Shown here piece after piece: positions 1-64,000 of a DNA stretch of 64,000 nucleotides. The stretch comes from a bacterium UBP16_UBA6123 (GTDB lineage: Bacteria > Muiribacteriota > UBA9980), in assembly GCA_002423385.1 (NCBI GenBank), contig DIVV01000217.1:8781-72780 (forward strand). The letters run 5' to 3'. Positions within the stretch are counted from its first letter, which is position 1. Each line of letters starts with the position of its first letter. Position numbers and translations under genes: made by a program. Under the pieces are notes generated by a model that did no database searches, was not told where the DNA came from, and worked only from the letters and a program-made list of their open reading frames with translations.

Positions 1-1
1 G

Positions 2-3000
2 GTTCCGGCGACGCAGTTTGACGGCACTAACGTTAACAGCCGCGATCTTACATTAGCGGTTAACGCGATCGATGATCTTGCGCCTGTAACGCCCAATAAA
101 AATATAGCACAGACATTCACGGCGGTAAATATAATCGATTGTGCTCTGCCTTACTTACTTTCGATCGAAACTATCGATAATAATACCAATGGTAAAATTG
201 ATTATTTAAAGTATACATACAGTGAACCTGTAAAAGACACCACTTACGCTAACCGCGGCTCGAGTGTTACGACAGCCGGCAATGGCGCCGGTAAGCTCGG
301 TACGCCTGTTATTGCTTCTATAACGGCTGCGGGCACTCCGACGGGAAATGTCGTTGACGATGCAACCATATTTATGGTTGTCAACGAGAATACTGAGCCT
401 ACGGCCTATAATACCGGAGTGACCGGTAATTTTACTTCACATTCAACGCCTGAGCCTTATTCATTCGCTTCTAAATTCGGAACCACCGGCACTGGAAACG
501 GGCAGTTAACTGCTCCCCGTGATATTGTGGTAGATTCGGGTGGAAACATTTATGTAACCGAGTGGACTAATAACCGTGTTCATAAATTCAGCGCTGCCGG
601 TGTCTATATCGATAAATGGGGCGGCACTGTCGCTGGAACCGGTGATAAGCAATTCGACAGGCCTGATGGTATTGCCATCGATTCCGAAAATTGTATTTAT
701 GTTGCCGACAGATATAATCATAGAATACAAAAGTTCGATTCACAGGGTAATTTTATTACTAAATGGGGTAAAAACGAAGGAGCCGGCGGAGCAGGAGCGG
801 CAAGCGCCGTTGCGGGCGAGTTCAATCAACCGGTAGGTATATGTGTTGATAAAAATGACACTATTTATGTCGTCGATTATTCAAATAAGCGAGTTCAAAA
901 ATTTAATAAAAATGGCGGTTTCGTCGAAGCCGTTATCACTGCCGGCCTTACTGGCCCGCAAGGTGTGGCAGTCGATAACGACGGAAATATATTCGTCGCT
1001 GAATACGACGGCGCCGATGGTAATCAAATCAAAAAATTTAACAGCTCCGGCGTTTTTCAAACTTCATGGGGTGCGACCGGGGCCGCTGATGGTGAGTTTT
1101 CCGGCCTGGTTTATATCAAAGTCGATAAATTTGGCAATGTTTACAGTGGTGAAATCACCAATAAGCGCGTTCAAAAATTTACTAACGCCGGCGTTTTTGT
1201 CACAAAATTTGGAACGGGACCCGGAACCGACGACGGACAGTTTGCCGGTGTTATGGGCGTATTTGTGGATAAAAACCAGAATGTATATGCAGTGGATATG
1301 ACTACTAATAACCGTGTTCAGGTATTTAGAAACGGCATGATCAAAGATATCGCCGGTAACAACATGGTGCCGGTTTCCGCCTTCGCGCTTACCGATAAAG
1401 CCTGCCCTGTCGTGCTTAATACGACTTCCACCACTCCCGACGGCTGGTATAAGGCAGGTTCGGCTGTTAATGTCAGCGTGCAGTTCAGTGAAACTATGAC
1501 CGTTAATACAGGCGACGGCTCGCCTTATATTATCCTTAAAATGGACGGGCCCGGCCCGAACAGATGGGCCGTATATAACGGCGGTTCAACCACCGATACG
1601 CTTTCATTCGGTTATACTATAGTCGATACCGTTGGCACTGAGGATAATGCGGCCGACCTCGACTATAACGAAACTACTTCGCTTAAGTTGAACGGCAGTC
1701 TCATAACGGACGCCGCGCCTGTGGCAAATACGGCCATTGTAACGCTTAAAACGCCCGGCGCCGCCGGCTCGCTCGGCTTTAATAAAGCTATAGTTATCGA
1801 TACGATCAAGCCGACCGTAGTTGCGATGCATACGCTGGATACCAATGGCGACGGCATTACAGACGCGCTTGAAATTGAATTCAGCGAAAGTATCAAAGAC
1901 ACGGTTACCGCCGACTGGGTGCAGGATTGCAGCGTCACGCCCGCTAACTTCGCTATGGACGAAACCGGTCAGGTTGGCTGGGACGCATTTGACGGGTTCA
2001 GTACGACCGTTACTTCAGTGACTCCATTGAATTCGACTATTAACGATAAATATATACGCCTTACAATATCTGTGCCTGCGCTGTCTGCTATAACCACTAC
2101 CGGTATCATGGATTTTAAATACACCGCCGGCACTCTCGCCGACTGGGCCGGTAATATCATGGATACTTGCGCCGCGGCGGCCGCTGTCGATAAAGCACAG
2201 CCACGCGTTAAAAATATTACTTCGGCTAATGCCGACGGCAAGTACCGTACAGGCAGAGGTATAGAAGTAAATGTAGAATTCTCCGAAGTCGTCATTAGGA
2301 CCGGAACGCCGCGCATACTTCTTGAAACCGGTGCGACCGATAGATATAATAATTATTCAGCCGGTTCAGATACCAGTATTTTATCTTTTGACCCTTATAC
2401 CGTTCAAATGGATGATGAAAGCGCCGATCTTGATTATAAAGCGACGACCGCGCTCGAGCTGAATCTCGGCACCATCAAAGATAAATCGACCACTCCGAAT
2501 GACGCCGTTTTAACTCTTCCCGCTCCCGGCGCGGCAGGCTCGCTCGGCGCTAATAAAGCCATAATTATCGACGGTAAAATACCTCCTGTTGCAGCTGGAA
2601 TGGCTTTCACGCCGCTCGATTTTACGGGCGCCGATACCATAAAATGGACGAAAAGCTCCACGCCTCAGATAACATGGACCGCTGTCGGCGCAGATAATGG
2701 CCCTGCGGGTTATCCGGCTGACGGTAAAAAATACAGAATAATATTTACCAACAGCACTCAGGGCGTAGCCGATCCATTGGGCGCCGATCCTGATACGGTC
2801 GTCAACGACGGCACCAATCGTATAGATTCCGGCTGGATAATACCCGAAAATTATACGCCCACGCTCGCTAACGGCGAGTATCGCTATAGAATTTACGTAA
2901 AGGACGATGCTTCTACAACCTCGCCAACCGGTAATGGTAATGTTTCATTTACAGCTATTCAAAAAATGCGAGTCGATTTAAGCCAGCCTGACGCCGTACC

Positions 3001-6000
3001 GACGGCTAATGCTGAAATTAAAAAAAGCACGGGCTCCTTTACCAGCATTAACACATATTACACGAATCTCGATTCAAACTACATAAGAAGCACCATAGAT
3101 GTAAGTGATAACGGTAATCCTGCTTCAAATTTCAATACGGCGGCTAAATACAGGGTTATAATTTGTGAAAACGCCGATCCCGGAACCGGCGTATTGTTTG
3201 ACACAGCGCATCCGATGGCGGGTTCGGTTTTTGATTCCAACTGGATATCCTATGCAACCTTTAACGCCGGTTATAATTTCAATTTTGCCGCTAAGACCGA
3301 AACTTATTATAAATGGCGCGTTTACACTAAAGATAACGTCGGCAATGTTAATTATTCAACCGTTAAGGATGTTTACTACGATATACAAAAACCTTCCGAA
3401 CCTTCGCTAACATTGAAAGTTGCAGATAAACATTACGCTGATCCTTCCGATTTTTACTGGACTAAAAATAATCAGCCCGGCTTTACCGGCACCGTCGTTA
3501 CCGATACGCCAGTCGGGCTTGACGGTTCAGGGCTTCATTCCGCCGGCGCTTACAGGTTTTTGATCTACACCACGCAGACGCCTAAACCTGCTGACGAAGA
3601 TTCATTTACGCTTGTTCCGGCCAATGTGGCTTACGATACAGGTTGGGCGGCTTCTACGACCGATTTCGCCCCGGCCGCCGCTCTGGCTAACGGCACTTAT
3701 TACTGCCGCATCTATGTCCGCGATAACGCGGGTAATATAAATTATTCAAACAATACAAATGCGGCCGAAAGCTGTAATGCTAACGGTGATCTTATAATTA
3801 AAGTTGACGTCACCGCGCCTTCGATTAGTGCCAATAATTTTTCGCCGCATGCCTGGGTTGATTCTATTAATCCAACTTTCGGACAGGTAGTCGATAATTC
3901 ACCTACTTCAGAGCAGCAAAAAGCGGGTTCCGAAGTTACCAGCAGCGATGGCGCCGGTTCTGGCATCAAATCATACAGAATACAGGCTGGTGTTGGTTTC
4001 AGCGCGTGGGATATCGGCGTTGAATATGATTCCGGCATTATTTTAACCGGGTTGACTACTATGCCAGCGCGTACAACCAATGTTAACGGCGGCGACGCCG
4101 GGTTTATAACTAAAACTTTCGCCGACGGCAATTTAGTTAAATGGATGGTACGCATTGAAGATAATGTAGGCAATGTTCGGTATACACCTACACCCACACC
4201 GTTGGTTATGACCTTCGGTATCGAAGATCAAAATCCTAACGCAGTCACGCATAATTTCCCCGGAAACGATCTGTGGATAAGCAAAAATACATTCGATGTC
4301 AAATGGAACCCGGGTACCGATGTCGGAACTGCCGGAGCCGGCCATTATATCGTTTATGTTGCCAGTGCTGATTTTGCGGGCAGCGATCCGGCCGGCTGGA
4401 GTATTATACATAATTCGGCTAATTTAATTCCGACCGTGAATAATCCCGAATTATGGACCGTTCCGGTTATGGCGCTGGCGACTTATGAAGGCAAGACCAT
4501 TTACTGGAAGGTAAGATTTTACGATAAAGCGCTCAACTATACCGATTCAGCCACGACAACTTTTAAAATCGATATGACCAAACCGACCGTTGCGCTCAAT
4601 GCGCCCACCGTGTCCGGTGCCGAACAGGCGCCGCAGTCTATAACCGGCACTTCACACTGGGTGAATACACGCACGCCTAAACTTAACTGGAGCGCGCAGA
4701 CCGATCCTGACGGCGCGGCGGGCCAGCCGGGTTCGGGTTGGCAGGTTGCCGGTCAGTACGGCGCGACCTACGCTTATAAACTTGAGATATCGACCACTAA
4801 TTTCGGCGCTATTTTCTGGGATAACGGCGTTCTGGGCACCAATCCGCTCGATGTTAATCACATCATTCCCGCCGGCGCTTCGCTCGTCGATAGCACATTT
4901 TACTATTATCGCGTCCGCTTTTTCGATAAAGGCGGCCAGGCCGAAGCCATAGACGGCAATTTCAATACGACTCCCGTATGGAGCGTTAAATGCGATATAA
5001 CTAAACCGCAAAAACCAGTTCTCGTATGGCCGGGCGATGCGGCCGGAACCGAATGGATAAGCGCGGCGAAGCCGCTTCTGCACTGGAGAGGCGGCGACGA
5101 TAACGATGGCCTTGCGACTCCGAAACCCGGTATCGGCACCAAGGAAGTAATCGTGCAGATCGCTACAGATGCGGCGTTTGCCGATCTCGTTTTAAACAAA
5201 ACTATTAATTATACCGGCACGCCTGCCGCGCTTGACACCTATCAGATGGCCGCAGTCGATCCATCGCTTGCTGAAAGCACTTATTATTACTGGCGCGTTG
5301 CCGTTAAAGATAAATTCCTTCAGCAGTCCGACTGGTCCGATGTGTTCAGGTTCCGATGCGATTTCACGAAGCCGACGGCCGCCGTTCTCGACGGGCCCGG
5401 TAATATATATCCGCCTGGCAATACCAGCGAGGACGCATACTGGATAAATACACGAACTCCTACATTTAAGTGGACGCCGCCCGTCGATGTTGACGTAAGC
5501 GGCCAGTGCGCCGGTATGGCAAGCGTCGAAATACAGATTTCGAATAATGTTACCGTCGTAGGGAGCGATGTTACATTTAACTCTTATTTTTACACGAAGA
5601 AACTTATGAAGGGTGAACTGGCTTACGAAAATGGCGAATTCACCCTGCCCGACCCGAATAAGCTATCCGGTAACGGACCTTATTACTGGCGCGTTATTTC
5701 TTACGATAAAGCCAATAATCCAGTCGCTAATAAAACTATTTCCGATGTTTTCGTTTTCAGCATGGACTTCGTGCCGCCTGATTATTTTTCGATCAATCAC
5801 GAATACGCCGATAGCGGCAGCGTTAATTTAACTGTGCTCAGAATAAGGCCTGTGGGCCCGAATAAAACTACCGGTGACGCCTACGACGAAGTCGCCGATT
5901 TGTTTACGGGCGTCGCGACCGCCGGTATCAGTAAAATTCAATACTGGTACAGAAAACATCCTTCTACGACATGGACGATGGCCGGCTGGACCGATGAAGT

Positions 6001-9000
6001 TAATATGGTGTATGAAGTAGTGCTTCCCGATAGCGGTGTTTATGATATCGGCGCTAAATTATTCGATCGCTCCGGCAACGTCAGAGGCTGGGATTATGTG
6101 AATGACGGCCAGGATAACCAGGGTTTCTTTTCTTCATATCATTATAGAGCAGGTGCGAGCGACACTAATGAACTACGCCTGCGCCGTATCGATCAGTCGA
6201 TATTTAATGATTGGGGCAATGAATCACCGACTTCGTTATTGCCGGCCGACGGTGGTTATAGTAACTGGATCGTTCCGCCTAATGATTTTATAGTCCACTG
6301 GAGCGGGCAGTATTATGTTTCTACGGCGGGTATCCATACTTTCCGCACAACGACCGACGATGGCGTCAGGTTTTATATCAACGACACAATTAGAATCAAT
6401 AAGTGGATAGACCAGGGGCCTACTCCTTATACAACCGATCCGAATTTATCCGTCGGCTGGCATAAACTCGATATGTATTATTATGAAAAAGGCGGCGGCG
6501 CCACCGCTAAACTCGAAGTTGACCTGCCCGGCGGCGGCACTACATATTTACCGGTTCAGATACCTGATGTCCGGTCGCAAAACCCCGACGCTATCATAAC
6601 CGACTTAAGGGTTGACGCACAGCCGCCTGAAAGTAAATTTCCTTCTCTTCTTTCCTATACCAGCGATGATATATTCAATGTCGCCTGGAAGGTCGAGGAT
6701 ACATTTGAAATGACCACCGATAATAAGTTTAAGCGTAATTTCGAAGACCTCGGCCTCGGCGGGTTTAAAAATAAAACCGCGAATTGCGCCGATATTAAAA
6801 ATACCGATGGTGTGGGGCTGGCGCGCGCTTATGATAATAAGCGCTGCTTAGTAGTTAAAAAAGGCACCAATAATTCGGTAATAGATTTTTTTACGCCAGT
6901 GGATGGGTCAACTACTTATAACCTTTCAACCTATAAGTATGTAAGTTTCGCATACTGTACTTCCGGTCCTGTCAAATTTGATTTAATCGCAACTATTACG
7001 GTTAACAACAGGACGGGTTTGTATGTTATTCAAACCTGCACCGATCCCGTAATCATTAATAAAACTGTCGCCGAAAATCCGGGTGTCGGCCTCGGCGTGG
7101 CGCCATGGGGACTTGCTGAATTTTCAGGTAAAACACCTAATTTTAGAAATGATGAAAACTGGCATACCGTTACTATTAATCTGTACGAACAGATCAAACT
7201 CAAATACGGCAAAGTTTCCGCCGACAGCGCTCTGCTTCGCTCCGTTTATTTTTACGGCGAAAATCCTTCCGATGATGCCGCGATATATATAGATAATTTC
7301 TCTCTGTCGAGTAAAGGTATGGCGCAATCTAATGTAGATTTCAGAGACGGCTGGCATGGTAAATGGACGCGCTGGGAAGACGATACCTATTCAAATACCA
7401 TAACTTCATATAATCGCGATTTTGAAGAGGCGCAGGACGGCTCCGTTTATTTCTTCCGCGGCCGCGCTATCGATAATGCGGGTAATATGGAACCGGCAAC
7501 AACCGCCGCCGATGAAAATAATTACAACCCGCCGCGAATTTCAATAGTTAAATCGCCGCCCGATCCGCCTACTAACTTAAGATGGCAGGCGCTTGACGCT
7601 GACGGTGTCACATGGGTGGAGGCTCGTAATTCAAATGCCAATCTTACCGACCCGAAGAACCGTAAAATAAGGGCGGCATGGGACCCGCCTAAAGATCCGT
7701 CAGGAATTAATGACTATTACATCCAGGTTGCCACGAGTGAAACTTTCACAACTAAAAGTTTGGTGAGCGCTCATACTAAATGGCTTACGAAAGCCGCGCC
7801 GGTTTTTGTTATTAATGACAGCTTCAATTCGGGTATCGATGCAGCTACCTGGCCGGTTAACGAACCGCCGTTTGTCAATAATAAAGGAGCCGCTTATTTT
7901 GACGGCGCTAATAAAGATAATAAAAAGTTAATATCTAAAGAATTTAACCTGGCATCGTATAACGACTACAGTTACGCGGCTTTTGAATTTAACGCATATT
8001 TCGACTCGGAAGACGCTAATGATTATATGCAGGTCGGAATTCAGTATTACGATAATAACACATCATCATGGGTTACCGATAAGTTTCTGGAGCTTAAACA
8101 GACCACGCAAAAATGGAAATTTAAATCTTACGTTATAAGCCATTACATAGGCAAGCGTATTAAAATATATGTCAATGTAAAAGCCGATGCTAATTCGCCA
8201 AACCCTAAGGCCGGTATCGATAATGTTAAAATATGGGTTGAGAAAAATTGCTATGAATTTACAGGTATCGACCAGACTATATATTACTTCAGGCTTCTAT
8301 CTAAAAATAACGCCGGATTCAGCAAACCGACGACTATCACCGATAGCTACCGCTCGTATTTTTCGACCGCGAAGGGCGACACTATAGGCACTAACGAAAC
8401 AAGCGTATCGCCCGCCAACTGGAACAGCCTTAATATTACAAACGATAAATTAGTAAGCGACTGGGGCTGGGGCACTACCGAGTTAATGACAGTTTATAAG
8501 GAAACTAATATATTTCAGGACAGTTTTGAAACGGGTATAAAGGCCGCAAACTGGCCGACTGTTGGCTCCCACTTTAAATATAACAATTCAATTGGTTGTG
8601 TTGAAAATACTACTGAAATTAAAACTGGTGGCGCAGCCGATAGCATACTGACTGAGGAAATGATATCTAAAGAATTTAGTCTTGCAGGCTATGACCGGGC
8701 TACAATGGAATGTAATGTTGCATATAAATTTGCTGACGTTAATACTCCTAACGACAGGGCGACGATCAGTGTTGAATATAAAGATGGCACTAACTGGATT
8801 ATAGACCAGTCATCTTATTATGATAAAAACACATCTGATCAGTTCAGTGGTGCATCTCCCAATTTAACAGATTGGCGTTCCGTGTCTTTAAATTTATCAA
8901 GTTCCTTAGGTAAAACCGCCGTACGAATCCGTATAATCGTTACCGCAAATAAAACTGCTCTTAATCCCATGGTTTATCTTGACAACTTCATGCTTAACGC

Positions 9001-12000
9001 CGCTAAAAAAGTCAACTCGAAGATCGCCGAAACTTTCTATGAAGATAACTTCGATACGGCTATAAGCTCCGACTGGACCAACGGCGATACCGGCGTGTTC
9101 AAGTGGCAGGACAGCGGTTATGATAAAACAAACGACGGCCATGTGCATATTGAAGCGACGGCTAACGTCAATAATAAAAAACTTACTTCTAAAATATTTG
9201 ATCTGTCAAAAACTTACGAAGGCTCGGCTGAATGTCTCATTTACCTTGATACTAATGATAGCGCTGATTCGATTAAATTCGCAGTTGAATATAAAAAAGG
9301 CGCAACGTGGACCGAAGATCAGAGTGAAACCATTAAAACCAATTCAGTCAACTGGAAAAAATTTGAGCTGCCTTTTAAAGACGCGCTCGGCAAATCTCAA
9401 GTCAGAGTGGTGTTTACGGCATATACGAATAACCAGCCGCTCAAGATAGGTATAGATAACTTTAAAATGACGCGCGGCAGCCAGTATATATTCAAGCAGG
9501 GCGATACCACTTCAAGTTTTTACAGGCGTGAAATTAAATTTTCTAAATATTCCAAAGGTAAAAAAATCACTATTTCAACGCAGGGCACGGCTAACTACTC
9601 GATATACGTAAATGGCGGTGAAATTTTAAATGGCAGCGATATAGCCACCGACGAAGTTAAGACATTTTCCAACCCGTACGACTTTAATTTCGGCGACGAC
9701 GATACATGCTGCGTAGTTACCTTTAAACTCACTAACACTAAATTCGATGAATTCAATTCGCCGGCTATTTCTTATAAAGTAACAGTTGATGAAAAGATGA
9801 AAGGCATAGTCGATACAACGCCGCCGCGGCCGATGAACCTTGTCGCTTACGCCAAAAGCGGTAAAAATATCGATAAAAAAGGCAATCCGTCGCCGTTCCA
9901 GTATTCAAAAGATTTTATAGTAACTACCGATTCATCCGATATAAGCGGTATTAGAAGATGCTACTATAAGGTGTGGTCCTATACCAATGCGGCCCTCGGC
10001 GGTAAAAACGCCCCGGCGAGCGATGTCGATTATACCGGTTACATAGATTTCCCGGCTACCGAAAAAACCGATAACACTATTAACATAGATGTAACCGTTG
10101 CTTTAGCGACTGAAGATTCATCGGGCCGCGAAACATGCAGCGTGTGGTTCGTCGATAATAACGATATCAACGGTTTTGATTACAGGGAAGAAGTATTGCT
10201 TCGCGTTGACCGCCAGAAACCGCCTAAACCGGTTCTGCTTAAATTTAAAGCGGATAACGGAGTCGAATATGTCCATACGACTATATGGGACCAGAAGAAA
10301 CCTACTTTCAGATGGGAAAAATCAGTTGATCCTAAATTTAACAATACGCATTTGAGCTCTGCGACTTTGATGGATGAGTCCGGCACCGGCCATTACCAGT
10401 TGCAATTAACTACTACGGACGATTTTGCTAAATCCGATCTCGAAGTTTTCATTAAAAATGATGAAACTATATTTACACAAGAAGTTAATTTCGTGCCTAA
10501 AGATAATCTGCCGATGGGTGATTATAAATGGCGCGTAAGGGCTATTGACTCTCTTACCGATACTACCGAGCTGAATTTTTCAGCCTGGTCGGATACAGGC
10601 GAGCTCCATTTAGACTTTCACCCGCCTGATTCTTATGTATTGATACCGCCGCCGGACGGCCCGTATTATCGCGAAACCGATAACGTCGAATTTCTGCCAA
10701 GCGTATATTTTTCGATAGTGCAGACCGATCATGCAAATAAATGGCATAAAATACTCAGTAAAATGGCGACCGGCAATACTACTACACCTGTTGAATTAAC
10801 CGACCTTACTCTCGACGACGATAAGCCGCGCGTCGATAGAGACGGTAATTACATCGTATTTGAAAGAAAAAATGCCGATAAATCCGAAATTTGCTATATG
10901 GAGTCGAGCGGTGAAAACGCGTTGATTCTTTCAAGACAAACTTATGATACTAAAAATTTATCGTCCGGCGATAAGATCAAGTATAGCGGTACCGTTAAGG
11001 CTACCGCGACTGGCGATTGTTATCAAAACTATATATTCTCGACTAAAGAAATCGCTCTCACAAGTGATCAGACCGGATTGTATATTGAATATGATTACTA
11101 CGCAGACACGACCGGCGCCGGTATATGCGGTATCAACATAATGTATGAAACAACCTCCGTCAGCTATGGCGTTAACGGCAAGTGGGAATTAAGGCTCGAT
11201 CCGGCGTGGCCCGCTACGGTTAAACCTTCCGCCGACCTCGGAACGGCACATCATAATAAATGGCAGCACCGTAAGATCGAAATACCATCAACTTTAATGA
11301 TAAACGAAGTCGCTATTAAAACCTGGGAAGTTTCATTCGAAAATGATACGCCGGGTAAAAGCATAAACGCTTATTATGATAATATCACAATAACCAATTC
11401 TGACGGCCGTATTCAAAACGCTATTTATTCACGCGGCCCGCTTGAATTTACTCAGGCTTCCGATTATTACAACAATTATGAAAATTACTCAGTTTCGATT
11501 GAAAAAGAGAGAATAACCAACGAAGAAATCAACATTAAAGTCACTAAAGATAAGTCGCCTGATATTTCTTCGAACGGCCGTAAAGTTATATTTTCATCGT
11601 TTGACGGCTACAGGCGTTATCGTCTTAAAATAAGCGAGGCGCCGTCCGGCTATACGGTTAAAGCTAATATACTCGATGATACGGCAAAAGGTATTTTTGA
11701 TTCCTCGATGGATAATGGCGATGACTTTAGAATTATATGGCAAAACTACGACATTGCCACTTCTAAAACGGTTGAAGTCGATCTTGACAGATATCTTGAA
11801 AAATTCACCGCCGATGAAATAATCGTATGGTTTAAAATACAGGAAAGCGCTGGCTGGAGCGGTGGGCTTTCAAATTATTACGTTGAATACGGCCGTAATA
11901 AAGTGGGTCTTCCGCCGACGGATTACACTAAAGTTTATAAATATTATGACGATTTCAACGAATATTTTGACACTTCTAAGTGGAAAGCGATAGGTAAAGC

Positions 12001-15000
12001 CGTGTGGCAGAACGATGGAACCGTTAAGCTGCCTGACGCCGAAAATTCAGCTTCAGGTAATGGTTTCTATTCAGTCGATCAGTTCGAACCTGGAATCGGC
12101 GTGCTTATGTATATGAAAACCGAATTCGTAACAAGTGAAATACGCCTTGGTTTTTCAAACTCAGATTTCAGTAATGCTTTTGTGTTCCGTTCAGATGATC
12201 TTGATCAATATCTGCAGGCGTATTATGAAGTATCGGCCAAGAAAGCCGTATGGGCCAATGACGACAGAGTTACGCCTTCGGTTTATCAGTGGATAACTCA
12301 CCCTACTGGCTTAGAATCGATTGAAAACAACCTGGTTAATTATCCGTCTAGTGCCGCGTTTGCCGATGATAGCGGAAAATTTAATACTTACGCGCTTTCA
12401 TGGATGAAACGCTCGGGCGATTCGGTTAATAAATTAAGGTGGTATTATAACACCGATACATTCCCCGATCCGTCAGATTCAACTCCGACTTATGATCTCG
12501 ACAGTGGAAGTTTGCCGTTGTATTTCATGAATAAAAACTCCACTTCTTCCGTTTATATAGATAAGGTCATAGTAAGACTGCTTCTTGAAGAAGAACCGAC
12601 TGTCGAAGTCGATACTAACGAAAGCACTACGACCGGCCGTTACGAGCTTGCAGTCGTTAATATCGAACGCGGCAACAACGATAACGGCATGAAACTTATA
12701 ACTAAAAACTCCGATTATGACCGTATTAACCCGAGAATCAGCCCCGACGGATCTAAAATTGTATATATGGCCGATGTCGGCGACGATCAGTATGATGTTT
12801 ATCTCATCGATACTAACGGCGCTAATAATACGAAATTGACGACTTATTCCGCTAATGATAAAGATCCGACTTTCTCGCCTGACGGTAAAAAAATAATATA
12901 TCTTCAGGACACCGATGCGGTTACCATAGGCGCCGGTACTCTTGACGGAACGGTAAGTATCATTATGACCATGAATTTAGATGGCACCGAACAGCAGTGG
13001 ATCGAAACGCTTACTCCGTCCGATAAGTGGAATTTCAGGTCGCCTGTTTACGGCCCCGTCGGCGATCGTATTTATTACGCGCGCGTTTCCGATTCGGATA
13101 ATTATGAGGTTTACTGCCTGTGGGCGCGCGATTCATATCTTGGTAAAACTATTGAAAATTCCGAAGACCTTGTCGAAGATCAAATATCGGAACTCGACAC
13201 CGCTCAGGACGCCGATTATATTTCAATCGAAGGACTTAAGAAAATAGGCTGGTATTATTCGAAGCCTTCAATCAAGGTTTATGCCCGCGACGCGGAAGGC
13301 CATGGCGCGCGAATATATCATAACTGGACCGGCGATTCGCTTGAAAATAATCTGTACAGCGCTTCCACTACCGGCGTCGGCCTGATATCATACGATGTGC
13401 CTTATTATATGCCGGACGACCATGAATATCGCGAGCAGCTCAGTTTCTTAGCGACCGATGTTAACGTTCATCCGTCTGATGAATACTTTGTCGATAAACA
13501 GGATTCAGGTAACGTCGAACTTGCGCATAAACTTATACCGCTTATAGATGACGCCGCGCCCGCCAGCGACATACGCATTCATATCGTTGACCGTGACGGC
13601 GCCACGGTAGGCGTCGATAAGGACAACCGGCTTGAATATACTTCTGAAACGACGCTTGGCAGCAAAAATGGTTACGGCGGCGATAACGTTTTAAAGACGG
13701 CCGAAGTAAGTTTATTAGTAGCCGTCGATAGTAAATATTCCGACTGGGTTTATATTTCTAATTATGAAACCGCTCCCGTCGGATTCCATCCCGAAGGCGC
13801 CGCGCCGCTTGGTTATGAAACCGAGCCTGTCAGCCTGGATGTAAGCGAAACTTCGAATATATGGCTCAGATCTGAAAAGGCCGCCGAGTATTTTTACCCG
13901 GAATTAAAATGGACTTTGAAAGATACCGCGGAATCAGGACTAAAAAAAATATACACATGGTACGGTTCCGAAGGCCGCGTCATTAAAATGGTATCTGAAG
14001 AAATATACCTGGTCACCGATATACCGCTGCTTTATAAAGAAAGAGTTTATGTGACTACTAATTCTAATTTTGCGCTTGGAACCATGGGCAGTAATATTAG
14101 AGTTGAAAATGACAGTATCTACATTGAAAAAGCCAACTCCGGTACTTATGAGACGCCGATAATGAATCTGGGCTCGCATATTACCGATTTAACCAAATTA
14201 TACTGGATAAGCGAAACCGGCTCGGATACTACCGCCGTTGCGACTAAACCGGTTAAATCGATTCAATTGAGGCGCGGCACCACTAAAAATCCGTCGGCTT
14301 CCTCCTGGACCGATTGGATAACCGTCGGCGACACGATGCTCGAAGACGCCACTTCTGAAATCGACATATCCATGGGCGTTACAGGCGTATTTTTTGAACT
14401 CGAAGATAAAACCCAGGGCTGGCCCGTGGGTTCTGACGAGGTCGTTTACGTTCAGGCCCGTTTCGGTCTCGCGGGATATCTCAGAATTACCGAAATAGGT
14501 TTTGCTTACGACCGATGCGCTGATGGATTGCGCGCTTATGACGACGATCCTAACGTGGATACCGCTCCAGTGTGGTTCAGCGTGTATCGAACCATGCCGC
14601 GTATGACTTTCGGTTATAACACTAAATCGTCTTTTGATAATCCAATGAATATAAGATATTATTGGAAAAATTCAAGAGGAAAGTCGGGCGGCTCCGTTGA
14701 CGAACCGCTTACGCTCGATTACAACTCGGTTTTAACGCCTGGAAGTATTTCAGTTCAATTGATCGGATCTACTTATCAAGACTATGCGGGCACTAAATAT
14801 AACCCGTCAGGCACTATAAGTGTCGCGCTCGATACAGCTAAAACTCAGGAAATAGTTCTTGATACCGGTTTTGTTGACGGTTCCTTCGAAATTACCGTAT
14901 GGGCGATAGATCTTGCGGCGAATGAAACGACAAAAGAAACTTACGTATTTTACGTGAATAATTCACCGATAAGCGAGCCTGAACTTGATATAAGCCGTTC

Positions 15001-18000
15001 GACGTCGAATGAAAATAAATATATGACCAATATACCGTTTCCTGTATATAACAATGACCTGTACAGCAATATACAATTTGTAGATGCGACCATGGAGGTT
15101 ACCGGTTGCGTTTACCGTCAGATATCCAACCGGCCAGATTTTAAAGATGTTTTGTGGTTGAAAATGAAAACTTCCGAGTCGAATCCTATCAGTATATGGG
15201 AATTTTCGACAAATACGGTCGGCCTGTTCAATTACGATATCACTTATGATGGTTACTCTACTCCTTACCTTAACAGTGTAGGTAATAAAGAACCTGATAT
15301 TTACGATGGTAAAAAAGTGGTTTATGCCCGTTATAAAAACGGCGCCGGCTTGATTTTAGGCCCTGTTACAGATGAAATAATTCTCGACAGGACCATGCCG
15401 GCAACTTCACTGCAGGGCGTTACAATTAACGATGATGAAAAACTTGGCGTCAACGGCGGTGAAATCGTTCTTCAACTTACCGCGCTCCATGATTTCGAAG
15501 ACGGTACTTCTTCGGTTACCTCGAGAATGGGAACCGTCGAAACCGCCGTAATAGTGAGTGAGAAATATAACGCAACTTACGTTAATGAATTTAATTATCC
15601 TGACGCGAGTTTAAGGTTGAGATACCACTCCCAGGACACCGGTGAAATAGAATCCGGTTCATATACATCACCGGTATATCTTATTGGAACTCACATCAAG
15701 CAGTCGCCGCTCGGACGTATCAGGTGGACACAGGTATCTGACACCGATAATTCGGTTGAAATATGGCTGCGCGCTATTCCTGATAAAGGCGACGGCACTC
15801 CAGACTTTGCTAATGCCGGCGACTGGAATAATGGAGGCGCCGCTCACAGCAAGGTTGGAATCGGTACTACCGAAGTAGTTGCATGGCAGGATATGGTTAT
15901 CGAAGGTAATACCGTGTCGGCGTTTGATTATCAGTTTATTCAATTCAGAATCAAGTTAACGACAAAACTGCCGACTGGCATATATCCTAAAATAGACCAG
16001 ATCGAGTTTGAATTTAAGCGTAAATCTGAAATGACTTCTTTTGATCCGATAAACGATTCTGAAGGCAGCTCGGGTTATTTTGAAAATCCAGTAGTGGTGA
16101 ATATAGCTAAAAATAACGAACTCGATAAAATAATGTACCGCTGGTCTTATTCCGCATCTCCAGGCGCGGTCGGCGCATTTACGGAGCTCATTCCGACGGC
16201 TCTGCTTAACGTTGAAAAGCCGAAGTACATACTTGAAGTTAATCAGGACCGGCCTTCGTTCCTGCAATGGTTCAGTGTTTCTAATACGGGTGATACTGAA
16301 GCGGTTACCCATTCAAAACTGTTTAAATTTTCGCTTAAAGGCACTAAAGATTCATGGGTTAAAATACTTGATAACGCCGCGCCTTTCGATGATGGTATCA
16401 TAATGGGCCCGAACGTTAAGCTGAGACTTAATCCTGCCGTTCCCGGTGATCCTTCGCTGCCGGGTAAAATTAAAATATCCACTAACCCCGAAATGACGCC
16501 TTTATTAGCAGAACTCGAATATACGGTGAGCCCGTCGCCTGTCGAGGAACCTATTACGCTTAAAGCCCCCGATGGCCTTTCACCCGCGCTCGAAGGGCGA
16601 GTTACCGTTTACGCGCAGTTTGAAAGTTCGTTCGGTGAGACTACCGAGATTGTATCGCATTCGATTATGCTCGATCTTAACAGCCCTAATGCCATTCATA
16701 ATCCTAACGCCAATCTTTACAAAATTGGTGATTCCGAATATGCCGATTATTCGAAAGGCAAGTTTACCAATGTTACTTATGCCGATATTAACGGCGATTC
16801 ATTTGAAGTGAAGCTCGGTTATAAAAACGATCTGGTGCTTGATAAATTTGATGCATTAGCGGCTAACTGGGATACGCCTCAGGGCGTTGCGGCCGATTCA
16901 GACTCGGTTTTCGTCGCCGATAGCGTTAAGCAGAAACTTTATAAATTAAGCACGCAAACTCTTGCCGTTCAATCGTCGAAAACGGGGTTAGGCTCTCCGT
17001 GCGGCGTTGAAGTTGACGGCGATCATGTTTATGTTTCTGATAAGATCAGGCATATCGTTTATAAATACCGTAAATCCGATTTTACGAAAGTCGGTTCTTT
17101 CGGCGTTGAATATAATGCGGGTTCTCTGGAAAATATGCTCAAGGCTCCCGAAGATATAGCTATAGATCCGTCCCGTAACTACCTTTATATAAACGATGCC
17201 GGCAATAAACGCATAGTTAAAGTCAGTCTCGAAGGCTTAAGTTACGTAGCCGATAAACCTTATACATTTTTTGAAAAAATGGATTTAGTATCGGGTATAG
17301 CAGCGGATGACGAAGCTATTATTCTGTCTAACCCGGGCGGACATATAATTGGTAAATACGATTCTAATTTCGCTTCCGGCACCGCTCAGAGTCTGTTCGG
17401 TGAATATAATTCCGCGGATGACGACGACGCCCATCTTAACACGCCGCTGCAGTTAGGTCAGGACGCCGGCTATATTTACGCTGCCGACAGCATGAACAAC
17501 AGAATAGTCAAAATGTCTTATAATCTTAAGTATATATCCAGTTACGGCTCCGCTTCAATACCTTATCTGAACAATCCGGTTGCCGTTTCTGGATGTAACG
17601 ATAGAATTTTCGTGTCGGATTTGAACAATAAAAGATTGGTTTCTTTAATTAAAGTGCTCGATGAATATGAATTGAAAGCTACGCTTGGCGCTTCTGATGG
17701 AAGTTTTTCGCCTCCCGGCCAGAATAAGCAGGACGTTCCTTTCAGGCTTTATGAACCGGCTATGATTACCTCCGATACGGTTTACAGTTATGTGGCCGAT
17801 ACTAAAAATCATAGAATATTGAAGGTTAATAATGAAACAATGCTTGTAGAGCGTCAATATGGCGTTACTGGTGTTTTGGGCGCGGACACGGCTCATTTGA
17901 GTAATCCGAATGCCGCATGTCCTGATTTTACTGATAAAACCGCCGGTTATATTTTCGTTTCAGATACAGGTAATAAGAGAGTTATTAAACTTAAAAATAA

Positions 18001-21000
18001 TTTCGGCAGTTTCGCCTATCTGACTGATTCTTTATCAACGGGCACGCCGGTTTCAGTAGATTTTGCGGGCGGGCTGTGCGTCGATAACAGCGCGGTTCCC
18101 GCTGAGCTTTATGTGGCCAATAAAACGAATATAATTGTATTCAATGCGTCAACGATGTTAAAAATCGATGAAATAACCGCTCTGGATGGAGCTTTTGTTA
18201 ATGTTACCGACGTCAAGTATGCCGGCGGTTATTTTTACGTTGTTGATAACGGCCGTCATCAGATTTATAAAGTGCAGAAATTGCGGCCCGTGTCGGCTGA
18301 AATCGTTAAGTATAATTCATTGACGACCGCTTCGGCATTTGCTAAGGGGTTGAATTCTCCTTATTCAGTCGCAATTTCTCCGGATTATAAAGACGTTTTT
18401 ATTACCGATAGGCAAAATTATAGAGTGCTTCACCTCGACTCGTCGTTTAATTATAAATCGAATCTGGGTTATAACGGTATCGAGGGAATCGGAACGGTAA
18501 GCGTTACCCTTAATAAGCCGATGGGCGTTACCTGTATAAAAACGCCTGCCAGCAAGTATATACTTGTTACCGATACTCTAAATAACAGGCTCATTAAAGT
18601 TAAATACGATACTTATTCATATTCGCCTTACGGCGAGTTTGCCTCGCGCGTAATAAGCCTTGGTAATTACGTCGTGCCTCTTGCAGATGGAGTCGGGGGC
18701 GCCGGCATTAAAGTTGAAACTAAATATTTGCATTACGATCCCGTTTCCACTCAGGGCGTTGAATTATGGGTAAGAACCGCTCCGGACCGCGGTGATGGAA
18801 ATTATGACGGACGTTATTGGTCGAAGTGGGAAAAATTCCTGCTGCCTAATATTACCGACGTAAGCGTCAATAATTCTTTTATTAACAGGCGCGCGTTGAG
18901 CGATACGCAATTCGTTCAGTATAAATTGATTTTATCTACTCAGGACCTCCGCCAGACGCCGAGTGTCCGCACTACAATGTTTACCTATAAGCGCGGCTGC
19001 GATGGCGACCTTGTGACACCGAGCCCGCACACGGGGTATTATCTCACTCCGCTTTATGGTACCCTGGACCATTTCAATATAGTTTATGAAGATGAAAATA
19101 TATTGAGCATCAACTATGATCAGGGCAACGTTCATTATAAGTGGAATGCCGGCGCTGAACAGGTTATTAACGAATTAGTTTACGCGGTAGCCGAAGGCGT
19201 TAACACGCTTACATATTACGCTAAAGATATCGTGGGCAAAGTGTCGCCGACTGCGAGTATAACTTATTCTATCGATACCGTACCGCCGGTTAACCCCGCG
19301 GTACGCGTTACTGAAACCGCGCCGATCAGTACCAACAGTGTTAATCTCGATTTGACCGGTGTTATGGATACTAATGCCACTCCTCAACTTCAGATGATAG
19401 TATCTGAATTTGCCGATTTTAATAACACTACATGGGAAAGCTATTTAACAAGCAAGAACTATATTTTCACCGGCACTCTCGAAACCGGTATTAAGCGCAT
19501 TTACGCGCAATTTAAAGATAATGCCGGCCAGAAAACCCTTAAAGTATGGGACACCGTGCGACAGAAGAAAGCTAGCGAAGCTCCAGTCGCCCGTATTAAA
19601 TCTTACGAGCATGGCGGCAAGTATGATTTTGAACGTGGTTCTCTCAACGGAACGCAGGTTGACCGTTACGGTCATGTGAGTCTGGCTAATGATACTTTCG
19701 GTTTTGTGTCTTCGCTCAGCGATCCGAATTTGAGTAAACCTATGGGAGTCGCGGCTTATTATAATAAAACCTTGAAATTGTTCGAAATATTCGTAGTTAA
19801 CTCGCAAAATCATACGATTAATAAGTTTGTTTCGAGCGATGACACTCCTAATATAATAGAATTTGTAGCATCGTATGGTGAAACCGGTGTCGCCGGCTCC
19901 GATGAAGTTCATTTTAACACACCGACCGGCGTGGCTTATGACGGCACATACGTTTACGTCGCCGATTCGCTTAATCACAGAATCGTTAAGCTCTATAATC
20001 AGTCGGTGCCGCTTAATAAAATGAGTTATATGTGCCAGTTCGGCAATCCCGCATCGCCTGGTACGGGAACTTCAAATCTTAATACGCCGTTCGATGTCGC
20101 CTGGGCCAATGGTTATCTGTATATTTCCGATTCCGGAAATAAGCGTATCGTAAAATTAATATCTAACAACATGAAATACATTGCGGCTTTGAATACCGAA
20201 GTTAATCTGCGCGGCCTTACTTCTGACGGTTTTTACTTATACTACATAGCAGACAAGGATGTAACACGCGTTAAAATTGATTTTGGCGGCTCTCCTCTTA
20301 AATATAGCGTGGTTAACGCAGGTGCGCTGGTTGATCCTTATTTCGTTCAATCTGATGGGTTGAACCTTTATATAGGCGATTCCGGGGCTAAAAAAGTAAA
20401 AATGACCGCGCTCGATTTTAAAATTAAGAGCGAATACGACCAGCTTGTGAGTATTGGCGGAATAGCTTCAGTTCAGGGTTTATCCACGGTTTATTTATTT
20501 ATAGCTGAAAGTTCGACTAATAAGTTATACAAGTTGAATTCCGTTGACACATTCTACAAGAGTTCAGGCATTTATATTTCGGAACCGTTAGATATCGGTT
20601 CTCATGTCACTAAAATAGATAAGGTTTATTATACGGTTGAAGGCAGTTCTAAAACCAGCGCCAAGTTCGAAATGAGGGTTTATCCCGACAAAATAGATTC
20701 ATTGGGAGAACATAGCGCTGATTTAAGCTATTACGAAGGCGAAAACGGATGGACGGTTCTCGATGAAACCGGAAGCGAATTCCCGCCGTCCGGTTTCCCG
20801 ACGCAGCCTAACTCGATGACTAATTTTGCGGGCCAGTACCGTTATTTTGTACAGTACAGGGCTACTTTAAGTACTATAGATAAACAGGTCACTCCTATAT
20901 TGAAGAATTTCAGGGTGGAATTTTTGAAACGCGGCGACGGCCTTTCGTCTAATTTACTTTCGCTTCCCGGTATTTCAATCTATGCTGATAACTCTAACGA

Positions 21001-24000
21001 CTGGCCTGGCTGGTATGTAACTCCGCCGTCTTTTTCAGTGTCCGCGGCTGAATGGGACCTGTTTAAAATTAAATTGACTAATAGCGCCAATATGGCCGGT
21101 ACCGAATACAGCTTTACCGCCGGCGCTAAAATTCCTGTAATCACTACGGTTGCGCCGACGACGGCCGGACTCGGAAATTTTATATTCACCGAAGGCACTA
21201 ACAGCGTTACCACCTGGTCAAAAGATATTTCCGGTAATGCTTCTTTTGGCGAAACCATTGAGATTTATTATGATAAAACGCCTCCCGGCAAGCCTGAAAT
21301 CATACTTGTCAGCACGGCAATAGATGATTCTGAAAATCAGACTTATTACGTTAAAACTTCAAAAATAAGTTTTGATATAAAAGTCGAATCGTCAGACGGC
21401 CGTCCAAGGCGCACAGTATTTTCCAAAAATGTATCCGAGCTTACCGTGCCGCCCTCAGATTCGACAAAATGGTTTGAAATGACGGATAAAACCGTTGCGG
21501 GTCACCTCATACATAAAGTGATTGACTATAATCTGAGTGAAGGGTTGAACATAATATATACCAAGTGCAGCGATCAGGCTGGCAATATTTCTAACGTCAG
21601 CTATATTAAAGTTCACCTGGATACCACTAAGCCGAAATCTTATAACGACAGGGTAATTCACGCTTCTAAAGAAGCGTTCGAGTTGAGCGGCCGTGAGTTG
21701 GATGGCGTATTGATAATAAACGACGGGCTTATGATGTCAAAATGGCTTTACAATAAACATTTTGATTTCTCGCCAGCCCTGCCGAATTTCGTTTCTTCCG
21801 ACAGTAAATACGTTTATACCTGCGATACTTCGATTACCGGCCCCCGAATAGGCGTTATGGGCAAATTTTTAGACGGCATCAAGGCCACTAAAAATAAATT
21901 CATATTGGGTACTACCGAGATTCTTCTGAAAGCCCCGGTGGCGGTAATTCCTTTTAATGATAAGCTATTCGTGCTCGATAAGGATTTACATATTTTATTC
22001 AGGGTAGCCTTAGATAAACACACTAACGATCCCGCTAAAATAATTGGAAATACAATGGAAGTAGTATTCGGAACCGTTAATACGCCTTCTACATCGCCGC
22101 GAGGCCTGAATAGTCCTCAGGGATTGTCTATTTTCGGTACCGAAGAGATATATGTCGCCGATACTCTTAATAACAGGGTATTTAAAACCAATGTAAATTT
22201 GACCAGTATAACGGCCCAGTACGGATCGGTTTTTGCCAGCTCCATTAAATCGCCTGTTTCGGTAACCGTTGATCAGTCAAATGTATTTTTAGCCGAAAAA
22301 GGTTTAAGCGGTCAGAACCGCGTTATACAGTTGGATAAAAACTTAAACGAAATACAGTCGTTTGTCGATTCGGCTTCCGGCGTTTTAATGGACGATATAA
22401 AAGCGATAACCTCCGACGGCAGCTATCTTTACGTGTCTCATAAAAATGGCGCCGAGCACAGAATCTCGAAATTTATAATCAATCCGGTTATAAGTTATTT
22501 AACCTATGTTAAAGAATTTACGATAGGCGGCGTGGCAAGCACTTTCAATGACGTACGGGGAGTTTTTGCCGACGGCGAAGATATTTATCTGGCTGATACG
22601 GGCAATAAGCGAATAATTAAAACTTCGTCTATTTCGTGGAAATATAAATCACAATTCGGCGTTACGGGCGTTCCGGGAAATGACGCGTTTCACCTCAACA
22701 GGCCCACCGCGCTCTGCTCGGACGCTTCACATCTATATGCGCTTAATTACCATCCGACTTATAATGGCATAGTTTATAAGATCAGAAGCAGTTTTATCCG
22801 TGATACTGAAAACAGATATATATTCCTTGAAACACCCACCGGCGTAGCCGCTACCAAGGATTTCGTATATCTTGTCAACCCCGGCGCCGGCGATGATAAA
22901 AAAGTATTGCTGATATGGGGAAAAGATATGCAGACAAGATATCCTTATGATAACTCGGTCGTATCGCCTCCTTTGATTTATCCTATCGATATATGTTCGT
23001 ATTTCGACGGATCGAAGTATTTCGTATATATCGCCGATTATCAGTCGCAAAAGGTATATAAATACGAAGAAAAATTAGGACAGTTATTGAGAGTCGGCGA
23101 ATCGGCGACGGGTAAACTTATAAGGCCTATAGCTTTGAGCGTCGATGCAAGCGGCGTGTACGTTCTTCAGGGAGACAGTACTGTAGTTAAATTAACTCCT
23201 GATATGCAAAATGTCGCTACAAGCTACGGCCGCGAAATCAGATTCGGTATCACCGGCGTTTCCGGCGTGGACGATTTCCATTTAGATCCGTCTCCTAAGT
23301 TAGATCTTACAGGTGTTACGGTATATTCAAAAATAGTGTCTACCGGCAACCGTGTTTATGTGACGGATACCAATAATCACAGGGTAATGAAATTTGATAC
23401 TTTCCTTAATTATAAGGGAGAATTTGGTGAAAGAGGAGTTCCGGGCACCGGCGATAATAATTTTAATAAGCCTTCCGGTATTACGATTTTCGCCGGCGAT
23501 ATATACGTTAACGACAGCGGTAATCAGCGTTTGGTTAAAACCGGAAACGATGCGGGCGTTTATACCTCCGCATGGGTTAATATAGGATCGCACGTTAATA
23601 AGATGAATAAAATGAATTACAGCGGAAATATTCCGTCCGGTTCAGGGCTTAATATAGAAGTGCGATTCGCTTATCAAAAAGAAGGCGTTCCATTCATGCC
23701 GGATGTGACTGAATGGGAAGCGCTTTCCCAGATGGCCGATGCTCCGGTGCAGACGCCGGTTAATCATCCTTCGCCGGAAATTAACCAGTATTTGCAATAT
23801 AGAGTTTCATTCTTGACTGATTCATCGGCGAGCGTTCCGCGGCTCAATAATATCGAGTTTTCTTATGTGAAAACGGCCGATGGCGAACAGGACCCCGATC
23901 TCACGGTGGCTTCCGGCCTGGGTTATTTCAAGAAATTCCCGGAAATATCTCTTGCCATGAATGAAAAAGGCGGTCTGTTCTACCAATGGTACAGGTACAA

Positions 24001-27000
24001 TGAAGTTACCAATTCTGAAGATGCGGTAGATCCTACCGTGCCGAATACTTATAATTTATTCGGAATTAACAGTGTTTTACCGATACCGCTTGTTGGCGGC
24101 GAGCGTAAAGACGGGCTTTACATAATGAGATATTACTCCCGTGATTATGTGGGTAATACTGAGTCAACCAATTCTTATCAATATCGTATAGATACTACCC
24201 CGCCGAAGATATTAGAAGGCAAGGCCGTCGCTAACGGTATAGCCGGTTACTCGTTTAATAAAAAAGAAGGCGCCGTAGATATTTATGTGAGACTCGATAA
24301 TAATACCGATAAACTTCCCGATTTCAAGAATGGCGTAATTACCGGTAAAGTCCGTATCATATCAAATTCGACGTCTTATGATTCAAATGCCGATTTTACG
24401 GCAGGCAGTAATTTTATTTTAACTTACTATGAAGGCGCTAACGTTCCTGTCGGACAGGTATGGTTCACCGCCCGCTGGAAGATCAATCCTAACGACTACG
24501 TTCAGGAAGGCTCCGACTTTCAGGTTTACGTTTCGGTTAAAGATCCCGCCGGTAACGAAGATGAAAACTTCGCTTATGGCTACGCTAACTCGAAACCAGC
24601 CCTTACGCTTCAAATTTATGGCGGCGCGCCTAATACGCGCAACCAGCAGATCGTTCATGTAAGTCGTCAGGATTTCGCTAAAGGCACGCTTAAAGAGGTC
24701 AGCGTAGAGCGCAGTGGAACGAAAGGTCTTGTAAGGCTTCGTACAAACGCCGATTGGGGCGGTCTTGCTCAGGGCACCGGAACGCCTGCGTTCAGCAGGC
24801 CTTACGCTATTGCATCTGACGGCAATTACGTTTATCTGTCGGATATTAATACAAACTATCTTTACAGGCTTACCTCGAGCATGACGGTTTTATCGACTCT
24901 TACAAGTGTTGTATCCGGCGCGCAGGGTATCGCCTGTGATGGTCAATTTGTTTATGTAGCCGATACCGGTAATAACAGGATATTAAAATTGGATTCAGCA
25001 TTATCCAAAATTTATGCGGAATGTTTATACACCGGCGTGCCCGATGGTATCGACGGTCCTGTTTCTATCGCGGTTGACAGCCAGAGGGTTTATTTTACCG
25101 ATATGAAAAAACGTATCGTAGTATTGAATAAATCACTCGGTTATGTGACGGAATCTCCCGTTATAATCGGAGGGCATACGCTTTCCGATAGGCTTAGAAT
25201 TTGCACCGACGGCAGTAATGTTTACTTACTGGATCGCGCGGCTTCGAAGATATTGCATTTATCTTCCCAGCTTACTTATAAGTCTTCTTACGGCAGCGTC
25301 GGAACCGGTCAGGACCAGTTTACGGACGCGCGTGATATATCGACCGACAGCAGTTACTTTTATGTTACTGATAATGGTAATAACCGTGTTATAAGATTGA
25401 ATATAGAAGAAGACGGCAGTCTTTCCTTTAAAGAACAATTTATGGGTACGGGCAAAGTAGATCCAGGAAAATTAATTACTACGGTTTTATCGGAAATTAA
25501 CGGTGTCGCTACCGATGGATATTATACATATGTGTGCGAAACCGGTAAAAACCGGATAATAATGACGGGCGACGTAGCTAAAAAAACCGAATGGAACGAG
25601 CTCGCGCAGTTCGGCGTTACTAATGTTTCAGGTAATGACAATACCCATTTGAAGACTCCTAACGGTATTTCATTTTCAGGCATTTATTTTTATGTAGCCG
25701 ATACCGGCAACGACCGTGTTGTAATGCTCGATCAGGAATTAGGTTACTACAAGAGTTCGCCGGCTGCTTTATACAGCTCGCCTAAAGATTTATATTACAA
25801 CGAACAGGGTCTTTACGTGCTCGATGCCAACGGAATAAGCGTTTCAACCGATGAAGTCCAGACAAAAGCGATTACACGCGCATTGGCGGGGCTTAAAGGC
25901 ATTTGCGGTTACGACAGTATTAATTTGCTTGTTACTTCCGGTAATGATATCATATGGCTTAACGGCATTACTCTCGCTAATATTAAAAATTCTATGAGTT
26001 ATTCAGGCATACCGGCTCCCGCGGCGCTTAACAATCCGACCGGTTTAGTGACTAACGGCGTTGATGTTTACGTTTGTGATACCGGTAATAACCGTATAGT
26101 CAAATTTAAAATCGATAAGTCGATACCGGGTGATCATAAGTTGATTTATCAGGGCCATTATTCACAGGATGTTTCGGGGCCTTTATACATTTCGCTCAGT
26201 CCTGATTTTATATACTTTACCAATGGCGGTTCGTTTAAAAATATAGTTAAACTCGATTTAAACCTTAATTTTATCGCTAAATATCCGGGAACCGGAACAA
26301 TGAACACTCCTACAGGCATAACGGCTTTCGGCCAGTATTGTCTGGTATCGGAAAATCTCGGACATAGAGTGGTAAAAAGCGGTATATCAAAATTCGCGGG
26401 CGAAGTGGCCGTGGAAAATTCTTCGGATGATTCGAACGTCGGTCATTCAAACCACTCTCTTGCCTTAATTACAAGCGAATCAGACGCGACGAGCCTTCCT
26501 TTAGTTATGTATGAAAAGAACGGCGTCATTTACCATAGACTTTCAAAAGACGAGGACGGCAATGTGTTTGATGGGCAGGTGGCCGATTTTAACGGCACGC
26601 AGTTCGCCCTGGCTTCTAAAGCTAATAACGCTTACGTAGCTTATGTGGATGGCGGTCAGATAAAATTTTCGACTACGGCCAACGGTAAAACTTTCACATC
26701 GCCGAATTTGGTGAGCGGAGCCTATTTGGGCTGTTCCAATCCATCTATAACAGTAGATAAAGATAACTTTATATACATAGCCTGGGAAAGCGGCGGTAAA
26801 ATTAATTATAACCGTTCGACGCTCGCCGTCGTTAATACCAATAACGCTTTAAATCCGTCTTTATTTGCGGGAACCAATATAAAACAGTTTGAATCATCCG
26901 CGGACGGTATCTTCAGTCAGGTGTCGCTTACCGCCTCGCGTGAAACCAGCGCGATTCACGCCGTCTGGATCGTCACCAAGGACGGATTCAGCACGGTTAA

Positions 27001-30000
27001 GTACGGCCGCGGCGATACATTTTCTACCATAAAAGACGTTAAAACTTTTGAAAGCGGCGCCAGCGACAGCGTCAGTGGTCCAAAAGTGGCGGCCGGCGCT
27101 GCTAATCAGCTTTATATAGTCTGGACTGGCCTGGATATGCAGACCGATATTAAGTACGTCGCTTCAATTGATGCGGGCGTTAATTTTGAAAACGTTAAAA
27201 CAATTAACACCACTAAAAACGGTTATCAAAAAAATCCTTCGATTACAATCGGTCTTGACGAATTCGGTAAAGACGTCGCTATGGTTGTATGGGAATCGAC
27301 TTCTAACCTGACTTTTTACGATGAAGATATTTATTTTACTAAATCTTCATCAGGCATATTTGAAGCTAATACGAGGATCAATACGAAAGTTCAGAGCCGC
27401 GCACAAACTAAGCCGTCTGTTTATTCGACGCCTGACGGTTTGATCGTTTTTGCTTCCTGGCTCGATTCTTCAAAAAGCGATTCGGACCACGATGTTTATT
27501 GCGCAAGATTTACGGATGTTTCAATTTATCAGTTGAAGGGTGTTTACACGTCTCAGATAATCAATCTTGGAACTCACGTTAAAGATTTCGATAAAATATC
27601 ATGGGTTGACGATTCGCAGTCTAAAAAATCAACTAAAATATATTTGAATACGAGATTGTGCCCTGATGACGGTTATGGCAATCCAGACACCGGTTCCTGG
27701 TCGAAATGGTCTTCGAATTATAAGAATTCCAACGTAGATATTCAGAAGGACGAAGAATACAGCGGAATGTCGCCGAATCTTTTCGAAAACCAGTATATAC
27801 AGTATAAGGCGACTATTACAACCAGAAATAAAACTATTACGCCAAACCTTTATAAGGTTATAGTCAATTTTGTGCGCTCGGGCGATAGTCCTGAAAGTTT
27901 TAAAGCATCGGGCGATATTAAATTTCCTTTAACGCACGGCGGTATTATAAATACTAACTGGTTAAATGATTACAAAGGCCCGATCAACGGCTGGTATATC
28001 AATCCGCCGCGTATGACGATGACGGCCGATAAAGAGGCTATCACTTATTACGACTGGAAAAAACTGCCGGCTTCAGATGTAATCGTTCAAACCGGAGCGC
28101 ATCTGGCTTATGCTCCTTTTGTAATTCCTTATGTTAATCCTACCACTCAATCTACTCCGCCGGTAATAGTTGCCGGTAAGTCGGTCAGACCGGTTAAGGC
28201 TGAAGGTAAACTTACTTTATATGAGTATAGTATCGACTATTACGGCAATGCCGAATATGAAAAAACTAAAGAAGTATATTTGGATACTATTCCGCCTACG
28301 AATCCTGAATTTGGCGTTACTACCAAAGGATATGTCGTTAACTCTAAGAAAGCATCCATTACGATAGATCTTTCAGGCGACACGAGCTTTGGAGAGGATG
28401 ACGCCGGCGGATATGACGTTTTCGATATCGATTCATCTAAAGATAATTCAGTTTTCGCTTTCAGCGGAACTAACGAAGCGTTTTTCGTGGGCACTAACTC
28501 CGTCGGAATAACCAATGCCACCATCGAAATCGGTACCGGTATAAATTCCGGTTTCGTAAGGTTTAAAGGCACATCGACTTCAGGAATAGATAGAATATCC
28601 ATGAGTAAGGTCCTTAATCCTCCGATTAACACGAGTTATTACAAAAATATATTCATAAGGCTTCGCGGCGACAGATCCGATTTAGCGAACCCCTCTTCAT
28701 TGCCGATCGGCGATTATAGAGTGCTCGTTCAATCCGACAGCGGAAGAATTTACAGAACTATTCCGTTCAGAAATTCCGTTCAGCTAAAACCTGTCAATGC
28801 GACTGAGGAAGTCGTAATGATGAAACTTCCAGTTAACGAAAGAATCAGTATGGTATCTATTGAGCTTCAGGATATTACGAGCGAAGTCGGTACGGCGAAT
28901 AAAAATATGGCTGTATGGGTTGACTGGATAGCCTTTACGGCGGCAGCTCTCAACACGCCTTCGCCGACGCTCGATCTTTCGGGAACAAATAAAACATTTA
29001 CGCTTTCCAATATTTCGGATAATACGACGCATGAAATAATACTTGTCAGATACGACGCACGCGGTAATTACGGTATCGGTTCTAAAACGGTCGTAACGCC
29101 CGACAGAACTGAACCGCCGCCGCCGGTAGTAGATCTTTACATGAGCGATGGCGGTCTTAACTCCGGCGATAGCATCGAAGTTGTCTGCCAGTGGAAAGGC
29201 GTTAAAGACGGACATTCGAAATCTTACAGGTATAACGTGGATGTCTCCATTACCGATGCGGCCAATAAAGAGGACTGGAAGCGACTGAGCATAGTTCCTT
29301 ATGAATTCGGCAATAAATGTTCGGTTACCGAAAGCGTCTTGATTAGAAACGAAGCTAAAAATATTTACGGTATGCTGGATACGGTTATCAATAAAATATA
29401 TGACACGGATTACTACGGATTGAAAAAACTTTATATATTTTATCCAGAAACCAGTGCCGATGCTGCTAAATGGACTGATAAATGGAGGTACGTATCCAAG
29501 GGAAGTTATCTGGGTGAATATTTTAAAACGCGCGGTTTTGTTCAAATCAACAGTTATGCGGATCTTGCCGCTACAATGAATGCTTCAGTACTTGCTAATG
29601 ATTGCGTGGATACTATAATAATGCTTCCGTTCGGTACTGTTCCGTTTAATATAGTAGACCCCGCGGTCGGCTATGAAAATACACCGCTTAAAAAATATCT
29701 TAAAAAAGGCGGCACTATAACATGGCTTGGCGATTTCCCGTTAGAATGGACCTATAATAACTTAGCCGATTATAAGTCTAACTCAGATCCGCAGAATGTA
29801 AATATAAATCCTATTTTCAGTAATATATTGAATATGACCTCTCAGCGTGTTCTTTCAGGGCCTACATTCTCGGATTATATGCCGCGTCTCGGAGTTACTC
29901 TTCAGCCTGAAATAACCGATAACGGCGTGCGTATGCTCGATATTCGCGCCGCTTACACTTCGGATGCGCTCAGGGCATATTCATGGCTTGCCACTTACGA

Positions 30001-33000
30001 CGATAATTATCCGACAAAAGGTTTCATAAGGTACCTCACTAAGATAATCGTCGATGGTATAGATAAAGAAGCTCTTAAAAACATATACAATATATCAACA
30101 TTTACTAATATATTGGCTAAAAATGGCGGCGTTGACGATGCCACGGATTATTTCGCTACTATAGCCCGCGGCCCCTGCGGATTTTTCTATAAATTCAGGG
30201 TTACGGCGATAGATTCCGAAGGTAATATTTCCAGTACTGGCGGTATATCACCGGTTAAAAAGGCCCGCGATACGCAGCCGCCGGTCGTCGATTTTGGATA
30301 CGGCTTCGCTTCGGATTATTCGGTAGTAATTACCAAATCGCAGTTAGCAACCGATATATGGGATAAATTCGTTATAACCGACGCCGTGCCGTCATCGGGA
30401 ATTGTAAAAGCTGAATGGTTCTTTGAAATCAGGGACTCCAAACAGACCTGGGATTGGCCGGCTAATAAAGATCATCAAACCATTACATATTTTAATGGTT
30501 CGGAAGCGGTAAGCGTTTCGTGCAATCGTGAAATAGTAACAAAAGCTCCGTGGTATCCGACGCGTAATAAGTTTGTTCGCGCCGGTACATATAGAATTTT
30601 TGTGAGGGCATACGATAAAGACGGAAACTATAATACTAACTATGCATGGCAGACTTATAACGTAGTAGCTTCCGATCCTTATAAGTTAGTTTTTGCCGAT
30701 GAATCGTCGTTAAAATTCGACGCTTTAGGAAGGCTTATCGATTACACGCCGTTGACGCGTGAAACTAACTATAAGGCGCCTTATATGAGAGCCGGCGATA
30801 CTAAAAAACTATATGTAGTATCCGCCGATAAAGATTTCGATATAGTAACTATCGAAGCTGATTCAGGTTTTGTGAGATTCGATACATCTAACGCCGTTAA
30901 AAATGGAAGTGATCCGATGGCGAGCGTCAGGATATATCATGGTCTTGAAAGTAATGGAATGACCACTACCGAAGCGTTTAAACTCAGCGACACTACTAAA
31001 ATGGCTATTTTAGAACCAGATGTTATCGGAGTTAATTCGATGTGGTCGAAGGGTTTTGTAACCATAATGTATTATGAAACCCGTGATATCAATACCGAAG
31101 ACGGTCGCAGCGATATGCAGATAATGATAAGTTCGCCTTCATTCTCGCAGAACGCTATGGCTGATATCGAATTAAGGCCGAATGTATTCCATCACCTTAA
31201 ATTCGATAACGAACCTCCGTTCACCGAATATAAAAAGCCTTATAATTTTAAAGCCGATGAAGGCGTTTTGATAAGTTTCGACAGGCGCGACGAATATGAT
31301 AACTTAATTTATTCGTCTGAAGATACCGAAGCGGTAGCGGTAAGTTTTATAAACGAACACACCTCTACTATTGATGGTAATATCATTAACAGATACAATT
31401 ATCATCATAACAACGGCAGGTTATACTGGAATTCAAAATCAGGTTCTAATTCTACTTTAAAGGCCGTAGATGACGAGGGCTGGTATCCATGGGAAGTCGC
31501 TTCCGCGGAAACCGAACCGGTCGGTATAGCTCTTGGCAGTTCCGGTAATTTTACAGACGGTCACGTATTTAAAATAGAAGACGCTATTTATTCCAGTTCG
31601 AATACTTCGAAATCCACCTACGTAGTTGACGGCACGCAGAGAATTAAACTGATATCGACTCTGGCGAGCCGGCCGGATCGCTATGATAAACATCAATTTA
31701 TAATCAACGGCAAGAAGTCGTCATTATGGTACAACGACACTTTCGCTACAGGTGAAACGCTGCTTACAGCTTATATCTACGCTTTCGATACGACCGAATC
31801 GCGGTTTGAAGTTGAAAAGCCTTTACAGCAGGTTGAAATTGAAGTGCAGCATTCGTCGGCGCCCGGCAGGCTCAAAATTACCGGTATCGGCACTTATAAG
31901 ACGATGGGCGGCACTCTGGTGACCGGCGGCCCGCAGGCGGGTTTATATAATAAATTCCACGTGGACGCTACTGACAGATGGTCGAATCCTATGGTAGAGA
32001 CGGGTTCATTTATGGCAGCGCTTAAGGCCTATCCGAAGGATGCGGAGCTGGTTAACAGGATGACCATATACTATGGAAATAAAAACAAATCAAGTTTTGT
32101 TTTTTATAACCTTGAAGGTAATATGGTCAATTCCATTAGAATAGCTGATGGCGGCGCCGATTTCTACTATCAGGATATGGTGGCTTCGCGCAATCTTACT
32201 GCGGATCGTAAATATAACAAAAATAAATCGACGGTATCGGTAATTGAAATTATCGATACGCGACTTACGGCCGGTTTTGAAAACGATTCGGAAGAAGTTG
32301 AATTGACCGCCGATCGTGGCGATTACGTTGTAGACAGTTATGACGTCAACTGCGATAGGCATAGATTCGGCGGAAAATTACCAGAACTCGAAGAAAGCGC
32401 CTATACTATAGACGATTTAGACGCCGCGCGTTTTTCTCTTGAAGTTAACGATGAAGCGCATAACTCGCTTGAAAGACTCGAAGGCATGATCGCTGAGACT
32501 ATCACCGTAAATCTTTTTGATAGATACGGCAATTTGTGTGATGCTTTTGGCGAAGGCACGAATGGCGTCGGCTTCGTGGAATCCGGTTATCCGACAGTGC
32601 TCATTAAAGACCGTCGGGAAGAAGATGAATACCGTACGCCGCATCCGCCTGATTTTGCGGGCGATGAAGAGATTAGCGCGGATACCATCCCGCTCGGCGA
32701 AGTGCCGTATACTCTCAACGGTATTGGAACTCCAGGTTTTGTAGAAGGCGTTCTGCGTCAGGATCTTTCTATAGAAACAAGCGGCGTTATTTTATTGTTA
32801 AAGTATAAGGCCGAACTGCCCTGCTCGTATAAAACATATAAGCCCGAAGGCACTTTAGAGGTTGCCGTCGGTCTTATAGAGCCCAAATTGTGGGGCGGCG
32901 TTTCGGAAACTTACTTCTATCAGGAGCTGGATAAGAAGATTATACACGATTATATCCGTGAGGCAAACACTGCCATAAGCGAAGGCAAAAATATCAAAGA

Positions 33001-33703
33001 AAGACATCCTGGATTCGTTTTGTCGGGCTGGGCCAAAGTCGGCACGGACCTGGACTTTGAAAAGTATTGCGACAAGCCGCATAATCCTGTGCCGCCGCAT
33101 GCGCTTCATATAAGCTGCACCTCGGAAATATGCGCCAACAGAGCGGAAATAGCTTTTGAACAGTACGATCTCGACGGAACTCCGCTTGGCACCGAAACTA
33201 AATTCAGTATCGGTATAGACCTTCTGGGTAATGTTTATTCTTACCAGAGCGGAATAACGCCTGTGCTCGATGCTAATAATAAGGCAACCAACTTCGATAT
33301 AACTGAAACTAATTACTATGAAAGTTCGGTTACGCCGCGTATGCATCCTAAATATAAAAATTTCGCTATAAAGCCGGGCGAAACGGTTTCACCGGGCGGA
33401 ACGCGCGCTAAAAACATCAACAGGTGGAAGCGCATATTCATACATTTTTATCCGCCTGTAGGAGGCGCGAACGGACTTATCGAAGGAAAGCGTTATATAC
33501 TTTATATGTATCCTAAAGAAGGCGCATATTCGGGTATGGCGGTTTATTTCGACGGTATTCAGCTACAGCGTTCCAAATACGCTACGCGTTATACGCATGA
33601 TAAAACACTCATCCTCGGCCCTTTAAAAGAATACGACGATCAGGGAAAAATACAGGATGTCGTAAAACCGTTAAACGAACTATTGCCATATCAGATGAGA
33701 TAG
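2..33703 (+). CDS. Giant (>11,109 aa; 5' end outside window) multidomain NHL-repeat / FN3 / PA14 / BNR surface adhesin-like protein
   Basis: ORF track gives 374..33703 (11,109 aa). Frame 2 also has no stop from nt 2 to 374, and the upstream translation (…TIDNNTNGKIDYLKYTYSEPV…) matches internal modules, so the true start is upstream of the window. Recognisable NHL (…GNIYV(A/T)D..N(H/K)R(I/V)QKF), FN3 (YYWRV.A.D.AGN.S), PA14, BNR (S.D.G..F/W) and PD40 motifs. The ORF ends at TAG 33701-33703. Confidence 0.9.
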   Translation, partial: VPATQFDGTNVNSRDLTLAVNAIDDLAPVTPNKNIAQTFTAVNIIDCALPYLLSIETIDNNTNGKIDYLKYTYSEPVKDTTYANRGSSVTTAGNGAGKLGTPVIASITAAGTPTGNVVDDATIFMVVNENTEPTAYNTGVTGNFTSHSTPEPYSFASKFGTTGTGNGQLTAPRDIVVDSGGNIYVTEWTNNRVHKFSAAGVYIDKWGGTVAGTGDKQFDRPDGIAIDSENCIYVADRYNHRIQKFDSQGNFITKWGKNEGAGGAGAASAVAGEFNQPVGICVDKNDTIYVVDYSNKRVQKFNKNGGFVEAVITAGLTGPQGVAVDNDGNIFVAEYDGADGNQIKKFNSSGVFQTSWGATGAADGEFSGLVYIKVDKFGNVYSGEITNKRVQKFTNAGVFVTKFGTGPGTDDGQFAGVMGVFVDKNQNVYAVDMTTNNRVQVFRNGMIKDIAGNNMVPVSAFALTDKACPVVLNTTSTTPDGWYKAGSAVNVSVQFSETMTVNTGDGSPYIILKMDGPGPNRWAVYNGGSTTDTLSFGYTIVDTVGTEDNAADLDYNETTSLKLNGSLITDAAPVANTAIVTLKTPGAAGSLGFNKAIVIDTIKPTVVAMHTLDTNGDGITDALEIEFSESIKDTVTADWVQDCSVTPANFAMDETGQVGWDAFDGFSTTVTSVTPLNSTINDKYIRLTISVPALSAITTTGIMDFKYTAGTLADWAGNIMDTCAAAAAVDKAQPRVKNITSANADGKYRTGRGIEVNVEFSEVVIRTGTPRILLETGATDRYNNYSAGSDTSILSFDPYTVQMDDESADLDYKATTALELNLGTIKDKSTTPNDAVLTLPAPGAAGSLGANKAIIIDGKIPPVAAGMAFTPLDFTGADTIKWTKSSTPQITWTAVGADNGPAGYPADGKKYRIIFTNSTQGVADPLGADPDTVVNDGTNRIDSGWIIPENYTPTLANGEYRYRIYVKDDASTTSPTGNGNVSFTAIQKMRVDLSQPDAVPTANAEIKKSTGSFTSINTYYTNLDSNYIRSTIDVSDNGNPASNFNTAAKYRVIICENADPGTGVLFDTAHPMAGSVFDSNWISYATFNAGYNFNFAAKTETYYKWRVYTKDNVGNVNYSTVKDVYYDIQKPSEPSLTLKVADKHYADPSDFYWTKNNQPGFTGTVVTDTPVGLDGSGLHSAGAYRFLIYTTQTPKPADEDSFTLVPANVAYDTGWAASTTDFAPAAALANGTYYCRIYVRDNAGNINYSNNTNAAESCNANGDLIIKVDVTAPSISANNFSPHAWVDSINPTFGQVVDNSPTSEQQKAGSEVTSSDGAGSGIKSYRIQAGVGFSAWDIGVEYDSGIILTGLTTMPARTTNVNGGDAGFITKTFADGNLVKWMVRIEDNVGNVRYTPTPTPLVMTFGIEDQNPNAVTHNFPGNDLWISKNTFDVKWNPGTDVGTAGAGHYIVYVASADFAGSDPAGWSIIHNSANLIPTVNNPELWTVPVMALATYEGKTIYWKVRFYDKALNYTDSATTTFKIDMTKPTVALNAPTVSGAEQAPQSITGTSHWVNTRTPKLNWSAQTDPDGAAGQPGSGWQVAGQYGATYAYKLEISTTNFGAIFWDNGVLGTNPLDVNHIIPAGASLVDSTFYYYRVRFFDKGGQAEAIDGNFNTTPVWSVKCDITKPQKPVLVWPGDAAGTEWISAAKPLLHWRGGDDNDGLATPKPGIGTKEVIVQIATDAAFADLVLNKTINYTGTPAALDTYQMAAVDPSLAESTYYYWRVAVKDKFLQQSDWSDVFRFRCDFTKPTAAVLDGPGNIYPPGNTSEDAYWINTRTPTFKWTPPVDVDVSGQCAGMASVEIQISNNVTVVGSDVTFNSYFYTKKLMKGELAYENGEFTLPDPNKLSGNGPYYWRVISYDKANNPVANKTISDVFVFSMDFVPPDYFSINHEYADSGSVNLTVLRIRPVGPNKTTGDAYDEVADLFTGVATAGISKIQYWYRKHPSTTWTMAGWTDEVNMVYEVVLPDSGVYDIGAKLFDRSGNVRGWDYVNDGQDNQGFFSSYHYRAGASDTNELRLRRIDQSIFNDWGNESPTSLLPADGGYSNWIVPPNDFIVHWSGQYYVSTAGIHTFRTTTDDGVRFYINDTIRINKWIDQGPTPYTTDPNLSVGWHKLDMYYYEKGGGATAKLEVDLPGGGTTYLPVQIPDVRSQNPDAIITDLRVDAQPPESKFPSLLSYTSDDIFNVAWKVEDTFEMTTDNKFKRNFEDLGLGGFKNKTANCADIKNTDGVGLARAYDNKRCLVVKKGTNNSVIDFFTPVDGSTTYNLSTYKYVSFAYCTSGPVKFDLIATITVNNRTGLYVIQTCTDPVIINKTVAENPGVGLGVAPWGLAEFSGKTPNFRNDENWHTVTINLYEQIKLKYGKVSADSALLRSVYFYGENPSDDAAIYIDNFSLSSKGMAQSNVDFRDGWHGKWTRWEDDTYSNTITSYNRDFEEAQDGSVYFFRGRAIDNAGNMEPATTAADENNYNPPRISIVKSPPDPPTNLRWQALDADGVTWVEARNSNANLTDPKNRKIRAAWDPPKDPSGINDYYIQVATSETFTTKSLVSAHTKWLTKAAPVFVINDSFNSGIDAATWPVNEPPFVNNKGAAYFDGANKDNKKLISKEFNLASYNDYSYAAFEFNAYFDSEDANDYMQVGIQYYDNNTSSWVTDKFLELKQTTQKWKFKSYVISHYIGKRIKIYVNVKADANSPNPKAGIDNVKIWVEKNCYEFTGIDQTIYYFRLLSKNNAGFSKPTTITDSYRSYFSTAKGDTIGTNETSVSPANWNSLNITNDKLVSDWGWGTTELMTVYKETNIFQDSFETGIKAANWPTVGSHFKYNNSIGCVENTTEIKTGGAADSILTEEMISKEFSLAGYDRATMECNVAYKFADVNTPNDRATISVEYKDGTNWIIDQSSYYDKNTSDQFSGASPNLTDWRSVSLNLSSSLGKTAVRIRIIVTANKTALNPMVYLDNFMLNAAKKVNSKIAETFYEDNFDTAISSDWTNGDTGVFKWQDSGYDKTNDGHVHIEATANVNNKKLTSKIFDLSKTYEGSAECLIYLDTNDSADSIKFAVEYKKGATWTEDQSETIKTNSVNWKKFELPFKDALGKSQVRVVFTAYTNNQPLKIGIDNFKMTRGSQYIFKQGDTTSSFYRREIKFSKYSKGKKITISTQGTANYSIYVNGGEILNGSDIATDEVKTFSNPYDFNFGDDDTCCVVTFKLTNTKFDEFNSPAISYKVTVDEKMKGIVDTTPPRPMNLVAYAKSGKNIDKKGNPSPFQYSKDFIVTTDSSDISGIRRCYYKVWSYTNAALGGKNAPASDVDYTGYIDFPATEKTDNTINIDVTVALATEDSSGRETCSVWFVDNNDINGFDYREEVLLRVDRQKPPKPVLLKFKADNGVEYVHTTIWDQKKPTFRWEKSVDPKFNNTHLSSATLMDESGTGHYQLQLTTTDDFAKSDLEVFIKNDETIFTQEVNFVPKDNLPMGDYKWRVRAIDSLTDTTELNFSAWSDTGELHLDFHPPDSYVLIPPPDGPYYRETDNVEFLPSVYFSIVQTDHANKWHKILSKMATGNTTTPVELTDLTLDDDKPRVDRDGNYIVFERKNADKSEICYMESSGENALILSRQTYDTKNLSSGDKIKYSGTVKATATGDCYQNYIFSTKEIALTSDQTGLYIEYDYYADTTGAGICGINIMYETTSVSYGVNGKWELRLDPAWPATVKPSADLGTAHHNKWQHRKIEIPSTLMINEVAIKTWEVSFENDTPGKSINAYYDNITITNSDGRIQNAIYSRGPLEFTQASDYYNNYENYSVSIEKERITNEEINIKVTKDKSPDISSNGRKVIFSSFDGYRRYRLKISEAPSGYTVKANILDDTAKGIFDSSMDNGDDFRIIWQNYDIATSKTVEVDLDRYLEKFTADEIIVWFKIQESAGWSGGLSNYYVEYGRNKVGLPPTDYTKVYKYYDDFNEYFDTSKWKAIGKAVWQNDGTVKLPDAENSASGNGFYSVDQFEPGIGVLMYMKTEFVTSEIRLGFSNSDFSNAFVFRSDDLDQYLQAYYEVSAKKAVWANDDRVTPSVYQWITHPTGLESIENNLVNYPSSAAFADDSGKFNTYALSWMKRSGDSVNKLRWYYNTDTFPDPSDSTPTYDLDSGSLPLYFMNKNSTSSVYIDKVIVRLLLEEEPTVEVDTNESTTTGRYELAVVNIERGNNDNGMKLITKNSDYDRINPRISPDGSKIVYMADVGDDQYDVYLIDTNGANNTKLTTYSANDKDPTFSPDGKKIIYLQDTDAVTIGAGTLDGTVSIIMTMNLDGTEQQWIETLTPSDKWNFRSPVYGPVGDRIYYARVSDSDNYEVYCLWARDSYLGKTIENSEDLVEDQISELDTAQDADYISIEGLKKIGWYYSKPSIKVYARDAEGHGARIYHNWTGDSLENNLYSASTTGVGLISYDVPYYMPDDHEYREQLSFLATDVNVHPSDEYFVDKQDSGNVELAHKLIPLIDDAAPASDIRIHIVDRDGATVGVDKDNRLEYTSETTLGSKNGYGGDNVLKTAEVSLLVAVDSKYSDWVYISNYETAPVGFHPEGAAPLGYETEPVSLDVSETSNIWLRSEKAAEYFYPELKWTLKDTAESGLKKIYTWYGSEGRVIKMVSEEIYLVTDIPLLYKERVYVTTNSNFALGTMGSNIRVENDSIYIEKANSGTYETPIMNLGSHITDLTKLYWISETGSDTTAVATKPVKSIQLRRGTTKNPSASSWTDWITVGDTMLEDATSEIDISMGVTGVFFELEDKTQGWPVGSDEVVYVQARFGLAGYLRITEIGFAYDRCADGLRAYDDDPNVDTAPVWFSVYRTMPRMTFGYNTKSSFDNPMNIRYYWKNSRGKSGGSVDEPLTLDYNSVLTPGSISVQLIGSTYQDYAGTKYNPSGTISVALDTAKTQEIVLDTGFVDGSFEITVWAIDLAANETTKETYVFYVNNSPISEPELDISRSTSNENKYMTNIPFPVYNNDLYSNIQFVDATMEVTGCVYRQISNRPDFKDVLWLKMKTSESNPISIWEFSTNTVGLFNYDITYDGYSTPYLNSVGNKEPDIYDGKKVVYARYKNGAGLILGPVTDEIILDRTMPATSLQGVTINDDEKLGVNGGEIVLQLTALHDFEDGTSSVTSRMGTVETAVIVSEKYNATYVNEFNYPDASLRLRYHSQDTGEIESGSYTSPVYLIGTHIKQSPLGRIRWTQVSDTDNSVEIWLRAIPDKGDGTPDFANAGDWNNGGAAHSKVGIGTTEVVAWQDMVIEGNTVSAFDYQFIQFRIKLTTKLPTGIYPKIDQIEFEFKRKSEMTSFDPINDSEGSSGYFENPVVVNIAKNNELDKIMYRWSYSASPGAVGAFTELIPTALLNVEKPKYILEVNQDRPSFLQWFSVSNTGDTEAVTHSKLFKFSLKGTKDSWVKILDNAAPFDDGIIMGPNVKLRLNPAVPGDPSLPGKIKISTNPEMTPLLAELEYTVSPSPVEEPITLKAPDGLSPALEGRVTVYAQFESSFGETTEIVSHSIMLDLNSPNAIHNPNANLYKIGDSEYADYSKGKFTNVTYADINGDSFEVKLGYKNDLVLDKFDALAANWDTPQGVAADSDSVFVADSVKQKLYKLSTQTLAVQSSKTGLGSPCGVEVDGDHVYVSDKIRHIVYKYRKSDFTKVGSFGVEYNAGSLENMLKAPEDIAIDPSRNYLYINDAGNKRIVKVSLEGLSYVADKPYTFFEKMDLVSGIAADDEAIILSNPGGHIIGKYDSNFASGTAQSLFGEYNSADDDDAHLNTPLQLGQDAGYIYAADSMNNRIVKMSYNLKYISSYGSASIPYLNNPVAVSGCNDRIFVSDLNNKRLVSLIKVLDEYELKATLGASDGSFSPPGQNKQDVPFRLYEPAMITSDTVYSYVADTKNHRILKVNNETMLVERQYGVTGVLGADTAHLSNPNAACPDFTDKTAGYIFVSDTGNKRVIKLKNNFGSFAYLTDSLSTGTPVSVDFAGGLCVDNSAVPAELYVANKTNIIVFNASTMLKIDEITALDGAFVNVTDVKYAGGYFYVVDNGRHQIYKVQKLRPVSAEIVKYNSLTTASAFAKGLNSPYSVAISPDYKDVFITDRQNYRVLHLDSSFNYKSNLGYNGIEGIGTVSVTLNKPMGVTCIKTPASKYILVTDTLNNRLIKVKYDTYSYSPYGEFASRVISLGNYVVPLADGVGGAGIKVETKYLHYDPVSTQGVELWVRTAPDRGDGNYDGRYWSKWEKFLLPNITDVSVNNSFINRRALSDTQFVQYKLILSTQDLRQTPSVRTTMFTYKRGCDGDLVTPSPHTGYYLTPLYGTLDHFNIVYEDENILSINYDQGNVHYKWNAGAEQVINELVYAVAEGVNTLTYYAKDIVGKVSPTASITYSIDTVPPVNPAVRVTETAPISTNSVNLDLTGVMDTNATPQLQMIVSEFADFNNTTWESYLTSKNYIFTGTLETGIKRIYAQFKDNAGQKTLKVWDTVRQKKASEAPVARIKSYEHGGKYDFERGSLNGTQVDRYGHVSLANDTFGFVSSLSDPNLSKPMGVAAYYNKTLKLFEIFVVNSQNHTINKFVSSDDTPNIIEFVASYGETGVAGSDEVHFNTPTGVAYDGTYVYVADSLNHRIVKLYNQSVPLNKMSYMCQFGNPASPGTGTSNLNTPFDVAWANGYLYISDSGNKRIVKLISNNMKYIAALNTEVNLRGLTSDGFYLYYIADKDVTRVKIDFGGSPLKYSVVNAGALVDPYFVQSDGLNLYIGDSGAKKVKMTALDFKIKSEYDQLVSIGGIASVQGLSTVYLFIAESSTNKLYKLNSVDTFYKSSGIYISEPLDIGSHVTKIDKVYYTVEGSSKTSAKFEMRVYPDKIDSLGEHSADLSYYEGENGWTVLDETGSEFPPSGFPTQPNSMTNFAGQYRYFVQYRATLSTIDKQVTPILKNFRVEFLKRGDGLSSNLLSLPGISIYADNSNDWPGWYVTPPSFSVSAAEWDLFKIKLTNSANMAGTEYSFTAGAKIPVITTVAPTTAGLGNFIFTEGTNSVTTWSKDISGNASFGETIEIYYDKTPPGKPEIILVSTAIDDSENQTYYVKTSKISFDIKVESSDGRPRRTVFSKNVSELTVPPSDSTKWFEMTDKTVAGHLIHKVIDYNLSEGLNIIYTKCSDQAGNISNVSYIKVHLDTTKPKSYNDRVIHASKEAFELSGRELDGVLIINDGLMMSKWLYNKHFDFSPALPNFVSSDSKYVYTCDTSITGPRIGVMGKFLDGIKATKNKFILGTTEILLKAPVAVIPFNDKLFVLDKDLHILFRVALDKHTNDPAKIIGNTMEVVFGTVNTPSTSPRGLNSPQGLSIFGTEEIYVADTLNNRVFKTNVNLTSITAQYGSVFASSIKSPVSVTVDQSNVFLAEKGLSGQNRVIQLDKNLNEIQSFVDSASGVLMDDIKAITSDGSYLYVSHKNGAEHRISKFIINPVISYLTYVKEFTIGGVASTFNDVRGVFADGEDIYLADTGNKRIIKTSSISWKYKSQFGVTGVPGNDAFHLNRPTALCSDASHLYALNYHPTYNGIVYKIRSSFIRDTENRYIFLETPTGVAATKDFVYLVNPGAGDDKKVLLIWGKDMQTRYPYDNSVVSPPLIYPIDICSYFDGSKYFVYIADYQSQKVYKYEEKLGQLLRVGESATGKLIRPIALSVDASGVYVLQGDSTVVKLTPDMQNVATSYGREIRFGITGVSGVDDFHLDPSPKLDLTGVTVYSKIVSTGNRVYVTDTNNHRVMKFDTFLNYKGEFGERGVPGTGDNNFNKPSGITIFAGDIYVNDSGNQRLVKTGNDAGVYTSAWVNIGSHVNKMNKMNYSGNIPSGSGLNIEVRFAYQKEGVPFMPDVTEWEALSQMADAPVQTPVNHPSPEINQYLQYRVSFLTDSSASVPRLNNIEFSYVKTADGEQDPDLTVASGLGYFKKFPEISLAMNEKGGLFYQWYRYNEVTNSEDAVDPTVPNTYNLFGINSVLPIPLVGGERKDGLYIMRYYSRDYVGNTESTNSYQYRIDTTPPKILEGKAVANGIAGYSFNKKEGAVDIYVRLDNNTDKLPDFKNGVITGKVRIISNSTSYDSNADFTAGSNFILTYYEGANVPVGQVWFTARWKINPNDYVQEGSDFQVYVSVKDPAGNEDENFAYGYANSKPALTLQIYGGAPNTRNQQIVHVSRQDFAKGTLKEVSVERSGTKGLVRLRTNADWGGLAQGTGTPAFSRPYAIASDGNYVYLSDINTNYLYRLTSSMTVLSTLTSVVSGAQGIACDGQFVYVADTGNNRILKLDSALSKIYAECLYTGVPDGIDGPVSIAVDSQRVYFTDMKKRIVVLNKSLGYVTESPVIIGGHTLSDRLRICTDGSNVYLLDRAASKILHLSSQLTYKSSYGSVGTGQDQFTDARDISTDSSYFYVTDNGNNRVIRLNIEEDGSLSFKEQFMGTGKVDPGKLITTVLSEINGVATDGYYTYVCETGKNRIIMTGDVAKKTEWNELAQFGVTNVSGNDNTHLKTPNGISFSGIYFYVADTGNDRVVMLDQELGYYKSSPAALYSSPKDLYYNEQGLYVLDANGISVSTDEVQTKAITRALAGLKGICGYDSINLLVTSGNDIIWLNGITLANIKNSMSYSGIPAPAALNNPTGLVTNGVDVYVCDTGNNRIVKFKIDKSIPGDHKLIYQGHYSQDVSGPLYISLSPDFIYFTNGGSFKNIVKLDLNLNFIAKYPGTGTMNTPTGITAFGQYCLVSENLGHRVVKSGISKFAGEVAVENSSDDSNVGHSNHSLALITSESDATSLPLVMYEKNGVIYHRLSKDEDGNVFDGQVADFNGTQFALASKANNAYVAYVDGGQIKFSTTANGKTFTSPNLVSGAYLGCSNPSITVDKDNFIYIAWESGGKINYNRSTLAVVNTNNALNPSLFAGTNIKQFESSADGIFSQVSLTASRETSAIHAVWIVTKDGFSTVKYGRGDTFSTIKDVKTFESGASDSVSGPKVAAGAANQLYIVWTGLDMQTDIKYVASIDAGVNFENVKTINTTKNGYQKNPSITIGLDEFGKDVAMVVWESTSNLTFYDEDIYFTKSSSGIFEANTRINTKVQSRAQTKPSVYSTPDGLIVFASWLDSSKSDSDHDVYCARFTDVSIYQLKGVYTSQIINLGTHVKDFDKISWVDDSQSKKSTKIYLNTRLCPDDGYGNPDTGSWSKWSSNYKNSNVDIQKDEEYSGMSPNLFENQYIQYKATITTRNKTITPNLYKVIVNFVRSGDSPESFKASGDIKFPLTHGGIINTNWLNDYKGPINGWYINPPRMTMTADKEAITYYDWKKLPASDVIVQTGAHLAYAPFVIPYVNPTTQSTPPVIVAGKSVRPVKAEGKLTLYEYSIDYYGNAEYEKTKEVYLDTIPPTNPEFGVTTKGYVVNSKKASITIDLSGDTSFGEDDAGGYDVFDIDSSKDNSVFAFSGTNEAFFVGTNSVGITNATIEIGTGINSGFVRFKGTSTSGIDRISMSKVLNPPINTSYYKNIFIRLRGDRSDLANPSSLPIGDYRVLVQSDSGRIYRTIPFRNSVQLKPVNATEEVVMMKLPVNERISMVSIELQDITSEVGTANKNMAVWVDWIAFTAAALNTPSPTLDLSGTNKTFTLSNISDNTTHEIILVRYDARGNYGIGSKTVVTPDRTEPPPPVVDLYMSDGGLNSGDSIEVVCQWKGVKDGHSKSYRYNVDVSITDAANKEDWKRLSIVPYEFGNKCSVTESVLIRNEAKNIYGMLDTVINKIYDTDYYGLKKLYIFYPETSADAAKWTDKWRYVSKGSYLGEYFKTRGFVQINSYADLAATMNASVLANDCVDTIIMLPFGTVPFNIVDPAVGYENTPLKKYLKKGGTITWLGDFPLEWTYNNLADYKSNSDPQNVNINPIFSNILNMTSQRVLSGPTFSDYMPRLGVTLQPEITDNGVRMLDIRAAYTSDALRAYSWLATYDDNYPTKGFIRYLTKIIVDGIDKEALKNIYNISTFTNILAKNGGVDDATDYFATIARGPCGFFYKFRVTAIDSEGNISSTGGISPVKKARDTQPPVVDFGYGFASDYSVVITKSQLATDIWDKFVITDAVPSSGIVKAEWFFEIRDSKQTWDWPANKDHQTITYFNGSEAVSVSCNREIVTKAPWYPTRNKFVRAGTYRIFVRAYDKDGNYNTNYAWQTYNVVASDPYKLVFADESSLKFDALGRLIDYTPLTRETNYKAPYMRAGDTKKLYVVSADKDFDIVTIEADSGFVRFDTSNAVKNGSDPMASVRIYHGLESNGMTTTEAFKLSDTTKMAILEPDVIGVNSMWSKGFVTIMYYETRDINTEDGRSDMQIMISSPSFSQNAMADIELRPNVFHHLKFDNEPPFTEYKKPYNFKADEGVLISFDRRDEYDNLIYSSEDTEAVAVSFINEHTSTIDGNIINRYNYHHNNGRLYWNSKSGSNSTLKAVDDEGWYPWEVASAETEPVGIALGSSGNFTDGHVFKIEDAIYSSSNTSKSTYVVDGTQRIKLISTLASRPDRYDKHQFIINGKKSSLWYNDTFATGETLLTAYIYAFDTTESRFEVEKPLQQVEIEVQHSSAPGRLKITGIGTYKTMGGTLVTGGPQAGLYNKFHVDATDRWSNPMVETGSFMAALKAYPKDAELVNRMTIYYGNKNKSSFVFYNLEGNMVNSIRIADGGADFYYQDMVASRNLTADRKYNKNKSTVSVIEIIDTRLTAGFENDSEEVELTADRGDYVVDSYDVNCDRHRFGGKLPELEESAYTIDDLDAARFSLEVNDEAHNSLERLEGMIAETITVNLFDRYGNLCDAFGEGTNGVGFVESGYPTVLIKDRREEDEYRTPHPPDFAGDEEISADTIPLGEVPYTLNGIGTPGFVEGVLRQDLSIETSGVILLLKYKAELPCSYKTYKPEGTLEVAVGLIEPKLWGGVSETYFYQELDKKIIHDYIREANTAISEGKNIKERHPGFVLSGWAKVGTDLDFEKYCDKPHNPVPPHALHISCTSEICANRAEIAFEQYDLDGTPLGTETKFSIGIDLLGNVYSYQSGITPVLDANNKATNFDITETNYYESSVTPRMHPKYKNFAIKPGETVSPGGTRAKNINRWKRIFIHFYPPVGGANGLIEGKRYILYMYPKEGAYSGMAVYFDGIQLQRSKYATRYTHDKTLILGPLKEYDDQGKIQDVVKPLNELLPYQMR
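455..1340 (+). other. NHL-repeat six-bladed beta-propeller (domain 1 of giant protein)
   Basis: Six repeats of type PRDIVVDSGGNIYVTEWTNNRVHKF / PDGIAIDSENCIYVADRYNHRIQKF / PVGICVDKNDTIYVVDYSNKRVQKF etc. Confidence 0.8.
1400..2580 (+). other. Ig-like / 'DxNGDGxxD' beta-sandwich modules (3 copies; one more partially visible in nt 2-373)
   Basis: Repeated ~125-aa units ending …ADLDY(N/K)(E/A)TT(S/A)L(K/E)LNG(S/T)(L/I)(T/K)D…TLK(T/L)P(G/A)PGAAGSLG(F/A)NKAI(V/I)ID, alternating with LDTNGDGITDALEIEFSE-type units. Typical of giant S-layer/adhesin proteins. Confidence 0.55.
2580..6110 (+). other. Array of ~8-9 fibronectin type III-like modules
   Basis: Each ~150 aa module begins D(I/V/M/F)T(K/A)P…TP(K/T)(L/F)(N/K)W and carries an FN3 F-strand-like motif: YRYRIYVKDDAS, YYKWRVYTKDNVGNVNYS, YYCRIYVRDNAGNINYS, YYYRVRFFDKGG, YYYWRVAVKDK, YYWRVISYDKANN. 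Confidence 0.6.
6250..6560 (+). other. PA14 domain
   Basis: …FIVHWSGQYYVSTAGIHTFRTTTDDGVRFYINDTIRINKWIDQG…WHKLDMYYYEKGGGATAKLEV matches the PA14 signature (G.Y.F….DDG..L.I.D..VI.NW….G…..Y.E.GG.A.L.L). Confidence 0.75.
7800..9480 (+). other. Three tandem ~165-aa MAM/lectin-like beta-sandwich modules
   Basis: Repeat units are (I/F)(N/Q)DSF(N/E)(S/T)GI.AA.WP……(L/K)(I/T)SKEF.LA.Y……(K/T)W……(R/K)I..(V/T)…….GIDN(V/F)K(I/M). The three copies are INDSFNSGIDAATWPV…GIDNVKIW, FQDSFETGIKAANWPT…YLDNFMLN and YEDNFDTAISSDWTNG…GIDNFKMT. Confidence 0.5.
12700..13130 (+). other. PD40 / TolB-like WD40-like beta-propeller repeats
   Basis: NPRISPDGSKIVYMAD…DVYLIDTNG, DPTFSPDGKKIIYLQD, SPVYGPVGDRIYYARVSDSDNYEVY correspond to the PD40 repeat consensus (sPDGk.iaf.s.r.g…iy). 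Confidence 0.6.
16870..18612 (+). other. NHL-repeat region 2 (~12 blades = two propellers)
   Basis: 12 successive NHL-like blades, e.g. PQGVAADSDSVFVADSVKQKLYKL, PEDIAIDPSRNYLYINDAGNKRIVKV, LNTPLQLGQDAGYIYAADSMNNRIVKM, LNKPMGVTCIKTPASKYILVTDTLNNRLIKV. Confidence 0.7.
19730..20545 (+). other. NHL-repeat region 3 (one six-bladed propeller)
   Basis: FNTPTGVAYDGTYVYVADSLNHRIVKL, LNTPFDVAWANGYLYISDSGNKRIVKL and four further blades. Confidence 0.7.
21925..23545 (+). other. NHL-repeat region 4 (~11 blades)
   Basis: LNSPQGLSIFGTEEIYVADTLNNRVFKT, FNDVRGVFADGEDIYLADTGNKRIIKT, …TGVTVYSKIVSTGNRVYVTDTNNHRVMKF, FNKPSGITIFAGDIYVNDSGNQRLVKT. Confidence 0.7.
24790..26385 (+). other. NHL-repeat region 5 (~12 blades = two propellers)
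   Basis: FSRPYAIASDGNYVYLSDINTNYLYRL, GAQGIACDGQFVYVADTGNNRILKL, LKTPNGISFSGIYFYVADTGNDRVVML, LNNPTGLVTNGVDVYVCDTGNNRIVKF, MNTPTGITAFGQYCLVSENLGHRVVKS. Confidence 0.7.
26440..27520 (+). other. BNR/Asp-box (sialidase-like) beta-propeller region
   Basis: Asp-box-like motifs S-x-D-x-G-x-(T)-F/W: STTANGKTFTS, SIDAGVNFEN, SSADGIFSQ, SSSGIFEAN. Interspersed hydrophobic strands (IYIAWESGG, LYIVWTG, AMVVWEST) are typical of BNR propellers. Confidence 0.55.
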
Positions 33704-33740
33704 TGTATAATAATAGTGTATAGTGTATAGTGCATAGTTA
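33701..33740 (+). repeat. Tandem heptamer (TAGTGTA)n immediately after the giant-gene stop codon
   Basis: tagtgta-taataa-tagtgta-tagtgta-tagtgca-tagtta. The TAG copies at 33701, 33714, 33721, 33728 and 33735 fall in all three + frames. Confidence 0.7.
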
Positions 33741-33766
33741 GGGTATTGAATAAATAAATCAGCGTA

Positions 33767-33830
33767 GAGCCGGGGGTGGAGAGCCATGAAGCTGTCCGCT
33801 TCCGGTTCCCGGCTGGTAGTCGTGGAGTGA
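33767..33830 (+). terminator. GC-rich inverted repeat (AGCCGGG…CCCGGCT) containing a 14-codon micro-ORF; possible terminator/attenuator after the giant gene
   Basis: agccggg at 33768-33774 pairs with cccggct at 33808-33814. Embedded GGAG-N6-ATG (33786) MKLSASGSRLVVVE stop 33830. No strong U-tract, so the terminator call is weak. Confidence 0.3.
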
Positions 33831-33834
33831 TATT

Positions 33835-34503
33835 ATGAAAACATATAACGGGATTAAATTGCTGGGTTACCAAAGCGGGCGCCGGGGCGTGCTGCTGTTC
33901 GGTATAATAATGGTCATAGCGATACTCGGCATAGTTTATTTCAAGGGATTCACGCTTTTTAGCACCGAAAACAGGCGCGCGAGGGAGCATGAACTCGATT
34001 CGAGGCTTTCACAGATGCGCAAAGCGCTGGATATGGCTAAAAATAATGAAAATTTCAGGTCTGATTCAGATTTTGAAGGTCTCGACGAAAAAACTTCTTC
34101 GGATGACGTTCAGAAAAAATTAGTGGCCGCGCTTCGCAACAGCTCTACTTATCAGCGTAATAAAATGGATGCGAAGTCCGTTTATTTAAGGCAGGAATTC
34201 GACGCCCCGATGCTCGAGGTTGACGTAGATGAAAAACTTAATGTGGGATGGCGTATTGCCGTCAACCGCGTTAATTCGTCGAGCTTCGAAGGCGATAATT
34301 TCATGAAAATTTACAGGATTACGGAACAATCGAACGTGGCGCAGGTTAATCAATGGTGGTTCGCGACGACCACCGAAAACAGCCTTATTTCAATCAGAGC
34401 TGATTCCGATAAACCTTCTGAGTCCGATTATCCAGGTCAGCGCGACACTGCCGGCGCGAAGGGCAAATACGGCAAAAACGTACTGCAGATGAAAGTGAAG
34501 TAG
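33835..34503 (+). CDS. Hypothetical membrane-anchored protein (N-terminal TM helix, charged/coiled periplasmic or extracellular domain)
   Basis: GGAG 8 nt upstream of ATG. N-term RRGVLLFGIIMVIAILGIVYF is hydrophobic. No recognisable catalytic motif. It lies directly downstream of, and co-oriented with, the giant gene. Confidence 0.5.
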   Translation: MKTYNGIKLLGYQSGRRGVLLFGIIMVIAILGIVYFKGFTLFSTENRRAREHELDSRLSQMRKALDMAKNNENFRSDSDFEGLDEKTSSDDVQKKLVAALRNSSTYQRNKMDAKSVYLRQEFDAPMLEVDVDEKLNVGWRIAVNRVNSSSFEGDNFMKIYRITEQSNVAQVNQWWFATTTENSLISIRADSDKPSESDYPGQRDTAGAKGKYGKNVLQMKVK

Positions 34504-34533
34504 TATTCAAGACGGCCGCCACGTGCGTTTAAA

Positions 34534-34986
34534 ATGAGCGGCGCGTCGTATAAAAGGCGGTATTTAATGAGCTATTTATCTAAAGTCGAACTGCTTGAAA
34601 TTTTATATGATATGGATTCGCCGTCTAATGAAGGCTCGCTGCTCGTTCATGAAAGCAGGAGCGGCGAAGAGCTTTTATGCTGCGACGTCGATTGCGGCGA
34701 TCATCTTGATTTATTTAAAATAGGCGGGCATTACGAAGCTTTTTTCTCCACGTTCGGAATGATAACTCACGCAGACGAAGAAAACGCCGTGCCGAAAGTC
34801 GAAAAAAACCAGTTTCGCGGCGTAACGCGGTTAAACGCCACTATCATAGATATCAGGGATAACTGGTATATATGCGACGCCGGTTTTTATGTTTACGCCA
34901 TGTCGATAACCAATATAAGCGGCCTTAAAAAAGGCGACAGGGTAACGATAGCCGGCGGGCTCAGAGTCGATCTTATCGTTAAATAA
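34534..34986 (+). CDS. Hypothetical protein (150 aa)
   Basis: ORF follows the previous gene after 30 nt. No recognisable motifs. Convergent with buk, 10-nt gap, with a small palindrome taaact-atc-agttta at the junction. Confidence 0.4.
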   Translation: MSGASYKRRYLMSYLSKVELLEILYDMDSPSNEGSLLVHESRSGEELLCCDVDCGDHLDLFKIGGHYEAFFSTFGMITHADEENAVPKVEKNQFRGVTRLNATIIDIRDNWYICDAGFYVYAMSITNISGLKKGDRVTIAGGLRVDLIVK

Positions 34987-34995
34987 ACTATCAGT

Positions 34996-36069
34996 TTATT
35001 CTAATTTTTTCGCCTGTTCCTGCCCCGAAAGCACGCGATATGCGCCGGCAGCCATGGAAGCGAGTTCGTCTTCGCCGCCGAAGACCAGCACTTTTGAAAT
35101 GAATGAAACGCGCTGCTTGATTAATTCGACGAGCTTTTTAAAGCGCGCGAGGCCGCCGGTTAAAACGATGGCGTCAACCCTGCCGCGCAGTACCGTCGAC
35201 ATTCCGCCGATTTCCTTGCATACCTGGTGGCAGAGGCCGTGCATAACCATTTCGGCTTTTTTATCGCCCGCGGTGACCATGTCTTCGAATATTCTGCCGT
35301 CGTTAGTGTTCAGATAGGCTATGATTCCGCCTTTTTTCATAAACATTTCCTGGATTCGCTTTTTATCGTATTTGCCGCAGAAGCATATATTGATGAGCGC
35401 GCGCAGCGGAAGACCGCCCGTGCGGTCGATGGAAAATGGGCCTTCGTCGTAAGCGTTGTTTACATCGATCATTTTGCCCTGATCGTGCGCGGTGACAGAT
35501 ACTCCCGAGCCTAAATGCGCTATTACCATATTCAATTTATCGTAAGGCGCGCCCAGTTCTTTAGCGGCAAGGCGCCCGACGGCTTTAATGTTGAGCGCGT
35601 GCGACAGGCTTTCGCGCTCGATTATCGGATGGCCGCTCACGCGCGCTTCGTCGCACATTTCATCCACGCATACCGGATCGACTATAAAAACGTTTTTAAC
35701 CGTTTCGCCGGCGAGATTTTTCGCGATCAGACCGCCTAATATCGATACGTGCAGGACGGAGTATTTAGTTTTAAGCTCCTCGACCATTTTTTCCTCGATT
35801 ATATAAGTGCCGGAAGCCAGAGAGCGTATGGGGCCGCCGCGGCCTACTATCGCCGATAATTCGGTTACCGCGACTTTATGTTCGGTTAAAAACTTTTTAA
35901 CCATATTGGTGCGGTAGTCGAGCTGATCGAATATGCATTCGAATTCTTGAATTTCAGAATCTGGATGGCTTATGTTTTTTTCGGATATTTTTTCTTCGTT
36001 TTTATAAAGTCCTACTTTAGTAGAAGTGGACCCGGGATTGATGGTTAATATTAAATGATTTGACTCCAT
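34996..36069 (-). CDS. buk: Butyrate kinase
   Basis: N-term ILTINPGSTSTKVGLY is the acetate/butyrate kinase ASKHA phosphate-1 motif. Length 357 aa. Adjacent to the ptb homolog. Confidence 0.9.
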   Translation of the reverse strand: MESNHLILTINPGSTSTKVGLYKNEEKISEKNISHPDSEIQEFECIFDQLDYRTNMVKKFLTEHKVAVTELSAIVGRGGPIRSLASGTYIIEEKMVEELKTKYSVLHVSILGGLIAKNLAGETVKNVFIVDPVCVDEMCDEARVSGHPIIERESLSHALNIKAVGRLAAKELGAPYDKLNMVIAHLGSGVSVTAHDQGKMIDVNNAYDEGPFSIDRTGGLPLRALINICFCGKYDKKRIQEMFMKKGGIIAYLNTNDGRIFEDMVTAGDKKAEMVMHGLCHQVCKEIGGMSTVLRGRVDAIVLTGGLARFKKLVELIKQRVSFISKVLVFGGEDELASMAAGAYRVLSGQEQAKKLE

Positions 36070-36211
36070 GACTACTCCTTAATTATTATATTTATATTTA
36101 TACTTATTTTATATTTATTCAAAATTTTTAACTGTCTATCATTAATTGTTAACTATTATAATCTATATTAATTTATGTTTATCCGCCTGTTTGTTAATCT
36201 TAGTCTTGCGT

Positions 36212-37243
36212 TTAATTAAAGATTGAAAGCAGTGCGCCTAAGGCCATTGAATTTAATTTTGTATTGAAATTATCCGCGCGGGAGAGCATTATAACCGGTT
36301 TTGACGTACCGCAGATAATTCCCGCCGACTGCGAATCGGTAAAATATAAAAGCGATTTACCGAGAAGGTTGCCCGTTTCTATATTCGGAACTATTAATAT
36401 ATCGGCGGGGCCGTCGAAATTTAATTTGATGTCATTTTTGGCGGCGGCTTCGGGTGAAATCGCCGCGTCTAAAGTGATCGGCCCGCTTATGGCGGCGGGC
36501 GAACCGTCGATGAATAATTTTAGATCGTCTCTTACGGCCGCCATGGCGACGGATGACTTTAAAAGCGGATCGGGCCGGTTGAAAGCGGATATCAGAGCTG
36601 TTTTCGGGATTCGACCGCAAATTTTGTAAAACGCGTCGACGGCGTTTTCGGTTATATGGCAAAACTCTTCGTAACCCGGATATAAATTCATCCCGCCGTC
36701 TGATATCATTTTAATATTGCCTGTGACGGGGCATTCGAATACCTGTATGTGCGAAAGAAGTTTCGATTTTCTAAGACCGCTCTGTTTATCCAGAACGGCT
36801 TTTAAAAACATTCCGGTCGATAGATGCCCTTTCATAAGTATCTGGGCGCGTCCGCCCCGGACAGCCTCTGTAGCGAGTGCGGCGGCTTCGCGTTCGCAAG
36901 TCGTGTCGATAATTTCGATACCGGAAATATCGACTTTATATTCATCCGCGGCTTTTTTTATTTTATCGGCGTTATCGAAAAATATAAAATCGAGAATGTT
37001 TTCGCTGCCGGCTATTTCGGCCGATTTTAAAACGGCTTCATCCGCGGCGCAGACGACCGCGACTTTTTGTTTCGGCCTGGATTTAATATAATCGAGAACG
37101 GCTTTGAAATTATTGCGCGTGCCGCCCGCGGTGCTTTGCATCATAACTACCCCCGTTATTGCCTGTTTGTATTTTTGGGTTATTATATTTCTATTTATAA
37201 TTGTGTCAACTGTTATATTATCAGGTAATCGATTTTGAATCAC
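36212..37243 (-). CDS. ptb: Phosphate butyryltransferase / phosphate acyltransferase (PTA_PTB family)
   Basis: …KVAVVCAADEAVLKSAEIA…GHLSTGMFLKAVLDK… is PTA_PTB-like. Upstream of buk on the same strand, the classic ptb-buk operon. The true start is probably the internal Met at nt 37144 (MMQST…), giving ~310 aa. Confidence 0.85.
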   Translation of the reverse strand: MIQNRLPDNITVDTIINRNIITQKYKQAITGVVMMQSTAGGTRNNFKAVLDYIKSRPKQKVAVVCAADEAVLKSAEIAGSENILDFIFFDNADKIKKAADEYKVDISGIEIIDTTCEREAAALATEAVRGGRAQILMKGHLSTGMFLKAVLDKQSGLRKSKLLSHIQVFECPVTGNIKMISDGGMNLYPGYEEFCHITENAVDAFYKICGRIPKTALISAFNRPDPLLKSSVAMAAVRDDLKLFIDGSPAAISGPITLDAAISPEAAAKNDIKLNFDGPADILIVPNIETGNLLGKSLLYFTDSQSAGIICGTSKPVIMLSRADNFNTKLNSMALGALLSIFN

Positions 37244-37518
37244 CGGACCAGGTTATTTATATTTGAATCGTTTATAAAAAAAGATGAAATTATTAAAAAG
37301 AGAAAAGGCAGCAAAATTATAGCCATCAGGATAAGGTAAATAATGGCTTTTTTCGCTGCTTGAAACATTTGATAGGCTATCAGCAGCATTATAATCAATA
37401 TTATGCCGTTTAAAATATTAACCGACATAAAATTCATTCCGAGCTGCCTTAAATAAAGCACGACTGAAAATATTAATTCGTTATACTGCGAGGCAAAAGT
37501 TTTAAGTATTGCGCTCAT
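37240..37518 (-). CDS. Small hydrophobic membrane protein (hypothetical)
   Basis: 92 aa with two or three predicted TM segments. Overlaps neighbours by 4 nt on both sides (operonic). Confidence 0.4.
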   Translation of the reverse strand: MSAILKTFASQYNELIFSVVLYLRQLGMNFMSVNILNGIILIIMLLIAYQMFQAAKKAIIYLILMAIILLPFLFLIISSFFINDSNINNLVR

Positions 37519-37970
37519 AATTCATCAACCTCTGTTTTTTTATTTGTTCTAAGCACTATCCAATCGGAATTTTGAGATTCGCGGTAGCGCATAACGCTGA
37601 AGGGTTTTAGTTTTTCGTTGTCAACGTTTACTTCCCGCTCTATCGATATTATCATTTCATCGGCCGATACTTTCGAAGCGTCGTATCCGATCTCCGCGAA
37701 GCGGTTGGATGTGTAAGTTTTTATCGATAAAATACCGGGCAGTTCGTCGAGCCATTTTGCGAAGGTTTTCGAAGTGCCCAGGCAGACGACGCCGTTGACT
37801 TCGAACTCGGCGGTTTTATAATCGGCGGCCGTAGCGGATTTGATCAGTTCTTCATTTGCATGGTAATAAGTCGGCATCCTGAAAAACCATGCAAAATAAG
37901 AGCACGCCGAGAAAATCAGGACGATGAATATCGGTATTATAATTGGATTAACGCCGGATTCCGGTTTCAT
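37515..37970 (-). CDS. Membrane-anchored hypothetical protein with possible HMA-like (ferredoxin-fold) domain
   Basis: N-terminal TM helix. FEVNGVVCLGTSKTFAKWLDELPGILSIKTY…GYDASKVSADEMIISIE resembles a heavy-metal-associated-like fold with a single Cys. Confidence 0.4.
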   Translation of the reverse strand: MKPESGVNPIIIPIFIVLIFSACSYFAWFFRMPTYYHANEELIKSATAADYKTAEFEVNGVVCLGTSKTFAKWLDELPGILSIKTYTSNRFAEIGYDASKVSADEMIISIEREVNVDNEKLKPFSVMRYRESQNSDWIVLRTNKKTEVDEL

Positions 37971-37973
37971 AAT

Positions 37974-38732
37974 TTAAAACCCTATCTTTAAAGAATTATT
38001 TTTGCCGCAGGCTGAAATGCAGTTTAAGCACATAGTGCAGCCGCGCTTATCGATTTTAACGGTTTCGGAAATTTTAATTTCATTAGGGCAGGCGTCGTCG
38101 CAGAGTTTGCAGTTAACGCAGGTTTTTTCGTCGCGGTATATTTTAAAAACGGTGCGTATATTAAATAAATTCAAAAAAGCGCCGAATGGGCATAGCGTTC
38201 GGCAGAAGCCGAGTTTAATAAAAAAAGTCATCAGCAGGGCATTTGCGAGTATAAAATAGCTGAGCGTTTCGGTGGTGTGGCCGTGAAGCCCGAAAGCCGT
38301 AAAGTAAGGGCAGTAAGGCCGGAACACGAGATCGTAATTTTGATAGGTCACGACGACAATAACTATAAGCAATATATACTTAATGGAATATAAAGGTTTT
38401 AATATATTCGCGCTTAATGGTTTATATTCAGCAAAACGCCCGCGCAGCGAAGTTAATAATTCATTGACCGCGCCGAGCGGACAAACCCATGAGCAGAAAA
38501 CGCGTTTGAAAAATATGGTTAAAATTAAAACGCCGGCGAGTATCGAATAGTTGAATTCGTTCACGGCGCAGGGAAATTTCGCGGTTTTTACGAAAAGCGC
38601 CATCGTTTCAACTGCCCCGAACGGACAGTAAGTTTCACAGTTTTTATAAGAGGCGCCGAGTGAAAACAAAACGGCGTGATATAATATCAATTCTATGAAA
38701 AACAGTTGGAATAAAAATCTTATAGTCCGCAT
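37974..38732 (-). CDS. Membrane-bound 4Fe-4S polyferredoxin (NapH/MauN/CcoG-like)
   Basis: CETYCPFGAVE and CSWVCPLGAVNELL (CxxxCP membrane motifs), plus C-terminal CVNCKLCDDACP and CTMCLNCISAC 4Fe-4S ferredoxin motifs. Multiple TM segments. Confidence 0.7.
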   Translation of the reverse strand: MRTIRFLFQLFFIELILYHAVLFSLGASYKNCETYCPFGAVETMALFVKTAKFPCAVNEFNYSILAGVLILTIFFKRVFCSWVCPLGAVNELLTSLRGRFAEYKPLSANILKPLYSIKYILLIVIVVVTYQNYDLVFRPYCPYFTAFGLHGHTTETLSYFILANALLMTFFIKLGFCRTLCPFGAFLNLFNIRTVFKIYRDEKTCVNCKLCDDACPNEIKISETVKIDKRGCTMCLNCISACGKNNSLKIGF

Positions 38733-38748
38733 TATATCACACCGCCGG

Positions 38749-38795
38749 TTAAGTTAAGTTAAGTTAAGTTGAGTTAAGTTAAGTTAAGTTAAGTT
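38749..38795. repeat. Pentanucleotide microsatellite (AAGTT)9 on + strand = (AACTT)n on the gene strand
   Basis: gtt-aagtt-aagtt-aagtt-aagtt-gagtt-aagtt-aagtt-aagtt-aagtt fills essentially the whole 62-nt gap between the stop of the 38795..39289 gene and the start (38732) of the polyferredoxin gene. Confidence 0.9.
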
Positions 38796-39289
38796 TATTT
38801 AGCTGATTTTTCTATGTTTAAACCTATCGATTCGAGGTATTCGATTTTTTCTTTTTCGCCGCCCGCGGCTATTTTGACCCATAATTCGGAAGCTATATCA
38901 ATAAGCTGGCAGTCTTGATTTTTTTTATTTTCGATTTTAAATTTCGCGGAGAAATCGGCGGCGAGTTTTTCTAAGAGTTTTTTATCGCCTTTTATTTTAA
39001 TTATGACCGTTTTAGCGGTTGCGCGCGAGACGGCTGCCAGGGCCGAAAATTCGGTTTTAACCGCGCCAGCGGATGATGTTGCGCCAGACGTTTTAGCGCC
39101 GTCGGCCGTAAAATTCAAGCTCTCCGTCCGGGCAGCCGGAGAATCGCCGCAACTGCCGCCGGCTTTAGCTTCGCTGCATACTTTTTTTGACGCGCATCCG
39201 TCGCACGACGAGGAGGCGAGCGCAATGCCGGTAAAAGAGCATGATAGAACCGCAATAATGATTATCGATAAAACAAGGTTTTTTGCCAT
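38795..39289 (-). CDS. Secreted/lipoprotein-like hypothetical protein
   Basis: Signal-peptide-like N-term MAKNLVLSIIIIAVLSCSFTGIALA followed by Cys/Gly/Ala/Ser-rich segment. 164 aa. Confidence 0.5.
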   Translation of the reverse strand: MAKNLVLSIIIIAVLSCSFTGIALASSSCDGCASKKVCSEAKAGGSCGDSPAARTESLNFTADGAKTSGATSSAGAVKTEFSALAAVSRATAKTVIIKIKGDKKLLEKLAADFSAKFKIENKKNQDCQLIDIASELWVKIAAGGEKEKIEYLESIGLNIEKSAK

Positions 39290-39442
39290 AGATAGATTAC
39301 CCTCCGTTAATATTGTAATATTGTATATTTATTATTTTTTTGCGTTTCGTTGAACGTGTACCATTATATAATAACGACGGCGTTAATGTCAAGAAAAAAG
39401 GCGTGCCGTGTTTGGGGATAAAGTTATTCGCCGCGCCTGAAG

Positions 39443-40612
39443 TTAACGTGAGATTTTTAAGGAGCTCAGACGGCCGGCCGCCGCGGCGAGCGTTTCTTCT
39501 TTTTTGCAGAAGGCGAATCGGACGAGCTTTTCGCCGTGCCGCTTGTTAAAATAAAACGCGGTCGGCGGTATGGCGGCTACTTTAATTTGTGAGGCAAGAT
39601 ATTTACAGAATTCCACGTCGTTGGTGAAGCCGAAATTCGTAAAATCAGCCATTATAAAGTAAGAACCTTTCGGCATTACTATTTTAAAGCCGCAATCGGT
39701 AAGAGTTTTAGCCATCATGTCGCGTTTTTTAGTATAAAATTCTATTAATTCTTTATAAAAGGAATCCGGCGCCTCGAACCCCTTTACCATGGCATGCTGA
39801 AAAGGAGTAGCCACGGCGAATATTACGTATTGATGCGCCGTGCGAACGGCGGCGCATATAGGCGCGGGCGCGCATACGGTGCCGATTTTCCAGCCGGTCA
39901 TGCTGAAAGTTTTGCCAGTCGAAGATATCGTTACGGTGCGCTCGAACATTCCTTCGATAGAGGCCGTCGGTATGTGTTTTTCGCCGTCGAATGTCAAATG
40001 CTCGTAAACTTCGTCGGAGATGACGGTTAAATCGTGTTTAACCGCGATTTTAGCCAGCGTTTCCAGCTCGGCGCGAGAAAAGACCTTGCCGCTCGGATTG
40101 TGGGGCGTGTTAATTATTATCATGCGCGTTTTATTGTTTATCAGCGATTCGAGTTTTTCGAAGTCGATTTTGAAATCGGGAAATTCGAGCGTCAGGTAGC
40201 GGCAGAGGCCGCCGGCCATGGTGACGGCTACCGGATAGCTGTCATAATAAGGTTCCATTATTATAACTTCGTCGCCGGAGTTTATAATAGATATTATCGT
40301 GGTGAATATGGCCTCGGTCGCCCCTGCCAGTATTGAAATTTCGGTGTCCGGGTTATACGACAGGCCGTAAAATTTATTGTATTTATCGGCTATGGCCTTT
40401 CTTAAGGCGGGAACGCCGAATGTGTTGGCGTACTGGTTATGCCCGGCGTTTATAGCCTCACAGGCGGCCTGCTTTATGAATTCGGGGCCGTCGAAGTCGG
40501 GGAACCCCTGTGAAAGGTTGATGGCGTTGTTTTCAAGTGCCATTTTAGTCATTTCGGCGAATATGGAACTGCCGAAAGGCTGAAGTTTCGAAGTTAAATA
40601 GTTTTTAGACAT
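39443..40612 (-). CDS. PLP-dependent aminotransferase, class I/II (methionine/kynurenine aminotransferase-like)
   Basis: …INLSQGFPDFDGP…, …NPHNPSGKVFS… and the SxxGKTFxxTGWKIG Lys-containing PLP motif (ISSTGKTFSMTGWKIG). 389 aa. Confidence 0.85.
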   Translation of the reverse strand: MSKNYLTSKLQPFGSSIFAEMTKMALENNAINLSQGFPDFDGPEFIKQAACEAINAGHNQYANTFGVPALRKAIADKYNKFYGLSYNPDTEISILAGATEAIFTTIISIINSGDEVIIMEPYYDSYPVAVTMAGGLCRYLTLEFPDFKIDFEKLESLINNKTRMIIINTPHNPSGKVFSRAELETLAKIAVKHDLTVISDEVYEHLTFDGEKHIPTASIEGMFERTVTISSTGKTFSMTGWKIGTVCAPAPICAAVRTAHQYVIFAVATPFQHAMVKGFEAPDSFYKELIEFYTKKRDMMAKTLTDCGFKIVMPKGSYFIMADFTNFGFTNDVEFCKYLASQIKVAAIPPTAFYFNKRHGEKLVRFAFCKKEETLAAAAGRLSSLKISR

Positions 40613-40641
40613 TTTAAAAACTCCTTTATAGCTATTTGTTC

Positions 40642-42495
40642 TTAAATTTTATCGTTTGGTTGAAGGTTTTTATCCGCGCCGTGAAGATAATCATAAATTA
40701 AGCGCGCTATGGGTTTGGTTATATTGCTTACTAAGGCGAGTTCGTCAACGCTGGCGGCCCGGATGCGTTCTATGGTTTCGAAATGATCATAAAGGGCCGA
40801 TATTCTGTTTTTGCCGAGACCCTTAATTTCAGCCAGCAGCGAAAGAGTCATTTTGCCTTTACGCAGTTTTTTGTGGTAGCTGATGGCGAAGCGGTGCGCC
40901 TCGTCGCGAATGCGCATTAAAAGATATTGACCCTGTGATTTTTTATTTAAAAATACGGGCACGGAATTGGCCGGTTCGTATATGTCTTCGTTTTGTTTGG
41001 CTATGGAGCACAGCGCGACTTTAGCGTTCAGGCCGAGGGCGCTCATCGCCTCGCAGGCAGCCGATAAATGCCCGATTCCGCCGTCGATCATTACAAGATC
41101 GGGCAGCGTCTGCCCTTCGTTAAGCGCCCTTGTAAAGCGCCGCCGCAGGACTTCTTTCATCATCATATAATCGTCTATTTTATCGACGGTTTTAATTTTG
41201 AATTTTCTATATTCTGATTTTTGCATGCTTCCGTTAATAGCCACGACCATGGAGCCGACGGCGAGAGTGCCTGATATGTTTGAAATATCGTAACATTCGA
41301 TGCGTTCGGGAAGAGATTTTAATTTTAGAGCGTCGCGGATCTCCGATAAAGCCTTTTGCGATTTGATGCTTTTAGCGGCGGCTTCGGCTTCTTTAATTTT
41401 GAGGGTATTGAGCGCGTTACGATGAGCCATGGCTATAAGCTCGCTTTGATTCGAATCGTAGGCGCATATAAATTCAGGTTTTTTACCGCCGGCGTTTTCG
41501 AAAATGCCGCCTATAAACGTTTTGGTTTCGGCGGACGGCGCGCTCGAAGTTATTATTTCGTCGGGCGTCTGGTTTTCGTTCGGATAGCAGCGGATGATAA
41601 ATTCGTCTATTAAAGCGCCGCCGATGAGCTTATCGCCTTCTATAACAAAAGAGCTGTGGCCGAGAAGCACGCCGCGCCGCACGCAGAATACTTCGATTAC
41701 ATCGATTAGAGAGCCGCGCGCCTCTACTATTATGTCGCGGTCTAAAAGATCGGCGCATACTATATTTTGTTTTTTCGATATATTTTCGACGGCTTTTATC
41801 TGATCTCGTATGGCTGCGGCTTTTTCAAAATTAAACGCCGCTGCGGCTTTTTTCATTTTATCGCCGAGGTTTGCGATCTGGCCTTCATAATTGCCGCGGA
41901 TAAAATCCCGTACCATGGCGACTATATTCAAATATTCGATTTCACTTATATATCTTACGCACGGCGCCGCGCAGCGGCCTATGTGATATTGAAGACACGG
42001 CTTTTTGCGGGGCGCCGAAAGATTTAAATTGCAGGAGCGTATATTGTATATATCCTGAGCGAGTTTTATTATGACGCGCACCGACCATTGATCGCTGTAA
42101 GGGCCGAAATATTCGGCGCCGTCTTTTTCCACTTTGCGCGAGAGTATGGCGCGCGGCCAGTCTTCGTTAACGGTCAGCTTGATGAACGGATAGGTTTTAT
42201 CGTCTTTAAACATTATATTGTAGCGGGGCCTGTGCTTTTTTATAAGCGAGTTTTCAAGTATAAAGGCCTCGTGTTCGCTCGAAGTTATGATATATTCGAT
42301 ATCGTCGATATTAGAAACGAGCGCCGCCGTTTTAGCGTCGTGCTCGGCGGCGTTCATAAAGTATGACTTGACACGGTTTTTAAGATTTTTAGCCTTGCCC
42401 GTATAAATTACCGCGCCGTTTTGCGCTTTCATAAGATAAACGCCCGGCTTTTCGGGAAGCGACGATAAAATATCATGTATTTTAGAACTTATCAT
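40642..42495 (-). CDS. uvrC: Excinuclease ABC subunit C
   Basis: GIY-YIG N-term (GVYLMKAQNGAVIYTGKAKNLKNRVKSYF), UvrBC motif, C-terminal RNase H-like endonuclease and (HhH)2 region. 617 aa. Confidence 0.95.
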   Translation of the reverse strand: MISSKIHDILSSLPEKPGVYLMKAQNGAVIYTGKAKNLKNRVKSYFMNAAEHDAKTAALVSNIDDIEYIITSSEHEAFILENSLIKKHRPRYNIMFKDDKTYPFIKLTVNEDWPRAILSRKVEKDGAEYFGPYSDQWSVRVIIKLAQDIYNIRSCNLNLSAPRKKPCLQYHIGRCAAPCVRYISEIEYLNIVAMVRDFIRGNYEGQIANLGDKMKKAAAAFNFEKAAAIRDQIKAVENISKKQNIVCADLLDRDIIVEARGSLIDVIEVFCVRRGVLLGHSSFVIEGDKLIGGALIDEFIIRCYPNENQTPDEIITSSAPSAETKTFIGGIFENAGGKKPEFICAYDSNQSELIAMAHRNALNTLKIKEAEAAAKSIKSQKALSEIRDALKLKSLPERIECYDISNISGTLAVGSMVVAINGSMQKSEYRKFKIKTVDKIDDYMMMKEVLRRRFTRALNEGQTLPDLVMIDGGIGHLSAACEAMSALGLNAKVALCSIAKQNEDIYEPANSVPVFLNKKSQGQYLLMRIRDEAHRFAISYHKKLRKGKMTLSLLAEIKGLGKNRISALYDHFETIERIRAASVDELALVSNITKPIARLIYDYLHGADKNLQPNDKI

Positions 42496-42520
42496 TTAAT
42501 CTGCCTGTATTCAGTTACTA

Positions 42521-43828
42521 TTACTCATTCGCCTGTATTTTTTTTATTCTGATCTGCAGGCTGCGGAGTGAAATATTTAAAAGTTCGGCCGTCCGGGTTT
42601 TATTGCCGCCGGTCATTTCCAGGGTTTTTAATATGATCGTGTCTTCGGCGTCCTGCAGGGCACAGGGTAGTTTAATAGTGACTTCGCCTGAAACTTTATG
42701 CCCCGAATGCTTCGGGCCGCCCTCTTTTTTCTGGTAATATGAGCGGCCGTCGAAGCTGTCTTTGGCTACCGGCTCGCCGCTTATAGGAAAATGTCCGCCT
42801 ACTTTGGAAATATAATCCATTTCCCGCGTTTCTTCTTCGCCCGTTTCGCCGCCGCTTCCGCCGCCGCGGCCCGCGTTCGAACCTCTGATTATCCGCTGAG
42901 GTTCGCCGCTTATTAGAGAGGCCGCCCCCGGGCTCGCGTTAGTGTTCATATAATCGTGGTTGAGTGAAACCGCGTCGTGCAGCGCGCGATTTATAATTAC
43001 TGGCCGCTTGCTTTTATTGTGCAGCCATACGTTTTCGATTATATCGCCGGCGGCCATTACCGCCGCGGCTTCGATAACGTTTTCAAGCTCGCGGACGTTT
43101 CCCGGCCAGTCGTGATTTTCAAGCCGCTTCATTACTTCGCCGCTGACGCCTTTGATTTCGCGGTTTTCACGCTCGTTATATTTTTGGATGAAATAATTGA
43201 TCAACCCGGCGATATCTTCGTGGCGCTCTTTAAGCGAGGGCAGATAAATGCTCACAACATTCAGGCGGTAATAAAGGTCGAGCCGGAATTTTTTTTCTTC
43301 GACCATTTCGCCGAGATCACGGTTGGTTGCGCATACTACGCGTACGTCGCATTTGCGAGTTTTAGTTTCGCCCACGCGTTCGAATTCGCGCTCCTGAAGA
43401 ACACGCAATAGCTTAGCCTGCATCGCCTGGGATATGTCGCCTATTTCGTCTAAAAAGATGGTGCCGCCCTCCGCGGCTTCGAATTTGCCGGCCCGATCGG
43501 CGTAAGCGCCGGTGAACGCGCCGCGCGCGTAGCCGAAAAGTTCCGACTCGAGAAGGTTGTCGTTTAAGGCGGCGCAGTTTATTTTAATGAACGGATTTCT
43601 GGCGCGTTTAGAGTTTAAGTGCAGGGCGCTTGCTACGAGTTCTTTGCCGGTGCCCGATTCGCCGAGTATTAAAACCGTCGAATCGGATTTCGAGACTTTT
43701 TTAATGATATCGCAAATTTTTTGAACGGCCCGGCTGCGGCCGTATATGCAGTATTCAGAATTTATTTCGCCGGCTATTTTCTGCCGCAGCGTATCCATAT
43801 TTTTTATTTTCATGGCATAGCCTTTCAT
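42521..43828 (-). CDS. Sigma-54-dependent transcriptional activator (AAA+ core + Fis-type HTH; no N-terminal sensor/receiver)
   Basis: Walker A GESGTGKE, GAFTGA motif (RGAFTGAYADRAGKFE), ESELFGY, C-terminal HTH TRTAELLNISLRSLQIRIKK. The AAA+ core starts ~30 aa from the N-terminus. The start may be the Met at 43813. Confidence 0.85.
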   Translation of the reverse strand: MKGYAMKIKNMDTLRQKIAGEINSEYCIYGRSRAVQKICDIIKKVSKSDSTVLILGESGTGKELVASALHLNSKRARNPFIKINCAALNDNLLESELFGYARGAFTGAYADRAGKFEAAEGGTIFLDEIGDISQAMQAKLLRVLQEREFERVGETKTRKCDVRVVCATNRDLGEMVEEKKFRLDLYYRLNVVSIYLPSLKERHEDIAGLINYFIQKYNERENREIKGVSGEVMKRLENHDWPGNVRELENVIEAAAVMAAGDIIENVWLHNKSKRPVIINRALHDAVSLNHDYMNTNASPGAASLISGEPQRIIRGSNAGRGGGSGGETGEEETREMDYISKVGGHFPISGEPVAKDSFDGRSYYQKKEGGPKHSGHKVSGEVTIKLPCALQDAEDTIILKTLEMTGGNKTRTAELLNISLRSLQIRIKKIQANE

Positions 43829-43849
43829 CGAATTTTACAGATTTTGTGC

Positions 43850-44692
43850 TTATCTGTCGTTCCAGCATATCAAAGTTATGGCGCAGAACATATTATAAAA
43901 GTAAGGAAAATCGGGAGCTTCGAAGTAAATGGTCCGGCCGTCGAGTCTTTTTACAACGGGAATAAGAGCCGCCATATCGGTTTTTACGGTATTTAAAAGT
44001 TTAATTTTAACTTTAAGCGGATACTGGTATGTAAAATATTTTCCCGTCCATTTTTTTTCGGTCAGAGTTTTTTCCACCGCACCCTCGATTGCCGAATAAA
44101 CTTTTTTAGGATGGTCTAGAACCGCGGAATATCTGGCTATAGCCTGTTTGGTAACCACCGTTTCGAATCCGAGTTTTTCTTTATATACGCTTATTTGATC
44201 TATAAATTTATCGTCCCCCGAAACGTAGGCTATGGGCACTTTATAATGACCCGCGAGCCCCGCGTTAATTTCGAACTCGCCGACTTCGCTTCCGTTAATT
44301 TCAACGCCGTATATGGCCGAGCCTGAAAAAGTGTGGTCCATGCCGGCTTCCATAGTGCCCGCCCGGGCGTGATGGCCGGCTATGAATACCGCCTCGAAAG
44401 ACTCGTCAATACATGGCATCATGTAATAAGAACGAGGAAATCCTCTTATAAGTCTCACGTTTTCGCAAAGATCGGCGTGGCAGATATTAGTTCCAGTTGC
44501 ATGTGAATCGGCTACTACTATGTCCAGACCGCCGCCTGTAAGGCCATGTGAGTGTTTATTTACGGCGGAGCAAAGGGCATTAACCTCCGCTGTCATCATT
44601 TTTGATGTGTATCCGGCCTGGGTTTCCATTTCTTTGAAGTTTGAAACGCCGGTTATTCCTTCCATATCACAGCATACATAATATTTTTTCAT
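43850..44692 (-). CDS. dppA: M55-family D-aminopeptidase (DppA-like)
   Basis: MKKYYVCCDMEGITGV… matches the DppA/M55 N-terminal signature (…DMEGI(S/T)G…). The ORF extends to 44713 but the MKKYY start at 44692 fits the family. Confidence 0.75.
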   Translation of the reverse strand: MKKYYVCCDMEGITGVSNFKEMETQAGYTSKMMTAEVNALCSAVNKHSHGLTGGGLDIVVADSHATGTNICHADLCENVRLIRGFPRSYYMMPCIDESFEAVFIAGHHARAGTMEAGMDHTFSGSAIYGVEINGSEVGEFEINAGLAGHYKVPIAYVSGDDKFIDQISVYKEKLGFETVVTKQAIARYSAVLDHPKKVYSAIEGAVEKTLTEKKWTGKYFTYQYPLKVKIKLLNTVKTDMAALIPVVKRLDGRTIYFEAPDFPYFYNMFCAITLICWNDR

Positions 44693-44777
44693 TGACGCCT
44701 CCCCCGATTTCAAGCGAAAAGGCCCATAAGCTTTTCTTCAGCCAGGGCCTTTATCGCGGAATTAAAATTTATTTCGG

Positions 44778-44794
44778 ACCGGTAAACTACCGGT
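44778..44794. promoter_or_regulatory. Perfect 7-3-7 palindrome ACCGGTA-AAC-TACCGGT in the divergent dppA/tetR region (candidate TetR operator)
   Basis: Read directly from sequence. Lies between the divergently oriented dppA-like (-) and TetR-like (+) genes. Confidence 0.4.
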
Positions 44795-44997
44795 TATTAA
44801 TGGCCGCCCCCTCATTTTCCGGTACTGCAGGCGGGATCTTCGGCGGGAGCCGCTTCGGTTTTTACTTCAGCGGTTTCATTGGCAGCCGGCGCCGCAGTTT
44901 CAGTTTTTACTTCGGCGGTTTTGCCGGAGTCTGCCGCCGGAGCTGCTGCTTTAACTTCAACGGCTTCGCCGGCCGCAGGGGCCGCCGCAGTCGCTAA

Positions 44998-45579
44998 TTG
45001 ATCGAGGTTTTTTTCGAAATCGGGCATGGCGGGATGTCCGCTCCATGCTATTTTCTGGTCGGCGCGGCGACCATCAGGCAAATAGCCGGGGCCGCCGGCG
45101 TCGCGGTAGGCACCATATATGTTTATTTTAAAAACAAAGACGATATCCTTCATGAATTATTAAATCGGCACAAAGAAGAGCATTACTTGCTTTTTGATAA
45201 GATGTCGGTTTTAAAGCCCGAAAAAGCGATCAAATTTTTTTATGAAGACCGGTTTAAATCTCTTTCAAAACTCAATAATTTAATAAGCGTTTTCATGTTT
45301 GAAGTAACGCGGGATAAAAAACTCAGAGGAATAATTCACAAAAAAATATTTGAAACGATTAACGAAAAAATGAAAACTTTCTTTAAAACCGCTATCGAAA
45401 AAAAGAAGATCCGCGATTTTAAAGATATCGAAGTTTTAAGCGTTTTAATGCTGAGCATAGTCTCCTCGATTGTAAGCTGGAAAGAATGCGTTTTTTCAAA
45501 ACAACTCAAAGGCATAACCTACGAACGCTTCGCGGACGCCGTCACGGATCTTGCGATGAACGGCCTGGCCTTAAAGTAA
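44998..45579 (+). CDS. TetR/AcrR-family transcriptional regulator
   Basis: HTH IRQIAGAAGVAVGTIYVYFKNKDDILHELL matches the TetR_N consensus (…IAkaaGVskGTlYhYFksKeeLl). TTG start at 44998. The alternative ATG at 45034 gives a product with a shortened helix-1. Precedes the efflux operon. Confidence 0.6.
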   Translation: MIEVFFEIGHGGMSAPCYFLVGAATIRQIAGAAGVAVGTIYVYFKNKDDILHELLNRHKEEHYLLFDKMSVLKPEKAIKFFYEDRFKSLSKLNNLISVFMFEVTRDKKLRGIIHKKIFETINEKMKTFFKTAIEKKKIRDFKDIEVLSVLMLSIVSSIVSWKECVFSKQLKGITYERFADAVTDLAMNGLALK

Positions 45580-45586
45580 ATCTGGA

Positions 45587-45814
45587 ATGGAGCGTAAAAA
45601 TATGAAATTAGAAATAATCGGAAATCCAATAGATAAAATATTCGACATATTAAAAACTAACGAAAAAGTGAGCACGCTGAAGTGTTACAGCGGAAAAATA
45701 AATATCAATCTCTGCGACGACGTAAGCCGCGAAACTCTTCACAATATTAAAAATTCAATAATAACCAGATTGTCCGGCGCTGTCAAGAACTATATAATGA
45801 AGGTGGTCAATTAA
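45587..45814 (+). CDS. Small hypothetical protein (75 aa), translationally coupled to downstream TolC-like gene
   Basis: Stop TAA overlaps the ATG of the next gene (TAATG at 45812-45816). No motif recognised. Confidence 0.35.
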   Translation: MERKNMKLEIIGNPIDKIFDILKTNEKVSTLKCYSGKININLCDDVSRETLHNIKNSIITRLSGAVKNYIMKVVN

Positions 45815-47364
45815 TGGAAAGAAAAACTGGTAATTTTAAAAAAAGCGAAAAAGCGTCTTCGCCGCTTTACTCATTATTGCTCTACGGCACGCTGCTTGCG
45901 GCATTTTCGCCCGCGGCGGCGCAGTGCGCGACGAATTCGACGGCGCAGGTTGAATTGAAACCGTCCGAAATAATATTAAGCCTGCTGAATAAAAGTTCTG
46001 AATCAGTCGAATTAAGAGCGCGGAGGGCCAGGTTAAAACTGACGGGAAAAAACGGTGAAACTGCCGTAGTTAAAGCTGATGTAATTAAAACCGGCGAAGA
46101 AAAATTACCCGCGATGCCGTCGAAAACATCCGAAATCACAACCGGCAACCAGTTAAGTTTAACCGACTGCGTAAGTATAGCGCTAAAAACTAACCCGCAA
46201 ATTTTAGAATCTCTGTTTAGTATAAACACCTACAAATATAAACTCGAGCAATCGAAAGCGTCGTTAAGACCGCAGACTTCCGCCGGAGCGAAAGGCGGCT
46301 GGCAGGGAAGCGATGCCCAGACGCGCGCCAGCGAAACGTCTTCGCTTTATTCGAGCCGTGGCGCCAGTTTATCTTATTCACAATTAATTTATGACGGCGG
46401 CAAGACGAAAAGCGGAATAGAAGCCGCTGGAACTAATCTTGAAATTCAGGAATTAAACCATAAAAAACTCCTGATGGATATTTTCTTGAAAATATGCGAA
46501 AATTATTATTCATTAGTCACTTCGCTCAGACTCGAAAAAATCGCTTTGCAGGCATACGAGGGTTCTATTTTACATCAGAACCTCGCGGAAGCCAATTTTA
46601 ACGTCGGAATTTCTCCAAAAACCGATTTTATAAGAGCGCAAACGAATACTTTCGAAAAAAAATACAGCCTCATCGCGGCGCAAAACGCCAATAAAAAATC
46701 GAAGCTCGCGCTTAACTACACACTTGGGCGCGCCGGTTACGATATCGAAGTGATAGATTCTCTTACATGCGACACCATAGGAATAGATTTAGAAAGCTCC
46801 ATAAACAAAGCGCTTCTTTCGCGCAGCGAAATCGAAGCCGCCAAAAAAGGCATCGAAGTTTATAAACTTCAAATCAGGCAGATAAAAGCCGAAAAATCCC
46901 CGCAGATTTCACTCGGGGCGAACGCGGGCCTGGATTTCGACAACTCCGCCAATAAAAGCGAACGCTCTTCCTACTCGTTTACTACAAACATTTCGATGCC
47001 TATTACCAACGGATACATTACCGAAAATAAAGTAAGCGAGCTCGAAGAAAAAATAAGGGCCGAAGAACAAAAATTACAGCAACTGATCTTAACTATTAAA
47101 TACGACGTAAACCAGGCATATTTAAATCTTTTCGAATCTTACGAACAAATAGGCGCGGCCGCTAAAAACGTCGAGTACGCCGATTTAACTTTAAAACTGA
47201 CCGACGAACAGTACAAAGTCGGACTGGCCACCATGCTCGATTTGATCGACGCTGAACTCGCCTATAACCGCGCCATGACCAATCACATACAATCGCAGGG
47301 AAATTTTTTGACGGCTAAATGCAAGTTCAGAAGAAATATCGGCGACGAGGAGTTTTACAGATGA
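45814..47364 (+). CDS. TolC-family outer-membrane efflux protein
   Basis: Signal peptide (…LLYGTLLAAFSPAAAQ), two-repeat OEP-like architecture with …LSLTDCVSIALKTNPQI… and coiled-coil segments. 516 aa. Confidence 0.8.
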   Translation: MERKTGNFKKSEKASSPLYSLLLYGTLLAAFSPAAAQCATNSTAQVELKPSEIILSLLNKSSESVELRARRARLKLTGKNGETAVVKADVIKTGEEKLPAMPSKTSEITTGNQLSLTDCVSIALKTNPQILESLFSINTYKYKLEQSKASLRPQTSAGAKGGWQGSDAQTRASETSSLYSSRGASLSYSQLIYDGGKTKSGIEAAGTNLEIQELNHKKLLMDIFLKICENYYSLVTSLRLEKIALQAYEGSILHQNLAEANFNVGISPKTDFIRAQTNTFEKKYSLIAAQNANKKSKLALNYTLGRAGYDIEVIDSLTCDTIGIDLESSINKALLSRSEIEAAKKGIEVYKLQIRQIKAEKSPQISLGANAGLDFDNSANKSERSSYSFTTNISMPITNGYITENKVSELEEKIRAEEQKLQQLILTIKYDVNQAYLNLFESYEQIGAAAKNVEYADLTLKLTDEQYKVGLATMLDLIDAELAYNRAMTNHIQSQGNFLTAKCKFRRNIGDEEFYR

Positions 47365-48890
47365 AACGATTTCTTTCCATCAGGTATATAACCGCTTTTG
47401 CCGCGATCGCGATTTTACTTTATTTTATCAATCCATTCGGCGGCAGCAAAACAAGCGCGGGCGACGCCGCCGATAAAACCGCGCAAATTACCAGCGGCAC
47501 TTTCGAAATTATCGTTTCCTGCGCCGGAACGGTAACCGCGCTTTCGAGCGTCGATGTAAAATCGCGAGTGGGCGGCACCGTCGAGTATCTGAAATTAATG
47601 GAAGGCGATTATGTCAATAAAAACGACCTTATCGCCCACATCGATAAGAGAAATATACTTTTAAAGGTGAAGCAGAATGAAACCGATCTTAAATCAGCGC
47701 AGGCGCAGCTCGAAAAATCTAAAATTTCATTCGAGATAGATAAAAAAAACTACGCCAACGAATTTAAACGCGCCGAAGCCAACGCCGATTTGAGTTATTC
47801 AAACCTGCGGTTGCTCCAGAAAGGAAGCCGGCCGGAAGAGCTGTCCCAGGCCGAAGCGCAGATCGATTTAGCGCGCGCCAATTACGATAACAGCCGCAAA
47901 AATTTCAACCGCCACAAAGAACTTTATAATAAAAACTTAGTGTCGCAATCGGCGATGGACAGCGCCAGGGCCGCAAGCGACGTGGCCGCCGCTCAGTTAA
48001 AAAGCGCCGAGGAAAAATTCAATTTATTAAAACAGGGCTACCAGAGTGAAGAAATTCAAAAAGCTAACTTCCAGTATGAAGTTTCACTTTGCTCGGTCGA
48101 CGAAGCTAAATATAAAATCGAATCTTTAAAAATACGCGAGCAGGAAATTAAAAATCTGGAATCGATAGTCGAAAAATACGATATAATCCATCAGGACTCG
48201 CTCGAGCAGCTTAAAGACACGACTGTTTTAGCGCCTATTTCCGGCGTGGTAACTCAAAAATGGGTTGATGAAGGCGGAATTATAACCTCCGGCATCTCCT
48301 CTGTAACCTCCGGCACTAATATACTGACGCTATCGGATATGTCTGAAATAAAAATAAAAGCCAACGTAGATGAAACCGATATCCATAAATTATCGCATAA
48401 TTTAGGGGCGCGCGTTAAATTAGACGCCTATCAGAAGAAGGTATTCAAAGCAAAATTATCGAGCATCGGGCCGCGCGTATATCTAAAGGACAACGTGCCG
48501 GTAATCGATATAACCCTGGATCTTCTCGAAGGCAGCGACGAAGTAAAAGTGGGAATGACCGCGGACGCCGAAATAATAATAGCCAGTGAAACTGACGCGA
48601 AACTCATACCCAACGATTCGATAATCGAACGCGGCGGCAAACATTTTGTAAGATTATTAAACGGAAATGAAAGCCAGAAACCTGAATTACGGCCTGTCAA
48701 AATAGGATTGACCAACGGCGAAAAAACCGTTTTAATAAGCGGGCTCAATGAAAATGAACGCTTCTATACGGGCGAAGCGCTTAAGGCGATGAAAGAAAGC
48801 ACGGCAAAAGCCCAGCCGGGAATGCCGCTTTTAGGCTCCCCTCCAGGCGCCCGCAGCACACGGAGCTCAGGCAGCAGCAGCCGCAAATAA
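47361..48890 (+). CDS. HlyD/MacA-family periplasmic adaptor (membrane fusion protein)
   Basis: ATG at 47361 overlaps the TolC-like stop (ATGA). N-terminal TM, long coiled-coil (…LKSAQAQLEKSKISFEIDKKNY…), beta-barrel/lipoyl motifs (LAPISGVVTQKWVDEGG). Confidence 0.8.
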   Translation: MKRFLSIRYITAFAAIAILLYFINPFGGSKTSAGDAADKTAQITSGTFEIIVSCAGTVTALSSVDVKSRVGGTVEYLKLMEGDYVNKNDLIAHIDKRNILLKVKQNETDLKSAQAQLEKSKISFEIDKKNYANEFKRAEANADLSYSNLRLLQKGSRPEELSQAEAQIDLARANYDNSRKNFNRHKELYNKNLVSQSAMDSARAASDVAAAQLKSAEEKFNLLKQGYQSEEIQKANFQYEVSLCSVDEAKYKIESLKIREQEIKNLESIVEKYDIIHQDSLEQLKDTTVLAPISGVVTQKWVDEGGIITSGISSVTSGTNILTLSDMSEIKIKANVDETDIHKLSHNLGARVKLDAYQKKVFKAKLSSIGPRVYLKDNVPVIDITLDLLEGSDEVKVGMTADAEIIIASETDAKLIPNDSIIERGGKHFVRLLNGNESQKPELRPVKIGLTNGEKTVLISGLNENERFYTGEALKAMKESTAKAQPGMPLLGSPPGARSTRSSGSSSRK

Positions 48891-48936
48891 TAGATAAATT
48901 ACTTATCAATCTTAAAAACAAGCGATGTGAAACGAT

Positions 48937-49710
48937 ATGACAGATGAAAACAAACCGATCATAGAAATAAAAGGATTGACCAAGATATACGATACCGGCA
49001 AAATTAAGGTAAACGCGCTTAACGGCGTGGACTTTTCAATAAAAGAATGCGAGCTTATAGCTATAATGGGGCCTTCAGGTTCCGGCAAATCTACTATGAT
49101 GAACGTTCTCGGCTGCCTGGATAAACCTACCGACGGCACGTATCACTTAGACGGCACCGACGTTTCCACCATGAGCGAAGACGCTCTCGCCGAAATCAGA
49201 AATCAAAAGATAGGCTTCGTTTTTCAAACATTTAACCTGCTTTCCCGCACCAGCGCGCTTAAAAACGTGGAACTTCCAATGGTTTACGCGAAAATACCGG
49301 CGGCCGAACGCGAGGAACGGGCCAAAAAAGCGCTGAGCGCCGTCGGTCTCGAAGAACGAATGTATCACATGCCTAACGAACTTTCGGGCGGGCAGCAGCA
49401 GAGAGTCGCCATAGCAAGAGCGCTTGTCAACGATCCGAAGATAATACTCGCCGACGAGCCGACCGGCAACTTAGATTCGCGTTCATCGGAAGAAATTTTA
49501 TTAATATTCCAGCAGCTTAACCGCGCCGGCAAAACTATAGTTATCGTAACGCACGAACCCGATATTGCACAGCATTGCAAGCGCAACGTGGTTTTCAAAG
49601 ACGGTGAAATCGTAACCGATAAAAAAGTCGAGCATATTCTCGACGCGAAAGCCGTGCTGGAAGAAATTAACAAGAAAAGCCATCATCTTCACCCGCATCT
49701 AAATCAATAA
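48937..49710 (+). CDS. ABC transporter ATP-binding protein, MacB/LolD-type
   Basis: Walker [10 protein letters not shown], signature [15 protein letters not shown], Walker [12 protein letters not shown]. Confidence 0.9.
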
Positions 49711-49721
49711 AGGACGTTAAA

Positions 49722-50936
49722 ATGGATTTTTTCGAATTAGTCAAATTATCGCTGATAAGCCTTAACGCCAATAAAATGCGTTCCGCGTTAACGATGCTCG
49801 GCGTTATAATAGGCGTAGCCTCCGTAGTCGCCATGATATCCATCGGCGAAGGCGCCAAAGGCCTTATCACCAAATCTATCGAAGATATGGGAACCAACCT
49901 GCTTTTTGTAATGCCCGGTCAGATGAAAGTCGGCGGGGGCGGCCACGGCATGGGTTCCATCCAGACGTTAACCTTTGAAGACTGCCGGGAGATCGAAAAA
50001 AACTGTCCATCGGTCGTCGGCTGCGCGCCGGAAATATCAAAATCGGCTAAAATAAAGGCCGGCAACCAGAATACCGTAACGCAGGTAGTCGGAACCAGCG
50101 AACGCTACCCCGAAGTTAGAAATACCAAAATAGCCCAGGGCCGATATTTTACATCCTTAGAGCTGCACAATCAGAAAAAAGTAGCCGTGCTCGGACAGAG
50201 CGTTGTAGATAACATTTTTTTCAATATAGACCCTATCGGAAAAGATATTTTAATCAACCGCATTTATTTTACCGTTATAGGCGTACTCGAAGCCAAAGGC
50301 CAATCGGGATTCACCAACGTTGACGACATGATAATGGTTCCGGTCACTACCTTTCAAAAAAGATTGTTCGGCCTCGACTACCTTCGAAATATCAGTGTAC
50401 AGGTAAAAAGCGCGGAGCTTATGGATTCAGCGGAGCAGGAAGTCGGCGAATTATTAAGAAAACGCCATAGAATTTTAAATCCAGACGACGACGACTTTAC
50501 CATCAGAAAACAAACCGAAATGCTCAACCGCATGAGCGATATTACATCCGCTTTTACGATGCTGCTCGGCGGCATCGCCTTTATATCACTTTTAGTCGGC
50601 GGCATAGGCATTATGAATATAATGCTCGTATCGGTCACCGAACGAACGCGCGAAATCGGCTTAAGAAAAGCCATAGGCGCAAAAAAAGCCGATATTTTAA
50701 AGCAATTTCTCATTGAATCGATCGTTTTATGCGTTATGGGCGGCCTTATCGGAATTTTATCCGGCATAGGAATGTCTTATTTAATAGCGAAATTCGGCAA
50801 CTGGAACACTTCAGTTTCGACCGCCTCGATATTGCTTTCATTCGGCTTTTCAATAGCCGTCGGGCTGTTTTTCGGAATTTATCCGGCCAACAAAGCCTCC
50901 GGGTTGAACTGCGTCGAAGCTCTCAGATACGAATAA
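49722..50936 (+). CDS. ABC transporter permease, FtsX/MacB-type
   Basis: N-terminal TM, MacB periplasmic domain and C-terminal FtsX-like 3-TM bundle (…GGIGIMNIMLVSVTERTREIGLRKAIGAKKADIL…). Confidence 0.85.
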   Translation: MDFFELVKLSLISLNANKMRSALTMLGVIIGVASVVAMISIGEGAKGLITKSIEDMGTNLLFVMPGQMKVGGGGHGMGSIQTLTFEDCREIEKNCPSVVGCAPEISKSAKIKAGNQNTVTQVVGTSERYPEVRNTKIAQGRYFTSLELHNQKKVAVLGQSVVDNIFFNIDPIGKDILINRIYFTVIGVLEAKGQSGFTNVDDMIMVPVTTFQKRLFGLDYLRNISVQVKSAELMDSAEQEVGELLRKRHRILNPDDDDFTIRKQTEMLNRMSDITSAFTMLLGGIAFISLLVGGIGIMNIMLVSVTERTREIGLRKAIGAKKADILKQFLIESIVLCVMGGLIGILSGIGMSYLIAKFGNWNTSVSTASILLSFGFSIAVGLFFGIYPANKASGLNCVEALRYE

Positions 50937-50992
50937 CGCCGGCCGTTAAAATACCCTTCATTCAAAATCTTTTAGGCTTTTTACGCTTTTTA

Positions 50993-51022
50993 TTTGCATT
51001 TTTGGTTGATTTCGTGATATAA
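50993..51022 (+). promoter_or_regulatory. Sigma-70-like promoter upstream of rpsA (TTGCAT-N18-TATAAT with an upstream TG)
   Basis: ttgcat at 50993-50998; tgaTATAAT at 51014-51022; AAGGAG RBS ~10 nt before ATG 51066. Confidence 0.5.
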
Positions 51023-51065
51023 TTTATCTGCGATAATTCTTAAATGGGTTAAGGAGAAAAATAAT

Positions 51066-52331
51066 ATGACTGAAAATTTCGCCGATTTATTCGAACAATC
51101 AACGGTATCAAAACAAAAAATCCACTACGGCATGAAAGTTAACGCTAAAATAGTCGGTATGGACGAAAGCTCCGTCTTCGTCGATATAGGCGCAAAAACC
51201 GATGGTTACGTCGAAAAAGCCGAATTAATCGATACGGATGGCAACTTTAATTATAAAATAGGCGATTATCTCGAACTTTACATAGTGACGAATAAAGAAA
51301 GCGAACTCAAGCTCAGCCGCGCGCTCAGCGGCGACGGCAGCTATAACGTGATAAAAGACGCTTTTGAGCGTAAGATAACCGTGTCCGGCAAAGTAAAAAG
51401 CGTCAATAAGGGCGGCTTCGACGTTACCGTCATGGGCAAACGCGCTTTCTGCCCCATCAGCCAGATGGACGTTAAAAAAATCGAAAACGCCGAACAATAC
51501 GTAGGAAGCGTTTTTAATTTTAAAGTCAGCGATTTCGAAGAAGAAAAAAAGAATATAGTCTTATCACGCCGCCCCATTCTGGAGGCCGAACAAAAAGAAG
51601 CCATAGATAAACTTATCGCCAATTTAAAAGAAGTCGATGTAATAAGCGGCAAAGTCACTAAAGTATCCGAAATAGGCGCTTTCATCGATTTAGGCAGCCG
51701 GCTCGAAGGCATGATCCACGTGTCGGAACTGGCATGGACACGCGTGGCCCACGCTTCCGAAGTGGTAAAACCCGGCGATATCGTTACCGCAAAAGTTTTA
51801 AAGGTAGAACACGCCGAAGGCAAAAGATATCCGCGCATATCGCTTAGCTTAAAGCAGCTTTCGCTGCATCCGTGGGAATCGGTCGCCGCCCGCGTTAAAC
51901 AGGGCGATATAATCAACGGCCGCGTAACCCGCTGCGCGGACTTCGGCGCGTTCGTAGAGCTTTTCCCCGGAGTGGAAGGCCTGGTTCACATATCCGAAAT
52001 AACCGGCGAAAAACGCATTAAAAAAGTCAACGAAATAATAAACCCCGGCGATATGGTCGAAGCGATCGTTCTGGGCGTAGATCTCGAGCAGAAGCGCATA
52101 TCGCTTAGCATTAAAGAACTGCAGAAGAAAAACGATCCCGCGCCCGAAGCGGCGGCCGAACCCGAAACCGGAAATAAATCCGAAAATAATCGCCTCAGGG
52201 CTGCTGCCGGAAAAAATCGCAGCGACGAAGATAACTGGCGCAATTATACTAAAATCGAAGACGCCCCGGACGCGGACGACGAAGAAGACGAAAATCCATT
52301 TAAAGCGCTTAAAAATAAACTCAACTCATAA
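51066..52331 (+). CDS. rpsA: 30S ribosomal protein S1 (short, ~4-5 S1 domains)
   Basis: Repeated S1 domain motifs (G.KVNAKIVGMDESSVFVDIGAKTDGYV; G.ISGKVTKVSEIGAFIDLG..LEGMIHVSEL; G.IINGRVTRCADFGAFVELFPGVEGLVHISEI). Acidic C-terminal tail. Confidence 0.85.
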   Translation: MTENFADLFEQSTVSKQKIHYGMKVNAKIVGMDESSVFVDIGAKTDGYVEKAELIDTDGNFNYKIGDYLELYIVTNKESELKLSRALSGDGSYNVIKDAFERKITVSGKVKSVNKGGFDVTVMGKRAFCPISQMDVKKIENAEQYVGSVFNFKVSDFEEEKKNIVLSRRPILEAEQKEAIDKLIANLKEVDVISGKVTKVSEIGAFIDLGSRLEGMIHVSELAWTRVAHASEVVKPGDIVTAKVLKVEHAEGKRYPRISLSLKQLSLHPWESVAARVKQGDIINGRVTRCADFGAFVELFPGVEGLVHISEITGEKRIKKVNEIINPGDMVEAIVLGVDLEQKRISLSIKELQKKNDPAPEAAAEPETGNKSENNRLRAAAGKNRSDEDNWRNYTKIEDAPDADDEEDENPFKALKNKLNS

Positions 52332-52365
52332 AAAAATCTTAAAATTTTAAAACGAGGTGCAGTAA

Positions 52366-52893
52366 ATGTCGAATAAATGTCCGCGCTGTTGGGGCGCGCT
52401 TGAACTGCTTGATATCGACGGCGTTAAAATAGACAGATGCGGTTCATGCCGCGGAATTTTTCTTGATAAGTACGAACTCAACCGGCTTAACGCCTTAAAC
52501 AGCGAAGCGGCCGAGTGTTTAAACGACGGCGCTGCCGGCCATTCTACCATTCAAACGCCGGATGCGTCAAAAAAAATTAACTGCCTGCGTTGCTCGAGCG
52601 TAATGCAAACCGTTAATTTTTCATATACTTCAGGAATTTTAATCGATCACTGCCCCGCGTGCGAATCGGTATGGCTCGATAACGGCGAACTCGCCAAAAT
52701 TTTAGAATTTTTAAAAGCGAGCGAATCTATCAGCGAAGAAGAAAGCGCTTCATATCAAAACACTTTAAACGAAATTAAAGACAGCGCCAACAAACAGAAA
52801 GAAAGCGGTTTCCGCTCCATTTCATCCGGCGGCAAAATGGGTTCCATAGTTAATTTCGTTTATAAAATGATAAGCAAGGTTAGCGGCGAATAG
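52366..52893 (+). CDS. Tandem zinc-ribbon (zf-TFIIB-like) domain protein
   Basis: Two Cys4 ribbons: CPRCWGALELLDIDGVKIDRCGSCRG and CLRCSSVMQTVNF…IDHCPACES. Confidence 0.6.
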   Translation: MSNKCPRCWGALELLDIDGVKIDRCGSCRGIFLDKYELNRLNALNSEAAECLNDGAAGHSTIQTPDASKKINCLRCSSVMQTVNFSYTSGILIDHCPACESVWLDNGELAKILEFLKASESISEEESASYQNTLNEIKDSANKQKESGFRSISSGGKMGSIVNFVYKMISKVSGE

Positions 52894-52929
52894 ATTTAAT
52901 AACATTTTCCCCTTCAACGGCGGTTTTTT

Positions 52930-52990
52930 GAAAGCGGTTCCGCTATAGCGCTTTTTAAAAGCCGCCCGTTATTTTTTCGGGCGGTTTTAT
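52930..52990 (+). terminator. Tandem hairpins with U-tract (rho-independent terminator candidate) abutting the next start codon
   Basis: GCCGCCCG-ttatttttt-CGGGCGG followed by TTTTAT, preceded by a weaker AAAGCG…CGCTTT hairpin. The 3' arm ends 5 nt before ATG 52991. Confidence 0.5.
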
Positions 52991-54592
52991 ATGAAAAAAA
53001 TTAAATCTTATCTTATCGCGGTCTGCATAGTATTTTTATTGATTTTACTGTTATTCCACGATAATATCGTCGGGTTTTACCGAGGCGGCGCCCGCGGCGA
53101 AGCCGCTCTGATATACGGGCGCGCCTACGACGCCATCTCGCTGGATCCGCCCAATCAATGGGACGGTTCGTCCTCAGGCGTCATTAACAACGTATATGAA
53201 AATTTAGTCCAGTTCGTCGAAGGATCGTCTGACCTCGAACCGGTTTTAGCCGAATCATGGCTAATATCCGAGGATCTGCTCGAATATTCCTTCGAAATTC
53301 GTAAAAACGTTTTATTCCACGATAAAACAATATTTAACGCCGACAGCGTAATTTTTAATTTCGAACGCCAGATGCAAAAAGACCATCCTTACAGGCTCGG
53401 TAACTGCGAGTGCTTCGAAAGCAATTTCGCCGTCCTTGAATCGGTTAAAAAAATCAACGATTATAAAGTCGTTTTCCGTCTAAAAAAGCCATATACGCCT
53501 TTTTTAGATCTTTTAGCCATGACGCCGCTTGCAATAGCCTCGCCGGCCGCCATAAAAAAACACGGGGCCGATTTTTATAAAAATCCCTGCGGCAGCGGCC
53601 CTTTTATATTCAAACAATGGATAAAAGACGATTCCATAGTTCTTGAGCGCAATAACGATTACTGGCGCGAGAAAGCAAAAGCCGATAAAATAATATTTAA
53701 GACCATTCCCGACAATAAGCTCCGCCTGATGCAGCTTTATTCAGGACTGATAAATATAATGGACGGCATCAACCCCGACGATATCGAAACTATCAAGCGC
53801 AACCCTGAAATTACTCTATTGACCGAACCCGGAATGAATATCGGTTATATAGCCATGAATACCGAAAAACCGCCATTTAATAAAAAAGAAGTCCGCCTGG
53901 CGGTCAACCACGCTATAAATAAAAAAGCGATAATAAATTTTTTATACCAGCAAACCGCCACTCTCGCCAAAAATCCTATGCCGCCAAATATTTTCGGTTA
54001 TAACAACGAGATAACCGGCTACCGCTACGATATCGAGGAAGCAAAACGGCTTTTAAAACTCGCCGGGTTTGAAAACGGCTTTAAAACAACGCTTTATGTG
54101 ATCCCCATAACGACGATGTCATTTCCCGAACCGGACAGGGTCGCAGGGGCCGTCATAGCCAATCTTAAAGACGCCGGCATCACCGTCGAAAAATATAGCT
54201 GCGAATGGGGCGACTATCAAAAAAGAGTTATGAACGGCGACCATGAAATGGCGATGTTCGTATGGAGCGCCGATATTCCTGATCCAGATAATTTTTTATA
54301 CGTTCTGCTCGATAAGGACAACACCGTCAAAGGCCAGGCGCAAAACGTTTCTTTTTACGTAAACGACGTATTGCACTATACTTTAATGAAGGCCCAGAGC
54401 GCTTTAGACGTTAAACAACGCGGCGAGTTGTACCGCAAGGCGCAGGAAATAATACACGAAGACGCGCCATGGGTGCCGATGACGCACGCGAATCAAATGA
54501 TAGCCTTCCGCAATAACGTTAAAAACATTAAATTATCGCCGGTCACATTCGAATGTTACAGAAATATAGAAATTACCGACAGCGGAAAGTAG
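52991..54592 (+). CDS. ABC transporter substrate-binding protein, family 5 (oligopeptide/dipeptide/nickel type)
   Basis: Signal peptide MKKIKSYLIAVCIVFLLILL. SBP_bac_5 hallmarks (…IYGRAYDAISLDP…, …YWREKAKADKIIFKTIPDN…). 533 aa. Confidence 0.85.
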   Translation: MKKIKSYLIAVCIVFLLILLLFHDNIVGFYRGGARGEAALIYGRAYDAISLDPPNQWDGSSSGVINNVYENLVQFVEGSSDLEPVLAESWLISEDLLEYSFEIRKNVLFHDKTIFNADSVIFNFERQMQKDHPYRLGNCECFESNFAVLESVKKINDYKVVFRLKKPYTPFLDLLAMTPLAIASPAAIKKHGADFYKNPCGSGPFIFKQWIKDDSIVLERNNDYWREKAKADKIIFKTIPDNKLRLMQLYSGLINIMDGINPDDIETIKRNPEITLLTEPGMNIGYIAMNTEKPPFNKKEVRLAVNHAINKKAIINFLYQQTATLAKNPMPPNIFGYNNEITGYRYDIEEAKRLLKLAGFENGFKTTLYVIPITTMSFPEPDRVAGAVIANLKDAGITVEKYSCEWGDYQKRVMNGDHEMAMFVWSADIPDPDNFLYVLLDKDNTVKGQAQNVSFYVNDVLHYTLMKAQSALDVKQRGELYRKAQEIIHEDAPWVPMTHANQMIAFRNNVKNIKLSPVTFECYRNIEITDSGK

Positions 54593-54601
54593 CCCCGAAA
54601 G

Positions 54602-55531
54602 ATGAAAACAGACGTAATTTTATTTCACGGCGATTTCGACGGCATAGCCTCGGCCGCGCTCATCGTTAATATTTTAAAACCCGCCGAAGGCTACCTTGCC
54701 CTTCCATGCGAGCCTTTCGGCGTTAATAAAATATTAAGGCGTTTTGACTCGCTCAAAACCGAGGGCGCCGAATTCAACGAATTATTTATGGCTGATATCG
54801 CAGCTAATAATAAATGTATGGGCATGACCGAAAAATTCGCCGCCAGATGCGCCGAAATTTTTAATAAAGTAACGATTTACGACCACCACGACGGCTGGGA
54901 AAATATCAAACTGCCCGATTCCATATTCAAAATTATCGATACGTCGTTCAAATCATGCGCCGCGCTTATTTACAGCAGCCCCGGCGAAAAAAATGATTTT
55001 TTAAATTCGATAACGCGAGACGCCGATATAATCGACAGCGGCGGCTACGACGGCATCGGCGAGCGCTCGGCCGCCGTTTACAGGGCGCTTAAAGCCAATC
55101 TCAAAGACGAAGAAATAAAAATTAAATCTTTAGAGTTCATGCTTTCCGGTTACGGCGATACGCGCCTTTACAACCTTCTGCTTCAACGGGCCGCCGATTA
55201 CCAGATCATATTGAAGCGTTCGCTGGCTTTAATGACGGCCGGACTGATCGAATTAAGCCCCCGGATATGCTACATCGATATCGGAAAAAACGAATGCGAT
55301 ATAACCGCGATAATGATGCGCTGCTACGAAAAATATCCGGTAGTTATAATCGAATATCAGGCGGGAACGGTCGTTTTCAACGTAGTGGCAACCGCCGCCG
55401 CCGGAGTGGACCTCGTTAAAATCCTCGGATTAAAAGGCGGGGCGAAATACCGGGTTACGATAATTAAAAGAGATTTAAATGAATTAGTCAAAACGCTGGA
55501 AGATAGTATTTTTAAGGGCGTATCCAGATAA
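54602..55531 (+). CDS. DHH-family phosphoesterase (putative)
   Basis: N-terminal ILFHGDFDGIASAALI (DHH motif I/II) and IYDHHDGW (DHH motif III). Confidence 0.6.
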   Translation: MKTDVILFHGDFDGIASAALIVNILKPAEGYLALPCEPFGVNKILRRFDSLKTEGAEFNELFMADIAANNKCMGMTEKFAARCAEIFNKVTIYDHHDGWENIKLPDSIFKIIDTSFKSCAALIYSSPGEKNDFLNSITRDADIIDSGGYDGIGERSAAVYRALKANLKDEEIKIKSLEFMLSGYGDTRLYNLLLQRAADYQIILKRSLALMTAGLIELSPRICYIDIGKNECDITAIMMRCYEKYPVVIIEYQAGTVVFNVVATAAAGVDLVKILGLKGGAKYRVTIIKRDLNELVKTLEDSIFKGVSR

Positions 55532-55548
55532 CCGGGAGTATAAATATT

Positions 55549-56346
55549 ATGACAGGCATTAAAAATATCGTTTTTAAATACGGGGCGCACCTTTCACTCA
55601 CTGCGCCTGATTATGTAGAAGAACTTATTCAAAGCTGCGGCTTGAGCGCGATTCAAATTTTTATATCGAATCCAAGATCCTTCAACCCTGTTTTTTCGCT
55701 AAACTCACGACAAAATTTAAATAAAGTTAAAGATAAATACCCGCATTTATTTATATGCGTTCACATGCCTTATGTGGTCAACCTCGCCTCGAATGACGAA
55801 AGCCTTCGCGCCAAAAGCATTGAACATATCATAGAGGCTCTTGGCGAGGCCGCGCAAATCGGAGCGGCGCATTACGTGGTTCATCCGGGATCGGGTTCCT
55901 ATGATAATTTTTTAGATTCGTTCGAAAAAATCATCGGCGCTTCGGAGGCTTTACCGGTAAACCTTTTAATCGAAAATACCGAAAACTCGGGCAATAAATT
56001 AATGGGCGGCCAGGATCAGATGCTCGATTTTATAAAAAAATTCGGAGGCGAGGCTAAATTCTGCTGGGATACCGCCCACGCCTTCGGCGCCGGCGTCGAT
56101 ACGCTTAAAATACCCGACGCGATTAAATCGGCCATAAAATTAGTACACCTCAACGATTCAAAAGTAGAATTTGGTTCAAAAAAAGACAGGCACGATGGTT
56201 TTTACACTGGCGCAATCGGAATTCAAACCATAGGGCGTATAATCGAATCGTTTATAAACCACGCGCCGTTTATCATTGAACGCGAAGGCCATGATGCCAT
56301 CTGCCGCGACCTTCTCTACATAAAGAGTTATTTAAATAAAACTTAA
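55549..56346 (+). CDS. nfo: Endonuclease IV (AP endonuclease family 2, TIM barrel)
   Basis: CVHMPYVVNLASNDESLRAKSIEHIIEAL matches the Nfo motif (HAPYLINLA…EKSI..L). HYVVHPGS and LIENTE metal-site motifs. Confidence 0.85.
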   Translation: MTGIKNIVFKYGAHLSLTAPDYVEELIQSCGLSAIQIFISNPRSFNPVFSLNSRQNLNKVKDKYPHLFICVHMPYVVNLASNDESLRAKSIEHIIEALGEAAQIGAAHYVVHPGSGSYDNFLDSFEKIIGASEALPVNLLIENTENSGNKLMGGQDQMLDFIKKFGGEAKFCWDTAHAFGAGVDTLKIPDAIKSAIKLVHLNDSKVEFGSKKDRHDGFYTGAIGIQTIGRIIESFINHAPFIIEREGHDAICRDLLYIKSYLNKT

Positions 56347-56406
56347 AAATATTTTCGTTTAACGGCTGTAATTATCATCGTCAAAGATTCAATGTTAAAG
56401 ATTCAA

Positions 56407-56435
56407 TTGACAAAACCGTTAAAATCGTATATATT
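56407..56435 (+). promoter_or_regulatory. Sigma-70-like promoter TTGACA-N17-TATATT upstream of DAHP synthase gene
   Basis: ttgaca at 56407-56412; tatatt at 56430-56435. Confidence 0.5.
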
Positions 56436-56447
56436 ATTTTAGATATA

Positions 56448-56522
56448 ATTACTACTCGCGTTTAGATGTTATTACTCGCGTGTTTATAATAAAAATTATT
56501 AAGAATATTAAGAATATTAAGA
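56448..56522 (+). repeat. Direct repeats between promoter and RBS of aroF-like gene: 2x ATTACT(ACT)CGCGT and 3x tandem AATATTAAG
   Basis: attactactcgcgt…attactcgcgtg, then attaagaat-attaagaat-attaagaat (56494-56522) ending ~25 nt before ATG 56548. Confidence 0.6.
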
Positions 56523-56547
56523 ATACGGTAATTTAGAAAGGCAGATT

Positions 56548-57594
56548 ATGCTCATTATTTTAAAGAGCGGCGCGGCCGAAAAAGACATCGAGCGCCTTAC
56601 CGGCAATATTAAGCAAAGCGGATATTCCTACTCGCGAGTACGCGAGGAAGGCGTCGAGATGATAGAAGTCGAAGGCGTTCCCGCTTATTTTCAGCTCGAT
56701 TATTTCAAATCTTTTGAATCGGTCAAAAAAGTGGTGACAAGCTCTGGATTCAGCGAAAAAGTTTACCGCTCCAGCCATAAAAGCGATACCCGCATTAAAG
56801 TAAACGGCCGCACTATCGGCGGCGGCAATATAGAGCTCATAGCAGGCCCCTGTTCGGTAGAAAGCTACGAACAGACCGAACGCATAGCCGAAAAGCTCTC
56901 TAAAATGGGCGTTAAATTATTCCGGGGCGGCGCGTATAAGCCGCGCACCTCGCCGTACAGTTTTCAGGGCCTTAACGAAAACGGCCTTAAAATACTCGGA
57001 CGCATAGCAAAAAAATATAACCTCGCCATTATAACGGAGCTCTTAGACATCAGAAATATAGACGCCGTAAGCGAATACGCCGATATTATCCAGATCGGAA
57101 CGCGCAATGCAAGTAATTACGCGCTTTTAAAAGAAGCCGGTAAATTAAAAAAACCGGTGCTTTTAAAAAGAGGCGTCAGTTCAACGATCAAAGAATTTCT
57201 TCTTTCCGCCGAATATATCATGTGTCAGGGTAATTCAAATATCATTTTATGCGAGCGCGGCGTTCGAACTTTTGAAACCGCCGCTTACAGAACGAGTCTG
57301 GATATAACCGCGGTATCGATAATTAAAGAAATATCGCATCTTCCGATAATAGTCGATCCCTCGCACTCCGCGGGCGCATGGAACCTGGTAGAAAGCCTGT
57401 CGCTTGCCTCTATAGCCGCCGGCGCCGACGGAATAATGATCGAAGTCCACGACAGGCCTCACGAAGCGTTATCAGATGCCGGACAATCTCTCATGCCTCA
57501 AAAATTAAAACCTTTGATTCAAAAAGCCTCAAAAATAGCGCAATGTTTTAATAAAACATTCATGAGCGACGCAAACGGCATTAAGAAAAAATAA
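56548..57594 (+). CDS. aroF: 3-deoxy-7-phosphoheptulonate (DAHP) synthase, type I-beta with N-terminal regulatory domain
   Basis: LIAGPCSVESYEQT…KLFRGGAYKPRTSPYSFQGL…ILCERGVRTFE…LPIIVDPSHSAG…GIMIEVH. Near-collinear with Thermotoga-type DAHPS/KDO8PS-family enzymes. ~70-aa N-terminal extension. Confidence 0.9.
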   Translation: MLIILKSGAAEKDIERLTGNIKQSGYSYSRVREEGVEMIEVEGVPAYFQLDYFKSFESVKKVVTSSGFSEKVYRSSHKSDTRIKVNGRTIGGGNIELIAGPCSVESYEQTERIAEKLSKMGVKLFRGGAYKPRTSPYSFQGLNENGLKILGRIAKKYNLAIITELLDIRNIDAVSEYADIIQIGTRNASNYALLKEAGKLKKPVLLKRGVSSTIKEFLLSAEYIMCQGNSNIILCERGVRTFETAAYRTSLDITAVSIIKEISHLPIIVDPSHSAGAWNLVESLSLASIAAGADGIMIEVHDRPHEALSDAGQSLMPQKLKPLIQKASKIAQCFNKTFMSDANGIKKK

Positions 57595-57596
57595 AA

Positions 57597-57665
57597 AACC
57601 GCCGATAAGAATACATGGCGGAATAAATATAAAAACCGCGCCGCCTTAGTTTTAATTATCTATAA
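57597..57665 (+). terminator. Two consecutive GC hairpins + T-run after aroF (terminator candidate)
   Basis: CCGCC-gataagaatacat-GGCGG, then GGCGG-aataaatataaaaa-CCGCGCCGCC followed by ttagtttt. Confidence 0.45.
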
Positions 57666-57728
57666 ACGATGATTCTGATAAGTATTTAATTAGCGGTTCA
57701 AATTTTAAATATATGAAAGCTGGAATTT

Positions 57729-58541
57729 ATGTCTTCAAATGAAGTATGCTTTCTCGAAGAAATAGCAATATCGAATATGTACGGCACCGAACTTGAAAAA
57801 AAGATCGTCGCTAATTTAATCAGCTATTTAATCAACGACCCCAATAATAGCGAAAAAATCGTCGAGCTGGCCGTTATAATCGAAGAGATAAAAAGACGCG
57901 AAATAACTCACATGGATTGGAACTGCTGCTTTTGCGACAAATGCGAACGCTATCATAACTGCCGCATTAAATGGTACCGCGGCGAGCGGCAGATGACTCA
58001 ATACTGCTGCAGTTACTGTCAGTACTTCGATAAATGCCTGGCAAAATTCCAGAAACTCGAAAAATCCAGACGGATAGTATCGGAAATATTTATGATCAAT
58101 ATCAACGGAAACGACGAACAGGTTGAAATCGCCCGTAATATTATCAATAACATAACGGATCTGGACTGCCTTATAAAATTATCGGTGCTCGCCGAAGAAA
58201 TTCGCGCCAGTGAAATTGTACGCATCAAATGGAACTGCTGCACCAAATGCGCCAGACACGACACCTGCCGTATTAAATGGCAGCGCGGCGAAACCTCGAC
58301 ACCCGATCAATGCTGCAGTTACTGTCAGAACTACAAAGAATGCCTCGAAAAATATCAAAAACAGGCCGCTAAAGATATCAGAATTTTAGAATCGGTGTTT
58401 TTGATCATTATGTACGGCAATAAAGAAGAAATCGATATATTCGATTCGATGGCCGATAAATTCTACTCGCCTAAAATCATAATAAAACTTGCCGCCATGG
58501 CGGAAAAAATTAAGGCGCGCACTTTTTTTACCGCCGGCTAA
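57729..58541 (+). CDS. Cysteine-rich tandem-repeat protein of unknown function (two 8-Cys modules)
   Basis: Two ~95-aa repeats each carrying WNCC.(C/K)C.(R/K)(Y/H)..CRIKW.RGE……(Y/Q)CCSYCQ(Y/N)(F/Y).(K/E)CL.K(F/Y)QK, preceded by a conserved helical segment (…LAVIIEEIKRREI… / …LSVLAEEIRASEI…). A third repeat lacking Cys forms the C-terminus. Confidence 0.55.
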   Translation: MSSNEVCFLEEIAISNMYGTELEKKIVANLISYLINDPNNSEKIVELAVIIEEIKRREITHMDWNCCFCDKCERYHNCRIKWYRGERQMTQYCCSYCQYFDKCLAKFQKLEKSRRIVSEIFMININGNDEQVEIARNIINNITDLDCLIKLSVLAEEIRASEIVRIKWNCCTKCARHDTCRIKWQRGETSTPDQCCSYCQNYKECLEKYQKQAAKDIRILESVFLIIMYGNKEEIDIFDSMADKFYSPKIIIKLAAMAEKIKARTFFTAG

Positions 58542-59278
58542 CTTTCCAGAAATCTCGACTTTTTAATACATAATTTATGGCCGGCATAGCGCGCGAGCGT
58601 TTGCAAAGTCGAAAGGCCATAGACGACGCTGTTTTTAAAACTTATCGACGAGGCATCATCCATATATTTACACGGGCAGGATACTTCGCCTATTTTAAAA
58701 TCAAAATAAACCGCCTGAACTAAAAATTCCTGGTCAAATACGAAATTATCCGAATTTTTGGCGAAAGGCAGAGTTTCCAGCACTTTACGGCTGTAGGCGC
58801 GGTATCCGGTATGATATTCTGAAAGATTAAGCCCCAGCACCTTATTTTCACAAAAAGTCAAAAATTTATTAGCCATATATTTATAAACGGGCATTCCGCC
58901 GGGCAGCGCGCTTCCATCGAGCATGCGCGAGCCGAGAACTACATCCGCCGTTCCGTTGATTATCGGCCTTACCATCTTAGCCATTATCTTCGGATCGTAT
59001 TGATAATCGGGATGAAGCATTACCACGATTTCCGCGCCCTGATCCAGAGCCATCTGATAACATGTTTTTTGATTGGCGCCGTAACCTTTGTTAACCGGAT
59101 GTTCGAATATCGTAAGCCCCAGATCGCGAGCCACTCTTACCGTCTGGTCGTGACTTTTATCATCGACTAAGATTATTTTTTTTACGATGTCCTTCGGAAT
59201 ATCGTTATAAGTCTGAATAAGCGTCCGTTCCGCGTTGTAGGCGGGCATTACCACAAAAATATCGGGTATTTTAGACAT
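58538..59278 (-). CDS. Family 2 glycosyltransferase (polyprenol-phosphate glycosyltransferase, DPM1/GtrB-like)
   Basis: VVMPAYNAERTL, VDDKSHDQT, D.D-like HPDYQYDP, …VVLGSRML…. Confidence 0.85.
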   Translation of the reverse strand: MSKIPDIFVVMPAYNAERTLIQTYNDIPKDIVKKIILVDDKSHDQTVRVARDLGLTIFEHPVNKGYGANQKTCYQMALDQGAEIVVMLHPDYQYDPKIMAKMVRPIINGTADVVLGSRMLDGSALPGGMPVYKYMANKFLTFCENKVLGLNLSEYHTGYRAYSRKVLETLPFAKNSDNFVFDQEFLVQAVYFDFKIGEVSCPCKYMDDASSISFKNSVVYGLSTLQTLARYAGHKLCIKKSRFLES

Positions 59279-59344
59279 AAATTACTCCTTTGATCTATTA
59301 TTATTTTATTCGATCTATTATTATTTTATAAGTAAATATAATAT

Positions 59345-60934
59345 TTATTTAATTACGTATATAACGAAGTTTGCCGTTTTTAAAATTATTTCACATGAAT
59401 CAGTGCTTAAGCCCGCGGTTTTTATAATATCATCGAATTTATTCCTTTCGGAAAAAAAAGTGATTTCAGCGCTCGCGGAATCAAAAACGCCGCCGCCGGC
59501 CGCGCCGACGGAAATTACGCCTATCGGCGGTCCGCCGCTTCCCACCGCGATAATTTTATTAATTTCCGCGGCTTTTACGCTATGGCGCGGGATAATTCCG
59601 GTATAAAACAAGAGCGGAAGCTGATAATCAAAATAATCGCAGTCGAATCCGGCCGGCTGAAATATGAAGTTTTTATTATAAACTGCGCCAGGAATGCTTT
59701 TAGCATACGCCGCGATTTCATTTTTATATTCTATGTTATCGGTTTTATAAAGTTTAACCGGAAAAACCGATATAATAAAAGCGACAAAAAACATAAAGAA
59801 TAAAAATCGGGAAATAAATCCAAGCGTTTTTTTGCGCGCGTCTTTTTTCAAAACGCCGCCGCGGGCAAAAAATCTTTCGAGCGCGAAGGCGCTTATAATG
59901 GCCAGTTGAGGATAAACCGACATTATATACCAGCCTTTTTTAGCGCTGGCCATGCTCATAACGCCTATATAACCAGTAACGAATATCGCGCCGTATAAAA
60001 ATAAAGCGTCTCTTTTATTCCGACCGCCCATGACGGATTTGCCAGCAAAAAAATCTTTGAAAATTAAAAATAATCCGGCCGCGGCTATCGGCAGCCATGG
60101 AATATATGTAAGCAGCAATATTTTCAGATATTGATACACGGGCGCCGCCTCGACAGGATTATCCGCCGCACGCTTAAATAGTATATAGCCGAAATGCACC
60201 CTGAAAAACTCGAGGCCGTTTACGTTATACTGGTATAGATACCAGGCGCCCGGAAGCACCGCCGCGCAAAGCGCGATAACGACAAAGTTAAAACTGAATA
60301 AAGATTTAAAATCGCCTTTAACTAAATAATAAATGACTATGGCCGTTATCGAAAAAGCGCCGAGAATATTTTTAGATAATATGGCAAGGCCCGCGCAAAT
60401 TCCGCAGCCTGCCGCGTAAAGAAGGCGGCCCCCTGTCCGGGTCTTTTCCGCGGATAATTCATGCCTGACAAAAAAATAAATAGCGGCCGCCGTAAAAAAA
60501 GAAAGGCAGACGTCGAGGTGGGCGTATCTTGAAAAGCGTATAAATTCCCATGTAGCGGCTAATATTAAAGAAGAAACAAGAGCGAAGCGGTAATTTCTTA
60601 GACGCGCGGCGGTCAAAAAAACCATTAAAACACTGAGCGCGCCGTAAACGGCGGAAGGGAATCGGGCGCAAAATTCACTGACCCCGAATATTTTAAACAT
60701 TAAGGCCATCGACCACAAATAAATAGGGTCGTTTTCATAGTTGACATTTAGCGCGTGGTGCATGGTAAGCGCGTCGCCGGTGACTAATATTTCTTTAGCC
60801 TGACCGGCGTAATAACATTCGTCGTAGGTGCGAAGCGGTCCATCATAAAGCCTGACTGAAAAAATAAAAAAAGCGAGTCCGATTACGATAAAATGAAGTT
60901 TTCTTTTTAAATATAGAGTTTTAATTATATCCAT
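59345..60934 (-). CDS. GT-C glycosyltransferase family 39/83 (ArnT/PMT-like)
   Basis: ~12 TM segments. First periplasmic loop RLYDGPLRTYDECYYAGQAKEI carries the conserved DE motif of ArnT/PMT enzymes. 529 aa. Confidence 0.8.
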   Translation of the reverse strand: MDIIKTLYLKRKLHFIVIGLAFFIFSVRLYDGPLRTYDECYYAGQAKEILVTGDALTMHHALNVNYENDPIYLWSMALMFKIFGVSEFCARFPSAVYGALSVLMVFLTAARLRNYRFALVSSLILAATWEFIRFSRYAHLDVCLSFFTAAAIYFFVRHELSAEKTRTGGRLLYAAGCGICAGLAILSKNILGAFSITAIVIYYLVKGDFKSLFSFNFVVIALCAAVLPGAWYLYQYNVNGLEFFRVHFGYILFKRAADNPVEAAPVYQYLKILLLTYIPWLPIAAAGLFLIFKDFFAGKSVMGGRNKRDALFLYGAIFVTGYIGVMSMASAKKGWYIMSVYPQLAIISAFALERFFARGGVLKKDARKKTLGFISRFLFFMFFVAFIISVFPVKLYKTDNIEYKNEIAAYAKSIPGAVYNKNFIFQPAGFDCDYFDYQLPLLFYTGIIPRHSVKAAEINKIIAVGSGGPPIGVISVGAAGGGVFDSASAEITFFSERNKFDDIIKTAGLSTDSCEIILKTANFVIYVIK

Positions 60935-60949
60935 TTCATATTATCATCG

Positions 60950-61804
60950 TTATTTTTCATCGCATTTAGCCAATACATCTACGGTGACCTTCTTTTTAGA
61001 TTTTGTGACCTGCGTTTCGACTAACTTTTTAAGCTCAGCTATGTGTTGGCTGTGCATTCTTATGCATCCTTCCGACGCTTTTGAACCGAGACTTTCGGGT
61101 TCGTCGGTGCCGTGTATGCCTATGCCCTGCCAGGGGGTTTTAAGCCTTAAAAACCAGGGGCCATAAGCATATTTGCCTTCATGGAGCCACTTATCGCTTT
61201 TATGTATCGATTCTATATAAAAATTTCCTTCGGGCGTGCGCAAATCGCCTTTCAGCTTTTTATCTGCGCCATCCTTATTGCGGCCTATAGCTATTTTATA
61301 AGTTTTAACCAGCACGCCGCCTTTATAAAGTTTAAAGGCGTAACGGCTTTTATCTACGACGATGCTGTAATCGCCGGGCATTTTACTGATTTTATCAACT
61401 GATATAATCGAAGATATTGAATCAGGCTGAGATGCAGCCGCATCTTTTGAATCAGGCTGTTGTTTTACAGCCGGTTCGTCGGCGGCCGGCTCGCCATCCG
61501 CGACGCTTTCATACTCTGCCGCTTCAGGTTCGGCGGCCGCTTCCACCGCTTCGATAGATTCTTTTTTCGAGCGCACCACTTTAAGTCCGCTGGCCGATTT
61601 AACGCCAGCATCAGCTTCAACCGGCATACCCATTACCTCCGCTGACATATTGGCCGGAAAAACAACCGGCTGCGACGCATCTCTGGCGCCAGAAGCCGAA
61701 GAGGCGTAATTGACCTTAAGCGTAAATATTATAAGCACCATCAGAAAAAAGGAGGATATCGCGTAAAATAATTTTTGTGAATTTACCCCGCTGTTCATAA
61801 TCAC
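60950..61804 (-). CDS. L,D-transpeptidase (YkuD) domain protein with N-terminal TM and acidic linker
   Basis: C-terminal GIGIHGTDEPESLGSKASEGCIRMHSQHIAEL is the YkuD catalytic motif (HGT…S.GC(I/V)R(M/L)). Confidence 0.8.
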   Translation of the reverse strand: MIMNSGVNSQKLFYAISSFFLMVLIIFTLKVNYASSASGARDASQPVVFPANMSAEVMGMPVEADAGVKSASGLKVVRSKKESIEAVEAAAEPEAAEYESVADGEPAADEPAVKQQPDSKDAAASQPDSISSIISVDKISKMPGDYSIVVDKSRYAFKLYKGGVLVKTYKIAIGRNKDGADKKLKGDLRTPEGNFYIESIHKSDKWLHEGKYAYGPWFLRLKTPWQGIGIHGTDEPESLGSKASEGCIRMHSQHIAELKKLVETQVTKSKKKVTVDVLAKCDEK

Positions 61805-61805
61805 C

Positions 61806-62759
61806 TCAATAATTTTTTTCGTAAACTTTTTTATCGTCGATCATAACGACGATCTTCATTCCGCCTTCGGCGATCAGATTGAGCGTGACCTTATCGCCGG
61901 CTTTATTACTCATATTATAAAGCACACTATCTGAATCGGCATTAATTTTCAAAATTTTAACGTTTACCGTTTCAGATTTTGACGGCGGAACTACGAATGT
62001 AAAATCAAGAGGCTGAGATGCGGCCGGTGAATTCGAAAAACTCTTATCGGCCGGATCGATTTTTAAGGTTATTGTATAATTGACCAGCGTTGGATTGTCT
62101 ATATCGACTTTAGCCGCATGGTTCAAATCGGCGCGATATATGGGAAGGGCATCGATTAATGTTTCAATAAATTTAGCGACGGTATTTAAGGGACGGTTAG
62201 CCGAACTGTATGCCGTGCCGACTATTTTAAAAAGCGTAGGATCTGAGCCATCGCGCTTGATCTTTTCGAGCGTAATTTTCTGGCCGGCGAAGTTATTATG
62301 AAAGTGTTTTAATATAACGTCTTCTAAATATAGCTTAACCTGCTGCTCGGTAACTAAAGTTTTTACGGCTTTTTCATCCCGCACAGCATTTTCGGCTTCA
62401 TCCGCGGCGGCATTAAAATTAATAATTTTAGCGCCTTTTTTATTTTGCGGCTTTTTTTTCTCCGAAGCCGGCTGAGTTTCAACGGCCGGAGCGCTTAAAT
62501 CACTCAGACAGTAAGGGCAGACGCTGTTGATCTCGTCCACCTGCTTTTTACAATGCTGGCAGGCGATCATCGCCGCAAAAAGCGATGTAGTCGAAAGCAA
62601 AACTGCCGCCAGAACCACAAAGACAGCAACTCTTAAATTAAGCGCGCCGCTAAAAATACCGGCGGGTTTTAAAACCGTTGGCCCTCCAGTAGTTTTAGTC
62701 ACTTTATTACGGATTATTTTTATTTTGATTATGTTGTTGATGAGGTTTTTTATGTCCAT
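61806..62759 (-). CDS. Membrane-anchored hypothetical protein with Cys4 zinc-ribbon
   Basis: TM segment VAVFVVLAAVLLSTTSLFAAMIA followed by CQHCKKQVDEINSVCPYC. The 5' end overlaps the upstream gene by ~50 nt, so the true start is probably downstream of the annotated one. Confidence 0.4.
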   Translation of the reverse strand: MDIKNLINNIIKIKIIRNKVTKTTGGPTVLKPAGIFSGALNLRVAVFVVLAAVLLSTTSLFAAMIACQHCKKQVDEINSVCPYCLSDLSAPAVETQPASEKKKPQNKKGAKIINFNAAADEAENAVRDEKAVKTLVTEQQVKLYLEDVILKHFHNNFAGQKITLEKIKRDGSDPTLFKIVGTAYSSANRPLNTVAKFIETLIDALPIYRADLNHAAKVDIDNPTLVNYTITLKIDPADKSFSNSPAASQPLDFTFVVPPSKSETVNVKILKINADSDSVLYNMSNKAGDKVTLNLIAEGGMKIVVMIDDKKVYEKNY

Positions 62760-63687
62760 AAAATCCAGGCCTCCCGTTTTGTTTTACATTTTTTACATTT
62801 TTAGAAACATTAGGAACCGTATTTTTTTTATGCTTTTCAATTTTTTGAATTATTTCATTTTCGAGAACGCTGATATAATCGTCGTTGATATTATAAGTTT
62901 CGATCATATTTTTAGTGACGCCGACACCGCGGCTGATAAGCATCGACGCGAGCTGTTCGATAGTTAAAAGCATTATCGGATAGGGCGAATTAGCCTTTAT
63001 ATATTCGTTGACGTCCGCTTCATATTCTGAAAATAATATAATAGCGCCCATATTGAATTTATGCGTGGTCATTATTTTTATGAGTTCCTCGGCGTTTTTA
63101 ACGCCGTATTTTCGCTGGGCCGGCCATCTTCTGATAACTACGAGCATATTGACGTTGCTTGCAAACTGTTGAAAATTTATGGCGTAGTCGATTCCGCCGT
63201 CGGTGCGCCGGTTGACGACCGTATATTTAGCGAAGCCAAGCTCGCGCAGAAGGTTTTCAACTAGCCGCTCGAAAACTAAAAATGGAAGTTTATTCAATTT
63301 TTCAATAAACTGAGCTTTTATTTTAATATAATTCGCGTTCAAATAATCCTGAAGGCAGTCTAACTGTGGCGCGGCAGCTTCTATGGAGGCGGGCGCCGGC
63401 ACTGGAATCGCTTCGGCAATTATAGCCGGAGCTTCTTCGACCTTAGGCTCATTATAATTTTTAAGGCCTATCAAACCGTTATTCAATTTTAAAAAATCGG
63501 TATGAATTTTTAACTTTTCCGCTTTTCTTACTTCGAGCGCTAAACGCGTTACTATAACGGTTTCAAGCGTCTGCGTGCCTTTTCTTTCGATTAATTTTTC
63601 GCTGCTGATAGTTCTTGCTATTTCTTTAAAATGCATGGGTTTTTTATTTTTAATCAATACATGTTTTATAGCTTCTAATAATTCCAT
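62707..63687 (-). CDS. Mrr-like restriction endonuclease domain protein with N-terminal HARE-HTH/winged-helix
   Basis: N-term ELLEAIKHVLIKNKKPMHFKEIARTI (HARE-HTH-like). C-term FERLVENLLRELGFAKYTVVNRRTDGGIDYAINF… matches Mrr_cat (…DgGiD…). AAGGAG RBS 9 nt upstream. Confidence 0.7.
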   Translation of the reverse strand: MELLEAIKHVLIKNKKPMHFKEIARTISSEKLIERKGTQTLETVIVTRLALEVRKAEKLKIHTDFLKLNNGLIGLKNYNEPKVEEAPAIIAEAIPVPAPASIEAAAPQLDCLQDYLNANYIKIKAQFIEKLNKLPFLVFERLVENLLRELGFAKYTVVNRRTDGGIDYAINFQQFASNVNMLVVIRRWPAQRKYGVKNAEELIKIMTTHKFNMGAIILFSEYEADVNEYIKANSPYPIMLLTIEQLASMLISRGVGVTKNMIETYNINDDYISVLENEIIQKIEKHKKNTVPNVSKNVKNVKQNGRPGFYGHKKPHQQHNQNKNNP

Positions 63688-63726
63688 TAATTAATACATC
63701 TCCTTAGTAAATTGAGCTGATTTGAT

Positions 63727-64000
63727 TCATCTGTCTAATTCGCCCGCTATAATATTCAACGAACCTAATGTAGATATGGCGTCGGCGATAAGGCCGCCCT
63801 CGACCATTTTCGCAAACGCCGATAATATAGGGAAGCAGGGCGGGCGAACCCTTACACGATAGGGACTGCGGCCTCCGTCTGAAACTACGTAAAAACCGAG
63901 CTCGCCGTTAGCGCCTTCTACGGCGGAATAGGCCTCACCCGCCGGCGGTCTGATGCCGTCTATAACTAATTTAAACTGCCTTATTAAAGCCTCCATCTGG
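63727..64000 (-). CDS. nuoD: NADH-quinone oxidoreductase subunit D, C-terminal end (gene continues beyond window)
   Basis: …YRVRVRPPCFPILSAFAKMVEGGLIADAISTLGSLNIIAGELDR* is collinear with the NuoD/49-kDa subunit C-terminus (…RVRAPSF.HLQ…MV.G..LAD…GSLD.V.GEVDR). Confidence 0.85.
   Translation of the reverse strand, partial: QMEALIRQFKLVIDGIRPPAGEAYSAVEGANGELGFYVVSDGGRSPYRVRVRPPCFPILSAFAKMVEGGLIADAISTLGSLNIIAGELDR

Follow-up and report, generated by a model that had tools for sequence, protein, structure and literature searches.

The window, the whole 64-kb stretch of DNA analysed here, begins inside a giant gene (2..33703, forward strand), of which it holds the 3′ 11,233 codons and the stop. 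Two small genes follow it, and all features given below with coordinates lie on the same strand. The giant frame (+2) stays open between nt 2 and nt 33700, ends at a stop codon in positions 33701-33703, and offers its first ATG at nt 374. At the base composition of the window, about 647 stops would be expected by chance per 11,233 codons, and the probability of meeting none is approximately 1e-289. The runner-up among the open stretches in all frames of the window measures 617 aa. Antisense and off-frame ORFs inside the giant frame, described as short in an earlier reading made without database searches (the sequence-only reading), reach 253 aa at most. Scans of the 64-kb window with Rfam and for tRNAs found nothing.

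The 5′ end of the giant gene lies outside the window and is estimated, from related sequences, to be 1,200-1,800 codons upstream. A full-length gene call of 13,067 aa is available from a relative with 94% identity (L088, on a 125.6-kb contig; JGI 3300037047, Ga0377239_000430), which bears out the prediction that the protein would exceed 11,109 aa. A 51%-identical relative encodes about 11,700 aa after a scaffold gap is discounted. The window thus appears to hold roughly the 3′ 86% of a gene for an acidic protein of around 13,000 residues and 1.4 MDa (pI 4.97; Cys 0.55%). The first 124 codons, which precede the first ATG and had been assigned to the gene, align at 73-74% identity with the interior of an orthologue, L003, whose start is found about 1,177 codons upstream of the point aligning with the window start. 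A metagenome scan with aa 1-153 of the window returned no match.

Such a long frame might be an artefact, whether through chimeric assembly or because a pseudogene in decay happens still to be open. The window is metagenomic and lacks the 5′ end of the gene, and in one public MAG the orthologue lies in two pieces. That split, however, coincides with a scaffold gap filled by N, across which two other assemblies run unbroken. Orthologues on independent metagenome contigs are colinear with the window and have a common C-terminal endpoint. These include L088 (93.7% identity across 3,292 aa), L086 (77.4% across 4,641 aa in a single HSP), L090 and L092 (51-53% over about 3,300 aa) and L087 (51% over 1,838 aa); in the first four, each an independent assembly, colinearity extends for 3,300-4,600 aa. 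Selection is evident along the gene as well: dN/dS is 0.07-0.08 at either end of the part held by the window, and overall pN is 0.13 against a pS of 0.77, with similar values in all sixteen 300-codon tiles. The resulting pN/pS of about 0.17 holds throughout, with synonymous sites saturated. No DNA tandem repeats were found within the ORF, and the repeats of its protein share just 23-47% identity, so that repeat collapse or mis-joining is unlikely and nothing of this sort would mislead an assembler. Comparison at the sequence level therefore demonstrates a real, conserved gene under purifying selection, as the sequence-only reading had claimed of its single >33-kb frame. The chimera or frameshift that it had raised as a danger is not borne out: colinear orthologues and purifying selection rule out a chimera or pseudogene for practical purposes, and the probability left to an artefact is negligible.

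The protein had been described as a mosaic of recognisable NHL, FN3, PA14, BNR and PD40 domains. The NHL, PA14 and PD40 assignments stand, each above its Pfam cut-off, whereas FN3 and BNR have no match. The word mosaic was itself too strong, since for most of the protein nothing matching turned up in Pfam, NCBIfam, PHROGs or the PDB sequences, and about two-thirds of the giant sequence is without a family assignment. NHL repeats (PF01436) exceed the gathering score of 20 bits in six of the eleven tiles of 1,000 aa, with 33-112 bits. A blade HMM built from the protein itself detects about 33 NHL blades in 11 groups of one to six, corresponding to 7-9 propellers. The first six-bladed propeller in the window (497..1345; aa 166-448) is matched by Pfam NHL at 111.8 bits and by six blades of the dedicated HMM, and resembles the NHL domain of TRIM71 in the PDB with E=5e-41. 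Further propellers are found at 16859..18622 (aa 5620-6207; about eight blades by Pfam, PDB and the blade HMM), 19721..20563 (aa 6574-6854), 22097..23569 (aa 7366-7856) and 24782..26395 (aa 8261-8798). Another type of propeller is represented by PD40/TolB-like blades (12623..12904; aa 4208-4301), which score 41.1-47.5 bits with PF07676 around aa 4278-4300, against a cut-off of 20.9, and match TolB in the PDB with E=6.8e-5.

Between these propellers lie modules of other kinds. A run of repeated beta-sandwich modules of about 130 aa occupies aa ~1490-1930 and holds an Ig-like module of the Rha78A N-terminal type (5210..5359; PF25788, 57 bits). This Ig_Rha78A_N match and sub-threshold hits to Big_13, Big_7 and Pur_ac_phosph_N are the only FN3-like signals in the protein; fn3 itself (PF00041) has no match at E<=0.05 in any tile. 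Likewise, BNR (PF02012) has no Pfam match at E<=0.05, and the S.D.G.[ST]W motif occurs nowhere. A PA14 domain (6272..6538; aa 2091-2179) scores 32.0 bits with PF07691 against a cut-off of 24; in the PDB it matches the PA14 domain of RsgI3 (E=1.7e-9) and also a Lap adhesin. MAM, for which an HMM search had been suggested, gave a weak match (9068..9475; aa 3023-3158), with PF00629 at 16.6-18.3 bits and thus below the Pfam cut-off of 26.4. This module is one of three related modules of about 170 aa at aa 2592-3158, and the region has weak related matches to InhA-like_MAM and Reelin subrepeat B; a jelly-roll-like fold is plausible. No enzyme domain was detected in the giant protein.

The C-terminal 2,434 aa (26399..33700) are conserved in all orthologues, as their identity profiles attest, and have no match in Pfam (2025 copy), NCBIfam, PHROGs or PDB sequences. 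A PDB profile search with this part and its orthologues gave no hits at E<=5, and word-filtered searches found no sequence relatives of the C-terminal third beyond its own clade. One region (29114..30331; aa ~9705-10110) is orthologous to a stretch of P0001 and P0002 that carries PF27344, 'MJECL34', an uncharacterised Pfam domain with an alpha/beta secondary-structure pattern. The assignment is taken from existing Pfam annotations of P0001, P0002 and the L089 gene and was placed on the window by orthology. AlphaFold2 modelling of aa 9700-10899 with five sequences reached a pLDDT of 28.8, too low for a usable model. The C-terminal part is 59-65% identical in orthologues that are 51% identical to the window, and 78% identical in the 77% orthologue L086.

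Downstream, the order giant gene, 222-aa TM protein, ~140-aa protein recurs in eight of eight contexts, all within one clade. Intergenic gaps in the cassette are 37-131 nt (in L090 and the window), and the farther flanks differ between contexts. The first partner (33835..34503; 222 aa) has one N-terminal TM helix at aa ~18-40, with a hydropathy of 2.81, followed by an extracytoplasmic domain. Its 20 homologues are all at least 51% identical. A 96%-identical copy is labelled 'pseudopilin PulG' by JGI, a name left unconfirmed by the weak match to the GspG model TIGR01710 (15.6 bits, E=0.012; threshold 88.85 bits) and by the invariant Gly that replaces the expected Glu5 of a prepilin leader in the sequence following RRG (VLLFG). 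With a score so far under the threshold and no Glu5, the protein was rejected as a canonical pseudopilin. AlphaFold2 with 18 sequences gave a pLDDT of 47.6 and only a long N-terminal helix (17-68), itself of low confidence. The second partner (34534..34986; true start probably 34567) is a Cys-rich protein of 139-150 aa with the motif LCCDVDCG and is without a signal peptide or TM segment. L086 and L087 have copies in the equivalent place, 74% and 46% identical respectively, and a gene of 139-168 aa occupies this position in every context; no family match was found. From the conserved gene order in this one clade, a link between the partner genes and the giant protein is proposed.

Two small genes immediately 3′ of a giant gene, whose last 2,400 aa have no assigned function, also call to mind a contact-dependent toxin or predation effector. 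The module string would then be a stalk that delivers a toxic or lytic domain at the C-terminus, with immunity or accessory proteins encoded by the downstream genes, as in CDI, Rhs and polymorphic toxins; predation has been proposed for the giant proteins of Omnitrophota. However, the C-terminus shows no hypervariability, and the downstream genes have diverged at a matching pace. A conserved C-terminus is the reverse of the toxin/immunity pattern, and a polymorphic toxin with immunity genes was rejected for this reason. In addition, the domain searches brought up nothing of the Rhs/YD, haemagglutinin, toxin, peptidase or glycoside hydrolase kinds, and partner 1, which sits in the membrane and has a domain outside it, is unlike the usual immunity proteins. 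An effector of this kind is accordingly judged very improbable.

The N-terminus of the giant protein was read in orthologue L003. Its start is preceded by a Shine-Dalgarno sequence, GGGAGGAAG, and followed by MKKICKFFLFLLCIIFLIFFLIEDSHA/A and then by a PA14 domain at 44.6 bits. Its n-, h- and c-regions point to a Sec-type signal peptide (MKK / 19 hydrophobic residues / SHA-A). The giant protein of the window is thus most likely exported by an N-terminal Sec signal peptide, a signal seen in L003 only. Because the hydrophobic core is long (~19 residues), this segment could alternatively be an uncleaved membrane anchor. The window part of the protein contains no transmembrane segment (maximum 19-residue hydropathy 1.58). 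The statement that it lacks a C-terminal anchor (LPXTG, SLH) or RTX holds up in motif searches and in NCBIfam and Pfam scans. LP.TG and the RTX motif GG.G.D occur nowhere in the window part of the giant protein, HemolysinCabind has no Pfam match, and nothing above threshold was found for T9SS, PEP-CTERM or SLH signals when the last 2,233 aa were scanned with NCBIfam and Pfam. The C-terminus itself (...LLPYQMR) is not hydrophobic. With no GG.G.D in the window protein and a Sec-type N-terminus in L003, an RTX/T1SS adhesin was rejected. No secretion system adjoins the giant gene. MacB, HlyD and OEP genes with the look of an efflux pump are located 11 kb away; they were rejected as a dedicated secretion system, being MacB-type, distant, and missing near the giant gene in distant relatives. 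The best model offers no route for a 1.4-MDa protein across the outer membrane.

The same topology would suit a structural component of the envelope, such as an S-layer-like protein, a sheath or a matrix scaffold, which would build or space the envelope and have no foreign targets. The export signal, the missing TM segment and the acidic, beta-rich modules fit this interpretation as well as they fit a binding fibre. Further support comes from a uniform conservation rate along the length of the protein, with no hypervariable tip, and from the one copy that lies at a conserved locus beside a membrane partner. Against it, SLH and other cell-wall-binding modules are lacking, even though Wallbacteria use SLH-based OmpM tethers (bioRxiv 10.1101/2021.05.31.446380). 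PA14 domains and NHL propellers are usually ligand-binding modules, and S-layer proteins are normally abundant and much smaller. A purely structural role is considered unlikely, if less so than a toxin.

The sequence-only reading had pointed to Omnitrophota and other CPR-adjacent genomes for comparison. The orthologues with a named source are instead labelled Candidatus Wallbacteria, and an uncultured Wallbacteria-like diderm bacterium is the best explanation for the host of these sequences. Wallbacteria are counted among the diderm Terrabacteria (bioRxiv 10.1101/2021.05.31.446380), and the window itself carries a TolC-like OEP gene, which supports a diderm host. Enrichment cultures in which the gene occurs are represented by SRR5323154 and by JGI 3300001567 and 3300002498.

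Several families of giant proteins resemble the one described here in part. Those of Omnitrophota, among them NHL-rich 'tandem-repeat scaffold' proteins of great length and long proteins with a signal peptide only, likewise exceed 10,000 aa, occur in uncultured bacteria, are mostly unannotated by HMMs and contain many NHL repeats (up to 37 copies, compared with about 33 blades here). Omnitrophota giants of the 'Archaeovorin' and Dockerin types have many TM helices, SecA DEAD-like, C39 or S8 peptidase, and dockerin or TSP3 domains (bioRxiv 10.1101/2023.11.21.568195). The present protein differs in its lack of TM helices, SecA-DEAD, C39, dockerin and TSP3, in its phylum label (Wallbacteria), and in its own conserved two-gene tail. 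As none of their Pfam families matched and no TM segment was found, membership in the Omnitrophota classes was rejected. Proteins with a signal peptide but no TM helices form a recognised minority there, at 9% (bioRxiv 10.64898/2026.06.07.730766; West-Roberts et al., 2023, bioRxiv 10.1101/2023.11.21.568195). The RTX adhesins LapA, MpIBP and SiiE of Gram-negative bacteria share the megadalton, extracellular, beads-on-a-string architecture, in which Ig-like spacers are combined with a ligand-binding module of the PA14 type. They have an N-terminal retention module, no N-terminal Sec signal, and a C-terminal RTX/T1SS signal, in contrast to the Sec-type N-terminus of L003 and the missing GGxGxD repeats here. 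Another comparison is offered by Ebh, with other giant surface proteins of Gram-positive bacteria, and by the cyanobacterial SwmB, which are also exported, about 10,000 aa long and built of repetitive modules, with a proposed surface function. In Ebh the C-terminus is a membrane anchor and the tandem repeats are highly similar, and SwmB is highly repetitive, whereas the modules here are diverged and there is no anchor. TRIM71, the PknD sensor and teneurin, eukaryotic and bacterial proteins, clearly share the six-bladed NHL propeller fold, and besides TRIM71 the PknD sensor and teneurin-like proteins were among the sequence hits, but each has a single propeller in a protein 10-50 times smaller, and the YD shell, kinase and RING of these proteins are absent from the giant protein.

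The preferred reading, to which a probability of about 0.6 is given, is that the giant protein is an exported binding or adhesion fibre of an uncultured Wallbacteria-like diderm, encoded in a three-gene cassette. The N-terminal Sec signal peptide would direct it across the cytoplasmic membrane, and it would have no membrane-spanning segment of its own. Around 100 mostly beta-rich modules would make up a string: besides an N-terminal PA14 domain and a second one, it would comprise 7-9 NHL propellers, a propeller of the TolB/PD40 type, and spacers of Ig-like and jelly-roll kinds. The lineage-specific C-terminal part of 2,400 residues would close the string. The product would most likely be a long, multivalent fibre on or around the cell, with glycans, surfaces or other cells as its targets. 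The two small downstream genes would act with it, and the single-pass membrane partner may hold the fibre on the cell or aid its export. We infer the surface location, the binding function and any partner role, as well as an adhesion or predation role for the protein; no ligand or enzyme domain points to a specific function. A bolder version, offered as a rather doubtful extension, is that the giant protein, the pilin-like membrane partner and the cytoplasmic Cys-rich partner constitute an undescribed three-part surface system, found to date only in the Wallbacteria clade of the diderm Terrabacteria. The membrane partner would anchor the 1.4-MDa propeller fibre or help to export it, the fibre having a signal peptide only and no secretion or sorting signal of a known type, and the C-terminal part, including MJECL34, would carry a new activity with which the cells of methanogenic consortia attach to partners or prey.

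Proteins of more than 10,000 residues are rare, and a function is known for almost none. The gene described here is now a validated case: several independent assemblies agree, its end and, in an orthologue, its start have been recovered, and purifying selection is clear. No giant protein previously reported for Wallbacteria was found in the literature searched. Because this gene is fragmented or split at scaffold gaps in public MAGs, its frequency is underestimated. The protein adds a new example to the very large bacterial surface proteins, a class already known, and, on present evidence, reveals no new kind of biology. Its signal-peptide-only topology, the simplest one, sharpens the question of how megadalton proteins are exported and retained in diderms when they carry no recognised secretion or anchoring signal, and the conserved two-gene tail provides a concrete, testable handle on that question.

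The giant gene is one gene, conserved and about 13,000 codons long, with an N-terminal export signal, which is seen in an orthologue, and without a transmembrane (TM) segment or known anchor. Its frame (+2) stays open over 11,233 codons, nt 2 to 33700; the stop codon lies at 33701-33703 and the first ATG at 374. Given the base composition of the region, the stop probability per random codon is 0.058, so approximately 647 stops would be expected in this frame, and the probability of finding none is about 1e-289. All other frames of the window carry hundreds of stops each, and the next longest open stretch is 617 aa. The sequence-only reading had described one huge frame enclosing only short antisense and off-frame ORFs, and both descriptions hold as written, the nested ORFs being at most 253 aa long. 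Tandem Repeats Finder detected no tandem arrays inside the ORF and the internal repeats of the protein share only 23-47% identity; mis-joining or collapse by the assembler would therefore have no cause here. The G+C content of the gene falls from 0.47-0.50 over its initial 6 kb in the window (1-6000) to 0.41-0.45 in the rest (8000-34000), and its RSCU correlates with that of 15 flanking genes at only 0.66. These deviations are probably an effect of the amino-acid composition of the module types.

The gene recurs in several independent assemblies from other samples, in each case colinear with the window sequence and with the same C-terminus (...LLPYQMR, then stop). Orthologues are found in JGI 3300037047 (L088; 93.7% identity over 3,292 aa, 2 gaps), Ga0209212_1001814 (L086; 77.4% over 4,641 aa in one HSP covering aa 6537-11233 of the window part of the protein), Ga0208665 (L087; 51% over 1,838 aa), Logan ERR3438386/91 (L090/L091) and SRR22184555 (L092), the last two sets at 51-53% over ~3,300 aa. 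NCBI MAGs hold further short fragments (protein records P0001, P0002, P0008 and P0009; loci L093 and L094). Selection on the gene is strongly purifying: dN/dS is 0.077 for the 5' end of the window against the orthologous locus L003 and 0.073 near the 3' end against another, L085. Against L086, pN is 0.13 and pS 0.77, with synonymous sites saturated, and 16 of 16 tiles of 300 codons behave likewise. In GCA_041441465.1 (L089, JASDSY010000018.1, ~970-1090) the annotation shows the orthologue as a pair of genes (8,732 and 2,957 aa). They are separated by a run of N, a scaffold gap with a duplicated stretch on its flanks, and the Logan assemblies ERR3438386 and ERR3438391 are continuous across it, making this split a case of giant genes being under-counted in MAGs. 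An artefactual frame, arising as an assembly chimera or surviving as a dead gene, is thus excluded for practical purposes, because independent orthologues are colinear, selection is purifying and the L089 break is a run of N. The sequence-only reading had allowed for a chimera; the independent assemblies are colinear with the window.

That reading also held, correctly, that the protein is even longer than the window shows. A metagenome scan with the first 153 residues of the window protein returned no match. L003 (MAG CAYQWL01) is 73-74% identical to window aa 1-230, and its open frame begins 1,183 codons 5' of the equivalent of window nt 2. In the 94%-identical relative L088, the giant gene lies entirely within a 125.6-kb contig and is called at 13,067 aa. 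From these two extents, the full length of the window gene is estimated at about 12,400-13,100 aa. The L003 start codon, an ATG, is preceded by GGGAGGAAG and the protein begins MKKICKFFLFLLCIIFLIFFLIEDSHA/AFTGEYYYY. This N-terminus is predicted to be a Sec-type signal, since it combines a positively charged n-region, a hydrophobic core of ~19 residues and a small-x-small site; because the core is long, it may possibly be an uncleaved signal anchor. Downstream of the signal come PA14 (44.6 bits), Ig-like modules (Big_13/Big_3_3) and one additional NHL propeller. An EF-hand/dockerin-like loop, D-x-N-x-N-G-K-I-D, is present at window 176-202 (aa 59-67) inside a module ending in ...TYSEPV. The loop is found a single time in the window part, against some four copies in the first 1,200 aa of the L003 protein, and such loops are possibly Ca-binding spacer modules concentrated N-terminally. 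Upstream of the orthologue start, L003 encodes an IS21-type pair at 113-2093 (a rve/Mu-transposase-like IstA and an IstB ATPase), with a 454-aa protein without family match between this pair and the giant gene.

The domain anatomy was obtained from Pfam searches on tiles of 3,750-4,233 aa and 1,000 aa, sequence searches against the PDB and an NHL blade HMM built from the protein's own repeats. NHL propellers with ~33 blades occupy aa 166-448, 5620-6207, 6574-6854, 7366-7856 and 8261-8798. An Ig-like module (Ig_Rha78A_N, aa 1737-1786) lies within a run of ~130-aa repeats, PA14 (aa 2091-2179) and PD40/TolB-type blades (aa ~4208-4301) score over the Pfam cut-off, and three related jelly-roll modules (aa 2592-3158) match MAM and Reelin-B models only below threshold. 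The NHL, PA14 and PD40 domains proposed from sequence alone are therefore present, whereas FN3 and BNR have no Pfam match at E<=0.05 and the SxDxGxTW motif is absent. The reported absence of LPXTG, SLH and RTX was confirmed, and domain searches of the giant protein also found no enzyme, toxin, peptidase, dockerin or SecA-like domain. The protein is acidic (pI 4.97), Cys-poor (0.55%) and rich in T, S, D, G and N, and its window part has no TM segment (maximum 19-residue hydropathy 1.58). For the last 2,434 aa, searches of Pfam, NCBIfam, PHROGs and PDB gave no match, not even with a 7-sequence profile. Precomputed matches on orthologues place PF27344 ('MJECL34'), an uncharacterised Pfam family, in the region equivalent to window aa ~9705-10110; an AlphaFold2 model of aa 9700-10899 has a pLDDT of 28.8.

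Two partner genes on the same strand are linked to the giant gene in every context examined. The first (33835-34503), directly downstream, encodes a 222-aa protein with one N-terminal TM helix, and the second (34534-34986) a 139-150-aa Cys-rich protein. In eight of eight contexts (window, L086, L087, L088, L089-91, L092, L093 and L094), partner 1 has the 3' end of the giant gene immediately before it and a 139-168-aa gene after it, at identities to the window copy falling from 96% to 51%. The giant gene and its partner are separated by 131 nt in the window and by 37 nt in L090, and genes beyond the cassette vary between lineages. Only 20 members of the partner 1 family are detectable, none below 51% identity, and the sole organism name given is Candidatus Wallbacteria. 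One member bears the JGI name 'pseudopilin PulG'. Three results speak against this name: the protein reaches 15.6 bits with the GspG model, whose cut-off is 88.85, an invariant Gly stands where Glu5 is expected, and the poor structure model (pLDDT 47.6) shows only a 52-residue N-terminal helix. Directly after the giant stop codon, the heptamer ATAGTGT is repeated 5.7 times (window 33683-33738), and the stop overlaps a sigma-70-like promoter match close to consensus (TTGCCA-17-TATAAT). Among relatives, the close ones L088 and L086 conserve the first part of this element and the distant ones do not; the element may be a promoter/operator of the two partner genes. Distant relatives carry more conserved genes 3' of the cassette (L089 11456-14810; L092 11269-14682; L093 2161-5357), encoding proteins of 421-480 aa (DUF3048 and DUF3048_C in L089 and L093; the L092 copy has no family on record), 410 aa (weak MreB-like_C match) and ~200-240 aa. 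Acetate-kinase/PTA genes take their place in the window lineage.

The remaining window consists of ordinary housekeeping genes, including those for acetate/butyrate kinase-like and PTA proteins, ferredoxin, an aminotransferase, UvrC, a sigma-54 activator, peptidase M55, ribosomal protein S1, an oligopeptide-binding protein and DAHP synthase. At 44998-50936, 11 kb from the giant gene, lie genes for TetR, a TolC-like OEP, an HlyD-type membrane-fusion protein and a MacB-type ABC ATPase and permease. These make up a tripartite efflux-type system, pointing to an outer membrane rather than to a dedicated secretion route, and the TolC-like OEP fits a diderm host. On the minus strand, 58538-63687 encodes GT2 and PMT-family (dolichyl-phosphate-mannose type) glycosyltransferases, a YkuD L,D-transpeptidase, an uncharacterised protein of 317 aa and a HARE-HTH/Mrr_cat protein; in some bacteria, PMT-type enzymes attach glycans to exported proteins. 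All named orthologous fragments (53-86% identical) and partner homologues are labelled 'Candidatus Wallbacteria' or 'uncultured bacterium', and the phylum assignment rests on these source labels of relatives. Proteins identical to the flanking ones are encoded in Logan SRR5323154 as well as in JGI 3300001567 and 3300002498 (record prefix TOLCLC), the JGI sets being presumably methanogenic hydrocarbon-degrading enrichment cultures. Wallbacteria are among the diderm Terrabacteria with OmpM tethers (bioRxiv 10.1101/2021.05.31.446380).

The modules of the giant protein, PA14 and NHL/PD40 propellers with Ig-like spacers, belong to families that bind ligands elsewhere, PA14 carbohydrates and the propellers proteins or other ligands. 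The protein would most likely be threaded through Sec and form a long multivalent fibre beyond the cytoplasmic membrane, reaching an estimated several hundred nanometres if about a hundred modules were extended. Such a fibre could bind surfaces, polymers or neighbouring cells, and the membrane protein partner 1 may tether it or aid its export. An S-layer-like envelope scaffold is possible, although an SLH or wall-binding module is absent. A role as toxin or predation effector is disfavoured, because the C-terminus and downstream genes show no hypervariability and diverge in parallel with the rest, and searches for a lytic or toxin domain found none.

A ligand-binding fibre of this kind would work like signal-peptide-only scaffold proteins and giant adhesins. 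In contrast, tests for the RTX/T1SS, LPXTG, T9SS and PEP-CTERM families and for the Archaeovorin/Dockerin-type giants of Omnitrophota were each negative. Proteins >10,000 aa are on record from many bacterial phyla, most commonly from Omnitrophota; Wallbacteria are not mentioned in the study of West-Roberts et al. (2023; bioRxiv 10.1101/2023.11.21.568195). Surface/attachment proteins are the second main bacterial class among huge proteins (PMC11573180). NHL-rich 'tandem-repeat scaffold' giants have up to 37 NHL copies, and a 9% minority of giants combine a signal peptide with no TM helix (2026 preprint 10.64898/2026.06.07.730766). The window protein would belong to the known class of very large exported multi-domain proteins. 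Word-filtered searches detected no relatives of its C-terminal third or of either partner outside its own clade. Specific to its lineage are a conserved three-gene cassette, an apparently clean signal-peptide-only topology (signal seen in the orthologue) and an orphan 2,400-aa C-terminal region with a predicted MJECL34 domain, and its gene is the first of this kind noted in Wallbacteria. The findings so far all fall within known biology, and the gene is a well-validated example that offers a tractable handle on the export and retention of megadalton proteins.

Follow-up and report, generated by a model that had tools for sequence, protein, structure and literature searches.

The left part of the 64,000-nucleotide stretch of DNA analyzed here (the window) is occupied by a single giant gene of more than 33.7 kb from an uncultured bacterium related to Candidatus Wallbacteria (Table 1). 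Frame 2 is uninterrupted from nt 2 to nt 33703, with 11,233 consecutive sense codons preceding the stop codon at 33701–33703. The open reading frame listing gives this gene as 374..33703, encoding 11,109 aa with a mass of 1,228 kDa counted from the ATG at 374; the frame is stop-free from the first base of the window, and this ATG is not the true start of the gene. As the frame runs past the left edge of the window, the protein is longer than 11,233 aa, and the window does not include its N-terminus, which searches of protein and metagenome collections did not yield either. The original prediction had assigned all of the NHL propellers described below to one polypeptide, and the confirmation of a single frame bears this out; what it missed is that the open reading frame runs off the window, making the chain larger than described. 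Downstream of the giant gene are two small conserved genes, followed by kinase/PTA-type genes.

Table 1. Features of the giant gene and of the two genes that follow it. Positions are nucleotides of the window.
Feature	Position	Strand	Remarks
Giant gene, visible part	2..33703	+	continuous frame, open left
NHL propeller 1	503..1333	+	aa 44–320; six canonical blades; most typical of the eight; outside the higher-order repeat
PA14 domain	6272..6538	+	aa ~1967–2055; Pfam 31.3 bits, cutoff 24
PD40 / TolB-like propeller repeats	12761..13117	+	aa ~4130–4248; Pfam PD40 47–49 bits, cutoff 20.9
jr copy A	14135..14521	+	aa 4588–4716
jr copy B	15641..16027	+	aa 5090–5218
NHL propeller 2a	16865..17653	+	aa 5498–5760; block 2 blades 1–6; blade 4 (aa ~5637–5664) degenerate, poorly modelled
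NHL propeller 2b	17744..18607	+	aa 5791–6078; block 2 blades 7–12; 6/6 modelled four-stranded
jr copy C	18620..19027	+	directly 3' of NHL block 2
NHL propeller 3	19727..20542	+	aa 6452–6723; six blades; blade 1 HMM-weak but confidently modelled; blade 4 degenerate, poorly modelled
jr copy D	20558..20965	+	directly 3' of NHL block 3; modelled as beta-sandwich
NHL propeller 4a	21776..22630	+	aa 7135–7419; starts ~150 nt before the originally predicted block 4
NHL propeller 4b	22691..23548	+	aa 7440–7725
jr copy E	23552..23911	+	directly 3' of NHL block 4
NHL propeller 5a	24788..25570	+	aa 8139–8399
NHL propeller 5b	25646..26380	+	aa 8425–8669; three degenerate blades
jr copy F	27530..27913	+	after NHL block 5 and an intervening ~360-aa region
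C-terminal region	29051..33700	+	~1,550 aa; 51–82% identity, among the best conserved within the compared aa 6661–11109
Conserved downstream gene, 222 aa	33835..34503	+	single N-terminal hydrophobic helix; syntenic in three orthologous loci, 63–86% identity
Conserved downstream gene, 150 aa	34534..34986	+	no family match; after the giant gene in 4/4 MAG loci and a Logan contig, 38–100% identity

The visible protein was searched with Pfam NHL (PF01436, gathering score 20 bits) as 1,000-aa chunks and again as chunks offset by 500 aa. The original prediction had placed NHL blades in five blocks and had named HMM scores below the NHL threshold in most of them as one result that would speak against it. 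Exactly those five blocks were found, and every chunk holding one of them scored above the gathering score, with 111.8, 50.6, 26.5, 70.0 and 49.8 bits for blocks 1–5 and 50.4, 57.2, 68.7 and 24.1 bits in the offset chunks. Few individual repeats beyond block 1 are significant in their own right. A strict regular expression for the blade matched 26 times, with all 26 matches falling within the five blocks (20% of the protein), compared to 1.4 ± 1.2 matches in shuffled sequences. Using a profile made from the protein's own blades, 39 blades were detected (6 + 10 + 4 + 10 + 9), and every double-length gap between these blades contains a degenerate blade-like stretch, bringing the blade total to 48 (6 + 12 + 6 + 12 + 12). 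These 48 blades correspond to eight six-bladed NHL propellers, one N-proximal and canonical and 2 + 1 + 2 + 2 divergent, with 39 blades identified by profile and nine placed from spacing, weak motif and orthologue conservation. The number of propellers is therefore as originally estimated (about eight), and the estimate of about 47 blades was close; the difference is in block 4, which has 12 blades rather than 11 and starts at nt 21776 rather than 21925. The coordinates of blocks 1, 2, 3 and 5 agree within a few bases.

Comparison with solved structures places these repeats in the NHL family. In sequence searches, block 1 matched the propellers of TRIM71 (E = 1.7e-47), Thin (5.6e-42) and the PknD sensor (1e-21), and block 5 matched Pizza (7e-14) and PknD (5e-12). 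Propeller 1 shares 38–46% identity with ordinary database NHL propellers; blocks 2–5 reach only 22–31% identity to anything beyond their orthologue group. AlphaFold models covering block 2 and block 3 were of moderate confidence (mean pLDDT 74 and 72, respectively). The block 2 model shows 11 four-stranded blades in two groups, corresponding to six of six blades in propeller 2b and five of six in propeller 2a, and propeller 3 was also modelled with five of its six blades; blade 4 of both 2a and 3 has a pLDDT below 40. In Foldseek searches, the best matches to the block 2 model were the tandem six-bladed propeller pairs of LRP6 (E1E2), LRP4 and LRP2, with E ~1e-17, and the best fold matches to the block 3 model were the solved NHL propellers of Thin, Lin41/TRIM71, PAL, NHLRC2, TRIM2 and Brat. 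The propellers described here thus share both repeat family, by sequence, and fold, in the models, with the solved NHL propellers (the extracellular sensor of M. tuberculosis PknD, 1rwi; TRIM71/Lin41; Thin; Brat; TRIM2/3; NHLRC2; PAL), whereas those proteins have one propeller per chain and the giant protein has eight. Neither the RNA binding of TRIM71 and Brat nor the catalysis of PAL is implied for the propellers of the giant protein.

Enzymes also occur within the NHL fold (SMP-30/gluconolactonase or SGL, arylesterase, virginiamycin B lyase or Vgb, PAL and ScyF), and the presence of PAL among the fold matches is in line with a reading in which the chain is a multi-enzyme polyprotein and at least part of its NHL propellers act as enzymes of lactonase, lyase or PAL-like type. 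Partial Pfam matches to SGL (48.3 bits in block 1 and 26.3 in the block 5 chunk; cutoff 26.3), Arylesterase (26.4 and 30.6 bits; cutoff 21.3) and Vgb_lyase (29 bits), in addition to a ScyF-like NCBIfam match (169 bits), point in the same direction. However, these matches span single repeats or short stretches common to the whole clan (38–51 residues for SGL and ~34 aa for Arylesterase), with no full-length match to a catalytic family, and the Vgb_lyase and ScyF scores are far under their cutoffs of 50 and 350. The best sequence matches are to the non-catalytic NHL domains of TRIM71, Thin, the PknD sensor and Brat. We consider catalytic propellers very improbable.

The original prediction also held that blade sequences differ substantially between blocks, and they do: blade cores are on average 27% identical and at most 57%, block 1 alone shows greater internal regularity (40%), and the propellers are 25–44% identical to one another. 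A self-BLAST of the DNA returned two short matches only, of 42 and 68 nt at ~80%, the first between two block 1 blades and the second within Ig-like domains, so that neither links different NHL blocks. Collinear orthologues were found in the MAGs GWC2_49_35, ADurb.Bin243 and P24860_112, in which blocks 4 and 5 are kept at 47–74% identity. A fourth MAG, SRP192927_co10_55, covers the C-terminal 664 aa only (91%), and further assemblies contributed seven orthologous fragments spanning aa 4185–5645 and 6737–11109. Among these orthologues, degenerate blades are as well conserved as canonical ones, and the inter-core loops are 37–70% identical vs 50–76% for the cores. The propellers arose through ancient duplications within the protein, before at least four of the sampled species diverged, and each has since been conserved individually. 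As paralogues within the chain have diverged this far while each propeller has kept 47–77% identity to its own orthologues in Wallbacteria-lineage assemblies, each propeller seems to have its own conserved role.

The same comparisons bear on the reality of the array. The window comes from a metagenome-type assembly, in which repeats that were collapsed or wrongly joined, or a stretch that is non-coding or a pseudogene, could in principle imitate such a gene. This explanation is strongly disfavored, to the point of being scarcely credible, by the long run of sense codons, by the near absence of similar DNA segments within the gene on which an assembler could go astray, by a block order shared collinearly among three independent MAG assemblies and the seven fragments (47–80% protein identity), and by an independent Logan assembly in which the C-terminal 1,019 aa are identical. 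With paralogues this divergent and orthologues collinear, the claim that the array reflects neither recent tandem duplication nor assembly collapse is upheld.

One orthologous locus raises the question of whether the propellers end up on a single product. In Wallbacteria P24860_112 (L005), the gene is called as two overlapping ORFs with the break shortly before block 5, and the product of the second ORF, of 2,957 aa, is a separate database protein (P0237). In addition, post-translational cleavage has been proposed for giant proteins of Omnitrophota. The gene could accordingly encode a polyprotein, or be an operon-like fusion, that is cleaved post-translationally or split in some lineages. However, the frame is continuous over that point in the window and in two other orthologous loci (L003 and L002), the break in L005 could be a frameshift error of a short-read MAG, and no cleavage motifs were identified, leaving separate products a rather improbable outcome.

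Blocks 2–5 sit in a higher-order repeat that opens with one or more propellers. A beta-sandwich of ~130 aa comes next, then another sandwich with 'D..GN...iD...P' at its end, an Ig-like domain and a short spacer. This higher-order repeat had been missed in the original prediction. The ~130-aa companion sandwich, listed as 'jr' copies A to F in Table 1, is unannotated, and the ~360-aa region between block 5 and copy F may be BNR-like. In addition to the PA14 domain and PD40 repeats, the giant protein has MAM/Reelin-like (MAM/LamG-like) and Ig/FN3-like domains. Approximately two thirds of the protein is without a match to a known family, including the conserved C-terminal ~1,550 aa, for which neither Pfam nor NCBIfam gave a match; this portion could harbor an activity, enzymatic or otherwise.

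Several features bear on where the protein is located. Over the visible 11,109 aa, the Kyte-Doolittle mean of 19-residue windows peaks at 1.58, so that no transmembrane segment is seen, and the composition is acidic (pI 4.97) and rich in Thr, Ser and Asn. Relatives of block 1 carry T9SS sorting (PF18962) and SLH (PF00395) domains, as well as PF00404, named as dockerin in a preprint. Other carriers of the jr domain have FG-GAP, RCC1, LamG_3, fn3, invasin, cadherin-like and GH16 domains. The PA14, PD40, MAM and Ig-type domains, the lack of a transmembrane segment in the visible part, the acidic composition and the typical surface domains found in close relatives of propeller 1 and in other jr carriers together suggest an extracellular location. 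In being megadalton-sized, acidic, poor in cysteine (0.5%) and without a transmembrane segment, and in having ligand-binding modules, PA14 among them, alongside Ig-like spacer repeats, the protein resembles the giant adhesins of type I secretion (T1SS; LapA, SiiE and MpIBP types). Unlike those adhesins, it has no RTX nonapeptides (GGxGxD), with zero matches to GG.G.D in 11,109 aa, and no T1SS genes adjoin it. The sole nearby ABC system, ~12 kb away, is an efflux-type OEP-HlyD-ABC-FtsX/MacB set at 45814–50936 with a TetR gene ahead of it. LPXTG is absent from the visible protein as well, and this want of any recognized secretion signal in the visible part counts against export.

Giant proteins rich in propellers have been described in other uncultured lineages, including Omnitrophota proteins in which Pfam NHL occurs up to 37 times (bioRxiv 10.64898/2026.06.07.730766) and Oscillospiraceae giants with RCC1 propellers (bioRxiv 10.1101/2023.11.21.568195). 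Like these tandem-repeat scaffold giants, the protein described here exceeds 10,000 aa, comes from an uncultured lineage and has many beta-propeller repeats amid adhesion-type domains, with a role in attachment to other cells or polymers inferred in both cases. It differs in its phylum-level lineage, which is Wallbacteria-related, in the absence of transmembrane regions, SecA-DEAD and dockerin from the visible 11,109 aa, and in having anciently diverged propeller paralogues within a propeller/sandwich/Ig super-repeat instead of a single copy-number-dominant repeat. Of the features that mark the Omnitrophota type (West-Roberts et al. 2023), neither numerous transmembrane regions nor a divergent SecA-DEAD was found in the visible part, and Pfam returned no SecA. 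Ordinary multi-propeller NHL proteins of bacteria and archaea (named '6-bladed beta-propeller' or 'NHL repeat-containing protein') also have several NHL propellers on a secreted-type chain, but are 5–10 times shorter and have regular, easily detected blades, as in P0063, a protein of 1,806 aa in which 22 Pfam NHL repeats are each significant on their own. As both NHL-rich giants and ordinary multi-propeller NHL proteins are already documented, the kind itself is not new.

The original prediction took the many propellers to suggest that the protein binds multivalently to a target with repeats of its own, for instance a polysaccharide or the surface of another cell, which is a plausible reading. 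If each propeller has a conserved role of its own, as seems to be the case, eight identical sites fit less well than a scaffold for several ligands or a structural role. In the structural case, the protein would be mainly architectural, as a component of an S-layer-like lattice, a sheath or a fibre, with the propellers serving as rigid blocks or oligomerization interfaces that are conserved through contacts with fixed neighbors. The conservation of every propeller in orthologues despite divergence among paralogues is consistent with this, fold matches include archaeal and Bacteroides surface-layer proteins that combine propellers with Ig/PKD domains (1l0q, 3dsm), and the two small syntenic downstream genes could encode assembly or anchor partners. 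However, PA14, MAM/LamG-like and PD40 domains are usually binding modules, and the faster evolution of loops than of cores suits evolving binding surfaces as well as it does lattice contacts. A mainly architectural role is therefore possible but unlikely.

Animal LRP2/megalin, LRP1, LRP4 and LRP6 are multi-ligand receptors with four to eight YWTD six-bladed propellers. Like the protein described here, they have six-bladed propellers of the same structural clan placed along a large chain, extracellular in the receptors and probably so here, with small spacer domains, and LRP6 (E1E2), LRP4 and LRP2 match the fold of block 2 best over its full length. By analogy, each propeller of the giant protein would bind different ligands. 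Here the blades are NHL rather than YWTD, the host is bacterial, and Pfam found no Ldl_recept_b, EGF or LDL-A modules in the giant protein; the likeness is one of possible working and not of family membership.

Taken as a whole, the locus is probably best explained as one giant gene encoding eight NHL propellers in an exported, cell-surface, multi-ligand scaffold, where the function is inferred. The giant protein would be exported and form an extended, non-enzymatic scaffold at the cell surface, in which many different binding sites, for glycans or for surface molecules of other cells or particles, would lie on the faces of the propellers and on the PA14, PD40 and MAM/LamG-like modules, with the Ig/FN3-like and sandwich domains acting as spacers. 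It would then work as a multi-ligand receptor in the manner of LRP2/megalin, not as an avidity array of identical sites. The most likely role for this protein is thus that of an extracellular scaffold that binds at multiple sites, probably with several specificities and not just with several copies of one.

The giant gene was recovered as a single forward-strand frame (374..33703) in the ORF listing of the window, corresponding to 11,109 amino acids. Translation of the first 480 nt showed that frame 2 contains no stop codon from base 1 of the window onward; the gene therefore extends past the left edge, the ATG at 374 (from which residues are numbered here) is not its start, and the protein is longer than 11,233 amino acids. 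The 124 residues preceding this ATG (window 2-373) are similar to a Ca-loop/Ig-like domain at aa ~470-600 (IETIDNNTNGKIDYLKYTYSEPV versus HTLDTNGDGITDALEIEFSESI). The visible portion (1,228 kDa, pI 4.97, 0.5% Cys) has a high content of Thr, Ser, Asp and Asn; within it, no 19-residue window was hydrophobic enough for a transmembrane helix, and a motif search found no RTX, LPXTG or CxxC motifs. The protein itself is absent from the protein collections, which hold fragments only. When these collections were searched with the N-terminal 1,124 residues, all matches were ordinary NHL proteins no longer than ~2,000 amino acids, and a metagenome scan for the N-terminus or full-length relatives gave nothing beyond generic NHL propellers (30-48% identity).

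Pfam NHL, a blade regular expression and a profile built from the protein's own blades all place the NHL blades of this frame in the five blocks named in the original prediction. The original prediction would have been refuted by sub-threshold HMM scores in the majority of blocks; Pfam NHL (PF01436) instead exceeded its gathering score of 20 bits in all five, with 111.8, 50.6, 26.5, 70.0 and 49.8 bits in the 1,000-residue chunks containing blocks 1-5 and passing scores also in chunks offset by 500 residues. A strict blade-core expression gave 26 matches, every one of them within the blocks (which make up 20% of the protein), compared to 1.4 ± 1.2 in shuffled sequences. Iterated searching with the own-blade profile detected 6, 10, 4, 10 and 9 blades in blocks 1-5, and the doubled or tripled gaps between detected blades each contain one degenerate stretch, or two, in which the hydrophobic-strand pattern of the blades recurs. 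With these included, the total is 48 blades (6+12+6+12+12), which makes eight six-bladed propellers (1, 2a, 2b, 3, 4a, 4b, 5a and 5b, where a and b denote the halves of a 12-blade block). The degenerate blades are conserved among orthologues as well as the canonical ones; they are constrained structural elements and not linkers. The predicted coordinates held to within a few bases, except for block 4, which starts ~150 nt earlier, at nt 21776, and contains 12 blades.

At the sequence level, block 1 matches the solved NHL propellers of TRIM71 (E = 1.7e-47), Thin (5.6e-42) and the PknD extracellular sensor (1e-21), and block 5 matches Pizza and PknD at about 1e-13 to 5e-12. An AlphaFold model of block 2 (611 residues; mean pLDDT 74, pTM 0.56) forms two groups of four-stranded blades, eleven in all, on either side of a low-confidence linker (aa 5773-5789); the degenerate fourth blade is unmodelled. 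The best full-length Foldseek matches of this model are the tandem six-bladed pairs of LRP6 E1E2, LRP4 and LRP2 (E ~1e-17 over ~640 columns). A second model, covering a spacer, block 3 and the domain that follows (pLDDT 72), shows five blades, with blade 4 missing, and then a beta-sandwich; its block 3 is best matched by the solved NHL propellers Thin, Lin41/TRIM71, PAL, NHLRC2, TRIM2 and Brat. The six-blade count is thus modelled directly for propeller 2b, comes out one blade short in the models of 2a and 3, and is predicted from sequence for blocks 4 and 5.

Over its 33.7 kb, DNA self-BLAST of the giant gene returned just two short matches, of 42 and 68 nt at ~80% identity, neither of which connects two different NHL blocks. 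The 42-nt repeat falls in two blades inside block 1 (window 884-925 and 1160-1201), and the 68-nt repeat in two Ig-like domains (window 1733-1800 and 2504-2571) with 55% protein identity (aa 423-484 versus 680-741). Self-BLASTP of the whole protein returned the trivial match only, and internal repeats were compared by a sliding-window search instead. Blade cores share a mean identity of 27%, the same within blocks as between them with the exception of block 1 (40%), and the eight propellers, with 25-44% identity in local alignments, all show significant relatedness to one another (Z = 5-33 versus shuffles), bearing out the earlier statement that blade sequences differ substantially between blocks. 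Duplication of the double-propeller units as wholes was considered and set aside, as first propellers correspond to first ones, and second to second, only weakly.

Orthologues of the C-terminal 1,109 amino acids are present in four MAGs (Ca. Wallbacteria GWC2_49_35, ADurb.Bin243, SRP192927_co10_55 and Wallbacteria P24860_112), and an independent Logan contig carries an identical copy of the C-terminal region. Of the four orthologous loci, three (L002, L003 and L005, the last from P24860_112) extend upstream of this region and are collinear with the window throughout (aa 6661-11109); in them blocks 4 and 5 are retained at 47-74% identity, and indels are few. Another seven orthologous fragments, from other assemblies and 51-80% identical, span aa 4185-5645 and 6737-11109. 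The giant array is neither an assembly artefact nor recent; as orthologues are far more similar than paralogues, the multiplication of the propellers is older than the split of these species. In L005 the orthologue is present as two overlapping ORFs (L005 3-4274 and 4082-13150) that break near aa 8075, shortly before NHL block 5, and the downstream part is a separate database protein of 2,957 amino acids (P0237). This split could be a frameshift error or genuine, and it lends some weight to the rival explanation that the giant is a processed or split polyprotein.

Sliding-window self-comparison and alignment of six units revealed a higher-order repeat in the giant protein. Each unit runs from one or more propellers through a ~130-residue domain (consensus G.Y.S..i.lGshv ... 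yiQYr..L.t.d...P.l..i.f.y.r), a second sandwich with the C-terminal pattern D..GN...iD...P, an Ig-like domain and a short conserved spacer into the next propeller block. The ~130-residue domain directly follows blocks 2, 3 and 4; after block 5 a ~360-residue region comes first, and two further copies, at aa 4588 and 5090, lie downstream of the PD40 region. Block 1 stands outside the super-repeat and is much nearer to ordinary database NHL propellers (38-46%) than to blocks 2-5; blocks 2-5 share just 22-31% identity with any protein beyond the orthologue group. An arrangement in which the propellers are nested in the following sandwich, with the spacer 'H.s..dF..G.l..v.v...G...L' supplying its first strands, found no support, as the model of spacer, block 3 and sandwich shows a disordered spacer (pLDDT ~30); that model was built from a shallow alignment and does not refute the arrangement. 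By eye, the region between block 5 and the sixth sandwich (window 26441-27523, aa 8690-9050) has the look of a BNR/sialidase-type propeller, with recurring strands 'YIAWESGG', 'AVWIV', 'YIVWTG' and 'VVWES' and one Asp-box-like 'SIDAGVNF'; Pfam gave no match to it even at E <= 1. About two thirds of the giant protein, including the well-conserved C-terminal 1,550 residues, has no family match in NCBIfam or in Pfam searches of the unannotated segments at E <= 1.

Modules of the giant protein and genes downstream of it, with positions in the window
Feature	Window position (nt)	Residues	Strand	Remarks
Ig_Rha78A_N/FN3-like repeats, about eight	~2650-5770	~760-1800	+	
PA14 domain	6272-6538	~1967-2055	+	Pfam 31.3 bits
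MAM/Reelin-subrepeat-B-like jelly rolls, three, weak	~7810-9490	~2480-3040	+	below Pfam thresholds
PD40/TolB-like propeller repeats	12761-13117	~4130-4250	+	47-49 bits
~130-aa beta-sandwich, first copy	14135-14521		+	
~130-aa beta-sandwich, second copy	15641-16027		+	
~130-aa beta-sandwich, third copy	18620-19027		+	
~130-aa beta-sandwich, fourth copy	20558-20965		+	
~130-aa beta-sandwich, fifth copy	23552-23911		+	
~130-aa beta-sandwich, sixth copy	27530-27913		+	
222-aa gene, single N-terminal hydrophobic helix	33835-34503		+	first after the giant gene; 63-86% identity across L002, L003, L005
150-aa gene, no family match	34534-34986		+	second after the giant gene
MacAB-TolC-type efflux operon (TetR, OEP (TolC-like), HlyD-type, ABC, MacB/FtsX)	44998-50936			

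The ~130-residue beta-sandwich has no sequence match in Pfam or the PDB, even at E = 10. Homologues are present in 778 representative proteins at E <= 1e-3 (141 at E <= 1e-10), mostly in several copies within proteins of 1,000-7,000 amino acids. In the database protein P0222 and its relatives, a copy follows each FG-GAP propeller. Among 46 shorter carriers, about nine contain a propeller family (RCC1, NHL, LVIVD, lactonase-type or FG-GAP), so that support for the sandwich as a companion dedicated to propellers is only partial; in the others it occurs with fn3, GH16, Big_5, LamG_3, invasin, cadherin-like or F5/8-C domains. These partners form an extracellular repertoire, and the sandwich is a genuine domain family without annotation and a candidate for curation.

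Both small genes downstream of the giant gene hold the same position in L002, L003 and L005, and in L004, the remaining orthologous locus, the first lies in a run of N; the two may encode functional partners of the giant protein. Right after the giant's stop codon, window 33704-33760 is A/T-rich with repeated TAGTGTA-like units (GATAGTGTATAATAATAGTGTATAGTGTATAGTGCATAG), the first ~30 nt of which are conserved in L002 and L003, followed by a GC-rich inverted repeat, GCCGGG...CCCGGC, seen in the window only. Further downstream are ordinary housekeeping genes and the MacAB-TolC-type efflux operon, which points to a diderm envelope and probably has no part in exporting the giant protein; no T1SS genes were found in the window.

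The domain anatomy, age and conservation of the giant protein are established here, and we infer its most likely function. The protein would be exported to form an extended surface scaffold, in which the propellers and the PA14, PD40 and jelly-roll modules would be binding sites for glycans, or for molecules on the surface of other cells or particles, and the Ig-like and sandwich domains would be spacers. The original prediction had read the array as multivalent binding to a repetitive target, which is supported in part. Its eight propellers stand as old and non-artefactual; eight equal copies of one site fit less well than a set of different sites, because the paralogous propellers are strongly diverged and each is conserved in orthologues. 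This same combination would also fit fixed structural contacts, as expected under the rival explanation of a purely architectural role. Catalytic propellers are a further alternative, but the enzyme-family matches in Pfam and NCBIfam are short, at the level of single repeats, or under threshold.

The best fold matches, megalin-type multi-ligand receptors, suggest an analogy to the preferred set of different sites that would extend to working principle only, and their YWTD and EGF modules are absent from the giant protein. A more far-reaching reading, which we consider improbable, is that each of the eight propellers, conserved on its own, is a different receptor site in an extracellular protein larger than 1.2 MDa, a bacterial counterpart of megalin capturing partner or prey cells or polymeric substrates, and that the pairing of a propeller (NHL here; FG-GAP or RCC1 elsewhere) with the ~130-residue sandwich is an undescribed, widely used adhesion cassette. 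At the core of this cassette would then be the unannotated domain family, which has at least 778 representative proteins.

Finally, giant NHL-rich proteins and multi-propeller NHL proteins are kinds known before, and current understanding is not overturned. An Omnitrophota giant has high-copy NHL, with up to 37 Pfam copies (bioRxiv 10.64898/2026.06.07.730766), and giants with RCC1-type propellers, together with a role of giant proteins in adhesion or predation, have been discussed (bioRxiv 10.1101/2023.11.21.568195). Ordinary proteins with at least four NHL propellers are common, such as the database protein P0063 with 22 significant repeats in 1,806 amino acids. No paper on giant proteins in Wallbacteria turned up in a full-text search of the literature. 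The original prediction was thus real and well read; among the by-products, the conserved propeller/sandwich/Ig super-repeat is one of the two most original, and the other is the sandwich family without annotation, which is frequent in large surface proteins, often in a position after beta-propellers. In total, this is a well-delimited giant protein, kept across species, from a barely studied lineage, and as its propellers are old and separately conserved, it is a good case for the question of multi-specific receptor versus structural lattice.

Follow-up and report, generated by a model that had tools for sequence, protein, structure and literature searches.

A candidate ligand-binding cassette of PA14 and divergent MAM-like modules in a giant protein of a Wallbacteria-like bacterium

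A cassette of putative binding modules in a giant ORF

The segment 6250-9480 of the window (the whole 64,000-nt stretch of DNA analyzed here) is coding and lies inside a single giant ORF, where it specifies one PA14 domain whose Asp-Asp calcium motif appears intact, an orphan beta-rich segment (B) and three divergent MAM-like modules, predicted jelly-rolls (M1, M2 and M3). We regard this cassette, with somewhat better than even confidence, as the region that binds the ligand and sets the specificity of a giant non-RTX surface protein that seems to lack enzymatic activity; that the cassette binds, and that its ligand is a glycan, are plausible and reasonable inferences. The host, seemingly a Wallbacteria-like bacterium (Candidatus Walliibacteriota), would produce a giant beta-rich extracellular or surface protein in which Ig/FN3-like and NHL propeller domains around the cassette would form a scaffold, and the jelly-roll and PA14 modules would touch the target, for which a polysaccharide or glycoconjugate of another cell or surface is the likeliest candidate. 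None of the domain types is unusual in itself, and the cassette adds to known kinds.

Frame 2 of the plus strand is open from nt 2 of the window to 33703, a span of at least 11,233 codons; the 5' end of the gene, with the N-terminus, therefore lies beyond the window start; counted from the first ATG, the ORF (374-33703, +) encodes 11,109 aa. Many NHL beta-propellers and Ig/FN3-like domains make up the scaffold, and most of the protein is without recognizable function by Pfam, which returned no catalytic domain across the 11,109 aa and no match in the last 499 aa. A surface location is assumed; no secretion signal, anchor or TM segment was found in the giant protein, whose N-terminus is outside the window. 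The RTX nonapeptide GGxGxD occurs nowhere in it and a HemolysinCabind Pfam match is also absent. Internal similarities reach just 22-48% identity, with no run of near-identical tandem extenders, and no DNA tandem repeats were detected in the cassette region. In lacking RTX nonapeptides, identical tandem extenders and a recognizable T1SS signal, and in having many NHL beta-propellers in its scaffold and a candidate phylum as its source, the protein differs from the RTX adhesins AhLap, FrhA and MpIBP. The sequence-only reading had also enlisted a BNR/sialidase-like region at 26440-27520 in support of glycan recognition; that region has no Pfam match at E<=1 and the Asp-box SxDxGxTW, even in relaxed form, is missing from the whole giant protein, which removes this line of support.

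The PA14 domain is related to carbohydrate-binding homologues

The first module, placed in line behind an Ig/FN3-like domain that is complete, is a PA14 domain (6161-6559, +; aa ~1930-2062). A PA14 domain had been placed at 6250-6560, and its identity was confirmed with Pfam PF07691, whose gathering cut-off of 24 bits was exceeded by the isolated segment (35.3 bits) and within a 4,000-aa chunk (30.2 bits). The Pfam match spans aa 1967-2055; its start had been set too late, since the alignment to RsgI3 begins at aa ~1932, about 90 nt ahead of 6250. All 99 matches of a database search with the cassette were owed to this domain. Among solved structures, phmmer ranked RsgI3 (6qe7, 3.1e-14) and Lap (6m8m, 2.5e-5) first, with weaker matches to the PA14 structures of MpIBP (6x9m, 0.0074; 5j6y, 0.0095). 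The nearest solved relatives are thus the carbohydrate-binding PA14 domains of RsgI3 and the RTX/Lap adhesins, which supports the glycan reading for PA14.

With the PA14 domains of MpIBP (MpPA14), Marinobacter Lap and the C. thermocellum anti-sigma factor RsgI3, the present domain shares the Pfam family, detectable similarity and two consecutive Asp residues. In MpPA14 these residues (Asp110/Asp111, the DcisD motif) coordinate the ligand-binding Ca2+ (PMC8092209). Asp1995-Asp1996 (6356-6361, +), which aligns to ADDG in MpPA14, the Lap adhesin and RsgI3, is a candidate DcisD calcium/sugar-binding motif in which the peptide bond would be cis, and the Asp pair is retained in both orthologues. The second-shell sugar ligands in loop-11 of MpPA14, Gln156, Gly157 and Asp159 (PMC8092209), are not kept in the alignment, which has Lys (K2039), Gly and Gly instead; the sugar specificity of this PA14, if any, would differ from that of MpPA14. 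Like the PA14 domains of giant adhesins, this one belongs to a giant multi-domain beta-rich protein and stands beside other putative ligand-binding modules. Unlike the MpPA14 type, it is in line and does not bud from a split domain, and its host protein carries no RTX repeats.

M1-M3 are divergent paralogues of a bacterial MAM-like family

Three further modules are encoded on the plus strand, M1 (7799-8239; aa 2476-2622), M2 (8504-9004; aa 2711-2877) and M3 (9032-9475; aa 2887-3034). They are mutually homologous (25-30% identity, BLASTP E 1e-8 to 1e-12), true paralogues and divergent members of the bacterial InhA-like MAM/reelin-subrepeat-B jelly-roll family. Three tandem MAM/lectin-like modules of about 165 aa with DN ends had been proposed from the sequence, of which paralogy, family and fold hold. 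The lengths are not uniform (about 147, 167 and 148 aa for M1, M2 and M3), and the tandem arrangement applies to the adjacent M2 and M3 and not to M1, which is separated from M2 by ~88 aa holding the C-terminal part of an FN3-like domain. The 11,109 aa contain exactly four matches to the motif [ILVM]DN[VFILM]x[ILVMF], one closing each of B, M1, M2 and M3, and an HMM built from M1-M3 found no further copy in the giant protein.

Taken singly, the modules are below Pfam cut-offs: M1 scored 23.5 bits with InhA-like_MAM (PF20773, cut-off 26.9), M3 scored 23.0 bits with MAM (PF00629, cut-off 26.4) and M2 had no direct match. The HMMER comparison with Pfam that had been suggested as a check therefore bears out PA14, and leaves the single M modules and B under the cut-off. 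A profile of M1-M3 only (A1) retrieved 157 proteins. The external sequences used further were picked with this M1-M3 profile, so that the following family tests are partly circular: in an alignment of M1-M3 with 31 matched regions from the retrieved proteins (A2, 34 sequences), 23 sequences matched InhA-like_MAM (best E 1.4e-20), 17 Reelin_subrepeat-B and 8 MAM; the combined A2 profile matched InhA 4yu5 at E 1.3e-14 and reelin at 2.9e-10; and a MAM-like profile of external sequences only matched M1, M2 and M3 over their full length with 52, 72 and 55 bits. The family core residues are kept in M1-M3. With InhA-like MAM (PF20773; Bacillus immune inhibitor A, 4yu5) and reelin subrepeat B (PF21471), M1-M3 share a predicted jelly-roll of about 150 aa and a core pattern that starts with D..FE, contains two Trp and a conserved acidic residue, and ends with G.YIDN/D.V.I. 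Unlike InhA, M1-M3 have no M6 metallopeptidase domain alongside and stay singly under the Pfam cut-offs; unlike both InhA and reelin, they are present in triplicate within a giant scaffold protein, with one module nested in FN3.

The M3 model matches both MAM domains and sugar-binding modules

Structure prediction followed by structural search, also proposed as a check, bore out the fold for M3, the module to which this result applies: its AF2 model (pLDDT 85.5, pTM 0.83) is a predicted jelly-roll superposable on solved MAM domains. The top Foldseek matches were 8a28 LAST-MAM (E 3.4e-7, TMq 0.70), 8xmz, a CBM, and 4itc, a gingipain adhesin domain. Further MAM matches were 5l73, 2c9a and 8a1f, the proteins including neuropilin-1, PTPmu and PTPRK, and the model also matched CBM4, 16, 22 and 61, a porphyran CBM and toxin receptor-binding domains. 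The superposition on CBM4/9/16/22/61-type jelly-roll CBMs reached TM about 0.65-0.72. With those CBMs and with the xyloglucan-binding domain of SGBP-B there is no significant sequence match; a glycoside hydrolase next to the modules is also absent, and residues of a binding cleft were not recognized.

Eukaryotic MAM domains mediate protein-protein contacts, not sugar binding, and the M modules could accordingly serve homophilic adhesion, oligomerization or lattice formation instead of being lectins, with only PA14, if anything, binding sugar. We consider this rather unlikely. It has a eukaryotic precedent in the MAM domains of meprins and receptor phosphatases, and the M3 matches to LAST-MAM, neuropilin-1, PTPmu and PTPRK are in line with it, as are the profile links to the MAM domain of InhA and to reelin subrepeat B, both outside the classical lectins; the MAM-like domain of InhA is part of a protease. 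Trp and Asp positions are nearly invariant across the M family and look structural, and the M modules show no obvious aromatic platform for sugar. However, CBMs with bound sugars match the M3 model equally well (8xmz, 2xom, 3jxs and 2y64, TM about 0.70), and the resemblance to the eukaryotic domains (PF00629; meprin, RPTPmu, neuropilin) consists of the fold and a sub-threshold Pfam match. Those domains have four conserved cysteines, which are absent from the bacterial modules (none in M1, two in M2 at aa 2742 and 2780, one in M3 at aa 2954), and only there is homophilic adhesion established. The rapid divergence between orthologues described below is also more readily reconciled with recognition of an external target that varies than with a self-association that is conserved.

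M1 is nested in an FN3-like domain and is lineage-specific

M1 interrupts an FN3-like domain, whose N-terminal part (7556-7786, +; aa 2395-2471) precedes the module and whose C-terminal part (8252-8353, +; aa 2627-2660) follows it. The module is missing from two orthologues, that of Ca. Wallbacteria GWC2_49_35 and P0100, both with an unbroken FN3, and is lineage-specific. When M1 was deleted in silico, the resulting chimera scored 23.1 bits with Pfam fn3 across the junction and the uninterrupted FN3 of P0100 scored 22.9 bits, both under the cut-off of 25. The GC content of M1 is 0.35-0.40, against 0.47-0.51 upstream.

In RTX adhesins, a ligand-binding domain emerges from a split Ig-like domain, and in experimentally studied adhesins the domains that bud in this manner are ligand binders (PMC12077191). 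M1 likewise leaves an Ig/FN3-like domain, which then completes, as do the split-domain and ligand-binding units of AhLap, FrhA and MpIBP. Its budding may therefore correspond to the way in which giant RTX adhesins extend their ligand-binding domains to the side of the stalk. The closest counterpart of M1 is the third module in a more distantly related lineage (39% identity, against 25-30% with its own neighbors), as would fit a gain of whole modules by recombination. Such a gain would be one element of a wider proposal that we treat as speculative and probably too far-reaching, namely that Walliibacteriota possess an undescribed class of giant non-RTX, NHL-propeller-rich surface proteins, with specificity set by a fast-evolving plug-in jelly-roll cassette budding from a split FN3, modules gained by recombination and B a new sugar- or cell-binding fold.

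The cassette is the fastest-diverging part of the protein

An ORF that fills 16.8 kb of the GWC2_49_35 contig aligns colinearly with the giant ORF (~70% identity), and divergence is elevated in the cassette. M2-M3 is the most divergent stretch of the 5,800 aligned residues (M2 43% and M3 47% identical, against a mean of 70%), nearly all other 100-aa windows ranging from 63 to 90%; identity is likewise reduced in the second half of B (53%). M1 is, in addition, an indel between lineages. As the fastest-changing part of the giant protein, this region is most likely the one that binds the target, and such change, including the gain and loss of whole modules, may retune specificity between lineages. 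The RTX adhesins offer a parallel, their ligand-binding region being the varied part of a very long protein, as the cassette is here in an adhesin-like protein.

Relaxed constraint, and not selection for new specificities, could nevertheless account for the high divergence. At its furthest, this would make the cassette a structural filler or spacer without a specific ligand in a very long fiber or matrix protein, and the M1 indel neutral, which seems to us distinctly improbable. The lowest orthologue identity and a whole-module indel are also predicted by relaxed constraint, the GC content of M1 is deviantly low, and the lack of recognizable function over most of the giant protein agrees with a spacer. 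Against it, the ORF stays open, the modules keep the family core residues and full-length profile matches, M2 and M3 are present in all four related sequences compared, the Asp pair of PA14 persists in both orthologues, and the adhesins that have been studied by experiment use their budding domains to bind ligands.

Segment B and the neighboring domains

The core of B (6695-7321, +; aa 2108-2316) had been described as a Cys-containing, CBM-like beta-sandwich. Its beta-rich character and its AIYIDNFSL end stand, yet just one of its four cysteines (C2158) is invariant among three homologues, and the CBM assignment did not find confirmation: SGBP_B_XBD (PF18329) and CBM_4_9 (PF02018) scored 20.0 and 18.3 bits against cut-offs of 26.4 and 25.9, or 19.7 and 17.7 bits with a longer 251-aa segment, and searches against Pfam, NCBIfam and PDB profiles gave nothing significant. 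The AF2 model, built from three sequences, was unusable (pLDDT 41.9), and Foldseek found no match to it at E<=0.001. The only homologues of B are three orthologous fragments.

B is possibly an enlarged jelly-roll or CBM-like module, resembling CBM4/9 and the xyloglucan-binding domain of SGBP-B through these weak profile matches. That it is instead an unrelated novel fold, its YIDNFSL end being due to chance or convergence with the M modules, has a likelihood well below even, yet appreciable. The failure of the profile searches and of the AF2 model would agree with a novel fold, as would the hhalign probability of just 17% with the M profile and the score of 5 bits or less with the external MAM-like profile. 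A relationship is favored by the DN motif, each of its four occurrences marking a module end, by the start EDTFE, which resembles the M starts EDNFD and QDSFE, and by the two jelly-roll sugar-binding families that are weakly matched again in orthologues (P0100 and P0250, with none in L002).

B itself may be carried by a split Ig/FN3-like domain, whose N-terminal half would lie at 6596-6694 (+; aa 2075-2107), as suggested by the pattern PPxS...FNVAWKV; a chimera from which B was deleted had no Pfam match and retrieved only its orthologue. The beta-rich domain after M3 (9485-9823, +; aa 3038-3150), with a chance-level Glyco_hydro_2_N match of 13 bits as its sole match, is conserved in the orthologous fragments P0103 and P0104. 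The Ig/FN3-like C-terminal half that follows B (7325-7549, +; aa 2318-2392, ...YFFRGRAIDNAGN...) shows a pattern common to other Ig-like units and is 74% identical to its orthologue.

The giant open reading frame and its closest relative

The open reading frame (ORF) that contains the cassette was listed from an ATG at 374 to 33703 (374..33703; 11,109 aa). Frame 2 is open from nt 2, so that the gene exceeds 33.7 kb and leaves the window at its 5′ end; ATG 374 is thus not the true start, and the N-terminus lies beyond the window. Residues are numbered here as aa = (nt-374)/3+1, which places the cassette (nt 6250-9480) at aa 1959-3036. No second ORF of at least 110 aa and no notable DNA tandem repeat were found between 5800 and 10000. 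Outside the giant ORF the window carries ordinary bacterial chromosomal genes, among them those for UvrC, butyrate kinase, phosphate butyryltransferase, a sigma-54 activator, TolC/MacAB-type efflux and rpsA. A UvrC identical to that of the window, with the same neighbour genes, was found in contig 116 of the public run SRR5323154 (Logan), indicating that this strain, or one very close to it, is present in that sample. The nearest genomic relative was a contig of Candidatus Wallbacteria bacterium GWC2_49_35 (phylum Candidatus Walliibacteriota), in which one frame is open over all 16.8 kb and matches window aa 605-6393 colinearly, with about 70% identity. This colinearity suggests that the window most likely derives from a related, uncultured bacterium.

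A PA14 domain retaining the paired aspartates

The PA14 domain proposed by the sequence-only reading at 6250-6560 was recovered as Pfam PF07691 (aa 1967-2055), scoring 30.2 bits within a long chunk and 35.3 bits in isolation (cut-off 24), but its true start is slightly earlier, since the alignment to solved relatives begins near aa 1932 (domain at nt ~6161-6559). Queried as a whole in a word-indexed homology search, the cassette returned 99 database proteins, all matched through PA14 only, about 10% of the query. The best solved relative was the tandem PA14 of the Clostridium thermocellum anti-sigma factor RsgI3 (6qe7, E 3.1e-14), followed by 6qdi, by an RTX protein and by the PA14 of the Marinobacter Lap adhesin (6m8m); structures of the Marinomonas MpIBP PA14 lectin were weaker matches (6x9m, 0.0074; 5j6y, 0.0095). 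Residues D1995-D1996 align with the ADDG of the RsgI3, Lap and MpIBP domains. In MpPA14 the corresponding DcisD motif is Asp110/Asp111, which holds the sugar-binding Ca2+ (PMC8092209). The loop-11 ligands of MpPA14 (Gln156, Gly157 and Asp159) are in contrast Lys, Gly and Gly in the window domain, so any specificity of the latter would differ.

Three divergent MAM-like jelly-roll modules

Modules M1 (aa 2476-2622), M2 (aa 2711-2877) and M3 (aa 2887-3034) are 25-30% identical to one another (BLASTP E 1e-8 to 1e-12) and are thus paralogues; an HMM built from them and run over the giant protein detected no extra copy. The 11,109 aa contain only four instances of the end motif by which they had been recognized, and these close M1, M2, M3 and the preceding beta-rich segment B. 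Taken singly, the modules stayed below Pfam cut-offs (M1, InhA-like_MAM at 23.5 bits against 26.9; M3, MAM at 23.0 bits against 26.4; M2, no match), no cassette module matched NCBIfam, and a three-sequence profile gave no significant match to PDB sequences.

A profile of M1-M3 only, searched against 1.84 billion representative proteins, retrieved 157 at E<=1e-3 and 18 at E<=1e-10. We aligned M1-M3 with 31 full-length matched regions from the proteins found with this profile (n=34) and scanned the aligned sequences singly, which identified InhA-like_MAM (PF20773) in 23 of the 34 (best E 1.4e-20), Reelin_subrepeat-B in 17 and MAM in eight. Among solved structures, the combined profile of this alignment matched reelin (E 2.9e-10) and, more strongly, immune inhibitor A of Bacillus in its MAM-like domain (4yu5, E 1.3e-14). 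A profile of non-orthologous external sequences only recovered M1, M2 and M3 over their full length at 52, 72 and 55 bits, respectively, a result that is partly circular because those sequences had been picked with the M profile. The AlphaFold2 model of M3 was all-beta (pLDDT 85.5, pTM 0.83), and its top Foldseek matches were the MAM domain of Limulus LAST-MAM (8a28) and a porphyran-binding carbohydrate-binding module (CBM; 8xmz). Further matches were gingipain K1/K3 "cleaved adhesin" domains, CBM4, 16, 22 and 61, the receptor-binding domains of iota-toxin and CDT, and the MAM domains of neuropilin-1, PTPmu and PTPRK, with query-normalised TM scores of about 0.55-0.72. The profile links and the modelled fold together argue that M1-M3 are divergent members of a bacterial MAM-like jelly-roll family, in keeping with the earlier MAM/lectin-like description, although single modules remain under family cut-offs. 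Eukaryotic MAM domains carry four conserved cysteines, which, as a check of Cys positions confirmed, M1-M3 lack.

M1 is nested in a split FN3-like domain

The three modules had been described as tandem, an arrangement that does not hold, because M1 sits inside an FN3-like domain. M1 is absent from the GWC2_49_35 orthologue and from a more distant orthologous fragment (P0100). Window aa ~2472-2614 have no counterpart in either relative, while the flanks align at 56-85% and form a single unbroken FN3-like domain (fn3 at 22.9 bits in P0100). When M1 was removed in silico, the window protein gave an fn3 match of 23.1 bits across the junction, as compared with 13.2 bits for the N-terminal half alone. 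The M1-less orthologues and the restored match indicate, at the sequence level, that M1 lies within, and splits, an FN3-like domain and is peculiar to the lineage of the window. The DNA of M1 (7787-8215, aa 2472-2614) is the most GC-poor of the surrounding 5 kb, at 0.35-0.40 as compared with 0.47-0.51 immediately upstream. It also holds the region's only small tandem repeat, AAAGATAATAA x1.9 at 7913-7933. Among nine modules compared, M1 was closest to the positional M3 of another orthologous fragment, P0104 (39%), and less similar to the other two modules of its own protein (30% and 25%), which may point to acquisition through recombination. Emergence from a split Ig-like domain marks the ligand-binding domains of RTX adhesins and serves as a criterion for finding them (PMC12077191). 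This rule appears valid beyond that family. The giant protein itself was ruled out as an RTX adhesin, having no GGxGxD (RTX nonapeptide) motif, no LPXTG and no TM segment.

Segment B and the domain after M3

The core of segment B (aa 2108-2316) is beta-rich and ends in AIYIDNFSL, as the sequence-only reading had noted, but the CBM-like assignment was not confirmed, its family matches being sub-threshold: SGBP_B_XBD at 20.0 bits and CBM_4_9 at 18.3 bits for the core, and 19.7 and 17.7 bits for a longer 251-aa segment. These weak matches recur in two of three B homologues. Homologue searches with the single sequence and with a three-sequence profile found one Wallbacteria fragment and nothing more, metagenome scans found none, and no resemblance beyond the orthologous giant proteins emerged from the searches; the B profile was also negative against the PDB. 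Alignment of B to the M-family profile with hhalign (local, low-mact and global) gave probabilities of 16-18% with a register agreement that is only suggestive, and the external MAM-like profile scored 5 bits or less on B. An AlphaFold2 model from three sequences was unusable (pLDDT 41.9), and Foldseek with it returned no match at E<=0.001. B starts with EDTFE, as compared with EDNFD or QDSFE in the M modules, and YIDNF at the end is common to both. Given these shared termini, and since both weak Pfam families are jelly-roll sugar binders, B is plausibly an enlarged jelly-roll akin to the M modules. The sequences on either side of B (…FNVAWKV ahead of it, NVDFRDGW…YFFRGRAIDNAGN behind it) resemble two halves of an Ig/FN3-like domain, from which we hypothesize that B, too, may interrupt such a domain. 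A chimera with B deleted gave no Pfam match, and a jackhmmer search with it recovered nothing but the orthologue.

M3 is followed by an unassigned beta-rich domain (9485-9823, aa 3038-3150) with an adjacent Cys-Cys pair (DDDTCCVVTF), well conserved in P0104 and in a further orthologous fragment (P0103). The sole match of this domain was a chance-level Glyco_hydro_2_N (sugar-binding).

Local divergence and the putative ligand-binding region

Identity to the GWC2_49_35 orthologue, calculated in 100-aa windows over a 5,800-aa alignment, averaged 70% and was mostly 63-90%. M2-M3 (aa ~2700-3050) fell to 43-47%, a drop longer and deeper than any other in the alignment except the M1 indel itself, and the second half of B to 53%. 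The cassette is thus the most rapidly changing part of the giant protein over this alignment to one orthologue. Synonymous sites are too saturated for dN/dS at 43-47% amino-acid identity. Dips to about 0.49-0.50 identity with small indels were also seen at 3980-4300 (aa ~1201-1300) and 18820-19120 (aa ~6151-6250), which might likewise be variable or in contact with ligand.

On the best-supported reading, nt ~6160-9480 encode a region that binds ligand and sets specificity in a giant adhesin-like protein. Such a region would comprise a PA14 lectin-type module and three, perhaps four, jelly-rolls, one displayed from the split FN3, and all of these modules would change more quickly than the scaffold. 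Carbohydrate is the likeliest kind of ligand, considering that the PA14 domain keeps the Asp-Asp motif, that the modelled M3 fold resembles many CBMs, and that the ligand-binding regions of RTX adhesins include sugar-binding PA14 domains and CBMs. By analogy with eukaryotic MAM domains, protein ligands or self-association are a live alternative to carbohydrate binding, and neutral turnover of spacer domains is a live alternative to the ligand-binding reading. Location at the cell surface is an assumption: the N-terminus lies outside the window, and the part of the giant protein inside it showed no signal for export or anchoring, with neither LPXTG nor a hydrophobic transmembrane-like stretch.

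PA14 and MAM-like jelly-rolls are already well known, and the finding is in this respect incremental; what is new is a divergent cassette in an unstudied phylum, with the orphan domain B, module gain in a split FN3 and local hypervariability. Giant proteins of uncultured candidate phyla are almost wholly unannotated, and here Pfam accounts for little of a protein that exceeds 11,000 residues. Singling out about 1,100 residues as likely ligand-binding and fastest-evolving offers a starting point for learning what these cells attach to.

Remainder of the giant protein

The giant gene is directly followed on its own strand by two small ORFs (222 and 150 aa; 33835-34986), which could be accessory or export factors; the 222-aa ORF had no NCBIfam match. 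The Pfam matches in the giant protein comprise propeller repeats of the NHL and other types, located at the N-terminus and at aa ~5500-8670, one PD40 repeat, PA14, the weak MAM match and a small number of Ig-like domains; none is to a catalytic domain. A region previously likened to BNR/sialidase repeats (26440-27520, aa 8689-9049) had neither a Pfam match at E<=1 nor an Asp-box, and that identity was rejected. It contains about five "xYIxWxx" repeats (hydrophobic-Y/H-I/V-x-W) some 55-60 aa apart and could, judging from this periodicity, be an unrecognised propeller. Large arrays of NHL-type beta-propeller segments, 22-48% identical between copies, occupy ~16900-26400 (aa ~5500-8670) and 416-1340 (aa ~14-320) and make up much of the giant protein, an unusual scaffold for an adhesin-like protein.

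Follow-up and report, generated by a model that had tools for sequence, protein, structure and literature searches.

Accessory beta-sandwich binding modules are a well-known theme in both adhesins and phage tails. Beta-sandwich domains inserted in phage tail proteins are usually receptor-binding decorations, and many Ig-like domains act as spacers that provide length and rigidity. Repeated units of a CBM-like type, each of ~200 aa, CBM35-like, helix-linked and dockerin-like, have been described in giant proteins of the Omnitrophota (bioRxiv 10.1101/2023.11.21.568195). Here, we analyzed a recurring module in a 64,000-nucleotide stretch of bacterial DNA (hereafter, the window), where it occurs six times within one giant open reading frame (ORF) of a Candidatus Wallbacteria bacterium.

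Six copies of one domain in a giant protein

The giant ORF is open from nucleotide (nt) 2 of the window, so the encoded protein comprises at least 11,233 aa, and its start probably lies upstream of the window. Counted from the ATG at nt 374 (nt 374–33703), the protein comprises 11,109 aa, and this numbering is used for all residue positions (Table 1). No TM helix was found in it by TM prediction, and an extracellular location is presumed for this giant surface protein. Orthologous loci were retrieved using an alignment of copy 6 orthologs, which yielded collinear orthologs of the giant protein in five Wallbacteria-type MAGs; a literature search on Wallbacteria revealed no mention of the protein. 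A match to the NCBIfam contractile injection system model CIS12 was rejected, as its score of 39.8 bits is far below the cutoff of 860 and it falls on NHL repeats.

Table 1 Coordinates of the giant ORF, the six module copies and their neighboring domains in the window
Feature	Position (nt)	Strand	Residues (aa)	Remarks
Giant ORF	2..33703	+		All six module copies inside, one reading frame
Module copy 1	14138..14512	+	4589-4713	C-terminal YxQYR..TP motif degenerate; AF2 pLDDT 78
OmpL47-type small beta domain	14762..15004	+	4797-4877	Downstream of copy 1
Module copy 2	15653..16027	+	5094-5218	
NHL repeat block	16877..18601	+	5502-6076	Upstream of copy 3; at least 10 blades
Module copy 3	18632..18997	+	6087-6208	N-terminal GxYxS motif degenerate; directly after double NHL block
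OmpL47-type domain	19031..19324	+	6220-6317	Downstream of copy 3; NCBIfam NF047446 match here
NHL repeat block	19787..20536	+	6472-6721	Upstream of copy 4
Module copy 4	20564..20935	+	6731-6854	Directly after NHL block
OmpL47-type domain	21005..21322	+	6878-6983	Downstream of copy 4; second one at aa 7014-7099
NHL repeat block	22115..23542	+	7248-7723	Upstream of copy 5
Module copy 5	23552..23872	+	7727-7833	Directly after NHL block
OmpL47-type domain	23918..24241	+	7849-7956	Downstream of copy 5
NHL repeat block	24800..26377	+	8143-8668	No module directly after
BNR-like repeat region	26471..27538	+	8700-9055	Upstream of copy 6; propeller-like by eye, one SxDxGxxF motif
Module copy 6	27539..27886	+	9056-9171	After BNR-like repeat region; AF2 pLDDT 87.3
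OmpL47-type domain	27986..28333	+	9205-9320	Downstream of copy 6

The initial annotation had described six recurring copies of the module. All six were confirmed in one reading frame, at coordinates that had been correct to within a few bases, and every peptide quoted for them is present in the protein, in an order that differs from the one in which they had been listed. Each copy was recovered by a hidden Markov model (HMM) built from the other five, with scores of 18.5–75.2 bits (i-E 1e-7 to 2.5e-25), and the best match of these models elsewhere in the protein was at most 1.3 bits; this leave-one-out test rules out chance or low-complexity similarity among the copies. Pairwise identity is 15–34% and extends over the whole domain of ~105–125 aa, rather than being limited to the short GSH motif. 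The six segments are anciently diverged copies of one genuine domain, and no seventh was identified when the entire window was scanned in all six frames.

The same domain defines a wider family of 633 cluster representatives, obtained by an exhaustive HMMER search. These are mostly large, multi-copy "hypothetical" proteins, and the module is often arranged in tandem pairs within large surface proteins of uncultured bacteria, with one representative originating from Patescibacteria. An HMM constructed from 43 unrelated family members, and containing no window sequences, found exactly the six copies in the giant protein (23.5–61.5 bits, i-E 3e-9 to 5e-21); for copies 1 and 3 the match is partial, with copy 1 aligning at HMM positions 1–72 only. 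The family consensus reads sGtYtS.viDlG..(~10)..W....P.GT.i.v.vRsg....pD.sWs.Ws...(variable loops)...rYvQYR..L.T.d...TP.L.dvti.Y., to which copy 6 is the nearest of the six. Both signature motifs, N-terminal GxYxS..D/N.G and C-terminal YxQY[RK]..L.T....TP, are present in four of the six copies. The earlier description of a conserved motif at the start of each copy applies to all except copy 3, and since copy 1 lacks the C-terminal motif, the statement that most copies end with it corresponds to five of six.

Domains flanking the module

Repeats of the NHL family (PF01436) were detected in all three thirds of the giant protein (E 1e-19 to 1e-31), and the limits of the NHL blocks were mapped with an iterated HMM. 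Copies 3, 4 and 5 begin only 4–11 residues past the last detected NHL blade. The initial annotation, which had placed a module after each NHL propeller, is borne out for these three copies but not in general: copies 1 and 2 are preceded by non-propeller Ig-like segments, and no module directly follows two of the protein's five NHL blocks (aa 48–318 and 8143–8668). Copy 6 had been placed behind a BNR propeller, and it does adjoin a repeat region; however, no BNR family was found in this block at Pfam E ≤ 0.01, a PDB sequence search with it gave nothing usable, and the SxDxGxxF motif occurs there once. Its repeat pattern of ~55 aa makes a propeller plausible.

On the downstream side, an OmpL47-type domain lies within 84 aa of five of the six copies, and this domain, rather than the upstream propeller, is the steadier partner of the module. 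The NF047446 match behind copy 3 covers aa 6253–6299 (43 bits; cutoff, 40), and an HMM seeded on such OmpL47-type domains detected the paralogous domains behind copies 1, 4, 5 and 6. A PDB sequence search with the post-module domain gave nothing usable.

The tight junction at copies 3, 4 and 5, where a linker is essentially absent, and likewise at copy 6, would be expected if the module were a structural cap or connector, packed rigidly on the preceding propeller face so as to close or stabilize the propeller or set its orientation toward the next Ig-like domain, with no ligand of its own; the initial annotation had suggested either a capping or a ligand-presenting module. The recurrence of this adjacency in other family members is consistent with such a role (NHL-to-module in P0033, P0166 and P0077, LVIVD-to-module in P0085 and PSII_BNR-to-module in P0074), as is the observation that residues invariant across the family occupy mostly core or structural positions. 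We nevertheless consider this explanation unlikely, given the copies that follow no propeller and the NHL blocks that carry no module. Furthermore, Big_5 plus GH16/LamG-like units that recur with a period of ~406 aa in P0021 and P0026 each end in the module. The best 150 representatives contain 505 module instances, of which only 2 lie directly after an NHL repeat, whereas 198 have another module within the next 20 aa; this NHL count rests on a self-built HMM, so other propeller types are undercounted. In the family at large, propellers make up a minority of the contexts, and tandem module pairs dominate.

Phage tail homologs and predicted fold

The domain is also present in a minor tail protein of Bacillus phage BSTP12/BSP7, where it covers aa 553–646 in BSTP12, and in a 1228-aa tail-region protein of Alicyclobacillus phage KKP_3916 (33.8 and 44.4 bits with an HMM lacking window sequences), both from phages that infect Firmicutes. 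Homology in these proteins extends over the full domain, and both signature motifs are part of it. A PHROG profile is reached by two of the six window copies, with copy 6 matching phrog_20852 (unknown function) at E 3.1e-6 over residues 1–111; within the family, 29 of 52 members match phrog_20852 and 24 of 52 match phrog_3475, which is annotated as "minor tail protein". The relationship of the module to these phage tail proteins is one of true sequence homology. It reflects a shared domain and does not make the giant protein a phage protein: in phages the domain occurs once, either inserted into a tail protein or as a C-terminal domain, whereas the giant cellular protein of the window carries it in multiple copies. 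Unlike copies 3, 4 and 5, moreover, the phage homologs sit in tail proteins with no detected propeller, and the homology favors a binding role over that of a propeller-specific cap. A scan of viral contigs with a tight sub-alignment restricted to typical modules returned no relatives. In single-module tblastn searches against GenBank phages, no match was obtained for copy 6, a typical member or the KKP_3916 domain, and only one Actinobacteria-like family member reached phage proteins.

Structural modeling predicts the module to be an autonomous, all-beta jelly-roll (beta-sandwich) domain of ~100–125 residues. This prediction bears on a second explanation, likewise improbable in our view, according to which the module is an inert spacer or stalk that confers only length and rigidity on a giant, fiber-like surface protein. 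Its multi-copy, often tandem occurrence in very long proteins, its mostly structural conserved positions and its location among other beta-sandwich spacer-type domains would all accord with a stalk. Conversely, the module loops, of which 40–60 and 76–85 are invariant, are strongly conserved among orthologs, copy 6 (61–86% identical in orthologs) is more conserved than its neighbors, phage tail proteins have recruited the domain, and a jelly-roll topology is seen more typically in lectins and CBMs than in stalk Ig domains.

The module had initially been left unassigned to any named domain, and the profile searches agree. Pfam gave no match on the six copies at E ≤ 10, and no consistent Pfam or NCBIfam family emerged over the 52 family members. 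The Pfam model for F5/8 type C (discoidin)/CBM32 matched neither the six copies (E ≤ 10) nor the 52 members (E ≤ 1), and no match to Big_2 or other bacterial Ig-like Pfam families was found in either set. A Pfam match to Ig_Rha78A_N (aa 1613–1662) was rejected as the identity of the module, since it marks a different FN3-like repeat with a Y.WRV motif. A Foldseek search against the PDB gave no significant match; PDB searches with two full-length members, directed at what precedes their modules, returned nothing for P0001 and, for P0004, only a distant FG-GAP/integrin propeller far from the modules. A word-indexed homology search, too insensitive for this family, retrieved nothing with the six-copy alignment and two short JGI hypotheticals with the 52-sequence alignment. 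The module family is genuine and widespread, and neither Pfam nor NCBIfam has a curated model for it. That the module is merely a divergent member of a named family (F5/8 type C/CBM32 or another CBM), and hence a simple annotation gap, is highly improbable. Compared with the galactose-binding-domain-like jelly rolls (discoidin/F5/8 type C, CBM32, the DDR1 DS-like domain, the Eph receptor ligand-binding domain and APC10/Doc1), it shows 4–19% identity, structural scores at the fold level only and no Pfam model match, and the GxYxS...R...YxQYRxxLxT.D...TPxL signature is specific to the module family.

Proposed role and comparison with known systems

As the family also occurs in other large surface proteins and in phage tails, it most likely represents an ordinary module for binding or adhesion that is as yet unnamed. 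We see an approximately even chance that the six predicted jelly-roll modules serve, within a giant adhesin, as non-catalytic recognition or adhesion modules that work in the manner of a CBM or of a receptor-binding decoration on phages; for these modules we infer that they bind a ligand, that the ligand is a glycan and that they act in adhesion. The conserved strands would form the scaffold of the module, with specificity residing in the long variable loops that separate the central Arg strand from the YxQYR strand. In the giant protein, the module joins the C-terminus of NHL, and probably of other, propellers with hardly any linker, and an OmpL47-type Ig-like spacer comes after it. We propose that such a propeller–module–spacer series would string binding surfaces along a very long adhesin.

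A broader and rather speculative extension is that the module represents a new family that binds carbohydrates or surfaces (a candidate new CBM or adhesin family) common to the giant adhesins of Wallbacteria and Patescibacteria and to the receptor-binding tail apparatus of phages. The same module might then attach to the envelopes of other cells, and where it is joined to a propeller with no linker, the two would make up a composite binding site. Wallbacteria and Patescibacteria are possibly epibiotic or predatory, and if binding proves true, the module would provide a handle on the attachment targets of Wallbacteria and CPR cells.

The outcome is a clean and testable definition of the domain through its boundaries and signature motifs, together with a seed alignment of 52 sequences and a confident model. 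Naming the module would reduce the dark matter in giant-protein annotation, which includes hundreds of very large "hypothetical" surface proteins, and would mark regions of phage tail proteins as candidates for receptor binding. By itself, the module reveals no new mechanism; it is an uncurated addition to a known kind of domain.

Two described systems invite comparison. In the DUF4815 baseplate protein of Staphylococcus phage 812 (1,152 aa, PDB 9euf chain 0, PMC13433997), the match to the module is a C-terminal beta-sandwich, with a sequence E of 0.5 that is not significant alone. The repeated units of the giant Omnitrophota proteins, set beside the module by description, differ from it in phylum, size and architecture. 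Nevertheless, both are unannotated beta-barrel or beta-sandwich repeats in giant proteins of uncultured bacteria, each recognized only via structure prediction and each read as an attachment or carbohydrate-binding element.

The module-bearing giant protein and its gene

All six module segments lie, in the ORF listing, within a single giant reading frame (see the table). This frame has no stop upstream as far as nt 2, so that the encoded protein is 11,233 aa or longer and probably begins outside the window, the ATG at nt 374 being probably not its real start. Segments of transmembrane-strength hydrophobicity were absent from the giant protein, and no signal or sorting signal was recognizable at either visible end. 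The rest of the window carries ordinary chromosomal genes of a diderm anaerobe, including UvrC, a sigma-54 activator, PTA, an acetate-kinase-like gene, MacB/HlyD/OEP efflux components, an S1 protein and an oligopeptide SBP. Additionally, a short ORF just 3' of the giant gene shows a weak match to Wzy_C (O-antigen ligase), and a PMT-family (dolichyl-phosphate-mannose-type) glycosyltransferase is encoded farther away; both may bear on the glycosylation of surface structures.

The initial annotation had described a module recurring six times, and every peptide that it quoted was found. The copies could be aligned along their full length using MAFFT with pairwise identities of 15–34%, and their likeness is thus not confined to the GSH motif. 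Circularity was avoided in two ways: each leave-one-out HMM recovered the omitted copy at 18.5–75.2 bits while giving at most 1.3 bits elsewhere in the giant protein, and an HMM built only from 43 family members outside the window picked out exactly the same six copies at 23.5–61.5 bits. No seventh copy emerged when all 64 kb were scanned in six frames. The C-terminal YxQYR...TP motif has been lost in copy 1, and the N-terminal GxYxS motif in copy 3.

Features of the giant protein and of neighboring genes; residues are numbered from the ATG at nt 374 unless stated otherwise
Feature	Window (nt)	Residues (aa)	Remarks
Giant reading frame	374–33703		11,109 aa; window 2–373 also open
Module copies 1–6		4589–4713, 5094–5218, 6087–6208, 6731–6854, 7727–7833, 9056–9171	
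NHL blocks		48–318, 5502–6076, 6472–6721, 7248–7723, 8143–8668	
OmpL47-type domains	14762–15004, 19031–19324, 21005–21322, 21413–21670, 23918–24241, 27986–28333	also 800–1131	
Block preceding copy 6	26471–27538		
Copy 6 loop CPDDGYGNPDTGSWSKWS	27659–27712	41–58 of copy 6	within loop 40–60
Copy 6 loop GMSPNLFENQ	27764–27793	76–85 of copy 6	
Pair of ~165-aa domains	1325–2596	318–484, 583–741	
FN3-like repeats	4463–5773	1364–1800	match Pfam Ig_Rha78A_N
PA14 domain	6272–6538	1967–2055	
Weakly MAM-like repeats	7775–9526	2468–3051	three or four
CIS12 match	16865–17170	5498–5599	rejected
Wzy_C ORF	33835–34503 (+)		
PMT-family glycosyltransferase	59345–60934 (-)		

Domain context of the module

The initial annotation placed a module after each NHL propeller block. 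Copies 3, 4 and 5 do begin 4–11 residues past the last detected blade, but copies 1 and 2 are preceded by Ig-like segments, and two NHL blocks lack an adjoining downstream module. Copy 6, read as following a BNR propeller, is indeed preceded by about 355 aa of propeller-looking repeats, although this block contains a single BNR-type motif (SxDxGxxF) and has no sequence match in Pfam or the PDB. Its ~55-aa repeats end in hydrophobic-W motifs (IHAVWI, LYIVWTG, AMVVWES, VFASWLD), and it may represent an uncatalogued propeller type.

Within the giant protein, the pairing of the module with an OmpL47-type small beta domain (NF047446, matched at 43 bits, cutoff 40; motif GWY...Y.a.D..GN.e....v..D..PP) is tighter and more regular than that with propellers. 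Such a domain lies 12–84 residues downstream of copies 1, 3, 4, 5 and 6, accounting for five of the nine present. Among 505 modules in the best 150 representatives of the wider family, only two directly follow NHL repeats and five are followed by an OmpL47-like domain, while 198 have another module within the next 20 residues. Propeller context is therefore a minority arrangement, and the proposed propeller-plus-module supra-unit is a lineage-specific arrangement rather than a defining property of this promiscuous domain. Independent examples place the module after NHL (P0033, P0166, P0077), LVIVD (P0085) or BNR (P0074) propellers. In two other family members of 3.3–3.5 kaa (P0021 and P0026), the module recurs at a strict period of ~406–410 aa as the final element of units composed of Big_5 and a GH16/3-keto-disaccharide-hydrolase-like (LamG-type) domain, a supra-unit that differs from the propeller-module arrangement of the giant protein.

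Further repeats were observed in the giant protein. Two copies of another unannotated domain (~165 aa, 44% mutual identity) directly follow the N-terminal NHL propeller, and the N-terminal third also contains the FN3-like, PA14 and MAM-like regions. A match of NHL repeats to CIS12, a contractile-injection-system protein in NCBIfam, scored 39.8 bits, far below the cutoff of 860, and most likely reflects mere common repeat similarity.

Distribution in bacteria and phages

Scanning GTDB genomes with copy 6 and close relatives identified five collinear orthologues of the giant gene (51–77% identity across 2,500–3,500 aa), all in Wallbacteria-type MAGs (L002–L006), two of which are named Candidatus Wallbacteria (GWC2_49_35 and P24860_112_MAG_55). 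The window thus derives from a Wallbacteria-type bacterium. When the six-copy profile was run exhaustively with hmmsearch against 1.84 billion cluster representatives, 633 proteins were retrieved with E ≤ 1e-3, of which 108 had E ≤ 1e-10 and 8 had E ≤ 1e-30. The best 150 representatives are mostly proteins of 1–7 kaa and contain from 376 (strict HMM) to 505 (family HMM) module instances. The family consensus reads sGtYtS.viDlG...W....P.GT.i.v.vRsg....pD.sWs.Ws...rYvQYR..L.T.d...TP.L.dvti.Y. Among the domains that accompany the module are NHL, LVIVD and BNR propellers, a T9SS sorting domain, TIG, and Big_5 plus GH16/LamG-like units. Source names, available for a few members, read 'hypothetical protein' (e.g., Patescibacteria HMB66092.1) and, in one case, 'pseudopilin PulG'. 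The latter (P0016; 1,816 aa, JGI) combines a type IV pilin/pseudopilin N-terminal methylation motif with four modules, which suggests display on a pilus-like fiber in some lineages.

PHROGs was the sole library matching the family: phrog_20852 (function not annotated) matches 29 of 52 diverse members and also copy 6 (E 3.1e-6, residues 1–111), and phrog_3475 ('minor tail protein') matches 24 of the 52. Actual phage genes were reached by tblastn with one family member, and the alignments were scored with an HMM containing no window sequence. In Bacillus phage BSTP12, the aligned region spans aa 553–646 of a 1,120-aa 'minor tail protein' (33.8 bits), encoded directly 3' of tape-measure and 'tail component' genes; in Alicyclobacillus phage KKP_3916, it spans aa 1054–1144 of a 1,228-aa protein (44.4 bits). 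Both signature motifs fall inside both alignments. The domain thus occurs both in giant surface proteins of cells and in tail proteins of phages.

Fold, putative function and novelty

The module is an autonomous all-beta domain. AlphaFold2 yielded pLDDT 78 and pTM 0.74 for copy 1 (alignment of the six paralogues only), and pLDDT 87.3 and pTM 0.77 for copy 6 (52-sequence family alignment). In a Foldseek search against the PDB, APC10/Doc1, a galactose-binding-like jelly roll, was the best match, a weak one at E 0.13. Together, the models and this match would place the module in the common galactose-binding-domain-like jelly-roll class, without a close solved relative.

Greater conservation of modules than of propellers holds across five orthologues for copy 6 (61–86% identity, versus 48–75% for the preceding NHL block and 43–83% for the BNR-like block), but not for copy 5, present in one orthologue only (50% versus 57% for its propeller). 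In six orthologues, two copy 6 loops, CPDDGYGNPDTGSWSKWS and GMSPNLFENQ, are almost invariant and vary less than several strands, which points to functional or interface constraint on them. GMSPNLFENQ coincides with the low-pLDDT part of the model. The two loops could form a candidate metal-, ligand- or interface-binding site; speculatively, the Asp/Gly-rich loop resembles Ca2+-binding loops.

We propose, with moderate confidence, that the module is a non-catalytic recognition or adhesion module operating in a CBM-like manner, its binding being putative. This reading draws on the jelly-roll topology common to lectin-type domains, the loops conserved among orthologues, partner domains of kinds usual in adhesins and glycan-active proteins, and the insertion of homologous domains in phage tail proteins, where added beta-sandwich domains are commonly receptor-binding decorations. 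The residues invariant family-wide are mostly core positions, making a purely structural role a serious alternative, with a propeller cap or connector and a spacer each rather unlikely. A divergent CBM32/discoidin domain is improbable.

Even at E ≤ 10, the six copies drew no match in Pfam-A (2025), in agreement with the initial annotation, which had recognized no named domain. Pfam-A likewise gave no consistent family across the 52 members, and in 14 full-length proteins, among them one of 266 aa consisting of two modules and one of 174 aa, the stretches occupied by modules received no Pfam-A domain. NCBIfam 20.0 gave no consistent family either, and the module is thus not named in the libraries searched.

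Jelly-roll modules are well known as accessories of adhesins, glycoside hydrolases and phage tails, and the module is no surprise in principle. CBM-like repeats lacking annotation have also been reported from other giant proteins of uncultured bacteria (bioRxiv 10.1101/2023.11.21.568195). What is new is a specific, clearly bounded sequence family that has signature motifs of its own, numbers several hundred members, occurs in both bacteria and phages and lacks a curated model; it merits a Pfam/DUF entry.
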